DNA of 56,664 nt, counting the filler, from Perkinsus olseni (Eukaryota), in the NCBI GenBank assembly GCA_013115125.1. It is 2 parts of 2 records of this genome, joined end to end, with 100 filler letters (N's around TTAATTAATTAA, not from the genome) between each part and the next. Parts side by side here need not be neighbours in the genome. Positions count along the whole stretch, not along the records: positions 1 to 28,283 come from JABANN010000451.1; positions 28,384 to 56,664 come from JABANN010000452.1. The stretch is one strand, 5' to 3'. The position numbers and the translations under genes were made by a program. How positions within the stretch are numbered: the first letter of the stretch is position 1; the number at the start of each line of letters is the position of its first letter. Of this stretch, positions 1 to 56,664 are shown piece after piece. A model generated the notes under the pieces. The model saw only the letters and a list, made by a program, of their open reading frames with translations. It did no database searches and was not told where the DNA came from.

Positions 1-134
1 TTCTGTGCATTGCTGTTGCCTCGTAGTCCAATAGCCACAGCTATCATCGGCAGGGCGGGACGAGTCGAGTTCGGCGAGTTTAGGGTGGGTCGTGTGCATC
101 GGAGCAGGATTTGCACTAGGCGCTTTAAAGCGTA

Positions 135-265
135 GAGGGGCTCGAGAGCACAGTGGAGGGACCCGAACAGCTGAAAAGAGGAACCCGAATAGCTGAGTAG
201 AGGGACCCGAAGAGTTAAGTAGGGGGACCAGAAGAGCTGAGTAGAGGGACTCGAAGAGGTCGGCT
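135..265. repeat. 22-bp tandem minisatellite, 5 copies plus one degenerate copy
   Basis: Units of consensus GAGGGACCCGAAGAGCTGAGTA start at 156, 178, 200, 222 and 244. A degenerate unit starts at 135. Confidence 0.85.
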
Positions 266-445
266 AAGGAGACATTCATAGCGTGGCTTAGAAATGCAAG
301 CAATGTACCCTGGACCAAGCATAGGCATAGGTAATGGAAGTGGTTGCAGTGGTAGACTATGAGCGAAGCTGCACCAAGAGCGAGCAGTAGTTACCGGGGT
401 GTTGTCACTCTTGTACAAGCTGTTGAAGGCTGGGGTGACAGGCTG

Positions 446-494
446 TCAAAGATGCATGACGGGCTGTCACTGACAGCCCGTCATGCATCTTTGA
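446..494. repeat. perfect 24-bp inverted repeat with 1-nt spacer
   Basis: TCAAAGATGCATGACGGGCTGTCA (446-469), C, TGACAGCCCGTCATGCATCTTTGA (471-494). Confidence 0.95.
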
Positions 495-977
495 GGAGAC
501 AAGCGTAGGCGTGCGAGCGTCTAAGTCTTAAGCCTTAAGAAAACCTTAGGGTGCTGTGAAGCATAAGTTTTCTGAGAGTCTTGTGAAAGCGTGTTGTGTG
601 CGCTCCTGTTGCAGGTCTTCTCCTACTGATTCAGTAGTACTGAAGGGTCGACATCAGCAAGCCGGCCTTTCGGCTACTAACCTAAGCCTTCCAAGTAGCA
701 CACCGATCGTGCACTAGCAGCACATATGAGTCGAATGACGTTGGGTCTACAGTGCAATCGGCCCAATGCCTTCGTCTCAACTGAGAGTGGTCCAGTCTGA
801 TATACTCAGCCTACGGAACAACTTCGGAAGACCTCCTCTCAGCGCAGTGGCTGGTGACGTTCGAAGGGACAGGCGCGCGAGACTTGAGTTCCCGGCAGGA
901 ACCCCAAGAGCGCGGCCAACCTCAGCTCCGAGGGTATCAGCAAGTCTCTCTAGAATTGCCGAACCCCTTCCCCCCCA

Positions 978-2517
978 ATGCTCCCTGTCGTAGTGGTGCT
1001 GCTGTCCTTCATCCCTCTCTATCAGTCCTTGGATCATGATATCGTGAACCTGGCTTTCGTCGGCTTCCAACAGAAGTAAGGCATTTCCTCAGATGTTCTC
1101 ACGAGACGATGCCCCACCAAAGGGGTGTTTATATGACCTCCTCTCTGTCAGGCACGGCAAACGTTATGAGAATGAAGCCGAGGAGAAGAAGAGAGCCGGC
1201 ATTTTCAAAGCCAATTTGGATTACATCAAAAAGGTCAACTCTCAGAGTGAGTTGACTCGTATCTACAGTGACCTCGATTCTGGCCCTTCAGATCTCCCCT
1301 ACAAACTCGGCGTCAATAAACACTCTGACCTCACTTTCGAGGAGTTCGCTGCCAGAATGCTGCATCCGATCGTCGTGGACCGGAGCGCGCAGGCTGGTCT
1401 GGTGACCAAAGGTGTGAAGGAGGCCTCTGCTGTCCCTGACGTCTCTCCCCTCACCAGATGATGATGATCTTGTCGACCTGCCAGCTTCCATTGATTGGAG
1501 GACCAAGAAAGTGCTCAACCCGGTCAAGGATCAGGAACATTGTGGTTCCTGCTGGGCGTTTTCCGCCAATGGTACCCCACGGGCCTCCCTGCGAGCCCCC
1601 AGCCTCCCGACCTTCTCAGGTGCACTCGAGCCGAGGTATGCTATCGCCACTGGCACGCTGTTGTCCCTATCTGAGCAGCAGCTAGTCGACTGCAGCTCGA
1701 AAGATGGGTGAGCCTCCTGTGCCAGCCAGACATCTATTATTTGATGCCATTCCTCCAGAGGATGCAAAGGGGGCCTCATGTCCGACGCCTTCGAGTACGT
1801 CCAAGAGCATGGCATTGACGAAGAGTCGACTTATCCATACAAAGGAAGCGATGGGACTTGCAAGACTAAACTCACAGCACATCCAGACGGCCTTCCAGTA
1901 ACGATCGCGTCTTCATCTACTCCATCATCTACGGCATGACTTGAACTCTGATCAGGCGGGCGAGGTCATCGGTTACAGGAATCTCTCACAGACAGACGCT
2001 GCGTTGAAGAAGGCTCTCGTGAACGGCCCCGTTTCGATCGCGGTGAACGTTGACGAGAAGTTCCATAAATACCGGTCTGGACTGTTCGACGCCAGTGAGG
2101 TGCCTGTTCGACCCGACGCGGCCTTATCTCTGTTTTAGGCTCCTGCAGTGTTGGTGAGAACTTGAACCACGGCGTGGTAGCAGTTGGTTACGGAACAACC
2201 CCGGAAGGACATGAGTACGGCAGCCGTACTACGGCTTTCAGTGAAACGGCTTTCGCGGGCCTTTCACCATTTGCAGTCTGCTTTTTCAATTTGCTTCTCA
2301 CACTTCACGAGGCCATTTACAGCCATTTGCAGTTACTATATTATCAGAAACTCCTGGGGTGATTCCTGGGGTGAAGATGGTTACATCTATATGAAGCGCG
2401 GAGACAATTCTCTTGGTATTCTCTGGCGATGGATTAGGATGCTCATTTCGCTACTCCATCTCAGGCCGATGCAACATGCTGGAGATGATGAGCGTGCCAA
2501 AGTTGCGGTCTGATTAA
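978..2517 (+). CDS. papain-family (C1A) cathepsin L-like cysteine protease precursor, multi-exon
   Basis: Signal peptide [18 protein letters not shown]29 propeptide with ERFNIN-like [20 protein letters not shown] and GNFD-like GVNKHSDL. Catalytic [25 protein letters not shown] and RNSWG motifs lie in successive exons separated by GT-AG introns. Stop TAA at 2515-2517. Confidence 0.95.
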
Positions 2518-2899
2518 CGATGAAAGCGCCATCAGATTTGTCACCCAGTTTTTCTTCATGGTGGATCGACAAGACTTGGGCCGCGACGATAGTATCTTCC
2601 TGAAGAGTGAGCCACTCATTCCGAAGGATCCCTGTCATGGAAGATGTCATCATGACTTTGTCATGCAAATAGTCTACTTTATTGTTATTGACCACATGTC
2701 TTAGTGGCCATTGAGGCATCGAACACTACCATTGGCTATCCGCTGCCCAGTCATTGTAGCAACACCTGGAGTGGTGCCACTGTGCATCAGGATGTTTGCC
2801 ATGGTTAACCTTTATTGTTCATGCTACCAACCCTTCTCAAAGAAGTCTCTGTTATGATATACTCAGTTCTGTTTTCTGGTAATACTGGTCTTTAGTTCT

Positions 2900-5670
2900 T
2901 TAAGTGGCGAGAATGCGGCACCTGCTCGCTGATTTTGTGTGGCTTTCACCGCAAAGAACAATAGGAACTGCTGCTTCTCTATCCTTATCGGTGCCTGCCT
3001 TAACACTAACTAGTCCATGGTCGCGTGGTGCAAACTGGTGGTCGGACAGTTCAACTCGGACTCCGGGTGCTTTGAATGTTAGAGGGCGGGCTACGCTCGT
3101 CACGCGACTCAAGTCTACATCATCACCTCGATCAGTCGTACGGCCGATCATCTTAAAATCTCACCCACAGTCGCAGTGGAAACCCTCGGCTTTGAAGTAG
3201 AAATCGCACGAGACATAGGAAAGAAGGCACCGGACTGCTTCAACGGACTGATCAGCTTTGCCTTCGATCTATTGCTACCTTTGCCAGAAGGTGGGTGAAC
3301 ACGCTTCGATCGGCAATCTCGGGCAAACTCTCAATTCAGCTCTTTGGCAGGTAGTATTGAAGCATAATGCTTTATTAGCAATCTTAGAATGAGTCGGTAG
3401 GATGCCGACTCTCATGGTATGAGGCGTAATCAGTACAACTGTAAGATTTGAAAAGATACACGTCTGCGAAGTGTATCATACAGTATGATTCATACTATGC
3501 TAGACTGCTCTACGTTCCATTAGAACGGTAGTCTTTCATCCATTCAGTAAAGTACACCAAATACCACCTTGGACATCAAAATAACCGAAACTAGCCAAGT
3601 CACTTGGCAACTGTTGATCAGTTCAACTGATTCAGTTGACTACGTCAACCGACTCGAAAGGGTCGAGCCGACACTTCTCACAGAGCTATTCCAAGTATTA
3701 TACGCACAAGTGCTGGAGTGGGAGTAGAATTCCCACAGGGGGTTGAGCGACACGAAACCCCGATAAAGTAAGAATAACTACCTCACAGTGAGTTACTCAC
3801 TACTAGTTCTGACTCAGAACTTCGGAGCTCGGTGACACCGAGTCGGTAGGACTGGAAGCAATCATACGAAGGCGGATCCTAAGCAAGACTCTCTAGCAAA
3901 AGAGCTCTGCTACGAGCATTGTGCGGGACTATCGAGTAGCCCAAGCCAATTGACGAACTAGTTTGAAAAACCCAAAATGTTTGCGTAAGGTTTAACTACG
4001 GGAGCGAGAGAAACAAAAAAGACGAACAGTGCCTTGAGGCTCAAGGCTTGAGGAAAGCGCCTCCGTGGAGGCCCCAGGAAGGCAGTCGACTTTTTTCGGC
4101 CTTATTAGTAGTGTTCTTAGCTTCTCGCCTCTTCTCCAACTCACAGAGCCTCTCTTCTAGTACGCTGCGTTGGTCAACAGTTCGGACCGTGTTGGCTCAA
4201 CAGGGTCGTCCTTCATAACACTTCTCGACCATCTGCTTCATCTTCCACAGCGTACCACTCGTCCCCAGAAGAGTCTTCATCATCCTCTGGGATATACTTG
4301 GAACATTGAGACAACAGATATCGTTGAACTACTCGTAAGATGATCCCCCAATCAAAGCTTGGTTCCAGGCTGGAACTTCAAGTTATGGAAGTTCAACTTC
4401 CAGCTATCGATCAACCAATGCGATACAAGTATCGTTCGAATATCTGCTTCGGCTTCCTTCGAGTGGAAGATGCTCCAATGCCTTGTCGCACAGTTCGCCG
4501 TGCGACTCGCACAAACAAACGTCTTCTTCATCGTGCGGGAGCGAAAAATCCCTTCACTTCCCGGATTCCACTCTCGTCGATCAGCTGTCAGAATCTGTGA
4601 CCTGCGCACCGGGACTCGGTTGCGGTATCGGAGGGAAATGCGAGTTCTACCAGAGCGAATGTACCGCTGTCACTGTCAATGGATCACTGGGACTCTCTAA
4701 CCGAGCTAATTGAATTCACGAAGATCTGCCTCACGAAATCTGATGTCCGATGCTCGCCTCAGTAACTGAGACCGGGAACTGAGAACGAGAACGAGAATCG
4801 CGAACGCGACCGCTAGAAAGGACCCAGCAAGGAAGGCAAACTTCTGGCACGGACCGAACGAGACGAGAGTCGACTTGGAGCTGGTTGCGTAGGTCCAAGA
4901 GTTGGTCGGACGCAGATCGATCATCTTGGAGTCGATATCGGACATGGACGCCAGGTACTCAGGAGAGTAAGCATTTACTATTTGACATAATAGATGAACA
5001 GTTCCGTGGTTATATACCATGTTATCACTAGAATCCGACATAAGCGATACTGATAGAAGCCTGACATTTATAAATAGGGTAGGAACAAATTCTACTAGCG
5101 CGGGGACAAAGTAGATTGCATGCCCACACAATCACACCCGTGTCAGCTGCGGCTCTTGAACTCGACTCTGGTGAGTTAGATGGCATAAGAAGCGGGTGCT
5201 ATACTCTACGTACAAGCTTATGATTACAGGAAAGGAGATTGAGCTCATAGCTCACTAGCGCTAGGGGACAGCCTCAAAGGAATATGACACAGCTTTGTGT
5301 CGTCAAGATTCCAATAGCTGACACCCGGGGTGTGACACCCCCTTCCGCGGCAAGTCTTCCACTATGAGATCCCTTACTGCACGAACGTCCTTTCCGAGAA
5401 TCCTCTCTGTCGTCATCGCTAACTGTCATGTGCATTGTTGAACTCAAACCTGTCTCCGGAGCAAGCCTTGTTCGACGAGGAATTCCCATTTGCCTTTACT
5501 TTGGACCCTCTGCGTCTACACCTCACATCGAGGCTATAAATCCGTTTGGAAGAACCTCAGCAGCCTCAAGGCCCTCAAGCACCATTTTTTGCTATCCGAC
5601 TCCCCCCCGAGGCTTCTCCACTGTGTGCGACTCAACACCAAGAGATGACTCGAAATGCAGTTATGTAATT
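2900..5670 (-). mobile_element. degenerate LTR-retrotransposon relic (Ty3/Gypsy-like LTR ends, broken gag-like frames)
   Basis: On the minus strand a polypurine run GGAAGGGGG (5346-5338) directly precedes TGTCACACCCCGGGTGTCAGCT, and the matching inverted end AGCTGACACGGGTGTGA ends at 5132. Downstream are stop- and frameshift-riddled frames with gag-like character (WLIDSWKLNFHNLKFQPG, acidic and coiled-coil stretches, a broken CxxC..H..C knuckle near 2960-2920). No RT or integrase motif was seen, and outer limits are approximate. Confidence 0.45.
5130..5337 (-). repeat. putative long terminal repeat (~208 bp)
   Basis: Starts TGTCACACCC right after a PPT-like run and ends in the imperfect inverted copy GGGTGTGA. 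The terminal CA is not preserved. Confidence 0.5.
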
Positions 5671-5676
5671 AAACCT

Positions 5677-8600
5677 TTACTCGCCGCTACCACCTTTGGC
5701 GAACTGCTGCTCGTACATCTGCAGGAGCTGAACGAAAGCAGTACCTACGTAGTGTTGCCAGAGAGGGGATGTCACCTGTTCGCTGGTAGTGGCATCTTCA
5801 GGCTTCTTATCGTCCCTTGTTCTAATGAATCTCGGGAAACGAAGACCCACACCCTTTCCTCCAGCGCCATCAATCAGGTTTGATGCTGAGAGGACCAGAA
5901 TGGTCACGTACTCAACTACGGTTTGATCCTCAACAAACAGGGTGAAAGAGAATTATTCTGTTAAATCCACTTTCTGACGCGAGTCATACGGTGTTTCAAT
6001 CGGCGGCGTCGAAGGTCCAGCGAGGGACCCAGTTCAACGACGAAGCGAGCATCTTCGAGCATCCATCGACCATGTGCGCTTAGCCGTGCGCCCAGAACTG
6101 GGGGGAAGAACCTCTTGTCGCCCACCACGCGACGGAGACCCCGTATGCGGCGTAAGCTTTCCGTCAGATTGACGATCTCTCAATGGAAGACCTATCAGTC
6201 ACCCTGTCTCGCTCCCCTACCTCCGGTATGGACGGGGCTGATGCTCAAGTCAGCGCACTGTATCTCCCAAACCTGTAGTAAACAGTAAATGCTACTGTCC
6301 CTGGCCCCCCTACTACCTGAGTCGCATCGAGCCACACGTCAGGCGTCATCTTATCAGTAACGACGTAATCGGCCCTCTTCCGAGGGATAACCTAACAAGG
6401 AGGGTAGGGCACTTTCCCAGCTCTTCCCAATTTACGTTATCTTTATGATGATCGTAATGCTTGTCCAAGAACTCATCCGTGAACCCAGTAGCGACTTTAC
6501 AGCAGCTCTGATATTCTCCTTCGTTCGGATCGTAAACGGCAAGTAGATAGGTACCATACACACCAGTACGCTGAAGGAAGGGACAAGACTTTATTATGAA
6601 CACTGGAAAGTGTGGTATCAATTGCCCAGAGGGACACTTTCATCATGGTATCAATACGCTACTCAGAGAGGAGGATATTTTTGCAACAGATTTATCATCG
6701 TAATGATGCAAGGATCGTCTCCATGACTCATGGACCATGAGTACTCCTCCTACCTTGCCCTTCCCGTAGAATGCTCCGATCGGGACGAGATCGAGAGAAT
6801 CGGCCATACCGCTGAGGTAGTCCTTCTTCAACTTGAGCCAGTTCAAGGACCTCTTCGAAGGCTCGTAGGTGGCATTCTCGAAAAGTGTCTTCAACATCAA
6901 TCCTGCCATGAACAATCCACTGGAAATTACTTATTCCCTCTCCAACCTTCACAGGAGGCTTCAACACTCTCGGTGAAGAAGGCCTGGATCTCCTCCTCAG
7001 AGTCCATGTCCCGGGCGGTAGCGAACTGAATTCTATCGGGAATCTCCTTCAGCCTTCTTCGTAGAACCTGACCGACACTCGATTTCTGACCCCCGCTAAA
7101 CGACCTCATCGGTATCATACCATCTTCAACTTTAGATTCCACTGCTCGGGTGCATTGCAACTTACGACGTGACGGGAAGCAGCTCAAAAAGTCCAACCAT
7201 ACGCTCTTCTAAATTTCCTATGATTTTTCAATTAATAATAAGCAGAGATACAAAAGATATGCACATGAGGTTCCCGACCGCGCCACATCATTACCAAGCT
7301 AGTGAATATCAATATGCGCACACTGCTACCAAGAGCGACAATTGCACGCGATGAATTAGATAATTTGCCCTCGACGAAACCCCGACATTTCAGTACCATC
7401 TCATACCCGAATACTCCCGAAAGCTCGGCCCCCACGGTTTGCAATCATCGCAGTTTCCACCCCAGCCTCACCTTCCGTCGGGTATCGAGGTTCTTTGTAA
7501 TCATCGACTCCCCGTCCAAGTATATCAGATCAAATGGAAAAAGACAAACTTGAACCTGAGAGGTAATATCTTGCGAACTTGCTATCACTTGCAGTTCCTT
7601 AACGTACCTTAATCTCCGACATAACAACATTCTTCCGTGGTCTTGACGATAGGAGTTGGAAGGGGAGAACTTTGTGTTTCTCTCTGTCGAAAGCCACAGC
7701 CTCGGAATCGATGATCATACTCTTGATTGGCTGCGAAAGAAGTGGTATGATCCTATTAATAATGGAATGCCGATTCTACGACTGGACTGTTCTTCACGTG
7801 TCAGCGCCTCTCCGTTGAAATGTAAGTCGAGCCTTTATGTATTCATGTTTCACGAAAAAGACGGTACGAGTATCATAAGTTATAGTAAACATTCCTCACG
7901 CTGGAATAGTGCTGATCCTCAGAAGAAAAGCAAATCCCCCGCACCAATCTTCGAGTCATTAAAATTATTTACTGAGGAGTTACTGTAGCTCGTAGGTCAT
8001 TAAGCCCGGCAGTTGACCTACATGCCAGCAAACGTCTCCGGCTGCTCCGAGATAATAAGTATTCTTCCCTTCCCTCATTTAAACGGCTCCAGAGAAATAA
8101 CAGCCGAAGCAAAGTCGTTTTTCGCACCAATTAACCGCGAGGAATTTCGAGCCTCCAACAACCAGAAGGTTTGAACGGCCGGCCAGAATCTTAATTTCTA
8201 TGACTTGCCAGGGTGAGCTCACCTTATCAATAACAGATATCATCTCCTCGATAGCATCAACAACATCGGGGTATCTAACGATCTGTGTCACCCCAGCTTC
8301 AACCTCCTCATCCTACTTCTCCGTCAGATCTTCACTATTCCTGCTATACACTCTTATTTCCCTTTTACCCGCCTCGGTCGTCCACAGATGAACCTGCGCC
8401 CTTTCACCATCATACCTGAAAACGCCCAGATCATGATCACAACACTCACGACCTCAATACACTCAAAAGATAGCATCAATAACGATTACTATTCAGCCGG
8501 CCGAGAGGACCGCGGGGGGGGTCGAGTTTAAAAAGATACCAATTCTACCGATACCAATAGGACGCCCTTCCCTCAGCTCACTTATATTCAGCCGTGAATT

Positions 8601-11600
8601 TGATATTCTTGAAACGGTCAAGCACCTAAGATTCTCCAAATCGATCGATCGATCGATTGGCGCCCCCTACCTCCGTTATCGATTTAGTGGGTTTTGCCAG
8701 CATTGGTTTTACTGGTATCCCGGGAGTAACACTGCATGCCTGAGATAATAACGTACATTATGTCACAATCTTCGACGAGGTGGAAAGAGTCAATCTTTGC
8801 AACCCTCCTGTGTCCAAACGAACGGTAGTAAAACTTATCCTCATCAAAGCTGGTCGGAGACAAGGATGCCACCACAGATGATGTACTTGGCAATTTAGGT
8901 CGGATAAGAAGATAATGTGAAGATCGAAGGATTTTAACCTCGCAAGTGAAGAGATATTTTTACATGAAAACAGGAGTGTAGCAAAACGCCGCATCGGACG
9001 ACGGTATCCTCCAGAAAGAACTTCGCTCCGCCTTTTTTGTTTTCTTCGTCCATCCGCCCCTCTACCCACCTTAGAGAGCTCCGCTGCATCTGCACCCGAC
9101 AGGAGGCAGTCAACAAGCTTATCATAACTTGGCACTTCACAGAACGCCTAAGACGTACAACGAAATCGATAATTTCGTGGCGCGTGACGCTGACGGGTGG
9201 TTGGGTTCACCTGTTTGGTCGCAGCCTCGAGCTCGATCATTTTTAATGCTATCTTATCAGCACTGGGCGCTGGCTTCTCTGACATGTACTGAATCTTGCA
9301 AGCATCAACCTTGGATACTTACCTTTGCGTATATCGGGAATGCATTCCTTCTCTTTACCCTTGGCCGGCTCGGTGAGAACGAATGCGTACGCCAAGGCTT
9401 GAAGAATAGTAGCTGATAGTATCCCAACTCGAAGACGGCCCTGAACGACCACAACGTATCTTACCAGTTTCGACCTAAGATACCCACCTGCAACGTCCTC
9501 ACAATGTACTTCGCCTCCTCCCCCTTGGCTGCCACCAAACACTTCGTTATGATATCTTTTCTCAATTTCTGTGAATCCTACCATCCCATACACAAAAAAT
9601 CTTCGCGGTGCGCGATGACGAAAGATACCTTTCCCCTGGCCTGGCTCATGACGAGTAGTTCCTTATATAATTTACTCAACGTCAGGGGAGGAGGGGCGAA
9701 CAGCATCGGCTGATTCACCCTCGATAGCAACGCAGCCTCGCCAAGGTCCTGATCATCATTTCGTGGCGCGCGAAAAAAAGAAAACAGCAACACCCTCGTG
9801 CGGGATCGAGACCCTGTCTGTAACGATGACTAAACTAGACCGCTACCATGCCTAGACCGCAAGCTTGAATTCTTCCAAAGCCATGCTTGAAATCTCCCCC
9901 TCTTCCTCAAGGTAACCAGCACGAGAAGTCTCGTACTATCGAGGAGTCACTCTTAAAAAGACAAAACTTCTCTAGGAGACTATTCGCTTTTTACTCACAG
10001 TTAGCGAGACAATGTCACAACTGGCTCAAACCAGTAATAACGAAACTACAGCGATACTACCGATACCAAAACCCCTTCCTGGGAGGTCGTAATAATCATC
10101 CTGCATGGACTCATTCCTAGGGCTCAATCCTTTCCCACTACCATAGCGCCCGATGTCGCCCGAACTCACCGCAGCATTGCCGTTACTGATATCAGCCGTG
10201 ATGTGTTTCTCTGATCGACCATACACCTGTGCCATCGCCTTTAGGATTACGTGATCACCAACGCCAACCTGAGTGATGATACTGGTATTATTATTCTGAC
10301 ACCTCTAGCTATTACTTCAACATTCTCATAATCCGGTCTGAGTTTATTAATGAGGAGGTAGACCGCGTGGATGAGTTCTGAAGGGTTGTGGTAGATGATG
10401 GTACGGAAAAGGTTAGCAAGAATAACCTGAAGAAGATCCCTTCGTAGTGGACAGAATAAAAATATCTTAGGTTGAAGCGCGCATCCTGCAGATTATCGAA
10501 GATTCAACAGGCCGTGCACACCCAGGCAGTCAGTCCCCATCTCAGAAATGAAATCGTGTACGACCTCTAAATTCACGAAGACGGCGGAGCGAAGCTTTTT
10601 CACACTTGAAAGAGATATCAAAAGGGGCTTTGCCTGCTAGGTGCAGCCGGCCGATGGAAAGACACCTCCGAGCCGATTGAATTTCGTGGCGCGCGACGCT
10701 CGCTCACCAGAACCTTCTTCTTCGACCCTTGCCCAGAGTTCTTCAAGTCCTCTATTTTCTGCAAGGCCAAAGCGAGTAGGGCGTAGGGGAGGTTCTTGCT
10801 TGGTGTGAGCTGAGAAAAAAAGCGCCCTCGCCGGGATTCGAACCTGCGACCTCTCAACTCACCTTAATCTGACTGAACTTGGAGGGATCGAAAGCCGGTG
10901 AGGTGATGTCACTGATTGCTGTTGGGCTCTTTGCTAAGAAAAAAATAGAGCCTCGCGAGATTTCATTTTTTCGGCAATAATAAACTTTTCTGTTTCTTCC
11001 TCACTTTTCGCTGGTATATCGCGGTTTCCAGGATACTTCGCGTTACCATGTCATTGCAAATCTTCTCAAGAATTACAAAAATATTCCTCAACTTCAAGTT
11101 ACTCTGGGGATTCAAGAGTTGAGCTCAAGTTCGAGTCGACATTAACGTTCTGGAGCGCCAGGCACGTTTGCCAGTGTTTGCCCCGATTCGTAACACCATC
11201 GTTAAGCGTCATCACTACAATCAGCATAGTCAGTGCAAGCGGGAAACTCTCTCAACATTCCTCACCTGCAGCCCCAGAAACCTTCCAGATCGACGAGGGG
11301 CCTGAGAAAGAGTATCAGAGTAAGCTAGCCTCCACAAGCTCACCTGTTCCCTTGGCGATTTGGGCTAACTTCTCTGCATCACTCTTGCCCGGCTGCTTCA
11401 AGGCTTCAGCGAGAGGGATTGCTCTGATGATTACAGAGAAGGATGGTTCGAACCCCCGGCGTGTTCGACAATCCGCGAAAAAAAATTTTCTCCAAAAATA
11501 CGATAACAATCCATAGACGATGAAGGGTTGGAAAATTAACGGAGTGAAGGGAAATAATTATGCATAATTGACACATTGACAGGGGAAATTTTTTTTCGGA

Positions 11601-11968
11601 TTCGGAAAATTGAGAAATCCATTCCACCCTCCTCCGTTACTCGTCATCATCATCCTCATAGTCGTCATCCACTTCCTCATTATCCGAATTTTTCTCTTCA
11701 ACAGGCTGAAATGAAATCGCTCCGGCCAAGCAGGAAAGTTAAACCTTACTTCATCGACTGGTGGCTGCTTATCATCCACTTGGTCATCTTGCATATCTTG
11801 CTTTTCCTCGACCTTCTCGATTTTCCTCTTCTTCTCCACAGGTTCCTCTTCTTTGCCCTTATTGGGCGAATTGGCCGCTCGCTTCGCTCCGCTCATCATC
11901 ATCGAAAATGCATTGACGGCCGAGGACATGTTCTCAGTCGACGAGGATGACGACGACGATGACGACAT
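5677..11968 (-). CDS. LIG1: DNA ligase I (ATP-dependent), multi-exon
   Basis: Basic/acidic N-terminal tail with NLS-like KKRK. Adenylation motif [12 protein letters not shown] is split by an intron. Also [52 protein letters not shown] and [13 protein letters not shown]. Confidence 0.96.
10815..10851 (-). promoter_or_regulatory. orphan Pol III B-box / tRNA-3'-end-like element within a LIG1 intron
   Basis: GGTCGCAGGTTCGAATCCCGGCGAGGGCGC followed by T7. It has an exact GGTTCGAATCC B-box but no A-box or 5' tRNA half. Confidence 0.6.
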
Positions 11969-13165
11969 TCAGAATCAAGTGAGCTAGTCACCGAACAGTG
12001 ATTACCGCAGGGGTTGACAAATCCGTAGCAAAATTTGAAAATATGGTCACCTCACTCCCCTTAGCGGTCCAGGCGTCCGACTGGAAAACGAAATGGTGGA
12101 TAATACCTTTCTCAACGCATCGCTCCGCCTAGTGCCTCCCATTCACGCATCTCCATCACACCGAGAATTTTATCTTGAACAATGAGCATCACAGAATGCG
12201 CTATAAGAGAACGAGCATAATTTTCATCACGAACGACCACCCGAGGATAACGAAGCCAACCCCTGGTCGGAGCTTCCTGTGACCTGTACCCGGCCCTTAA
12301 TAGAAGAGAAGCGCCTTCCCAGCAGGGCAGGAAACACTCCCCTCATTCTCCCTATAGATTACCAACTTAAAGACACCCCAGTGGTATCTAAGTGATAATC
12401 CCATGACTAGCACGCACTTGCCTTAAATGAAACTGAAGAAATACCACACAGTACGGTTATAATAATAGAAGAACATGAATCGCTTCGCTCCGCCCAAATT
12501 ATCTTCTCACAAACTCAACACCAAGCTCACCTACAACAAACCAAACCTTCATCGTACGAGGAATATCGTGGCGCAGCGACATTGAAGTTCATGAGAACGA
12601 ACAGATCTCAAACTAGCCGAAGGAAGATCTTTTCAACAAAGAGACTCCTTTTCGGTCGAACGACGAAGGAAAAATAGCCGACTGAATCTTCCGCAACCGG
12701 CACGCCGGGGCCAGGTCCACAAAATGGTGAATAAGAACACGCACGATGCGAACTGAAGATTGGCTGGGCGAAGTAAATGGCTGGGATGACCTGGACGCTG
12801 ATCTCTTATGAAGTTCAATGTGACGTAACATAGTTAGAGAACAATACTGGACCTAAACCCCCATACAAAACTATAGAAAATACCATAGTTTTTTGGTTTC
12901 TCTGGTACTACAGCGACTCAGACTGTGAGATTTCATGTGGGGGCTACGATTTATTAAGAAACAAAAACACATCAGAATCAAGTAAATACGCGCGCCCTGG
13001 TGAAATTTCTGAATCGGTCAATTTTCCCGCGCTTTCAAGAGATAATTCTCCGCTACTTTATCATGCTCTTCGGCTGTAACTACTTGTACGACTAGTGTAT
13101 GATACCTATGGTCTGGTCATTTACCAATCAATTTACCACAATCATCTACCAGTCATCAGTCCACA

Positions 13166-13291
13166 AATATTTACCACTCCTTTACAGTCAAATTCCTTCA
13201 CGACTAAATTACCAATATTTTTCCACTCCTTTACAGTCAAATTCCTTCACGACTAAATTACCAATATTTTACCACTCCTTTACAGTCAAAT
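13166..13291. repeat. 49-bp tandem repeat, about 2.5 copies
   Basis: CCACTCCTTTACAGTCAAAT recurs at 13174, 13223 and 13272. Confidence 0.9.
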
Positions 13292-13312
13292 AACTTCACT
13301 CTACCATCGATC

Positions 13313-13369
13313 ACCACTACATTACCAATACTTTAGTAGAATTTACTAGAATATTGGTAATGTAGTGGT
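13313..13369. repeat. long inverted repeat / hairpin
   Basis: ACCACTACATTACCAATA (13313-13330) is the exact reverse complement of 13352-13369. The inner 21 nt are also nearly self-complementary. Confidence 0.9.
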
Positions 13370-14467
13370 AGCTACTGTACCTCGTTGTACTAAGTAGAAT
13401 TATTCTAGGCTGCATACTACTACAATCACTTTATCTTCAGCCATCCCCAGAAGACTCATCCACCAAGCCCGCTGGCAGTTGATGGCCTAGAGGGTATCAA
13501 TGACATATTTGCGGGAAGGGTGTGGTACTAGATTGATGTAGAGATGGAGTAGCAGAAGGCATCAGGGAGCACTAGGCCCTGAGAGGTATTACGGTTACCT
13601 CTACAAGAGGCGACAGGCCGATGTCCGATACCACAACAACCGTAACTGCAGCCGAAAGAAACGAAGCCTCACCATGCGGCCCAACCGAAATTCAACCAAA
13701 ATTAGCATCACGACAGCCTTCCCGCTCACGCAGCCACCAAGTACCATCTACCACTAGTGCCGCAGTACTGGTGATGTCCTTAAACCAGTAGCACCTACGA
13801 GCTCGGATACTGACCGAGCCTTACCCGAGCATGATTGGCAAGCACCAGTCAACCCCACTATGCGGTAAAAGGGAGACAACTGTCGTTTGAAGCGCTCTAG
13901 CGTGGGAATGAGCGCGATGGTTACACCGAAGTGTCGTCAGAGGTACCATAGAGTATGGGATGAGAATGCATTCTGGGAAGGAGCGATGAGAGAACACCGA
14001 GGTAACCTCGGTGGTCTCTCATCGCTTCCTCGCCAACCTCGAGGTTGTACGAACCAAGGACTCAAATCAGGCGGGAGATCAGCACGCGTGCACATAAGTG
14101 ACGCCAAGGGCATGGCGGCTGATGCTTCATAAAGGCTTTTCGAGCGATGGACTGGAATGATGTTACTTATAACAGACTGGTGGTTGGTGGGTCTTGATTC
14201 CGACGCCAATGGACGAGGGATGATCTCTGTGAACTCGGGCATCTCCCCAGATTCAGGGCATCACTTTAGTTGCGTTGTCCCTATTTCCGCCGCTGATTGC
14301 ACGCACACGCATAGAGCAGTTTACTCTACCATTAGTTCACTATCATTAGCTATGGGTCTACACAGTTGCACGCATGCGTTCAGACTTCCTGGCCCACTAT
14401 TTGCCCCTTTGTTGCAATCAACGCCGGCTCTTACTGCACCCACCTTAATTGCAGTTGTTTCCTGCGA

Positions 14468-14842
14468 ATGCTTCCCTCAGCCTTCCTCCTCGTCGTCGTC
14501 GCTGTGAGCTGCCTTGCCGTTGTTGGTGGTGAGCAAGAGGTGCGAGGCTTCTACGCCTCCGACCACACCGGGCCTATCAAGTCTTTCGACTTCAATCCCG
14601 ACCGCAGTACGGTCATTCTGTCGCTCGGACCGGACACGGATGAGACCATGGAGGCACCATACACCCAATACAAGGATCTCGTCACAATCTCCCTGAGCAA
14701 CAAGCACCTCGGAACCTTGAAAGAGCTCGCTTCACATAAGGTTGATGATGATACTTTTACAAGGTTATCCGTCGTGTCAAACGTGAACTCTATCATTATT
14801 ACCTATAAGGATGGAGAGGTGACACTTTATAGCGGAAGTTAG
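14468..14842 (+). CDS. small secreted hypothetical protein (124 aa, single exon)
   Basis: ATG 14468, hydrophobic signal peptide MLPSAFLLVVVAVSCLAVVGG, uninterrupted frame with a beta-rich mature region. No family recognised. Confidence 0.75.
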   Translation: MLPSAFLLVVVAVSCLAVVGGEQEVRGFYASDHTGPIKSFDFNPDRSTVILSLGPDTDETMEAPYTQYKDLVTISLSNKHLGTLKELASHKVDDDTFTRLSVVSNVNSIIITYKDGEVTLYSGS

Positions 14843-15947
14843 CTTCAGCCTAGGATACGATGAGTGAAGTGGTTGTTTCCGGGCTTCTGATGATGGGCTA
14901 CTACTACCCCTGTTGTAGTAGAAGGCTTTGCAGTGCAAGCGACCCCACCTGCTACTCATCGTAAGAATACTATTATCGTTTGTTTCCATGTTCGTTTTCG
15001 CTCATCCATTCGGTAACTTGGCTAAGTTTGCGCGTAGTGATGAGAACAAAGTGAATAGTGCCAGTAGAAGGAATATTAAAGTAGAGTATCTTGAGGTCAA
15101 CTTTGTCGCAAACTATAGCACCAATACCTATTCATTCAACAACAGTTCGTTATTGTCAGCTCCCTTGATGTGCTCTGTGTTAAACGAGAGTGGAAGTCTG
15201 GAATCCACTGGGGAATCGATCAGCGTTCGCTTGTTGAAAGAAGAAACCCCTGACGGAGAATCTTCAAGTCGAGCGTAGAGGACGCGAGAAGAAAGATATT
15301 CTCGCCTGAACAACCATGGGAGAATTCTTCGGTCCGCGAATAAACTCACATTCTTGATTGAAGTGATAGAAATTAAATTGAAAAAATGAGTAGGAAGCGG
15401 CGATGATTGTACCCCGTGGTGATTGCACAGAGAAAGCGGTCATTGCGGCCGAGGGTTGCCCATTCCTGACCACAATTATCAAGGTTGTTGTCTACGATTA
15501 GGAGGACTAGCGTGCCTTAGAGTAAGGAAGTTCTCCTCTGTTTGGAACTGATGAACCCAATGAACATACCTAGGAGGGTCGTTACCATTCGGTCATGGTG
15601 AGTTCAGTGCTGTGTCGTCAATGGTAAATTTGCGAAACAGCAGATAAACGTAGTCACCATTGGTGATTACCGATTGCTGGTCGGACTACCGGCTACAATA
15701 TCAGCCGAGCGATGATAAGAAGTGTTTGCTCTGCATCGGATTTAGTAAGACCCTTGAGCCCTTCTTCTCTTCAGTGAAGAAGAAGGCTCTGCTACGAAGG
15801 CTGCCTTGAAGGGAATGACAATTAGGAGCCAGCGACGTGACGGCACTGAAGAGTCGAAATGACAATCTAGTTAGCAAGCTCAGTACTTCTTTTTTACAGA
15901 GGAGACCATCGGTCCAACTCATTTTCGTCGCCTGAAATGAGGGCTCA

Positions 15948-15974
15948 GGTTCGAATCCCAGGGGATGCATTTTT
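15948..15974 (+). promoter_or_regulatory. orphan B-box followed by T5, about 120 bp upstream of the RPS10 start
   Basis: GGTTCGAATCCCAGGGGATGCATTTTT. No cloverleaf 5' half was found. Confidence 0.5.
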
Positions 15975-16071
15975 CCAAAAAATATTTATCGATCACGCTG
16001 CGGGCGAGCTCTATCTTCCTTCGCCTACCCTTCGCAAAGGCCCATACCACCACCTAAGTCTTGCCCTAATT

Positions 16072-16583
16072 ATGGTGCTAATCAGAAAGGAAGATCGCCG
16101 TACTGTCTACGAACATCTCTTCAAGGAGGGTGTCATCGTCGTCGAGAAGAAGCCCACTTTGAAGCACCATCGTCAGATGGAAGTTGCCAACCTTCACGTT
16201 CTCATGATCATGAAGTCTCTTTCTTCCAAGTAGTAGTATCATCATCAGAGACCTCCGTTCAATTATTGTTGTTGTTTAACTCAGGGATCTCGTCGACGAG
16301 AAGTTCAACTGGCAGTGGCACTACTACACCCTCAATGATGATGGCATCGAGTACCTCCGTCAGTACCTCCATCTTCCTGTAATAAGGGTGTCTTGACAAA
16401 TTCGCTGAGAAACGACCTTGTTGTTTTTCTTATCATCAGGCCACCGCTTTTCCCGATACCATGACCAAGCAGCGCCCTACCCGCGCCATTGGTGGTGATG
16501 ACGAGGAGCGCAAGCCCCGTCGTGACTGGGGTGGCAACAAGTGGGGTCAGCAGCAGCAGCAGCAGAAGCCCGTGGAGGCCTAA
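16072..16583 (+). CDS. RPS10: 40S ribosomal protein eS10, 3 exons
   Basis: MVLIRKEDRRTVYEHLFKEGV...NLHVLMIMKSLSSK|DLVDEKFNWQWHYYTLNDDGIEYLRQYLHLP|ATAFPDT. Introns at 16230-16284 and 16379-16439. Confidence 0.96.
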
Positions 16584-17455
16584 GTGGTTCAATATTATTA
16601 AGGGCATCTACGCTTAGGATGATGAGAAAGGCTTTTGGTTGACGCCATTGTATAATATTGTTGAGTTTAGCGATAATTTACACTGGGGAGTGCTCAACGC
16701 AAAGAGAGGCTTTCCGACTGGTGATTCCTTTGGGTCCTGCTGAACACGAAAAGGGGAAGGAGAATATTGACTACTGACACTGCTATGAAAAGGAAAGTAT
16801 CGTATGTTACGAAAGGAGCGGTATGATTAGTCTGTTGCATAAACTCTTTCTCCATAGTTTCCTGCTAATCGACTACTACTACATCTACACACGTTCAACG
16901 TTTGCTGAACAAATTCAGTTTGATAACTTGACTTCCTTCGCCATCTTCAGATGAGAAATAACAAAGGCTTGAATTATGGTAGTACTGCGACGTTGATGTC
17001 GTTGTTAACCTAAAAACAGGTAATACTAACATACACAAGGCGAAAGTCAGCTCACCGTTTTCAACCATCACCAGTTCAATGAGATACTTTACCATCATTG
17101 TAAGGTCTGAGAAGAGACATGCGTTTACCTACACGTATGCCAGTAGAAGTTTTAGAGAAGTACGTCGAGATCGCCCGAGTATCTGTAAAGTCGCACGCCC
17201 ACGATTACGAAACGGCTGACAGCCAGAAGATACTAATTCAATACCGAAGAAACTTTTTGCCCAACTGCCGAAAATTCATGTCCGACAAAGTAGAGTGCTA
17301 AGGCCTGAATGGAACGATTTGTTATCTGTAAGAGGTTTGGGAAGAAACCCTCCAACGATAGCGTTGTATCTCCCTATTATTGCTCAGTATCACCAACGAA
17401 GCTGATGATTACTCTCATAATTCAACGACTACGTTCAGCAATGGATGGCCCTCCA

Positions 17456-18873
17456 TCATCTACCGGTGACAGTCGAAATTCTAATCAGCAGTCCATGCTG
17501 TTGGTGGGTGATTATTATGATGCCACAGATTTGACATTATGTTCTCATTGCGTAACAAGAGTGGCTCTAGTCCTCGCTCGATCGACCAGGTGAGGGCTCA
17601 CCTTCTGGTGGTGTAGAATCTGCGGTCGAGGTCTGTGGCATAGAGATCCAGCATGATCTCGGAGCTCTCTTCGGCTACAGAGAACGCCAAAGATTCTTCA
17701 CTCAAGATACTTCCCAATGAATAATACAAATACGTCTGAGAAGATACGCCTGCGCGAGAATCTTCCGGCTGCGCGAAATGATATTACCAGTTGACGTTGG
17801 ATATCTTGGACGGACGGAGAGGTCTTTAGTATGCACGTTTTGACAGAAGTCCTGGGAAGGAGGCCACGAATGATTCCACTACTAGGGCTTATTATGTCCC
17901 CGGGTTGATTTCCAATGAAGAGCACCTGAGGTCCCCGATTCAAATCCTGGCACTGAGAGGCACTGAATCTTACCTGTGATGATGACCCTTCGCTTCGAGG
18001 CAGCTGGGAGTACTGTACCACTGACTCACTATTCTCACAGCCGAGGCCTCCTTCTGCCTGAAACGACAAGTCCCTTCCCTTCCTGTCCCCAATCATGGCT
18101 CACTTGAGTCCTCTCGCCAAGTGCCGCTTCGGCACGTGAACTACTTGCATTTCGTCCAAGAGAGGCAGTACCCGAGGGAGGTAGAGCGCACAGCTCTCTC
18201 GAACCCAGCCCTAAAGAGTAGCTAGAGGTGTCAGAAAGAGCGGGCAAGAGTGACTACCTCTGTACTGGAACTGAGGACGTAAACGTTGCCCTTGGTGAGG
18301 TGCAGTAGAAGGGTAAGGAAGGCCTCAACGACGGAGGTATACACGTTAGAGAGGGTTAACTAACAAGTACAGTCATTCCGGGGCTGGTCATTGCTCATCG
18401 GGCGGTGGTACGAAGACCGGACTAGGTATTCGAGCGACATGCTATCACTACCACTACAGTGAGTTATATCCGTCAAGGGACGTGGGCGCCTCGAGTGCCG
18501 GTAAATTGATGCCATTGCCCTCTCTTCGTTACATCTCTCCCAACGCGCCTACCGCTACTACCAATACAGTGAGCGCTCATGTCCATCAAACGACGTGAAT
18601 TTATGCCGTTGCTACTACTACTACTTTTCCTCCCTGGTCGATAAGGACCTTGGTGGGGACGATAGTATCATCCCAGTCAAGAATGACCATACACTGCTCC
18701 ACCTCCTGCCTTCTGACGTCGTTGCCGTTGTAGTAGTACTCTTGGGAGTCGCTACTAGTTGGCGTGGAGCAGCAGTAGGAGGAGGAGGCTGCTGTCGGGT
18801 GGCAGCTGTTGGTTGGTGATGAGGTGTCTTTAACCAGAATGGTAGTAGTAGAGGGAGTTATGGTAGAGAACAT
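17456..18873 (-). CDS. HAD-superfamily hydrolase-like protein (DWDDT type), multi-exon
   Basis: Exon peptides ILDWDDTIVPT (HAD motif I), GNVYVLSSSTE|GWVRESCAL and VLFIGNQPGD...VKTCILKTSPSVQDIQRQL. Their order and spacing match the protist DWDDT HAD-like family. The 3' end is uncertain. Confidence 0.7.
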
Positions 18874-21851
18874 CTTCAAAAGTCTTATTACCAAAAGAAG
18901 AAGGATACTACAACTACTCACAATAATATCTTCGACTTATTACGTCGGATGTGTGCTTCAACCTAAGATACTCCACTGCTGACTCGAGATCGGTGAGCGG
19001 GAAATGTGACCCCACCCGGGATCGAACCTGCGACTTGCAGATAGGCGGTGGTAGTCCCAATGAAGTCACTCTTCAGATGGATCTCCGGCAGGTTGCTTCT
19101 AAGCGATATCCGCACGATGGAACCTTCTAACTCGCGCACCTCCGTAGTTAGCCCGTCCACAGTACCTATTCTTGGCCAGTGCTCGGTTTGTCTGTCTGTT
19201 TGCTTGGTTAAGGCCATTGATTAACGTTTCACCTTTGCTTCGTAAAATCTACTGTCAGACCGTCTGACTCAGACGTGTATAATTCCGCCCGGAGATATAT
19301 CCGCTCTCCTGAAAGTCAGACCCGCAGTGTTCCATTTCATGGAAAGGAAACTCGTTTCGCTCCGCTCGCTGCGTCTGCGTGCGATGAGCCCTAGAACTCA
19401 CAATAAGCTTCATAGCTTTCGTCACATCAGCACTTGTTGAGTGCGTAGTCCACCACGAGTCTACCAAGGCTTTCCTACAAACGGAACACTGTAGACTTGC
19501 CCACTCTACTGAGTAACGGTATCGGCTGGCTGATCGACATCTCCGGCCTCCCTTCACCGCTGCCTTCGGTATCTGCTCGTCGACCTGTCCAGCAGTAGTA
19601 CCATCTTTTTCACAACTCATGTCATTTGGTCGGGCTAGCCGCGACACAGTATACATCCCAGATGGGATCTCCGTCAGAACTTGGAAAGTAACCTTCCTCG
19701 CCGTCATTACCATCTATCGTTGAATTCAGGATACCAAAGGGACCAAAGAAGACGGTTCTGAAGGTGAGGGAGGGCTTGGTGAACCTAGCAGGAGTTCTCG
19801 GGACTAGTTCCCACTACTAGTTCTCCAGTCGGGGTACCAGTGGTACCGTACCACCTAGACTGGAGGTCTCACTGGGTTCAGATGCTCCCGTTTTGTTGAC
19901 TCTCAGTAATGCTACCACAGAATGATGTATTGAATATAATAACTACACTGGCTCGAGGGTGCACTGGGGTTGGAACATTGGGAGAATATTGGGCCAACAG
20001 GGATACTAGGGAGAGGGCTGCTGCTTTGCTCTTGCTTAGCACTCGAATTCCGTTTGGAGTGGTATCGTTCCATCTGCGCTTGATCCTGATAAAAAAGGCT
20101 TTTTATGCGGTTTTTCGGTTGGTCAATTTCCGGAGAATGTTACTCATAATGAACGACCAATGCCAAACTCGCACCCAAATTTTTATCAGTTGCATGCATC
20201 AACATAAGATACGCCATTCCAGGCTCTCGCAAAGCGTCCTTGCCGAAGTACCAACCCCCTGAGAAGACTTTTAGACGGACGAGTCATGTCGAGCGAATGT
20301 ATCACGAGCCCCTCCGACTATCGAAGGATACCATCGAACTGAGTGATACACTCTCGGAAAAGTAGTACTCGTCGGTCGGAACGTGGATGGGTGCCATCAC
20401 CTGTTAGATTTTAATGTTTCGGATATCTTGTTGGCCACTTGGGGTTGGTCTCTTTTCTGATGGAAATCTTCCCTTACTTTGATGGTTAGTTTACTTATTT
20501 ATCTGCCAGGCACGCTACCCCCGGTGAAGGGGAGAGCAGCAGCAGGAAAATACGGTCTTGTTATTCAAGACAGGTTGGTAGTCTCTCAATGCTGCTTGTG
20601 AGGATGAGCGTTTGGTAGGATGATGGTTCGGTGGCATCTAAGGGCAAGATAGGTGGTGAAGGCAGCTCGTTGTTGGACGAGGACATGGCAAGGGAAGCTA
20701 GAACACAAGCTAGGAAGGTAGAAGCGGTGATCCAGAGGGGTTACAGAATGACATTCTTGCGTAGACTAGGGGCTGTAGTGTAAGATGGATCGTAGATGCT
20801 CTTCAACTGGATTGGGGAAAAGTGCCCACGAGACTGGCCGCCCATTTTAATGCCGCAATATCCCGATAGACAGGTTTTTCTCACGGGAGCAGCTCGATTG
20901 CGTGTGATGATTCTTCTTTCGGTTTAATTTTTTACCTGCGCTAGGGTATCGAAATTTTAAACTGATTACCATCATCTGAAGGTTTGGGACGTTTCCAGTG
21001 TCGTTACCCTAGCGAGGTGTTTGGGCCGAAGACTCGACGTTCATGGGCATGCACGTCTGTGGTCGCTATAGCTTTCGGCTGTTCCGGTTTCGGGATACCT
21101 TCTCACGAAACTCCGCTACCAATAAATCATAAAATTCGGCGTTTTCTTTAATAAAAGAGTACCGGTAATCAGCGAGCGGCTACTCTCTCCGTTAACGCTG
21201 TCATGTCGCTGATCAGTGTTCCCTCCTGAGGAGTGGATCGATTGTAATCTTGATATCAGGGTTATGCTTTTGCCAAGCAAGCCAACATGCTGGGCACGGT
21301 AGGAGAGGTGGCCTTTGGAGTTCTTCGTGCCAACGCCGAGGATGACGTCATGGGAGCATGACTGAGTGTCGATCGAACTCTGCATCTTGCGTTGAGGGGG
21401 AAGAAGACACACGGAGACGGCCATATTCTGACAGGAGGAAATTCGACGCTCAGCGAGTGAACCTTCCCTTTGTTGCTCTGATTGTGTTATTGTCCGTCGG
21501 GAGGCTCTCGCAGATCGTCCCAAGCTGCCTTGCCTCCCACTGGGGCATCCGATATGATAGGGTCTCGCGGATTTGGACGCTTTGTTCATGAACATGGAAA
21601 TATGACCGCTCGAAGATCGATCTTGCACGATTTCGAGCGCTCGAAAGTCCTTTCCGATTGGCGATTTCCTCCGTGCGCAATTTGATGTGGTAGCATAAAA
21701 TTGGTGGACTGCCAGCTGCTTGACACAGTGCTGTGGTGAGAGGGTGGTAGTCGCGAGAATGCCAATTCTACTTCGAGTAGTTATTTTCTTAGTCGGGAAA
21801 CTCGAGTAAAGGCAGGAGTCCTGTCTCAGTAACGTCGCAGTCATCGCTGTC

Positions 21852-22547
21852 ATGCTTCTCACTGTTCACACGCTCACATCATCAATTCTGTTGATCCTGC
21901 TGAACACGGACGTGGTGACGGGTGCCTTCCTCAGGGGAGGGCATCACCCCGCCCTGCTACCCTTCATGATGATGATGATGCCTCCCCTCCGAGGTGGGAT
22001 GGGCAGTTCGGTCGTGTGCTCAGGAGTCCTCTCAGGAACGCTTGTATGAAGATGGACGTGAAATCATTCTGAGCTACGACAACCCGTGGCTGACGAGCTG
22101 CCATATTCTTTACAACACGACCGAACCCTCGTACGAAGTGACTCTGAAGGAGGAGTGGATGACAGACGGGCACCCCGAGGATAATTACCTGGCTATTGGA
22201 ACGAAGCTCACTACGGATCCGATTCGGGACGCCTGATTGATTTGATATACTTGTAAAAGCGCTCAGGTGGTGGCTTTGTAGTCCATCATTGTTTCAGCTC
22301 GTATAAGTCTGGCAAGTTCGAGGTTTTGGTCGGACCAGTGGATGAGTTAGGGCACTACAAGTCTTATAGTGGAGAAGAAGAAGAAGCGCTCCACCGACAG
22401 CTGGGTGATGTGAACCCTTTCTATCATTTATTGAAGGATATAAAGAAAAACTTCAAGATAAGGAATGCAAGAAGATCGCTGAGTACATTGAAGGCCACCC
22501 AGCTGACGAGTATGAAGAGGGGAAGGAGTGGTTGCCTAAGTTTATGA
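21852..22547 (+). CDS. hypothetical protein with N-terminal signal peptide, probably 3 exons
   Basis: Hydrophobic start MLLTVHTLTSSILLILLNTD is followed by coding-like frames at about 22024-22200 and 22268-22547. Exact junctions were not resolved. Confidence 0.5.
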
Positions 22548-23474
22548 TGGAGAAAACGATCAGGGCCACAGAATGAACTCCTCATGTCGATCCACCTTGT
22601 TGTTGTTGATGTAATCATGTTTATCCGAAGTATGGGTGTTGTGGTTAGTATGATGTCCAATGGTTATGTTTGTGTCACTCCTGCGGTCCAGGGCTATTAG
22701 CGAATCCTCATGCCTGTCAGGAGGAGGAGAGCGGCGGCGGTGGCGGGTTGGTGGTCTCGTTATATATCAGAGTCAGGATTTAGGATGGATGAATAGTGAT
22801 AGAGTACAATGATGCTGCTGCCAGGGGAATATGTAAAACTGTAGCAACGGCCAAGGGACAGTTGAGGTTCATCGGAGTTGGCTTCGGCTTACGACTAGAT
22901 AGCTGAAAGATCAGGATGAGTCACCGCTGGAGGCTGCGCATCCTCTGGAGGAGTGGTGGTAGTAGTAGCGGCAGCATCAACATGCTCTCTTAAAAGTACT
23001 GCTGTGGAACTAGTGTTTGGTCTCTGCCTCCCCAGTCTGATGTCAGGTCGCACTACGTGGTAGTAGTCGTACGTTGATGAAGTATCGTGAGTAGAGGAGG
23101 ATGGAATGAAGGGAACTTCTTGGCCTCATCGGTCGGGTTATACGGTAGATTCTACCGGGTAGAAGCGAAACTACCCATCCCGTAACTTTCTCACGCCTGA
23201 TCGCGGGATGTTACCAAGGTGTTGATAAACGACGCCCGTCATGATGGAGAGCGGCGAGCCACGGGGGTGCTGCTGCGGGTTGGTTGAGATCATGACGGCT
23301 CTCGGAGAATAGAAACCGTACTGTGCGATGTATGGTATTTATTAACAGGGTCAACCTCTCTCCACGGTAGCTGCCACGAACGTATCAAAGACTGAGTGTT
23401 GATCGAATTCTTCATCTTGCGTTGAGGGGGATGGGTGGTATCGCGTTGGGTAGGTCCAGGGGATTTAGTCCAGC

Positions 23475-27376
<3,902 letters not shown>

Positions 27377-28056
27377 TGATTCGAAGTTCTGCTGTTTCCA
27401 AACGTTTCTCTTGATGGTTCCGGGTTGCGCTTTGATGGTGGGGGTGGCCGCCGTGAGTAGAGAGCCTACGATTTATGAAGGTACGGCGCTATACTCGGTG
27501 ATGGTATCTTCGAAGCCGCCACTTATTGCCAATAAGTTATTGGGGCGAGGAGTGGTATGAAAATTAAGGCAGACTGATGGAATGGTGGTTAGGCGCACAA
27601 GCATTGTGAAAGAACGTACAACAGAATATGCGCCACTAACCAGACACAACGACGGCGTTTATCGCCATGAGCGTTCAAAGTGGTTGTGAATGGTTTCCCG
27701 AGTTGAGCCGAGAACGCTGCTCTGACACCCCTTTTCTCTGGAACAGCTTATCTGTCCTTTAATCGGCTTTGAACCAGGGATCATCGCTCCACCAGGAGAA
27801 TGGCATCTGTTGTTTTGATTGAAAGCGACAAGAATAATGAAATTATGTTACAGGATGTGTCGCTGTCGCTGCCACCTACGAGGATGCGAGTTCAATTTGA
27901 CCAAGTCTAAACTGTGGAGACTTCAACGATCTATCTTAAAATGATATTTTCGATCAAATTAAGAAAAGATAAGTTCGATTTCAGTTCTTTTGAAAACTTC
28001 GAAGAAGGCAAAATCTAGAAATCAGATTCTCCTAGCGTGAAGTGGGAATGGTTTAG

Positions 28057-28283
28057 CCAGCTATCATTCCCTCATCAGCGACGGAGGCAGGTGAGTCTGC
28101 CAAGTCTGCCCTGCTGCAGGTCTCGGCTATGGTGGCGGGGATAGCCCTCCAAGCTCCACGGAACAGCTCCAACGCGGCACTCTGCGTCGCGGCTGGTATC
28201 TTGCCAGCACACATGGAGCTCGGTAGAATCGCGGCCACCAGACTTGCTGCGCTTGGGTGCGCTACGACGCTGGACCGAACTCT
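28057..28283 (+). mobile_element. non-LTR retrotransposon fragment (region C-terminal to RT), cut by the gap
   Basis: ALLQVSAMVAGIALQAPRNSSNAALCVAAGILPAHMEL resembles the L..VQR......GA.RT.S..AL.V.AG..P pattern found after RT in R1/I/ingi-type LINEs. Confidence 0.6.
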
Positions 28284-28383
28284 NNNNNNNNNNNNNNNNN
28301 NNNNNNNNNNNNNNNNNNNNNNNNNNNTTAATTAATTAANNNNNNNNNNNNNNNNNNNNNNNNNNNNNNNNNNNNNNNNNNNN
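28284..28383. other. assembly gap with artificial six-frame-stop linker
   Basis: 44 N + TTAATTAATTAA (28328-28339) + 44 N = exactly 100 nt. Contiguity across it is not established. Confidence 0.97.
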
Positions 28384-28542
28384 GACTGGTGTGTTGTATC
28401 AATTCTAACCGTCTTCCATCTGGGATGACTGGTGTGTTGTATCAATTCTAACCGTCATCTACTGAAGATGACTGGTGTGTTGTATCAATTCTAACCGTCT
28501 TCCATCTGGGATGGCTGGTGTGTTGTATCAATTCTAACCGTC
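28384..28542. repeat. 43-bp tandem repeat (30-bp constant + 13-bp variable part), at least 4 units, truncated by the gap
   Basis: GACTGGTGTGTTGTATCAATTCTAACCGTC starts at 28384, 28427, 28470 and 28513 (one mismatch in the last). The separators are TTCCATCTGGGAT, ATCTACTGAAGAT and TTCCATCTGGGAT. Confidence 0.92.
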
Positions 28543-28772
28543 AATGCTATAAAGAAGTTTATCATGAGTTTCAGTTCATGCAACCCAGCGATGGTTACGT
28601 GAGTTGAATAGTGGTTAATTAAACCCGAATTAAGGGAAGAATAATATTGGGAGGGTGGGGGATTGAGGGCGTTTGTTTGATATAAAATAATTAGTGTGTT
28701 AGTTACAGTGCGACTGTCAGTCACAACATACTAAGGCTTCTCAGATACTAGTTTCTGTTGACAATCTATTCA

Positions 28773-31687
28773 ATGCCTGGCGCGCTTCCTTGGGAATTGA
28801 CCAACCGCTTCCGTATCCAGCCTGGACATGGGAATCCATTCGAAACGGCATTAGCGCGCATGCAGCTCGGTTTCGGAGTTGTGAATATCGCAACACGGCC
28901 GGACTATAACGAAGCACGATACAGGTGCGCCCTACACGAAGGATGTCAGAGGCAATACAAGTTAATTCTCATTGGAGCGGAAGTGTTCGTCTATCAGCAT
29001 GGTGAGTGGTGAAGTCTACCGCAGCAAATGAATGAGAGAATATCTCCGGCCGGGTTTCAGGTGCACACGCTGCCGAGGACAGGCACCGCATGCGGGCAAA
29101 TCATCCACGAGAGATTACGGAACTCATCATACGAGAAGCGAGGCAGGGGGTATCGGCTAGTACCATAGTTAGTCATCTATCATCCACTTTCCCTGGATAT
29201 AGAGGGATGATAAATCGCACTCAAGTAAGGGAAGCCACACTCAGTCTAAATGATTTGGGTGGAAGAAGCTAACTTGCCTGCACTAGCTTTTTCCTCCTCT
29301 GGGGCTGCGTCCGACGTGCAGCTTTCAGGTCCAGAGTATGATCTCCTCACTTCATAGACGCGGAAGAGCAGGCACCCGTCATGTAACTAATTTCTTCGAG
29401 CTGGAAATGGCATTTAGTAGATTTCGCGTCACGGACGCGATCTTGCAACACGTCAAGCAACGAGAGCCGATTGAAGAGGAGTGTATCTTCCTTGGTGGAT
29501 TCTGGGAGGAAGAACACTTCGCAAGTTTGTTGACTAGTGCAGGTAAGTGGCGGTTGGACACTGACCGCGTAAGGGATGGGTGACTAAGTTCGAAATCCGA
29601 GCTTCCTCGTCTCGGAGACAAACGCTGTTCACGATTTCGTTGTATAAAGGTATGCTCTCGTCGTTGCATTGGTTCCTCGAATCCCATGGTGATGGCTTTC
29701 CTATTTACATGGATGCCCAGAACCGAATAATTCTCGGAAGCTTGAAGGTGGCTTGGATTGGAACCACCAGGATATGGTTAGTAGCGTCCGTGCGCAAATG
29801 ATACGCGTTCATTTATTTGAGTAGCTTTCGGACAGGTTCGACGCGGCTCGCAACGAATGCCGCCATACATTCGTGCCTTTCATGCTGGCAATGAAGCATG
29901 AAGTGTTCTTCTTCGATGAAGAATGTCAGTCCGCATACGAGCACCTGTTAGTTGAGCTGGACAACCTCGTGAGATTTTTCACTGATGGGGAGCGGGGCTT
30001 CTGATGGGGATGGGGAGCGTCAGTCGAATGATTCAACAAGCCTCTGTGTCCATGACGCGCATCAAGGAGCTTTAAGGGCCTGCGAAGCTCTCTTACCTGG
30101 GAAAAGGAATGGTGAGAGAGTCCCTGGGTGCGTTTTTACCGCTATTCCCTAATTCAGCACGTTGCTACTATCACTTCTCGAAGAATATTAAGGACAACAG
30201 ATCGAAATTCGGCGTTGATGCCGCCATGGTAATGCCAAATCCTGTAGAATCTCCCCGATCACAGGAGAGTGGCTAGAACTACAGAGAGCGTGGACTCGTA
30301 TCAGGTGGAGCATCTCAAGTATGCCTTGCACGCCAGTCCTACCGACGACTTCTACTTCCTCCTCGCCATTGCTTTAATCCACGAAGTTGAAGAAGAGCAC
30401 CCGAGTGGAGCGAACTATCTACGGTACACGTTAGATTCCGAGCGGTATGGCTTTCCTAATATCGCTTTAACGAGTGCAGGACTACAGGGCACTCAGGTGA
30501 GTTTGGGTGTGAACTCTTCGATAACGTGGGAGCAATCCCCCCGTAGGTTCTGAACAACATTGTCGAAGCATTCCATCGGAACGTAACTCGCATGTTGGGC
30601 CGCAATAATATGCCGCTGTCAATTTTCGTCGAGAGGATCTTGGAGGTATAGTTCTAATGGAGCAGCGGTCAAACTGTACTTTCTGTCGATCTCCGCGCAG
30701 ATTCTTCGGTCTCTTAGACATAGCAGTCCGCAACATTTCGTGCGTCGCCCTGAGACGATCGACGTGGTGGAATATCAAATGCAAATGATGCTGAAGGGAA
30801 CTCGGTTAGTCTCGAATGATTCACTAAAAGAGGTGAGCATTCCAGGCGTCCGTCGAGCTATCACCTCAGGTGATTCACCTGCTCTTCGATTTTAGAACAA
30901 TAAGTTGATTCAATCAACTAGATGGATGCTCTTAGGTTACCACAAACGTTAACGAACTAATGGGGAGACCGACTAATGATGCCGGCGTTCGTTACTTCCT
31001 CGTCGATTCGCGAAGGATCTACCCTCATCCACTCCCAGAAGCCACTAATGCTGACATCGACACTTATTTGAGAGGATTGTTACTTTCAGAATTCCCTCGC
31101 GAAGGTGATTCCTTAAACAATTTCCGACTCCGACCCGCTGAAAAATCATTCCTTTCGTAGGTCAAGATATGTCCTTAGACGAGGTTCTGGCTCGCTACTA
31201 TAGGTTCAACCTCTTGACTGCGTCCGAAACAGAGATAGTCTGCACTTGCAAGGAATGGAGAGATTGGGGTCGTTGTGGACACGGTTATGGGGTCGAGATC
31301 ATCATAGGAACGCAAATCAGGTTAGTGAAGCAGCTCTTGGATGCAAGTCGGCTGTCGTTCAAATGGTCTACTACGAATCACAGGCTCGACTCGTGAATAC
31401 TCCAGGTATCATCCGGGAACACGCCAGCTAAGGGCCGCCCGTAGAGGCCGTCCTTCGTCTCGCAGAGGCCCAGCTCTAGATAGATACCGCCCGCGTAATG
31501 CCGGACGTCGCATACCAGGTACTAATATGAGGCAATCTGTTATCGCTCCATCAGCTGAATGATAAATTGGCACATGCCTACCCCCTCCGGCAGCTGGAGA
31601 ACATCAGTTAATGACTCGTTATCTCAGGGAATCGTGGCCAAGAATCCGATGCAGACATGGAATAGGATCGGTACAGCGACGACATGA
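28773..31687 (+). mobile_element. Mutator-like (MULE) DDE transposase gene with SWIM zinc finger, about a dozen introns
   Basis: Spliced frame gives a WRKY/FAR1-like finger (YRCALHEGC...QHG|AH), D1 (IYMDAQ), D2 (CVHDAHQG), CxxH (RCYYHF), E (NNIVEAFHR), SWIM (CTCKEW...RCGH) and AT-hook-like RRGRP. The last exon is uncertain. Confidence 0.85.
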
Positions 31688-32355
31688 TTTCTAAGAAATC
31701 ATTTGTTCACTTGTGTAGAAGGCCGATATGACTACGGCGAATATCAGCTCTACAAAGCCTCAGGCAGTATTACTAATAGTAATGTGGCACCCGAGTTAAA
31801 GCACATATCTCAGACAATTGGCATGTAGTTTCCATCTTTCAACGAGTTGTGGTTTCTGTAGTGCTCGGGAAAACGGCTTAAGGATAACTGCTCGGGAAAT
31901 TCCCGACGAGAATAGGCACTCGCTTATCGATAATCTATTTCACCTTAACTTGGACTCTGACTCTGAGTAAGTTACCCAGCGCATGCTCAGTTGTTGATAA
32001 GGTTCACATGGAGATGCTGCATTTAACAAGATTCACTCGCTATGCGCTTGAGAAACCTGTTGCTGAAACGGCGCTCTACGAGCAGCTGCGCAGCAGCTGC
32101 CACCCGAAGGGTAGGGGGCGCAGCTGCAAGGCTATCATGTGTCTGAGATGGCGAATTTGTTTTGTGATAACAGCACGGTTTTGAGATTGACGTGTCACGC
32201 GAGGGGGCGAGTCAGTCACAGCATAGCTTTGATATCACTCGGGGACGCAGCTTTCAAGCTTTCATCTGCCGCCGTTCTTAAGAAGTCCTATTCTGTGATA
32301 TCCGTACTTCCACCCGCTTGCTGGGGAAACACAACTCAGAAGGGCTTGGTAAATG

Positions 32356-35300
32356 CTATAGACAGCTGATACGTGATTTATGATGACGAGGCCTTCCGTT
32401 AATGAACTTCCTACGACTCAGAGGAATCGTTACGGGAACTTCCAGAAAAGAACTCTTCAGGGCGACGCGTGAACCTGAGAGAGGTAAGTGTGGGTGCAGC
32501 ACGGTGGTCGCTTCCCTACTTGAGTCCCTGATAGTGGATGCTGGGAGATGTTGATCAGTGACAGGTCGACTGGGTGAGTTTGAATCGCCTATAGCCAGGC
32601 CCTCGTCGTGCTTCTCGGAAGAGCATACAGGGGCATCGTCGAGTTGGAAGGATAATTCTGATTCTGTTGTATCGTTGCTGCGGTTCAACTGGGATGCCAG
32701 CAGTGGGGCTTCCGCTGTGCTTCTGTGTGGCGTTGACGGACTCCGTACGGTATTGTGCAAAGGCGCGCTCGTCTGCGGGTGGAGGTCCACGTAGGCAGCT
32801 GATGGTTCCTCTCGGACTCGGTCGGTGTTTTCCAACAACTCGCCCCTTTCCACCGCGAGGAGGGCATCGTCGTATCCGCTGAGGAAGGCATGTCTTATCA
32901 GCCGTCTCTCAGCTGGGCTGGGCCCGGGACCATCCTCTATCCTCCTCACGTACTCATCGGGGTCGAACTCGGCAGCACTTCGAATGTCCGGGCAGAAGTC
33001 AGAGATTGTTGTGATAGCCGTCATACCAGCAGCGTTGTTGTTGGCGTAGCGAGAGTACACAGTGTCCAGCACGGACTCTCGGAGCTTTTCTGCGCTCCCC
33101 CTGCGACCCTGGCTGCCTACTCCTGCGTCTGCCACTTCTTCCTCTGCAGCGCTAGGTGGAATGGAGATCCCCTCGAACCTATCCACGTCAGCTTCAACAA
33201 CAACACTGCCTCTTATTTGATCGTCCCTGTCTACCAAAGACCTCTCAGATTTCGAGCTACACTCTTCCCCTCGGGAGCTGAGGTTGCCAGCTGTTACCCT
33301 CCTCCCATCACCCGGCGAGAGGCTCTCTACAGGACGGTCCGCCTCTGTGGTCACTCGGCTGGGGTCCATCGCCTCGTCGAGCTCACCATGAGAGAACGGT
33401 GTATCCAAGCGATGCTTTTTGACGTCCGGATCCACAGTGTTAAGGCGGGTCTGTTCATTCTCAAGTCTCGGAGAATCGCTGAGTCGAGTCGAGATCGGTA
33501 TTGAGTGTCTGCTCGCTGTAGACGAGCTCACAGCCTCAACTCCATCGTCCAGCGCACGGCCAGGCTTTTCTTCCATTGCGGCAGGATGTTGGGGCGAGGC
33601 GGTCCCCGCCGTCTGTAGCTCTCCAGCCTCCAACATACTATCCGGCTCGACCTCAGACACGTCCTCACCTTGACCCTCGTCAAGTAATATTGCTTCACTG
33701 TACATAACAGTCTCGACGACCCGCTCTTCCACGCACTCTCCCTGCTCACTATCCATGGGCCCCGCTGAATGGAGACTCTCACTAAGACCATCTACATCAA
33801 CGGCGGATTCGGGGTTGCTTATCTGTTGTTCGGCGAGGGCACCGGCAGCAGTGGACTCTCCCCCCTTTGACTCCTGCCCGTCACCACTAAAGGCGGCCCC
33901 CATCAACGGCATCGTGGCCGCATCCTCAGTGAGGCTTTCCTCGGGATCTGTGAGGCCCCCATACACTGCAGTTGCTGCTGTTGCTTGGTCTCCTCTCGCC
34001 GTGGTCGACTGTAGCTCTGTCGACAAGGCCTCGATCTCCTCGTCCTCCTCCTCCCCAAACTCCCTCTCCCCTTCTGTGTACCCCTGACCGCTCTCCGCTA
34101 CTCCGACAGAAGCCCCGATGGCCTCCTCGGAACTGCTCGTCGCTGCTGCATTCTGGGATTCCTCCTGGCGAGTCGCAACTGCTGTAAGGTTCTCGAAGGC
34201 ATCTCCATGGTCGGTGGCCTCTGAGGATATCGGAGAGGAGGACAGCTGGTCGTCCTCACGGTGGAGCGCTTCCACTACTAGCTGCCCTAACCGAAGCGTG
34301 TCGTCTGCAACCGAGCCCGACTGCCGGGCCGGCTCCATCACAGGCCCGTGCGCCTCGAGAACTGTGGGCACGCCAAGGGCATCGGAGCTGGGCTCGGCAT
34401 GAAGACCGGCCTGCTGCTGTTCATCTTCCTTCTCCCCGTCCGTCTGGAAGCCCGTCGCTTCTGAGCGACCAGAGACCTCCCCTTCCTCAACGCCTTGTGA
34501 TGACTCAGTCCAGCTGACGCTCTCTGAAAGGGTCGGTCCTCCTTCTCCCGTCATAATCACCGATAACCGCTGTAAGGATTCGCGAGCGGCCGCCCCCACC
34601 GACGCTAGGCTTGGTGGGGCCCACTCGATCATGGTAGCTCCCGAAGGAGTTTCGGACCCATCGGAGTCATTCATCTCGCCCTCACTGTGAGTCATGGAGG
34701 GTAGCTCGGCATCGGCGGGGGAGTCTACCAGCGGGCTCTCTGCATGCTGGTTGGGCTCGGAGACCTCATCGTCGGTGATAAAACTGACGGGCTCTTCCCC
34801 AATGTACGGTACCTCCACAACAGCCTCCTCCTCCTCCCCCTCCCCCTCCTCCTCACTGTACGGCCCCTCCTCCACAACAGCCTCCCCCTCCCCCTCCTCC
34901 TCACTGTACGGCCCCTCTTCCACAACAGCCTCCCCAATATACCGCTCACCTTCCCCAGCCGAGTGGACTCCTTCAGGATGCTGCTCTCCCTCAGGACCAC
35001 CATCGAGAGAGCTGGCCACAACACCTTCCTCCGTTCCACTGACGGCGGCAGCTCCAACACCCGGGAGGTTCCTCAGCCCCGGCCCTTCATCGTCACTCTC
35101 CCCTTCTGATAAACCGCTCCTATCAGACTCCTCCGGCAGGGTCTCATCCCCCTGGGTGTTGAACCAGCCGACGACAGTATTAGCGAGGCCACCGAAGACC
35201 CCGGGATCGGGAGTCGGCGTTGGGGCGGGCTGCTCCGGTTCGAAGGTGGGCAGCTTGTCCAGTCTCAGTGGCGGCACAACACTACGCCTTGGTGGGTCCT

Positions 35301-35568
35301 CGTCAGGCCCAGCCTCCCCCGGACTATCGACCACCTCATCGCTGGACATGGTCCAGGAGGAAGCGCTGTCGTCGTCATCCGAGAGAGGACGCTCATCGTC
35401 GGCGAGATGCCCTTGGGAGAAGCGACTCGGAGACTCAGGCGCCGACACGCCATTCTCACGGTCAACACCAGCCGCACCCGAGGGATCTTGAGGATGGGGG
35501 GTTTGAGGAGGGTCAACGCTGACGACCTCCTCCTCCTCCTCCTCCTGTATGCCCAGCCAGGCTAGCAT
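32356..35568 (-). CDS. large acidic low-complexity hypothetical protein (~1070 aa open frame)
   Basis: 3.2-kb stop-free frame rich in E/S/D/A, with internal repeats EAVVEEGPYSEEEGEG at about 34810-34935. First in-frame ATG at 35568. No domain recognised. Confidence 0.75.
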   Translation of the reverse strand: MLAWLGIQEEEEEEVVSVDPPQTPHPQDPSGAAGVDRENGVSAPESPSRFSQGHLADDERPLSDDDDSASSWTMSSDEVVDSPGEAGPDEDPPRRSVVPPLRLDKLPTFEPEQPAPTPTPDPGVFGGLANTVVGWFNTQGDETLPEESDRSGLSEGESDDEGPGLRNLPGVGAAAVSGTEEGVVASSLDGGPEGEQHPEGVHSAGEGERYIGEAVVEEGPYSEEEGEGEAVVEEGPYSEEEGEGEEEEAVVEVPYIGEEPVSFITDDEVSEPNQHAESPLVDSPADAELPSMTHSEGEMNDSDGSETPSGATMIEWAPPSLASVGAAARESLQRLSVIMTGEGGPTLSESVSWTESSQGVEEGEVSGRSEATGFQTDGEKEDEQQQAGLHAEPSSDALGVPTVLEAHGPVMEPARQSGSVADDTLRLGQLVVEALHREDDQLSSSPISSEATDHGDAFENLTAVATRQEESQNAAATSSSEEAIGASVGVAESGQGYTEGEREFGEEEDEEIEALSTELQSTTARGDQATAATAVYGGLTDPEESLTEDAATMPLMGAAFSGDGQESKGGESTAAGALAEQQISNPESAVDVDGLSESLHSAGPMDSEQGECVEERVVETVMYSEAILLDEGQGEDVSEVEPDSMLEAGELQTAGTASPQHPAAMEEKPGRALDDGVEAVSSSTASRHSIPISTRLSDSPRLENEQTRLNTVDPDVKKHRLDTPFSHGELDEAMDPSRVTTEADRPVESLSPGDGRRVTAGNLSSRGEECSSKSERSLVDRDDQIRGSVVVEADVDRFEGISIPPSAAEEEVADAGVGSQGRRGSAEKLRESVLDTVYSRYANNNAAGMTAITTISDFCPDIRSAAEFDPDEYVRRIEDGPGPSPAERRLIRHAFLSGYDDALLAVERGELLENTDRVREEPSAAYVDLHPQTSAPLHNTVRSPSTPHRSTAEAPLLASQLNRSNDTTESELSFQLDDAPVCSSEKHDEGLAIGDSNSPSRPVTDQHLPASTIRDSSREATTVLHPHLPLSGSRVALKSSFLEVPVTIPLSRRKFINGRPRHHKSRISCL

Positions 35569-35670
35569 CGGGAAGGAACAACAAGAACTGTAGTTATGCC
35601 GCTCTCTCTTCGTGAGCTTCACAATCGGAAGCTGTTACTATCTCATCGAGAGGTTCCTCTCTTCATTACT

Positions 35671-38173
35671 TCACTGCGGGGTGGTGAATTGACGAACCCA
35701 ATCCGGCGAGAGAATAAGGAAACACTCTAAACACGATGGATGGGGGGAAGGGCATCATCATCATCATCATCATCATCATTGTGAACTACCGTGCTGCAGG
35801 AACTCGCAGAGGGCAGGGGCGACCTTCTTGCGGCTGGCCTTCACGTTGCCTTGGTGGTAGGCCACAGCGCCGGGGATATCCTGAGGGGAAATAATAGGAA
35901 ACGAGAGAGTCTCATAGCAACCACAAATGAGCGTGCTTCAGACAAGGGGTAAGATACACTCAGTAAAAGTTCATATTGTGAGACTGAGTAAGTGCTGAGG
36001 TGCACCCCCCTCCCCGGGGGGAAGGCCTCGTCAAAAGCTCGCAGTTTGAACCTCAGAGTCGGCCCTAGCTCTGATTTTTCATACGTGAAATTCGATACTT
36101 GATTTCAAGATTAGTTCATCAAGTATCCATCACACTAGTTCCAGTGATATGCACATTGGTTCAGAACACCTAGCAGAGAGGAGGACCCCCGCCCTCCCCA
36201 GTATATCGATGAACCCCGACCTACAATATCCATTCTCCATAGCTGCAGGACCTCCCTGCTTTCTAAGAAGGTCGTCACAGAGGAGAGCAGAGTGGCGTCT
36301 TCCTCGGGGTCCCTCACGCAGACGAGAAGCTCTCGGCAGATGTGGCCGGCTTCAATGGTGTAGCAGGACATGAGGACCTATCAAGAGGACCTCTTATCGT
36401 GGACGAACTCAGGGCTCACCCTCACCCAAAGCCTGGCAGCAGCATGACCACGACTACGGATGTTGTCGACGCATTTGGATGCTACTTCCCGGAGGGGCGC
36501 CAGCAGGCTGCTCATGGCAACACCGATGCCTGAGTTGAAGTATCTAAGGTTGAAGCGTGGCACAAACGGGCCCAAGGCCACCCGAGTCATCTTGCAATAT
36601 TCCACCCAGTGCAGCAGCGAATGATCCTCCCTGCCAGCTCTGAGCATTCCACACCAGCCGAGCAACAGTCGTATCGCCCGCTCATCCCCATCGGGCCCAT
36701 CGGTGTGAGAATACCAAACTCGCGGGGCGAAAGAATGTAGATATTGCTTCGCAAGTTTTATGTTGCTCTCGCAGCACTCCTGATACATTCCTGTTTCGCC
36801 CACTGGATCGAATCGACCCGACGAAAACGACGCGAAACCACGAAAAGATCCAACTGACGCGGCAATGGTCGTCATACTTGAAGTCGTAGTCCACCAGCTG
36901 TCTCGATGTCATCTTCTCCCACATCTTGGGGTCGGTTTTTGCCTGCTGTAACTCCTCGAACAGACCGGCTCTTCGGGAGGAGTCGTAGCCGACCACTGAT
37001 GACAGACGCTCCACAACATCCCAGTCGACTGCGGTGGCCTGAAGTACAACATTATTCGTCTACGCCAAGCTTCAACCTAAGATACGCCTCACCTTCCCAG
37101 CCTCGGGGCTCATGTTCACTGTGTCGAGTAATATGACGCCCAGCAGCATCCCACACAGAGGGGCGTCCAACTCCTTCGGAGCCTCATTGAGGTACTCCCG
37201 AGCCACCAGCGTACAGCAGCTCCCAACGGGCTCTATCACACGATTTCCACCCTCAAGCTCTGGATACCTGAAATTGCAGTTGAGCCTGGCGAGCGATACG
37301 GTCGGGTCGAAGAACTGGGAAGGTCTTTAAGCGGTTGCACTGTCTACATAACACAATCGAGCTGTCCTCATACTAGCCTCGCATTAACACTCCATCCTCT
37401 CAACTACTCCACCTTTCTATCTGCTCTAGTATCTCGTTCACTATGAGCCCAATCTACTTATGTTGTGTTCTACAACTACACCTACTGCGAAGAGATAGTG
37501 CAAGATTCTGGCTCATAGCAAGTCAGCGACGAGGAAAATTCTACCACCTCTGCCCGTGTCTACCAAACCGGTGCGGTAGAAACTCGCGGCTGACAGAATG
37601 ACTCCTGTAGATGAGCCTCGAGCGTAGTGAGGGGAAGAATGGGAGAATTACTTTCCAGCGTCAACATGATGATCAACTATGCCGACGACAGTAGCGTTGG
37701 GAGCATCAATGGTGAGCTCATTGTGGTCTACAAGGACCCAACTATTGATCGTTGAGGGCAGCTCTGATCGGGTGGACGGCAGGGCTACTTTTGGCGACTG
37801 GGTGAACCGGGACCACAGCAAGCCGACCTGAGGGGACCAACGAGTACAGGAGGGCACTGAAAAAGGGATAACCCCTGAGAGCCACCTCTGGCCTTAAAGA
37901 CAAGTCTTCCTCGTCACACTGCACAAAGGGTTGATAATTTCGGTCACTTTTCATCGCCCTGATGAAAGCCAGGGCCTGAGGGGCAACCGAGAGGTGTAAG
38001 GGTGAGCAGCAGCAGCAGCAGCTGCACAGACTCACCGCAGCCGAGACAATGCTGTCCGCATCAGCAGCCTGGTTGCCGACTACTCCCACCAGTGGTGTTC
38101 CAGAGGCGCAGTTCCTTAACGTGCCTGCTGTATGCTGTGAGACCCACTGTGCGAAACTAGGTGGTGCTGGCAT
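35671..38173 (-). CDS. DHH-family exopolyphosphatase (PPX1/PRUNE-like), multi-exon
   Basis: GNQAADADS, LVDHN, IVDHH, IEPVGSCCTLV, LLGVILLDTVNM, DYDFK and C-terminal QGNVKASRKKVAP (DHHA2). The last exon is inferred. Confidence 0.9.
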
Positions 38174-38307
38174 TGAAAACAACTCTGAGACTGTACTCGA
38201 CACGACCAAGGAAAAGCTATCCACGGTAGTTCAGCTTGGGAGACCTGCGAGTTGCGAATTCGTGAACACAACAGCAATCGTGAGAGTTCTCGAAATTACG
38301 AGTCCAC

Positions 38308-39879
38308 ATGAGCAGGTTACTCACTCCTTGCAGGCAAACACTCCGGGCGGCGGCGAGGACGGCGAAAAAGACGATCGAATTGTTGCAGCAGCAGCAGAGC
38401 CGCGTCGCGACTCGTTAAGTAACAGTAAGTCAAGTTTGATAGGAATTAGAGGACAGTGGAAGCGGTCGTGGAAGTGCTCTCGTCAAGCTTCCTCTTCTTA
38501 GCTTCGCTCAGCTCTCTGACAACACATAGCCCGCCCGATAGAGATGACGGAGGGAAGCCCATTGGCCTACTTCTCAGTAGCCGCTATGTCCTTCTTCAGA
38601 GACTGTACAAGGACCTTGGCATCCTCGAACCTGAAGCAGTGATGGCTGCTGACGGATGGCGGCCGGCGCTCGGAGTCCCTACTGCTTTTTCAAAGCCACT
38701 AGCTTCTGTTTACAGGAATTCCTCCGCGAGACCAAGCGAGCCAGCTTCTTAGTCAGGACCCTACACACAAGTAAGCGTGGCGTCCGCGTTGAATGGACTG
38801 AATCGCTCGACCCCCTACTCTATCTCGTTTGGCTCCTCCCTCACAGGGGCCAGTATCTGAGCCAATCAGTCGCCAGAGGCGGATACCGCAGGAAGACCTA
38901 CGCATCTGAAGGTGGCGTCGCCGTTGAACTCAGCCCCTGCTCCCGCAGGATCACAGCGGACCTTCCAGTTACTATGCCGAAGGAAGAGCTCAGGATGGCC
39001 GACGGGGCTGATCACGTCTGAGGGGTCGTATCACCAGCGGGGACGGGTTAGGTCGACTCACATGTGTCTTGGCACTCGGAAGACCACACTCTCTCCCTCA
39101 ACAAGAACTTCGAGGCTGCAGAGGCCAACTGACCCTCGTCCGTAGTGACCCAGACGCTGCCTTCCGATGGCTCGCATGCCACGAAGGAACCTGCAGGGAC
39201 GAGGAAGCTCTGGGGACACGGTCGTCGCCGGCGGCTTAGTCAGCCTCATGTGCTGGCAACGCGCGTCGGTAGTGGCAACGCAGAGACCTTCGTTACGGTA
39301 ACGATGAGTTCAGTGATGCGTTATTGAGTACGCCCGAACCCTGCCACGACTAGCAGAAGGGAAAGACCGGACGATCTTATTCCCTCCACGAGCAGAGCGT
39401 ATCAAGAAAGCCTCGGGATACTCCACCTGGCTGGTCAACTCGCTCGAGCATAACCAAGCAAGTAGTGCCGTTTGGTACTCTAGCTGGGGTCGCAACGGCC
39501 AACGACGACGAGGAGGCATCCAGCTCGTCTGAGAAGGGCACCTCGCAGGGAGGCCATCACTCACTAGGAGTTCCAAGGCTTACGAATGTACAGGTTCCAC
39601 TGCGTCCCCCTCTTCCTCAGCACGATATCGCCTCGGTCATTCACGCGCCACGAGGACCTGGATGCGCTCTTTGAGAGCAACCACAACACTCGAGTAGCCC
39701 TACCCGATCTCGTTGGTGCATTCAATAGTGTACGGGCCATCACGCAGGCCGAAGTCCTCTCCAACTTGACCAAGGAGGCCAGCCTCCAGCCTCTCGCGAC
39801 GCCGTTTGTTCGACGAGCTGCGCTGGGCAGATTCAGACGACCGGGAGCCGCGAGAGGAAACCGAGCGACGACTGGCTGA
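38308..39879 (+). CDS. hypothetical multi-exon protein with mitochondrial-presequence-like N-terminus
   Basis: Arg/Ala/Thr-rich, acid-free start MSRLLTPCRQTLRAAARTAKK. Frame-compatible GT-AG junctions include QDPTHK|GQYLSQ. The terminal frame ends at 39879. Confidence 0.5.
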
Positions 39880-40081
39880 CCCAGACGGAGTTCGTTTGAG
39901 CATGATAAAAAAGACTAATTTTTGTTGAAAAGGGAACTCAGTCGAGGGCCTGTTAAGGTAGACCATGAACGAGCGCGTCACAGATTCCTGGGGACTACTC
40001 GAAGTGAAGCGATGAAGGGAAATATCAAGCAAGAACAGAACGCCAACTAGAAGTAGAAAGAGAAACTCAAATTGATGGCCT

Positions 40082-41587
40082 TCATTGGTCGCAGGATAAG
40101 ATCTCTGCAATGGCCTGTGCCGTGTCGTGAACGGGAAGACCCACTACGTTGGAGTAACAGCCGTCCACTTTACAGGCTAGGAGACCACCGATACCCTGAG
40201 GAAGGGGCAGTCGGGGTGATAAATATGACGCTTCGCATGAGTGACCATCTTTTTCTCGTCCAGCATTCTCATCGTTGGGCGAGCGGAGCATCTACTGTCA
40301 CCTTCCCTCCGCGCTCGTTGAACTCATCTATCCCCGACTATGTTGACCGAACTCGCGAGGCACATGCCATTTCAAAGCACGCGTTTGCGTGTTCCACATA
40401 AACGGGAATCGCTTCATATGTAATTATTCTACTTTACAGTGCGGAGGACACGTCAAGAGGGCCGCCCTACCTGTATGCCGTAGCTGCCAGCCTTTCCCAT
40501 CGGCTCCTCGGTATCTACATACGCTTGCAGGTCCTCATCGGTGATGTTGGCTGCGAAGGTAACTGCAACAGTGACGAGAATTGGGGAAGGAGCGGTACTG
40601 CAGCCCTGTCACCTCTAGTGGTGGTGGTGAAGTGCCGTTTCATACTGCGCCCATCAGCCCACTTGCAGACGACACAAACACCTGTCGATGATAAAGAAGG
40701 TCGGTGTCAACTTGATGTGACAAATAAATAAACAGGCGCATTTAGGAGGCGAGGTGCCCCAAGGGGGTGTACCTACCTGTGCTGACCTCATGAGTCTTTC
40801 CCCGCAGAGCCCTGAGCATCGCCATAGCGTGGGCATGGTCATCGGGCTTCTCGAGGATCTTGCCGTCCAGTACCTGCTCTAGGGAGTCCAACTGGACCTG
40901 CTTGACGGGCCATCGTACCACAACAGTATCGGCAGAAAGGACCATCGTGAAGCGGCCAGAGGGCGGAGGCTCCAGGCGAGAGATGACCTACAACGGTCAC
41001 GGCCCATCCCTACGTGTATTTGTACCGAATAACAGCTAAGATCACTGATGGCCGAGCTAGGGGACGACGGGCCGCTCAGTCCTCACGCTTCGCTGCTCTT
41101 ATGTCGACTGAAATGCTTCGTTATATACACCGACTAATGCGTGCTACAGTTGAAAATCAGACCGTACATATTCCGATACCATAACTTCACGTATTCATAA
41201 TAGGGTATGAGCTTCTCAAGTGTATCACATTCGAGCAGGGGGATATTATCCGTAGCTCTCATTCTTGTCCCACTGCCCTCAAGCTTATCATTATCATAAG
41301 CAGGCGACCCCCACTGGCCCCCTACCTCCTTGCCCTTCTCAGTGGCAGTTTGCAGAACATATTCGGCCGGAGACAAGGCACTGAGAGGCACGACTGGAGT
41401 TGAGGCTGAGGCCGACTGCCCACCTCTTGTCGAGATCCTCAGGGAAAGTCGAACCAACGACCTCAACATCGAGCCGCCCGCCAGTGACGGTCTTGAGCAG
41501 CTCCAGACGCCTCGGGGACTTCGAGGCTAGTACGAAGCGATTGGCGTTGAGGGTGTCCACTAGCCTTAACAGCGACAGGGCCGCCAT
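40082..41587 (-). CDS. Maf/ASMTL-type nucleoside-triphosphate pyrophosphatase, multi-exon
   Basis: FVLASKSPRRLELL, LSADTVV|VLDGKILEKP, HEVST|GV and EPMGKAGSYGIQ|GIGG...GCYSNVVGLP. Confidence 0.93.
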
Positions 41588-42112
41588 CACAAACGATGGA
41601 AGATACTGATACGACAACCTTGAGCCCCTCGAGAAGCCTTCAACCAGCCCGGATGAGGCTGACTGGCACTTGGGCTCTCGGATATCTTCAGTGGGATATC
41701 AGTTCTCACGGGGGCAAGTCGCGGCGCTCCGGTGGGGATTTTTTCTACAGCTGATTTTTCTTGTCCAATCGATAGAGTCAGCGAGGCCAAACAAGAATAT
41801 GTTCGTTTTTGTAAGTCCTCTAGAAATAAAAATTCACCGTTTTCGCATTCTCCCACTTCGGCACCTCATCAATCAATAGCAGCGGCGCCGTGTAGCGAAT
41901 GGTGCGCTCGACGGCGAGCAGCCAGGGCCGCGTCTTGAATGCGGAGGCCTTCGCTCTGCTGCATGAGAGAAAAAGTAGACGATTCACGGCAGCCGCTACG
42001 ACTACTAGAAGCTGCCTGAGGGCGTGATTAACCGTGACGGGCGAGACAGAAGGAGACAGCCACATCGTCGATGACACAACAGCAGTCCGCGATGGCAATC
42101 TGCAGAAACGCT

Positions 42113-45112
<3,000 letters not shown>

Positions 45113-45195
45113 TCTAAGCTGGACGAGGCTGAGAAGGTAGGGCTGTTATCGCTAACGCAATCGTCGCGCGCCCAGAAACTAGGAGCAGAAACAGG

Positions 45196-47926
45196 TCAGA
45201 ATAGCAAGTCCTGGCGACCCAACGAAGCCGCCGGCATGAATTCATGGATTGGTCGCTGGAGGATCTCCCGCAAGACCATCCGTCCACCGCAGTCGTGGGC
45301 CTTCTCCAGCGTGAACCTAGCAGCCCAGGTAGGGGGGCGAGAACTTCTAGCTTGGAGGGTAGCCCTTTACTGAGCCCTCACCTGAGTCTCAGACACGTCT
45401 CGGATCTGGGACTACGCTTCCTGCCTCCCGGAAGGCCATCGCGAGTGGAGAGGGAGGGATGAAGGTCTGCTAGTAATGCATGACCATGGAATAGAACCAG
45501 ATACCCTTCTCATGAGAAAAAAATGGTTTATCGCTCGTCCACCCTACCAATTAGTCCATTGCGAACAACATCAGTCGCCACCACTGGCTGTCCGACTGGG
45601 CCTGTGACCAAATCCCACTGGACTTCAGTAGGGAATCCGACTAAGGGCCGATACAGTAACGTTTGCTGCTGCTGCTGCTGCTGCTCCGACCCGCCATTTC
45701 TCTCTTGCCGCCCTATCTGAACAACCACGTCTGGTCCAAGTCTACGATGCGGCAGTAATTGGGTACTCCGCACCCTCTCAGCTGCCTCCTTGAAATGTGT
45801 GTCCTTCAAGCCAAGATTCTCTCTCGCCTTGGTGTATGCAAAGGCCGCTGCATTGAGGGGGTAGTCCTGGGGCTCTACCTAGGGACAGCACGAAAGCTTC
45901 GGTCAAATCAGGCAAGAGGGTCTCTTGAGGAGGTTGTCCCTCAATGATAAAGGGAAGGTAAACTGCTTTCGCACGGCGGCCGTATTCGTCAGTCGTTCGC
46001 GGAAGTGGCACGCGCCCGAACAGGAACCACCCGAGGGTATCCTTCCCCGGCCCATTCGCCTTGAGTCCACGTTAGTATCCCAACCGATAGGAATAGGAAA
46101 ATCACAATACTGTGAGACGCCCGAGGGCTGCATCGCGGGTGGAGCAATTTCGAATCCCAATGGCAGGCGAAGTCGCTGCATTCACCGGAGAGGGGAGAAG
46201 ACGCTACCCACCATCAAACGCCCACCTCTGATGTAGGACAGATGGGCAAGAGTACTCGACTGAGGGGGTATTTTCTACTCCGAGCTTCCCGAGACGTCAC
46301 CCGCGTCACCGAGCCACCGTCCAGAAGGACCCAGTCGCCTGCGAAGATATCCTGTCCACCCTGGCAGTTCACAGAAAGGTCGAACTACCCTCTACAGCAT
46401 GCTCGGTCAGCATGGATGTGAGCCTGAACTTCGCCACCTGGTTCCACACGTAAGCGTCCACTGCCTTCTTCAGAGACCATCGCAAGGACATCGGCACAGC
46501 TCGCATAGCGGCCTCCTGAATCACGGGTCCTGCTGCTGTTCGCAACCGATCTGCGAGTAAGCGAGGCCCTCAAGCGGGACGAATAGCCTTCCCACACAGC
46601 GAAAGGAGGTATGAGAGAAGAAGAAGAACACGACCCTACCGCGTCCCCTGTTTTATTAAGCATCATTATCACAGCTGTCGTGATACTGCAGGCCTCAGGC
46701 GGGAGGGCCACAGCGCACGCTGAGAGGTCTCCGCGTTGGAAAGCCTGAAGGGAACATCATGCCCAGCCTCTGCATGCTGGTCTCATGAAAGGAAGCAAGC
46801 GGGGATCTCAGGAGAGGAGGAACCGGAAGACGAGAATTCACTACCGCAACATCGCCTCTGCTTCGCGTCATGAGAGCACGCTCAAACGGCCAGTCCGGAA
46901 TATCAGATTGATTCCGCTAGCGTTGCCCATTCTGCTGATCCCCCACCCTCCCACTACTACCTGGTAGGCCTCCCACGTCCCTGAGCTCTCCTCTCTGTTA
47001 GCGCCAACAAGGAGCCGGATGAAGCCCCGATGGTCACCGTTCAACAGCTTGGCTCCCAACTCGTACGTCCGAATCTCCGCTTTCCCAAATTTATCCGGAG
47101 CCCACAGATTCGCCACGCCCGATTTCAATACAGCATTGATTCGCTCCTCCACTAGCTCTCTGCCCGCCGAGACGCCTCGCACGACGCAGGTGTACCGCTG
47201 CCCAACACTCTTCCGGGACTCCTCGTCCAACCAGAACTTCGGTGCCGGTCCGATATAGATACCCCCACTGCCCTGCTCGAAGCCACTGAGGTCAATCTCC
47301 GAGGTCGCTGATAGCAGCTGTACTGTTGTGCCATAGGCCGTTCGCCGCTTCCGGGCCACCCTCAGGGTCCCTAGCTCGAGACGGCATTGACGTTCGACCT
47401 GCCGAGCTGCGAGCACTGTGTCCACTCCACTGCTCTGCATAATGAATTGCCGGTATTTTCTCCCGGCCGGCAGGGTTATGTTCCGCAGCTCGACGGTACC
47501 TAAGAAACAAACCTAGGATTCATTGGTGAATTCACGAAAAGGATCAGCCCCAAGGACTCCAAACAGGACTAGCAGCAACTTGGATCAACTATTATATGGA
47601 TTGACTCAGTAGAGACGAACAGACAGAGTCACAGCTGAACTCTGTCTAATATAGTACGAGGGCAGTGCTCCCACCCGACCTCTATGCACCTGATCTTCAT
47701 CACCTCTAGCTGTTATCTGGCTTTGTATGAAGTCCTCATGCCGTGCACTGACGGTGCCTTTGATCGGCCTCCAGTAGTGAGAGCTCCGAGTCAAGAACAC
47801 TTGCCCAGCTCCGGCATCTTCCTCGAGCGCCCGTGGAGAGTATGACAAAATCGAAGTGGCCCCTCCAGCACGTGTGCCCGCTTGCGCGATTGAGCTGAAT
47901 GCCCTCCCTGTGACGTGACGCCGCAT
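45196..47926 (-). CDS. TruD/PUS7-like pseudouridine synthase homologue, probably mitochondrial and catalytically degenerate
   Basis: GTVSARHEDF, GVDTVLAA...TTVQ, GVANLWAPDKFG (compare GF.NYFG.QRFG), YRPLVGFPTEVQW and LRFTL...LREI appear in TruD order. The N-terminus MRRHVTGRAFSS is presequence-like. Confidence 0.7.
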
Positions 47927-48046
47927 GCATCAACACCAGAAAAAACAAGAATGACCCCAGTTGTTATGCGAGGAGCAAACGGCAGCATCAAGACTAGCGC
48001 TGAGTCCGTCACTGGACGGACAGCTAACACAAAGCATTGCTGAATA

Positions 48047-49692
48047 TCAGCGGTAGAGACTCTTTTTTATCCATAGAGCACCGGGCCTTCCATTGCCATC
48101 CACCCCTACGAGTATTTGACTCACGATGTAAGGAGCGGTCATGGACAGCCGATGTAGGATGGACTGAAAGAATGAGGTGGCCATGATGAACAATAAGCTA
48201 CTGCGCCCGCCGGGAGTCGAACCCGGGTCACAAGCATGGGAAGCTTGTATGATACCGTTACACTACGAGCGCCGTTGAGATTACAATGCCTCTAACTACC
48301 AAATGCTGGACGAAATCTATTCCTATGACACCACAATAACAATGCCAACCAACTTTACAAAGACTGCGCCCGCCGGGAGTCGAACCCGGGTCACAAGCAT
48401 GGGAAGCTTATATGATACCGTTACACTACGAGCGCTGCTGAACTAATCGTATTTCAACTCGCCCCATGGTGGGAGAGAGGCAGCGGATACGCACCTCCTT
48501 GACGGCTTCAAATAGCACTCCTCCTTTACGTTGATGGCCTTCAGGTACGTGAGTTCCCACGCCAGTCACCACCCAGACCGAAAGGCATGGATGCCGCCAA
48601 AGCGCGAAGTCCAGGGCCTGACATTTCGGAAATGGGAGTCTCGCTGACTACGCTGATTGGCGCAACATTTACCACTGCGTGGTACTACACATCGCTATTC
48701 GAGCGCAACCGATGGAGACCATTGGTCCATCGAAAGGACATTCCAGACTGAGACGTAGCGACCTCAGACTAGTCATCGAGGCGAACCGATACATCGAAGG
48801 AGAAGCGCGTTGAGCTTTTCCGTAGGTGAAACAACAGCCGGAGAGTTTTCTCCCTAATATCGACGGACTCGGGAGCGCGCGCCTTCTCACGCGTTTCAGC
48901 GTCTGCATGCTGAGGAATTCGCCATCTCAGTCGGCTCTCATGGAACCTCAAGTTGGCTTGAGGTTCAGATTTTTTGATAACCGAGGTCTAGCGAGAGGTA
49001 GTTGGATCCTCGCGTGCCTGGTGAGCCATGGGCGTCCAGTCACGGGGGAACCGACCACCTTGCAGTCGCCGCCGGCCACAGGTCCGGAGAACAAGTGTTG
49101 CATGAAAATGCGGTACCAACGGCCCTCACGCCGTTGTCAGGAACGGCGTAACTTTTTCAACCGATACTACAAAGTCTAGAGCCTCCTCAACGCTCTTCAG
49201 TGATTGGAAGTGCAAGTCGATAACAATATCCCCTTCTTGTCCCAACGGCAGTGGTCTGTCCGCGTTAACGTACTTGAACCTCTCTACCTGACCAACAATC
49301 CACACCGTTCGTCCCTTCTCCCCACCATTCATTTATCAGCGCGTCTATTCTACACATACTCGAGACTGGAAAGCGTGGGCCCAAATGAGCGAAGACGCTC
49401 GAAGAACAGTGACAGGCCACCTTTCTCACCGGGTCCTGTATCGAGAACGCCGCATCAGCCGCTCCATCCTCGTGGTTCCTCCACACCCCGTCCGGAATCT
49501 TAACGGTGTCCAACTGAACCTCCACCCAATTGCCCTCCCCTGGAGCATGGTGAGAGGCATATGTCGGCCCATTAGCATACACCTAAACAAGCAACAGGGA
49601 TAACCTCAACCATCGTCCGTAGCTGCGGCCTAGGCAGCCAAGAGCTGCGAGGCTCCACCGCCCTACCGTCTTTCCTGGACCACCGCCTTCCC

Positions 49693-49724
<32 letters not shown>

Positions 49725-50693
49725 GCTGTTCGCTGGTACAACAAACTCCGCGGGAGCTGTCCATCCGGCCTCGCGTCCGCCACAGTCGGGGCCAACCACC
49801 CACCCACCGGGCCATCGTCATGGTTATACAGGCAGCCAGACCTAGGACGTATCAGCACCTTCTACCATTATTTTCGTTTCTCACGACTACGTCTTGCAAT
49901 TCTTCCCAAACCGGCATTTGGTCCGCGAGTACTTGGCCCGGAGCCTCTTCACCTGTTGTGGTTCGGGATGGCAGTTGTAGCATTTGTCACCTATCACAAG
50001 TTCGTCCGCGATAGTCTAGCGCTTAGCAATCGGAGCGCAAGACGACAAGTCACTTTTCAAAGCAGCGAGACGAGACGACACAACATCCAAGCTCAATGGG
50101 AGAACGATGAGCTCGCATAGAAATGCCCGATTCCAACAGCTCTTCAACATCTCAACAGTAGTAAACAGTTAGGTCCCGAACTCCGGTACAGGAACCCAAT
50201 TCGCAAAACCGACCCGGCATTACCAAAAGTGCAGAACCCCGCAATAAAAGGCATGCAGACTCTATTCTCTACCGAACCATCAGCGTCATCTAGAGGGGCC
50301 GCATCTGGGAAAGCGTAAGTAAATGATAAATACCGAAGCACAGGGCAGAGAAGATGATATCCCCTGGGCATGCTGTCATTCGCTGCTGGTCCGCAGCTCT
50401 CCGAGGATGCCCAACAGCAGTACAAACTCAGTCATTACGTTCGTTGGCGCAACCACATTGCATTCAGGGCTTCTACAACGTCCCTTTCGACTTAACCGTC
50501 ACCCACTGGACTTGTTAAAAATATTTTCCAACGTACTTTTCCGATCTTTTCTTGTCGCCCCCCCCCTTGTACTACTCATATCAGCTCTTGGTTGGGGGTG
50601 ACGGTATATACAGTCCTTCCTGTTGCAAGCAGACCCATACCGGCAAACGGCCATCGTCGGATTCTTCCCTTTCTTCTTGGACTGCAAATACAT
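48047..50693 (-). CDS. CCCH zinc-finger + Smr-domain protein, multi-exon
   Basis: Fingers CRYGSACNRKDCIYRH, CMPFIAGFCTFG..C...H and CRFGKNCKT|SGCLYNH, then a poly-Q tract. Smr motifs are IDLHFQS, VVTGVGTH, GVLFEAVKE and last-exon NGRPGALWI. Confidence 0.85.
48202..48272 (-). tRNA. tRNA-Gly(CCC)
   Basis: GCGCTCG-TAGTGTAACGGTATCATA-CAAGC TTCCCAT GCTTG-TGA-CCCGGGTTCGACTCCCGG-CGGGCGC-A forms a full cloverleaf with anticodon CCC. Confidence 0.96.
48365..48435 (-). tRNA. tRNA-Gly(CCC), second copy
   Basis: Identical to the first copy except for one C>T at the top of the anticodon stem, which turns C-G into U-G. Confidence 0.95.
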
Positions 50694-50973
50694 CAGACAG
50701 GAAGGATAAAAACTGCAGAAATCCAGCAAAAAGGCAACCCCATCGGTCGACGGTTCACGAGAGATTTCCCGCCAAATCCGCATACATCACCATCGCGGGA
50801 GGGGTAATTACCAATGCTAACGCCATCCGCCACTCTAGCTCGGCTTGGTGTGAACAGCCGGCACTAGCATCTGTGGGATAACATTGGTACCACACGCTCG
50901 AGTTTTCACATGGCATCGCAGTCTTTTCAGATCAGAGTGAGCGCCCAACGCAACTTGTCGATGCCTGGGAAGC

Positions 50974-51995
50974 TCAAAAGCAATCATGCGAAGGACATCG
51001 CTTGCTATGATGCTCCCATGGTCTTAACATGGCTAGACATGTAGGGTCACCGACCACTCGAGATCGATGAATAGACTCTCCCAGCTCCTTCCAATAGTCA
51101 CGATGGACGTCCGACATGTAGGCCTTCACTGAACAAGACCAGCAGTGTAACGAGAGCCCTGCAGCTGGGCTCTCAAAAGGATTCTCGAATTTTCTACCGT
51201 AAGTATGCAGATGAAAAACAGTATGAAGGGAGACAGGCGGAACACCCACGAGAAGGAAAGAGCAACAACACATTCCTGCTAAGAGCAACGCGCAAGATAC
51301 AAGTATGCCAAGACAGGATTCGAAACAAACGGTCTGCTACGGGTGGAGCCTTGACGCAGTGGAGTGCGACGGGGCTACATGGGAGACCAGTCATAACTGA
51401 AACGCTAAAACCGCAGTAGGCAACGGGAGATTCACAGATTGCTGTTACATACCGGAGGGCCTATCAGGCGCTCGACTCGAATTTCGACGAACTCCCACTA
51501 CTACAAGAGCCAGCCTACTCTCATTACCAGCTCTCAAGTCAGCACCATGTAACAGCAGCTTAGCCTTCGCTCCGCTCCGCATAGCAGTAGAAAGGTCATA
51601 CAACGTATTGGGCAGACCTGCCGAGGAAAGGCTTCCCCACCTACTGCGTTCCTCCCACTTGTTGAAGAGTTATCCCAACCGAAAAGAGGAAAGGCAATCA
51701 CGGCTGCTGTTCCAAAGTAATAAATTGGACCAACACTATGCGAGAATCGTCCAATATTTGCAGTTCCTGCAGCCACATGATGTGGCCCACATCATAGATC
51801 CGACCTTGACGGCCAGGCCGACTCAACCAGGCTGGGAGAACCAGCCCGGTTGTGCCCTTCCCAACCCCCTATATTACTAGCCCTGTGTTTCCACGAGTAC
51901 TGCCGCCACGCACGAGTGCCTTGATCAGCATCTTGGATCTTATACCTGTTCAACCGACCAATCCTCGTTGCAGGTAAAACATCTCCATCCGCCAT
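50974..51995 (-). CDS. possible small multi-exon hypothetical (membrane) protein
   Basis: Coding-like pieces MADGDVLPATRIGRLNRYKIQD..., hydrophobic PIYYFGTAAVIAFPLFG and terminal AYMSDVHRDYWKELGESIHR. Junctions were not resolved. Confidence 0.4.
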
Positions 51996-52794
51996 TCATC
52001 ATCATCTTGGTAAAATATCTTCAGAAACGATCACACGCCACAGTTGGGCGTCAGAGAGAAACTCGAGTAATTTTCAATAATCGCCGCTGATGCTACTATG
52101 AAACTGAACAGTAGTAAACCACACGATGTCCGCGATTTAAATGGACGTGCCGTTTTTCGCTCCCATTTCCTGTGCGTAACTATTCTACCTTCACCTCGGC
52201 GCCATCGGTCCCTCCTCCTCAGCCCTAGCTAGCTGGACAATATCTCATAGAATAACTAAATGATACGGACCGGGACTATCACCAGAGGTGCTTTCCTTCG
52301 AACATAGGTCCATCCTTATTGAACCAAGGCGATCGCCAACCTATCAGCTTCACTCGTCTGTGACGATGCAGTCCTGCATCGCATGAACACATATGAAACT
52401 AGCAGGGCGTGAAGCTCGATAAACGGCAACGCGGACCAACGGAGTCCCCCCCCAGCGACCTCCCTCATATTACCAGTAATTTCTGTAGACACAATGGAGT
52501 GATGATGATGATGATGATGAGGATGATGTGCGGAAAAGATGGTATCAGTCATGGTCGAGTAGCATGGGAAAGAGTCCAACAGCAGCCTACTACACACCAC
52601 AATTTCCACTTCCCCATTCTCACCAGTCCCTTTGCGTGACCACAACACAAGGACTCCTCAAACGATAGCGAAACTGTCGTATAGACAGTCAAAGCTCTGC
52701 AGGTATTGAAGTATCTCAGTAATAATAAGGCGCCACGCTCGTAAAATTTAAACATATCTTCTATTATATCGAATTCAAGGTCAACCTCGGGATA

Positions 52795-55700
52795 CTATAT
52801 TTGCTGGTTAACTCTAAAATCAGTAGATACCTTCTTAGCAGCGCCTCCAACGCCGACCCTCTGAGTGTTCGCGACGTAACGATGACCCAGCTCATAATCA
52901 TCCGGAATCATCCAGAAGAAATTTCTAACCATAGTCGCCGCTTTCCGCACCTGTCTGCCCACGCCAGATCGACCCGACAAATCACTCGACCGTTCCGCAG
53001 CAACAGGGGAATCATCGAACGCTTCCAAATCAGAATCCTCAGAATCCAAATCGATCGATCTCCGCCTCTCTCGCTCCACCGCCAGTCGTGATGCCGCATT
53101 TCGTCTTTTGCGTTCCTGCCTTCGGAAAATTTTCAATATCACCCCACTTCCAATGACAAAGACCGTCAAATGCAGCGGAACAAAAGCCAGAACCAAAGAG
53201 GCCAGGAAGCACGTCGGGACGGCCATTATGTAGGCTAGCCTAGTGACCAAAGGATCGCTCCAATTCCACGCCGTCGGTATCCTTTCTATCACATTCAACG
53301 CTCTGTGAACTTTAATGTTGATCTTAGTAAGCATGACCAGCATTCGTCTCAGCCTCACATCAGCGTTCTCCTTAGCGTCTACGTCCGACTCCCAAACCAC
53401 ATAAGCGTCCCTCTGCCGAAACTCCCAATCCCTGGCTGACATCATCCCATTTACCGTCAATAATATCAACATAATCCACGGCCACAACGCCCTAGGAGAC
53501 AGCAGACACGTGTAGGCCCAAATGATCATCAACATCGCCAAGGGCCCGTGAGCAGAGAAAAAGTAGCTCAGCAGCGGGGCCATGCTCTTCAACCGTCTTA
53601 TCCGCATTTTGTTCCGCTTGAGAAGAAATCGGAAATTTCTCAGCAGCGCCCACAGTGCCATATCGCCTTGGACTTCACTCAGCCGCGGAATGACGTACAT
53701 AGTGGACGGGTTGGCCTCGAACTCATATTCAGCACGGAGTATTTGCTCCTGGCTGGTGACAGACGACTTATCCCCTTCATCGCTCATCTCCGAAGCGGAA
53801 AGTGACTTCTCCTGAAAAAACGAGATTCCATCGCCGAAGGCCGGAGAGCCAGCAACTCATCGGAAAGACGAATGTGATCCTTTCAAATCAGATCGAATAC
53901 CGCAGCCGTTACTACATCATCCTCACTGCCCAGTGACATCGCTCTTGTAGGCCCCACCTGCCACCAAGGCCGAGACCGCAGCATCGCCGCCCATGCGGAC
54001 TCGTCAAGTCGAAGACCGAGCTGAATTCAATCCATCAGTCAAGAAGACTCGGGACATCCGGACTACCTCGAGACAAATGAATCCAATGGACTTCACTGGT
54101 TTGACCATTCCCGAGCCGGGCCATTTGGGGACAGCGGTTAAGTATCTTGAAAATTGATACCTCCTCAAGCGGAGCGAAGCACGCCTGCTCTCCTACTCAC
54201 GACTATTACTTGCTAAAAGGATTATAGTCCGACCATCCCTCATCTATTTCGCGCTCGCCCGCTGTTTTTGGGCGGAAGCATCCAGTAAAGATTCCGCCAC
54301 CACTGCGCTCCTCTTTACGGGAAATATTGTGTCCAATCCTCATCTTCCTTGCACTGGTAGTAGTGGCAGCTGTGGGATCCCGTTCGAGGAGTCTTGATAC
54401 AAAATACACATCGAAACTTTCAATTCGCTAACGCCGCTCGACAGAATTTCCGCCATCACCCAGTAGGAATTCCACGGCATATCACCCCAATCGTACTTCT
54501 TGCATGAGTAATACTCCTGTGTTTCCTTGCAACCTGCCTTCTGTTCAATCTTCGTCGTGATGGGATATACCTCGAACCAGCTTCGCTCCGGCGGCCTCGG
54601 ATGTCCCGACCACGAATCCTCAATAAGAGTTGGCAATGGTATCTGAACTCCAGTGTCACAACAGCTTGAGCCACCTCACATGCACGTGAGAGTCGAAGGA
54701 AGTTGAGATTCGCCATAGGCTGATGGTTGGCTATAGGATGACAGAAGCGAGATATAACCGCGGAGGCCAAGCTAAGGACCAACGCCCTTAGTGCCTTGCC
54801 GAGATCATTTGCCTACTATCAATATGATCTCTGAGTACACTGTATCTTCTTCATTACAAGCATCAACTCAGGGAGATATTCGAGCGTTAGAGAATCAACT
54901 ATTCTCACCAAGTACCAGCGACAGCAATTAACTTATGATTTTCCCACCATCTGCCTAATGTTCAGACCATGGTTTTCTCTGTACGATATCTTTCAAGAAA
55001 ATGGCCACCTGGCCGAGATACCGGGCTCAGGTGTTTCACTTTCTCATTCTGGTTCAGGCGTGGCCGGCCGGACAGCAACCGGATGTCATAGAGACCTTCC
55101 TGATCCGCGACTGATACCATTGAGCATCAACCGTCATGGGAAAGTTTCGATACCACTTTCCCAACGAATCGCGCTGCGCGATTCGCGCAGCGAACAGACC
55201 GAAACACCTTGCCTCCCTCATTACAATGACTCGCCCCAAGGGCTGAGGCGTCCGAAACTGATGAGAGGCGAAGAGCACCACATGGAGGTCGCTGGCTAAA
55301 TCGGTAACCTCCAGACTCCAGCGGGCATCCTCCCATTCCACAGCTGAAAGGAAGACGAAATAAATCGAGGGAATGCAACGTGCAACGACATGCGCGGCCA
55401 CTACGCCGAGTGGCAGAACCCTTCATGTGGCATAGTGGCCTCACTTCCTTGTGAAACTTGGACCACCGTGAAAGCAGCGCCAGGAAGGACACGAGACAGC
55501 ATTCTACTGTATTTAGAAGTATTGCTCGAGTGCTCCTCAAGCGACGTGGCAAATGAGTCACTTCTTCGCATTGAGGTGAACACTTAGAGACCACCGACAG
55601 AATTTTCATCGCTAAGACGCCAAGCACTTTTCCCAGGGAGAAGGGCTCGTCTCGCAATATACAGACAGGCCTACTACTACTATGAGCACCCACTTACTTC

Positions 55701-56664
55701 CGGAACTCTTGTCGACCGAAGCGTGGCTGCTCCTTCGTCTGTGGTTTTCTAAGTGGATCTTGACAAAAGGCTCCTTGGCCTGACGACGAGCATTAATCGA
55801 GTAAATGGTATATGTCGTCCGATTCGAACTCAGAGACGGTCTATCCTTAACCACGATGATCCCCTGTAGCGACGAACCCGCCGCGAACCGAGAGCCCCTC
55901 GAAAGACAGGCCTATGAGGAATCTCGATCGTCACCTGCAAGTCTTTCCCCTTTACAAGGGCCACGTCCAGAGTACCCAATACCAAATCGGGCCGTCCCGA
56001 GTATAAATCGTCTCCGGTCAGCACTCTATGAGTACTCGCCTAGAGATGGTATCTTTAGTCGTCGAGTCGGTCGAGGGACAACCTACCTGGGAACTCCTCT
56101 TGCTGGCAGGTGCGTTGCGCGGAGATTCAGCTTGGGGCTTGTTACGGCGGATCTGAGCGTGATATCTTCTGCACGCATTTGTCGCACTCATCAACCTCAG
56201 AACCCACCCCAGGTATCTTCGAAGTTGCCTTCATTCTTGCTCTATTAATTTTTTGAAATAGAGCGTTAGAGAATGACCGAGTGCTACTGAGACTACTTGG
56301 TGTTGGTGAGCCCGACACTGCAGAGGCTTGCGCGGGTGAGGCTTGCTGCTGCTGCATTTGCTCAACTTATTCTTATCCTCAGTCACTTTCAACTGATACC
56401 CGTTGAGCGACGGTAAACTGAGTAACTACGAGAACAAGCATCATCTGAGAATACTGCCCAGTTCCTACCCGAAAGCATGCAGAAACTGAGGAATTTCAAG
56501 ACGACAAGTGGGAAAGATCTTTTGATGAACAGCGGATCGAGCGTGCGAGAGTAGCGAGTGTGAAATCGCAGAGAAGGAGGATGCGCACCGTAAAGATTCC
56601 AACACAACACCGCACGGCGGAGACAGAAATTGTGCTGCGCTGAAGCACTCATGAAACGGGAACC
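52795..56664 (-). CDS. multiple C2 and transmembrane-domain protein (MCTP-like), 5' end beyond the window
   Basis: The last exon has two hydrophobic regions, IERIPTAWNWSDP and NFFWMIPDD (PRT_C-like). Upstream exons carry C2-like strands (GTLDVALVKGKDL, EPFVKIHL, DLHVVLF...PLGRV). Confidence 0.75.

Follow-up and report, generated by a model that had tools for sequence, protein, structure and literature searches.

What is the short word GCGGAGCGAAGC that recurs across a 56.7 kb window of Perkinsus olseni DNA (the whole stretch analysed, 56,664 nucleotides), and what keeps it there? Perkinsus is a parasite of molluscs, and the proteins encoded in the window are near-identical to those of P. olseni. 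To our knowledge, almost nothing has been established about the cis-acting DNA or RNA signals of perkinsids and their dinoflagellate relatives. In these organisms trans-splicing makes the 5' ends of mRNAs and promoters are undefined, so the distance of a given copy to transcription starts or promoters is not readable. A sequence-only reading of the window had listed about ten copies and considered them non-random. A search for exact and one-mismatch forms found the word, or a one-mismatch form of it, at all ten places and recovered two one-mismatch copies that had been overlooked (12117 and 38501, both on the minus strand). The total is 12 separate places, which hold 13 matches at up to one mismatch. 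Dinucleotide-preserving shuffles of the window predict 0.02 exact matches, compared with the 6 observed, and 0.31 matches at up to one mismatch. Across 100 shuffles no count came up to those observed, which demonstrates that the word is over-represented and confirms that the copies are not random. Broken down by 0, 1 and 2 mismatches, the counts are 6, 7 and 12 against 0.02, 0.27 and 4.6 expected, and at three or more mismatches they equal background. In an unbiased k-mer census the word ranks first among non-simple words for every word length between 8 and 12. An independent public run supplies a contig that matches 11750-13203 with 0 differences and spans three copies, which are therefore not specific to one assembly. 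The evidence comes from a single 57-kb window, in which the density is about one copy per 5 kb; if the window is typical, there would be thousands of sites genome-wide.

The bounds of the word are sharp. Per column, information content is 1.61 bits across the 12-column core and 0.06 and 0.01 in the two flanks, which are unrelated between most copies. A decayed longer repeat would fade little by little. Because information is near zero outside the 12 columns and the excess is gone by three mismatches, GCGGAGCGAAGC is not the core of such a repeat. The central GAGCG (positions 4-8) is invariant in all 13 matches, and one-mismatch copies differ only at positions 1, 3 and 9-12. A purine stands just before the word and a loose G/T-A-T-rich tail follows. 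The sequence-only reading had several copies abutting A/T runs; the tail is indeed T-rich but weak, at no more than 0.4 bits per column.

The word can also be read as GAGCG-GAGCG-AAGCG, and the count of RAGCG units varies: place 51564 has one extra and 11715 lacks one. This would suit a short (RAGCG)n microsatellite, or a word that arose from base composition by chance. However, shuffling never attains the observed counts, the identical imperfect unit order recurs exactly, three full RAGCG units occur in only 2 copies, and the independent contig confirms three copies. Such an artefact is effectively refuted. Another reading concerns the last seven bases, GCGAAGC. GCGNAGC sequences are described as extraordinarily stable mini-hairpin DNA in the part of a 2026 review consulted (PMC13037366), raising the idea that this end of the word folds upon unwinding, for example during replication or pausing. 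The heptamer alone is not enriched, though, with 14 occurrences against 8.3 expected, 8 of them within GCGGAGCGAAGC and 6 elsewhere, and it is rejected on these counts as the selected unit. The five bases preceding it are equally conserved, and a single-strand structural role is very improbable. RNA folding around the copies gave z-scores between -1.4 and +2.3, with a different pairing of the word at each copy, which argues against a consistent RNA structure.

To place the copies, proteins of this genome and RNA contigs were mapped exactly to the window (Table 1). An exon-chaining gene finder recovered 12 of 15 RNA-confirmed introns; its models are partial because codon bias is weak, and it was used for the placement of copy 38501 only. 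Of 44 RNA joints 15 are listed, and most introns beyond LIG1 and AFG2 stand without RNA confirmation. Five places are intronic (three sense, two antisense), two lie in coding exons and five are upstream of genes or unassigned. Non-coding DNA thus holds 10 of the 12, in agreement with the sequence-only reading, which had called the copies mostly non-coding and left 54580, a coding-exon copy, unlabelled. Its gene labels were correct in substance: LIG1 and AFG2 (AFG2/SPATA5) both map exactly, the exon behind the intron of its "cysteine synthase" matches Pfam PALP, and its "MCTP" is a C2-domain gene. Its claim that the exon 1 copy encodes SGAKR is borne out by the exact LIG1 mapping, in which residues 26-30 are encoded with precisely the bases of GCGGAGCGAAGC; at this point the P. 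chesapeaki orthologue reads GGAKR. Copy 54580 could be a chance match, given that about 0.3 one-mismatch matches are expected at random. Copy 19354 lies in an open frame and is taken as non-coding, since the frame has no Pfam match and slight RNA cover.

Table 1. Places in the window holding GCGGAGCGAAGC or a variant of it.
Form	Position	Strand	Location	Orientation
GCGGAGCGAAGC, 1 mismatch (last base T)	9020..9031	-	LIG1 intron 13	sense
GCGGAGCGAAGC, exact	10584..10595	+	middle of 281-nt LIG1 intron 6 (10427-10707)	antisense
CCGGAGCGATT, shortened form, one RAGCG unit fewer	11715..11725	-	44-nt LIG1 intron 1 (11706-11749)	sense
GCGGAGCGAAGC, exact	11881..11892	-	LIG1 exon 1, coding part	sense
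GCGGAGCGAAGC, 1 mismatch	12117..12128	-	149 nt 5' of LIG1 start codon	LIG1 strand
GCGGAGCGAAGC, exact	12482..12493	-	514 nt 5' of LIG1 start codon	LIG1 strand
GCGGAGCGAAGC, 1 mismatch	19354..19365	-	minus-strand gene, about 440 nt 5' of its spliced-leader acceptor (18915)	same strand
GCGGAGCGAAGC, exact	27201..27212	+	53-nt last intron of AFG2/SPATA5 (27188-27240)	sense
GCGGAGCGAAGC, 1 mismatch (GCTG...)	38501..38512	-	about 330 nt 5' of predicted start of minus-strand DHH-like gene (weak gene model)	
GCGGAGCGAAGC, exact	44698..44709	-	53-nt intron (44669-44721) near 5' end of PALP-family (cysteine synthase-like) gene	sense
GCGGAGCGGAGCGAAGG, extra GAGCG unit; two overlapping one-mismatch matches (51564-/51569-), one place	51564..51580	-		
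GCGGAGCGAAGC, exact	54169..54180	+	5 nt 5' of 3' splice site of ~329-nt intron, minus-strand C2-domain gene	antisense
GCGGAGCGAAGC, 1 mismatch (CCGG...)	54580..54591	-	coding exon of C2-domain gene	sense

The copies are locally clustered (P = 0.033), five of them within 3.5 kb in the 5' half of LIG1. Copy 9020 lies about 37 nt past the 5' splice site of the 330-nt intron 13 (8740-9069), an intron supported by RNA contigs of four runs as well as by exact protein mapping. Upstream of the start codon, copy 12117 may belong to an untranslated region or outron of LIG1, and copy 12482 is enclosed by a good donor...acceptor unit about 98 nt long, where RNA cover is near zero. In three RNA-like runs, depth is about zero upstream of 12284 and across 19588-22907, a hint that these stretches are absent from mature mRNA. 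Two introns of 53 nt, in different genes, carry exact copies at nearly equal offset: copy 27201 begins 13 nt into its intron and ends 28 nt short of the 3' splice site, and copy 44698 begins 12 nt in and ends 29 nt short.

We give a probability of about 40% to the reading that GCGGAGCGAAGC is a selectively kept recognition site of an abundant sequence-specific factor, one that acts more likely on DNA than on pre-mRNA. Selection would keep the word intact in Perkinsus non-coding DNA as a short recognition site. An abundant protein would bind it on DNA, with a role in transcription or chromatin, and the word would be part of a small set of such sites in introns and upstream regions. The over-representation, sharp bounds, placement and orientations of the word are shown here, whereas protein binding, action at the DNA rather than the RNA level, and function are inferred. 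Over-representation with information limited to a short core, as found here, is characteristic of a DNA factor site, and exact intronic copies run in both orientations (10584 and 54169 antisense, 27201 and 44698 sense), which argues against a purely RNA-level signal. The sequence-only reading had similarly proposed a site of an abundant general regulatory or chromatin-organising factor, tolerated even in coding sequence. The bounds at 12-13 bp, the excess at 0-2 mismatches, the exact copies in both orientations and the mostly non-coding placement fit a protein recognition site tolerated in coding sequence and so support that proposal in part. It overlooked that the word is one of several intron-borne words, which leaves room for a neutral copy-paste origin.

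Abundant general regulatory and insulator-type DNA-binding factors are known as a class to have dispersed recognition sites. GCGGAGCGAAGC resembles these sites in being short, sharp, over-represented, mostly non-coding, present in both orientations, locally clustered at the 5' half of a gene and occasionally tolerated in coding sequence. Unlike them, many of its copies lie deep in introns and not at promoters, it is known here from sequence alone, and, unlike most of them, it has equally sharp companions of which some are longer, at 17-21 nt. A different precedent is the upstream motif of nematode 21U-RNAs, autonomous small-RNA mini-genes scattered through introns. Like that motif, the word is short, dense in introns and intergenic DNA, present on both strands and followed by an A/T-rich stretch, but downstream of it there is no fixed conserved feature (at most 0.4 bits per column).

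The DNA-site reading does not predict the lean in orientation: among the 10 copies that could be assigned to a host transcript, 8 run sense and 2 antisense (P = 0.11). This lean leaves room for a pre-mRNA role, in which an RNA-binding protein, for example a splicing enhancer factor, would bind the purine-rich sense form in introns and outrons and aid the definition of short or weak introns. The three intronic copies in sense orientation are each about 40 nt or less from the 5' splice site, and the matching place of the word in both 53-nt introns and the donor...acceptor unit around copy 12482 are in line with such a role, as is the presence of both donor and acceptor at 3 of 12 copies, compared with 3% of random positions. 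However, 2 of the 6 exact copies are antisense in introns, beyond the 0.02 expected by chance, so the word is not strictly sense. Nor does it always follow a donor site, since a donor above threshold lies within 45 nt upstream at only 4 of 12 copies, with 17% at random positions. At up to one mismatch the word is present in just 4 of the 47 introns examined, no consistent fold surrounds the copies, and the companion words are clearly orientation-free. We therefore consider a pre-mRNA element unlikely.

The companions themselves bear on the origin of the word. Introns have at least four short words in common, and GCGGAGCGAAGC is the most frequent of them. Different introns have 34 12-mers in common, with 2.2 expected, and exons have none. 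Pooled over LIG1 and AFG2, words 1-4 occur 12 times in introns and once in exons (5523 vs 4665 nt, P = 0.004), and LIG1 intron 6 alone carries words 2 and 3 besides GCGGAGCGAAGC. Words 2, 3 and 4 are found in either orientation within very short introns. About 15 different inter-intron words of 11-29 nt were seen at no fixed offset, and some companions of 17-21 nt are as sharp as GCGGAGCGAAGC. When 30 short introns were aligned all-against-all, with the splice consensus trimmed beforehand, 6 pairs scored at least 24 (0.07 expected) through common blocks of 12-28 nt in either orientation, and in none did the similarity run the full length. Typical factor sites are shorter and less uniform than such a set of 11-29-nt words, which fits copy-paste equally. 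tRNA-like B-box fragments were not enriched in introns (21 vs 16.9 expected at up to two mismatches).

These data bring in the main rival to a selected site, namely that GCGGAGCGAAGC is the most successful of many modules, each about 12-30 nt long, that were pasted into non-coding DNA either way round and have no function of their own. Such modules might have spread as a miniature mobile or introner-like element, or have arisen by templated filler synthesis during break repair. Besides the excess of 12-mers confined to introns and the free offsets of the inter-intron words, blocks of 16-28 nt common to introns in either orientation, the near-equal offset in the two 53-nt introns and the variants with a RAGCG unit extra or missing would all suit such copying. 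Copies 12482, 27201 and 44698 have 26-30 nt in common, indicating that at least some copies are related by descent and do not reflect convergent selection alone. Against this, most copies lack similarity beyond 12-13 bp, one lies inside conserved coding sequence, and we know of no mechanism of mobility for a unit of 12-13 bp. A core with about one mismatch per 12 between random flanks calls for constraint, or else for very recent copying confined to the core, and no full-length intron family was found among the 30 short introns. A neutral micro-repeat is possible, though we lean against it; even then, the word would inform on intron sequence turnover in this lineage.

Invasive intronic elements are known from relatives of Perkinsus. 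In the part of PMC7789003 consulted, introners are described from Micromonas, Aureococcus and Amoebophrya as being repeated from one end of the intron to the other; inverted repeats of 8-20 nt link its two ends, and its boundaries carry direct repeats. By this partial account the Perkinsus case is similar in that repeated sequence is common to many spliceosomal introns, within a wider alveolate group that includes Perkinsus, and the two 53-nt introns and the three copies with extended similarity add to the likeness. In contrast to the introners so described, the similarity in Perkinsus consists of internal blocks of 12-28 nt at variable offset and in either orientation, copies also occur outside introns, and the host introns are canonical GT..AG. 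Whole-length similarity was absent from the 30 short introns, and the ends of the word do not coincide with intron ends, as its offset from the 5' splice site ranges from about 12 to 112 nt and other copies are exonic or upstream.

Returning to the recognition-site reading, GCGGAGCGAAGC and its companions would offer a way towards the factors by which Perkinsus non-coding DNA is read, or otherwise towards how its very short introns gain and exchange sequence. A broader proposal, which we regard as quite doubtful, is that this non-coding DNA, especially introns of 42-60 nt and trans-spliced outrons, bears a code of sharply bounded words of 12-21 bp, GCGGAGCGAAGC being the commonest, read by sequence-specific factors as gene-internal regulatory or chromatin-marking sites. 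If true, it would reveal such sites in perkinsids and dinoflagellates, where cis-regulatory DNA is scarcely known.

No description of GCGGAGCGAAGC was found in the literature searched. None of four core hexamers occurs in the main text of an AP2 motif paper (PMC4117751), and the spliced-leader RNA probe and primer sequences in the accessible part of PMC3101222 have no likeness to word 1 by eye. Rfam and tRNA scans placed no feature at any copy. An exact 16-mer scan of metagenome contigs returned at least 120 stretches, and the 120 loci listed were examined. Seventeen of these have two or more word-1 matches; the 8 inspected were unrelated repeats or chance, several of them prokaryote-type, with no perkinsid-looking locus among them. 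Word-2-like 12-mers occurred at 9 of the 120 listed loci, as single one-mismatch matches only, and words 3 and 4 at none. The AFG2 N-terminal exon, used as a query, found no relative in the metagenome contigs, and the 16-mer scan is uninformative on Perkinsus. Within the window, the sole close convergent pair of copies, 54169+ and 54580-, 411 nt apart, encloses a coding exon conserved with P. chesapeaki, and not the interior of a MITE with GCGGAGCGAAGC as its terminal inverted repeat.

The 12-base word GCGGAGCGAAGC recurs in the window far more often than its composition predicts. Six exact copies are observed against 0.02 expected in dinucleotide-preserving shuffles of the 56,664 bases, and 13 against 0.31 at one mismatch or fewer; neither count was reached in any of 100 shuffles. 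The sequence-only reading, which had called ten copies non-random, is upheld on recurrence and on all ten places, but it overlooked the one-mismatch copies at 12117 and 38501 (both - strand). Because two of the 13 matches overlap, the word occupies 12 places. In a census of all k-mers made independently of this finding, it ranks first among non-simple words at each k from 8 to 12. Three copies lie in 11750-13203, which a contig of an independent public run spans with zero differences, and so are not assembly-specific. The evidence on the word comes from one window.

The excess is limited to zero, one and two mismatches (6, 7 and 12 versus 0.02, 0.27 and 4.6 expected) and is lost at three (55 versus 46). 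This abrupt end disfavors a decayed longer repeat, whose excess would be expected to tail off by degrees. The 12 core columns carry 1.61 bits of information per column, versus 0.06 in the 5' flank and 0.01 in the 3' flank; the flanks are notable only for a purine directly 5' of the word and a loose, G/T-A-T-rich tail. Flanks of most copies are unrelated to each other, and the word is mostly no part of a longer unit. The exception is the copies at 12482, 27201 and 44698, which have 26-30 nt in common at 87-88 % identity; the latter two sit at offsets 13 and 12 of their introns. Sharp edges, a near-invariant centre and exact copies amid unrelated sequence are the signature of a selected site.

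Table. Coordinates of word copies, genes and tRNAs in the window
Feature	Position	Strand or orientation	Setting
GCGGAGCGAAGC	9020	sense	LIG1 intron 13 (330 nt, RNA-confirmed), about 37 nt in; one mismatch
GCGGAGCGAAGC	10584	antisense	mid LIG1 intron 6 (281 nt)
GCGGAGCGAAGC	11881		LIG1 exon 1, coding for SGAKR
GCGGAGCGAAGC	12117	LIG1 strand	149 nt upstream of LIG1 start codon; one mismatch
GCGGAGCGAAGC	12482	LIG1 strand	514 nt upstream of LIG1 start codon
GCGGAGCGAAGC	19354		about 440 nt upstream of leader acceptor 18915; one mismatch
GCGGAGCGAAGC	27201	sense	AFG2 last intron, 53 nt
GCGGAGCGAAGC	38501		about 330 nt upstream of predicted gene (weak placement, own gene model); one mismatch
GCGGAGCGAAGC	44698	sense	PALP-gene intron, 53 nt
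GCGGAGCGAAGC	51564		upstream/unassigned (weak placement); two overlapping one-mismatch matches
GCGGAGCGAAGC	54169	antisense	C2-domain gene intron (about 329 nt), 5 nt before 3' splice site
GCGGAGCGAAGC, one mismatch	54580		coding exon of C2-domain gene
AATTTCGTGGCGCGYGA	9171-9187, 9757-9773, 10680-10696, 25419-25435, 26385-26401	all +	
AATTTCGTGGCGCGYGA, partial copy	near 39641	-	
ATCTTAGGTTGAAGC	9302, 9467, 10464, 18955, 25223, 36542, 37069, 43035, and others		
AGCTAGAGGTGTCAGAA	10294-10311, 18219-18236, 44866-44888		
DNA ligase I (LIG1), 806 residues	5680-11968	-	26 exons, GT..AG introns, residue-for-residue protein mapping
SPATA5/AFG2 homologue, 749 residues	23475-27373	+	13 exons, GT..AG introns, residue-for-residue protein mapping
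C2-domain gene	exons between 52804 and 56261	-	P. chesapeaki protein alignment, 45-87 % identity per segment
tRNA-Gly(CCC) tandem pair	48202-48272, 48365-48435	-	163 nt apart, 96 % identical over 79 nt

One source labels the 5680-11968 protein 'tRNA ligase', a name that is probably wrong; its three DNA-ligase Pfam domains (PF04675, PF01068 and PF04679) identify it as DNA ligase I. The conserved AAA exon of the AFG2 gene (24696-25310) is 97 % identical to a Perkinsus olseni protein, with weaker matches in P. chesapeaki and P. marinus, and the large exon of the C2-domain gene is 84 % identical to a P. chesapeaki C2-domain protein. The 53-nt segment at 44669-44721 is followed by an exon with a match to Pfam PALP (domain positions 22-70, E = 4.9e-13), and the frame upstream gives a GNTPL-type beginning of that domain. 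Fifteen introns are confirmed by RNA contigs (three RNA-like runs; 15 joints listed of 44). Lengths of the 47 established introns are bimodal, with 30 at 42-89 nt and 17 at 165-495 nt. RNA contig ends at 23452 (+, AFG2) and 18915 (-, gene 16713-18915) bear the final bases of the Perkinsus spliced leader, which excerpts of PMC3101222 and PMC9399869 give as a 22-mer with ...CTTGGCTCAAG at its end. The mRNA 5' ends here are thus trans-spliced, 23452 and 18915 are the acceptors of these two genes, and what precedes an acceptor is therefore an outron, which is removed as an intron would be. In a 42-nt direct repeat (21360-21401 and 23390-23431, 93 % identity), the second copy stops about 20 nt short of the AFG2 acceptor; the repeat may be an acceptor-proximal element.

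Five copies of the word are in introns, two in coding exons and five in upstream or unassigned sequence. The copy read earlier as coding within LIG1 exon 1 is indeed there; the one at 54580 may have arisen by chance, with 0.3 matches of this kind expected. At the 5' half of LIG1, five copies crowd into 3.5 kb (random placement, P = 0.033), and a form of the word shortened by one pentamer lies in LIG1 intron 1 (44 nt). Among the ten copies with an assigned transcript, eight are sense and two antisense (P = 0.11). This lean, together with three sense intronic copies close to the donor, fits a pre-mRNA element, but two exact copies are antisense and donor proximity is not borne out across the copies as a whole (4 of 12 copies versus 17 % of random positions), and we regard such an element as improbable. 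No consistent fold was found around the copies. The final seven bases match the DNA mini-hairpin motif as given in excerpts of a 2026 review (PMC13037366); we rejected the hairpin as the selected unit, because this heptamer shows no enrichment beyond the word itself.

At least three further words recur in the window. The 17-mer AATTTCGTGGCGCGYGA has five matches at two mismatches or fewer, every one inside a LIG1 or AFG2 intron, with identity between copies extending up to 21 nt. Since the five full copies keep one strand whichever strand the gene uses, it is both sense and antisense. RNA-run contigs break or jump at its copies (loose ends 9191, 9758 and 9777; joint 9190 to 26384), which suggests many further copies elsewhere in the genome. 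The 15-mer ATCTTAGGTTGAAGC has eight matches at two mismatches or fewer; three fall within introns of LIG1 or AFG2. At several sites, in introns 9279-9322 and 9441-9487 and close to 37069, a copy begins 6-9 nt past the donor GT. A further copy precedes the spliced-leader acceptor 18915 by 40 nt, and some others are antisense. By eye, the word seems similar to the spliced-leader sequence given in the excerpted PMC3101222, over the leader's 3' half. The 17-mer AGCTAGAGGTGTCAGAA has three matches, one in a LIG1 intron; two copies, oppositely oriented, occupy 47-nt introns. When LIG1 and AFG2 are taken together, introns contain 12 occurrences of the four words and exons a single one (P = 0.004).

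These words belong to a wider vocabulary. Different introns have 34 distinct 12-mers in common versus 2.2 in shuffles (maximum 8; 47 introns, 6,691 nt), and different exons have none (39 exons, 4,665 nt). About 15 shared intron words of 11-29 nt occur in either orientation at no fixed offset. When the 30 short introns were aligned all against all, six pairs scored at least 24 versus 0.07 expected; these introns have only blocks of 12-28 nt in common and no full-length likeness. The main rival explanation, that GCGGAGCGAAGC is a neutral micro-repeat, one of the short modules copied into non-coding DNA, accounts for the vocabulary size, for the sub-family of 26-30 nt and for the variants of the word that differ in unit number. 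However, a 12-13-bp unit has no known copying mechanism and the contrast between core and flank is left unexplained, so we regard it as possible but doubtful. Exact copies in both orientations and orientation-free companions argue for recognition on DNA rather than RNA. With the signature of selection, they lead us to favor, at a probability of roughly 40 %, the reading that GCGGAGCGAAGC is recognized by a DNA-binding factor that is abundant and sequence-specific. This comes close to the general regulatory or chromatin factor proposed from sequence, with binding and function both putative; we class the word as an over-represented short cis-word of putative mechanism. Amoebophrya introners carry terminal inverted and direct repeats, according to excerpts of PMC7789003; of two defining introner features that were tested, near-full-length intron similarity and element ends that coincide with intron ends, GCGGAGCGAAGC has neither. 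No description of it or of Perkinsus intron words was found in the main texts of the full-text literature searched.

Other features of the window were also observed. An open frame of 1092 residues (32359-35634, -) looks repetitive and proline- and glutamate-rich and has no Pfam match. Fragments like a tRNA T-arm plus acceptor (B-box-like) occur in short introns in both orientations (10833-10853 in LIG1 intron 5, 15939-15959 and 17926-17973); the B-box consensus is not enriched across the whole window (21 versus 16.9 expected). Near-perfect long palindromes lie in non-coding sequence at 446-494 (49 nt), 13313-13369 (57 nt) and 13982-14026 (45 nt), the second with a weak, below-threshold microRNA-family match (35.7 bits versus 80). 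At 28284-28560, where the window may join contigs, given a longest contig of 28283 nt listed for its own protein cluster, there is a tandem array of 43-bp period that includes two 44-N runs (28284-28327 and 28340-28383).

Follow-up and report, generated by a model that had tools for sequence, protein, structure and literature searches.

Relics of tRNA-derived SINEs and of tRNA pseudogenes are found in introns of protein-coding genes. Such relics place a tRNA-type B-box/T-arm block in the non-coding DNA of a Pol II gene, where it is non-functional as a tRNA, and this is also the situation in intron 5 of the DNA ligase I (LIG1) gene of Perkinsus olseni, a parasite of shellfish. In contrast to SINEs, this intron holds a 3′ part only and has no A-box region, SINE body or tail. 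A tRNA-derived SINE comprises a head with A box and B box, a body, a tail and flanking duplications. Intron 5 does not have this architecture, and no target-site duplication was seen at its ends. The literature searched contained no description of a SINE from Perkinsus.

A further comparison is offered by the same genus. According to an extract from PMC3706591, five tRNA genes account for more than 500 copies in Perkinsus marinus, and the families named there are Ile, Leu, Gly and Tyr. Debris of tRNA genes is therefore expected in the genus. The extract also describes the Dada transposons of P. marinus, which target tRNA genes, insert in the A-box region and leave long 3′ parts. Hundreds of tRNA copies together with tRNA-cutting elements, as described in that text, are a plausible source of debris. 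Unlike the Dada sites, intron 5 revealed neither a transposon end nor a target duplication.

Introners of Amoebophrya, as far as they are covered by an extract from PMC7789003, are short introns in a related alveolate lineage that derive from repeated sequence and have inverted repeats near the splice sites. Intron 5 resembles them in these respects. However, introners are recognised by many near-identical introns, and intron 5 had no second copy in the window, by which we mean the whole stretch of P. olseni DNA analysed here (56,664 nt). Its splice sites are canonical, and 0 of the 38 other introns mapped in the window were similar to it over its length.

According to an extract from PMC12409998, an ETC site is a locus whose (extended) B box is conserved and is bound by TFIIIC in the absence of TFIIIB and Pol III. 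Like intron 5, the ETC sites of yeasts, nematodes and mammals considered in that extract have a B-box-type motif that stands alone, with no complete Pol III gene around it, and they lie within Pol II genes or close to them. They are defined by measured TFIIIC occupancy and conserved extended B boxes, whereas the likeness of intron 5 is one of sequence.

Intron 5 of the DNA ligase I gene

Spliced mapping of an annotated P. olseni protein (P0001) gave the following features.

5680..11968, minus strand: DNA ligase I (LIG1) coding region, 26 exons and 25 GT..AG introns
10863..10933, minus strand: exon 5, 71 nt, ending in ...KFSQIK
10810..10862, minus strand: intron 5 of 25, 53 nt, GTGAGT...CTCAG
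10708..10809, minus strand: exon 6, 102 nt, kept in the Perkinsus chesapeaki protein P0011 and in more distant homologues

P0001 has 806 aa, is 100% identical and carries the source name DNA ligase [Perkinsus olseni]. It contains the Pfam domains PF04675, PF01068 and PF04679; Pfam was also run on the LIG1 exons singly. The protein mapped to 11968..5680 on the minus strand with every letter matched, and only with intron 5 taken out. On this strand the borders of the intron are ...CAGATTAAG / GTGAGT...TTTTTTTCTCAG / CTCACA..., from 10862 to 10810. The unspliced reading continues as ...SQIKVS and meets a stop after 2 codons, and the length of 53 nt is not a multiple of 3. Across the junction the protein sequence of P. 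chesapeaki P0011 is the same as in P. olseni, and transcript-derived homologues are colinear with the LIG1 protein. Intron 5 thus has the marks of a U2-type intron, namely GT..AG borders and a removal that restores the frame of a conserved protein. Judged from the genomic and protein sequences, it is a real, ordinary short spliceosomal-type intron, and its removal is needed to make DNA ligase I. The preliminary description had proposed a 53-nt intron at 10810-10862 and an in-frame join after KFSQIK. The sequence and coordinates were exactly as described there, and the join was borne out by the exact mapping of P0001.

The size of intron 5 is typical, since 14 of the 25 LIG1 introns measure 42-63 nt. 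Introns of 46-61 nt in the neighbouring genes were confirmed by RNA contigs, and an extract from PMC3101222 gives a range of 39-1622 bp for Perkinsus introns, most of them below 100 bp. Among the RNA-type contigs over 7300-27200, the best-supported 15 of 77 joints all lie outside LIG1. Translation of intron 5 was searched in read-through ORFs of other Perkinsus assemblies, and no candidates were obtained at near or shorter lengths. As a side observation, 0.60 of the sampled words of 7300-12000 were present in run X7, which is RNA by guess; this has no bearing on the intron 5 junction.

The tRNA 3′-end look-alike in intron 5

Most of the intron is taken up by three overlapping or adjoining elements.

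10822..10855, minus strand: tRNA-gene 3′-end look-alike, with GAGAG, a variable-loop-like GGTC, a T arm GCAGG-TTCGAAT-CCCGG and a 9-nt acceptor-like CGAGGGCGC
10834..10844, minus strand: B-box-type 11-mer GGTTCGAATCC, fitting the pattern GGTTCGANNCC
10815..10821, minus strand: T7 run, terminator-like and/or polypyrimidine tract, 4 nt before the 3′ AG

The tRNA-like piece starts 7 nt past the 5′ splice site and stops 4 nt short of the 3′ AG, and the decayed copy accounts for about 41 of the 53 bases. The pattern GGTTCGANNCC is what we take to be the B-box consensus. The perfect B box claimed earlier for this intron is present at 10844-10834, and on the same assumption about the consensus, intron 5 contains a B-box consensus of the kind that an ETC site would have.

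The 20-mer GGTCGCAGGTTCGAATCCCG (10851-10832) is identical to the variable loop and T arm of real bacterial tRNAs. It gave at least 136 matches in at least 119 prokaryote loci, and 117 of the 136 matches listed lie inside tRNAs called by ARAGORN. Among the matches listed, these tRNAs were Lys (61), Asn (29), Thr (14), Met (7), Arg (5) and Pro (1), and a T stem GCAGG/CCCGC with A.C at 51:63 is their natural T arm. The base following GGTCGCAGGTTCGAATCCCG in the 117 listed tRNAs is C in 103, T in 14 and G in none, and intron 5 has G. Since G is absent at this base in the listed tRNAs, intron 5 is one substitution away from a working T arm. Its T arm keeps the conserved T loop (B box), with one mismatching base at the end of the stem. 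The identity to tRNAs runs 9 nt past the B box on the 5′ side. Within the window, a 30-mer of the piece was unique at up to 3 mismatches.

The 20-mer at 10850-10831 matched at least 120 metagenome stretches that resemble multi-copy heads of tRNA-derived SINEs. Among those listed, the upstream GAGAG was common to 31 of 120 and the downstream C to 105 of 120. None of the 20 SINE-like loci tested (of the 120 listed) reached any Rfam threshold. The similarity to a SINE-head HMM was confined to the B-box block (model positions 60-110 of 158) and never extended upstream. In intron 5 an acceptor-length stretch is directly followed by a T-run, whereas only 6 of the 120 listed SINE-like copies have this arrangement.

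T7 runs close to a 3′ splice site are uncommon, though intron 5 is not the only case. Seven or more T in the last 25 nt were found in 2 of the 39 mapped introns, intron 5 and the neighbouring LIG1 intron 4, and four or more in 9 of 39. As a separate observation, a plain pyrimidine tract would predict T7 straight behind an acceptor-length stretch more often than it occurs (2/39); its rarity fits a gene-derived terminator and is silent on function. The preliminary description had read the intron as a tRNA 3′ half with a Pol III terminator. A tRNA-derived content is supported by the 20-nt T-arm identity; the terminator reading is not, because T7 can equally be the polypyrimidine tract.

Two real tRNA genes of the window served as comparators.

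48202..48272, minus strand: tRNA-Gly(CCC), found by ARAGORN, Rfam 62.3 bits
48365..48435, minus strand: tRNA-Gly(CCC), found by ARAGORN, Rfam 59.8 bits

ARAGORN (default and relaxed) and the Rfam gathering threshold gave only these two tRNAs in the window and none at intron 5, and Rfam had no tRNA match at E<=10 over the intron 5 region. Scored as a 5′-cut tRNA, the piece reached 2.8 bits, compared with 14.4 for the 3′ half of a real tRNA-Gly. Folding z-scores for the region were -0.4 to -0.9. The acceptor, D, anticodon and T arms of the RF00005 cloverleaf are not all present, and no tRNA 5′ half was found upstream of the piece. Because this half is absent, no tRNA can be made from intron 5. 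ARAGORN, Rfam and folding are in line with the earlier statement that the arm does not belong to a functional tRNA. The T stem, said there to be broken, is less so than described, as it differs in one base from the T arms of the 117 tRNAs.

Other assignments were rejected. Descent from the tRNA-Gly(CCC) of the window was the top nhmmer match, yet with E 4.4 it is unsupported. Vault RNA scored 18.2 bits (E 0.84), below the gathering score of 34, and this match was driven by the B box and the T-run. In a full tRNA or tRNA-like fold that takes its 5′ half from exon 5, CCTCACCGG of the exon and CCGGCGAGG of the intron pair at 8 of 9 positions, with a z of -0.69. As exon 5 is protein-constrained and the fold is no better than shuffles, it was rejected.

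Relatives in the window and origin of the piece

The pattern GGTTCGANNCC occurs 6 times in the window, whereas 0.42 occurrences are expected (about 14-fold), and 0 of 100 shuffles reached 6. The six matches include the two real tRNA-Gly genes and one palindromic GGTTCGAACC. In the 56 kb, 3 clear and 3 weak relatives were found, and the related pieces include the following.

9771..9814, minus strand: degenerate sibling GGGTCTCGATCCCGCACGAGGGTG with a T-rich run, in LIG1 intron 8, directly followed by the dispersed motif CGCGCGCCACGAAAT
19006..19038, minus strand: sibling GTCGCAGGTTCGATCCCGG..., E 1.3e-4 to the SINE-head HMM; 19002-19034 is 76% identical to the intron 5 piece (33 nt)
15939..15974, plus strand: sibling GAGGGCTCAGGTTCGAATCCCAGGGGATGCATTTTT, 75% complementary to the intron 5 piece over 36 nt
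43117..43136, plus strand: weaker sibling GGTCGCGGGTTCAATTCCC, flanked by two exon-like ORFs of a PLP-enzyme-like gene on the minus strand (gene model from ORFs only)
17925..17971, plus strand: weak T-arm-like stretch GAGGTCCCCGATTCAAATCCTGG, antisense filler of a 48-nt intron, confirmed by RNA, in a minus-strand gene

The degenerate sibling with a following T-rich run, noted earlier at 9791-9814, was thus recovered. Siblings GTCGCAGGTTCGATCCCGG and GAGGGCTCAGGTTCGAATCCCAGGGGATGCATTTTT lie about 75-110 nt upstream of the RNA contig ends of two genes, in the orientation of those genes. The former is about 100 nt upstream of the contig end (18909) of a minus-strand gene. The latter precedes a plus-strand gene with very high coverage, whose first covered base (16047) lies about 75 nt further downstream. 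From its position between exon-like ORFs of a minus-strand gene, GGTCGCGGGTTCAATTCCC is probably intronic and antisense. The resemblance of GAGGTCCCCGATTCAAATCCTGG could be due to chance.

Shared bases of the siblings extend outside the B box. Their acceptor-like parts differ, and therefore they are not copies of one young repeat. They grade from perfect to degenerate (9791-9814, 43117, 17925-17971) and look like a decay series rather than a conserved site. As the siblings were partly found by a search with the B-box motif, the perfection of their 11-mers is biased. A neighbouring motif, CGCGCCACGAAAT, was considered as a cell-cycle element of a replication gene. This was dropped, since the motif also occurs elsewhere and its orientation relative to the host gene varies; it is present in an AAA-ATPase gene at 25420 and 26386, the first site in an RNA-confirmed intron. 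A composite element made of the tRNA-like piece and other dispersed motifs was likewise rejected, as order and orientation were inconsistent between sites.

The 20-nt core, which matches real tRNA T arms and the B-box block of tRNA-derived SINE-like repeats in metagenome contigs without a difference, and the related pieces in the window support a tRNA-derived content of intron 5 rather than a chance look-alike. We infer descent from a Perkinsus tRNA gene or tRNA-derived repeat. Intron 5 probably carries a decayed tRNA-derived fragment that rides in an ordinary intron. The 3′ end of a tRNA gene, or a tRNA-derived repeat, would have been copied into the intron with variable loop, T arm, acceptor-length stretch and T-run. 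The piece would since have decayed with its B-box-type motif still intact, and would be one of several similar relics, some in one orientation and some in the other, that are spread over introns and upstream regions of the window. Its T-run would now stand at the place expected for the pyrimidine tract of intron 5. We infer that the piece is most likely a neutral passenger, an oddity of genome litter rather than a demonstrated regulatory device.

The extent of the piece, which fills nearly all of intron 5, would also suit an intron that was created by the fragment, an origin that the preliminary description had raised beside colonisation. In such a recent, introner-like gain, a tRNA-gene-end cassette of about 45 nt would have entered the coding sequence, either by filling a break or as a small mobile element, bringing with it the pyrimidine run and the AG. 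A weak T-arm-like stretch, in antisense, also fills a second short intron (17924-17971), and a near-inverted repeat GTGAGTTGAG / CTCAGCTCAC (10 nt, 9/10) bridges both splice sites of intron 5. In Amoebophrya, which is related, invasive introns built from repeats are known (extract from PMC7789003). However, the B-box part of the antisense stretch does not exceed chance level, and the inverted repeat is largely splice-site consensus and coding sequence. The ends of intron 5 have no target-site duplication, and no second intron in the window is alike over the whole length. The same facts are explained by an old, longer intron trimmed around an inserted fragment. We regard the creation of intron 5 by the fragment as unlikely.

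A perfect B-box 11-mer amid decayed surroundings could also reflect selection on the B box. The block would then be a TFIIIC binding site, as the preliminary description had suggested, independent of transcription and ETC-like, one of many in Perkinsus introns and upstream of Pol II genes, and such putative sites would act on chromatin or on the expression of the neighbouring gene. In intron 5 and in the two pieces upstream of genes a perfect 11-mer fits the B-box consensus as we take it to be, and neither the stems nor the acceptor-like parts beside it have been preserved. But the copies are graded from perfect to degenerate, as decay would give, the perfection of the intact ones is partly ascertainment, and the tRNA identity continues 9 nt 5′ of the B box, where a TFIIIC site does not need it. 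A selected TFIIIC site appears improbable.

A GC-rich intron that by chance holds a B-box-like word beside a pyrimidine tract would agree with the shortness of the region, the missing Rfam tRNA match, the insignificant similarity to the tRNA-Gly of the window and the T-runs near other 3′ splice sites, but is already disfavoured and highly improbable, as the 20-nt exact identity to real tRNA T arms is far beyond chance in 56 kb, the B-box pattern is enriched beyond all shuffles and the shared bases of the siblings go beyond the B box.

Meaning for Perkinsus introns

Beyond this locus, Perkinsus might possess a class of small cassettes from tRNA-gene 3′ ends (T arm, acceptor-length stub and T-run), located in introns and just upstream of genes, which would either seed short introns or serve as TFIIIC-only sites. 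We consider this decidedly unlikely. If cassettes seed introns, the T-run and the following AG would serve as the 3′ splice region of new introns, and if many short Perkinsus introns were built in this way, intron gain would have a concrete route in a lineage near the dinoflagellates. TFIIIC-only cassettes would form the first such B-box network in an alveolate, inside a replication gene. Should the B-box blocks be conserved and bound by TFIIIC, a role of Pol III factors in alveolate chromatin would follow; none was met in the literature on Perkinsus introns, tRNA, repeats, SINEs and introners and on ETC sites in general, a search not aimed at TFIIIC in alveolates. If the pieces are only debris, the result is neat but ordinary. 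Fragments of tRNA genes would litter the non-coding DNA of a genus with inflated tRNA gene numbers, and a tRNA fragment could form nearly the whole of a minimal intron without harming splicing.

Intron 5 of the DNA ligase I gene

Intron 5 of the DNA ligase I gene (LIG1) lies on the minus strand, where the sequence runs ...CAGATTAAG (exon), GTGAGTTGAGAGGTCGCAGGTTCGAATCCCGGCGAGGGCGCTTTTTTTCTCAG (intron), CTCACACC... (exon), with borders at 10863/10862 and 10810/10809. The window sequence agreed with the preliminary description in coordinates, 53-nt length and all listed motifs. A 50-aa exon translation matched P0001, the annotated 806-aa protein, with 100% identity. Its sources name P0001 a DNA ligase, and also 'tRNA ligase', of Perkinsus olseni, a perkinsid alveolate; it carries three ATP-dependent DNA ligase Pfam domains. 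A scripted walk along the minus strand, with jumps limited to GT/GC..AG, yielded P0001 without a single mismatch between 11968 and 5680, through 25 GT..AG introns, number 5 being 10862-10810. Left unspliced, this intron translates as ...SQIKVS followed by a stop. The residues across the junction are the same in P0011, the P. chesapeaki orthologue, and more distant homologues, several of them named as MMETSP transcripts, are colinear at that point, off by at most one residue. On exact protein mapping and homologue colinearity, 10862-10810 is judged to be a real intron.

A length of 53 nt falls in the normal short class, because 14 of the 25 LIG1 introns measure 42-63 nt; the other 11 measure 166-492 nt. 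Neighbouring genes have introns of 46-61 nt, plus longer ones, confirmed by RNA-type contigs (joints over 19.9 kb, best-supported 15 of 77, none of these 15 from LIG1). The accessible text of PMC3101222 gives Perkinsus introns as 39-1622 bp, mostly <100 bp. At 23452 and 14453, RNA contigs carried extra 5' letters, ...ATCTTGGCTCA and CTTGGCTCA, that agree with the Perkinsus spliced-leader end quoted in the same text, so these positions are trans-splice acceptor sites of two genes. The N run at 28284-28383, with TTAATTAATTAA in its middle and stop codons in all frames, is a linker between separate contigs.

The tRNA-like content of intron 5

At the level of sequence, a T arm is unmistakable in intron 5. 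The 20-mer GGTCGCAGGTTCGAATCCCG occurred at least 136 times in at least 119 prokaryote loci, and among the matches listed 117 of 136 copies fell within tRNAs called by ARAGORN: Lys(ttt) 61, Asn(gtt) 29, Thr(cgt) 14, Met 7, Arg 5 and Pro 1. In the 117 listed tRNAs the T stem is closed by the following base, C in 103 and T in 14; the intron has G there, which none of them has. The stem had been described as broken on account of the A.C opposition inside it, an opposition that these working tRNAs have as well; the T arm is thus one substitution from functional. On its 3' side follow CGAGGGCGC, whose nine bases match in length an acceptor strand with its discriminator and one further base, and then T7.

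By whole-gene criteria the content of intron 5 is not tRNA-like. Over the window, ARAGORN and Rfam detected only two tRNA-Gly(CCC) genes (48202-48272 and 48365-48435). Relaxed ARAGORN over 10808-10912 returned nothing, and Rfam at E<=10 over 9600-11100 gave no tRNA match. Treated as a 5'-cut fragment, the piece reached 2.8 bits against the tRNA clan, over 11 nt, compared with 14.4 bits for the 3' half of a real tRNA-Gly. Folding was no better than that of shuffled sequences, at z -0.40 for the intron alone and -0.69 when exon 5 was added. A Vault match in the Rfam search of 9600-11100, resting on the B box and the T-run, was rejected as sub-threshold (18.2 bits vs 34). The two tRNA-Gly(CCC) genes, both on the minus strand, are 163 nt apart and 96% identical over 79 nt including flanks; the pair is a local tandem duplication, consistent with the reported tRNA gene expansion in the genus.

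Among 39 mapped introns, two (LIG1 introns 4 and 5) have T>=7 within their last 25 nt and nine have T>=4, so the intron-5 run is longer than usual. This agrees with a tRNA-gene terminator having arrived along with the fragment. LIG1 intron 4 has the same T-run without any tRNA-like piece, and a plain pyrimidine tract is therefore an equally good description of its present role.

Relatives and other short repeats

The B-box pattern was found six times in the window, against 0.42 expected.

B-box pattern matches, and weaker relatives of the intron-5 piece
48202-48272 and 48365-48435, minus: the two tRNAs
LIG1 intron 2: a palindrome
10862-10810, minus: intron 5
15948, plus: resembles the intron-5 piece outside the B box too (75% over 36 nt)
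19018, minus: likeness beyond the B box, 76% over 33 nt
9791-9814, LIG1 intron 8: weaker relative, sharing TCGATCCCG.CACGAGGGTG and a T-rich run
43117-43136: weaker relative, probably intronic, antisense to a minus-strand gene
17924-17971: chance-level relative, antisense, filling an RNA-confirmed 48-nt intron

The pieces at 15948 and 19018 each lie ~75-110 nt upstream of a gene's RNA-contig end, in the orientation of that gene. The intron 8 sibling had been proposed before and is present, as a weaker relative. Acceptor-like parts differ among all siblings, which look like independent or old relics rather than a young repeat family. The short two-intron gene at 15932-16650 (plus) is very deeply covered by RNA contigs (summed depth 87,655 in run X7, RNA by guess); a loose end at 16647 carries poly(A), and a T-arm-like piece lies just upstream of the gene.

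The overlapping pattern GTCGCAGGTTCGA(N)TCCCGG, non-pairing G included, had at least 120 matches in metagenome sequence. The elements concerned are multi-copy, each copy in flanks of its own, and share a downstream body; 71 of the 120 listed have an A-box-like block 20-55 nt upstream. This layout is that of tRNA-derived SINE heads. None of 20 loci tested from the 120 reached any Rfam threshold. As in the intron, GAGAG precedes the block in 31 of the 120 listed and C follows it in 105; a T-run within 25 nt occurs in only 6. An HMM from 102 metagenome copies aligned to the intron over the B-box block only, never the A-box part. From these matches, the T-arm variant of the intron piece is one also present in other eukaryotes' tRNA-derived repeats. 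The acceptor-length stub and T-run of the piece resemble a tRNA-gene end more closely than a SINE.

Other short repeats are dispersed in the window: 11 different 12-mers had at least four dispersed copies, vs 0 in each of 20 shuffles, mostly intronic or intergenic and in either orientation. One 12-mer family, GCGGAGCGAAGC, lies at 10584, 11881 (inside LIG1 exon 1), 12482, 27201, 44698 and 54169; another, ATCTTAGGTTGA or its complement, at 10464, 18958, 25226, 37072 and 43035. The 13-mer CGCGCCACGAAAT has five exact copies, all minus: three in LIG1 introns 6, 8 and 12 (10681-10693, 9758-9770 and 9172-9184) and two in a gene for an AAA-ATPase, encoded on the opposite strand (25420-25432, inside an RNA-confirmed intron, and 26386-26398). 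Up to 2 mismatches gave six matches vs 1.2 expected, and a related 12-mer lies at 39641. At the edges of the 13-mer, DNA-run contigs from 6-7 other places in the genome part from the window sequence, and in some contigs it is repeated in tandem, the copies set apart by 8-9 nt. The 18-nt word TAGCTAGAGGTGTCAGAA or its complement occurs at 10291-10310 (47-nt LIG1 intron 7), 18220-18237 (inverted, in the RNA-confirmed 47-nt intron 18210-18256) and 44862-44888; to each side of 18220-18237, eight DNA-run contigs depart from the window sequence. This word, too, is a short repeat spread genome-wide and located within minimal introns. In LIG1 intron 10 (9441-9487, minus, 47 nt), the dispersed ATCTTAGG motif forms the basis of a perfect 8-nt hairpin, GTATCTTA ... 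TAAGATAC.

Origin and possible role

The best-supported reading is that intron 5 would be an ordinary intron nearly filled by a decayed tRNA-gene or tRNA-derived fragment. What had been seen earlier holds, and part of its interpretation, tRNA-derived content in a real intron, is supported. Such debris is expected from the accessible part of PMC3706591, which describes hundreds of copies of a few Perkinsus tRNA genes and transposons cutting them. Birth of the intron from the fragment itself, as also proposed, is a less likely possibility: intron 5 shows no target duplication and has no second copy in the window. Retention as a putative TFIIIC docking site is likewise a less likely possibility. 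The sole point in its favour is a B box intact amid decayed flanks, in intron 5 and upstream of two genes, but the way of finding the copies favours such cases. Extra TFIIIC sites are defined by occupancy in the part of PMC12409998 available.

Among partly accessible sources, a literature search found no paper on SINEs, tRNA-derived introns or introners of Perkinsus. Introns that hold a tRNA-derived relic are already known, and intron 5 adds another example. It is a tidy case, as the relic makes up almost the whole intron, and would be of wider interest only if genome-wide counts or cross-species conservation revealed a pattern.
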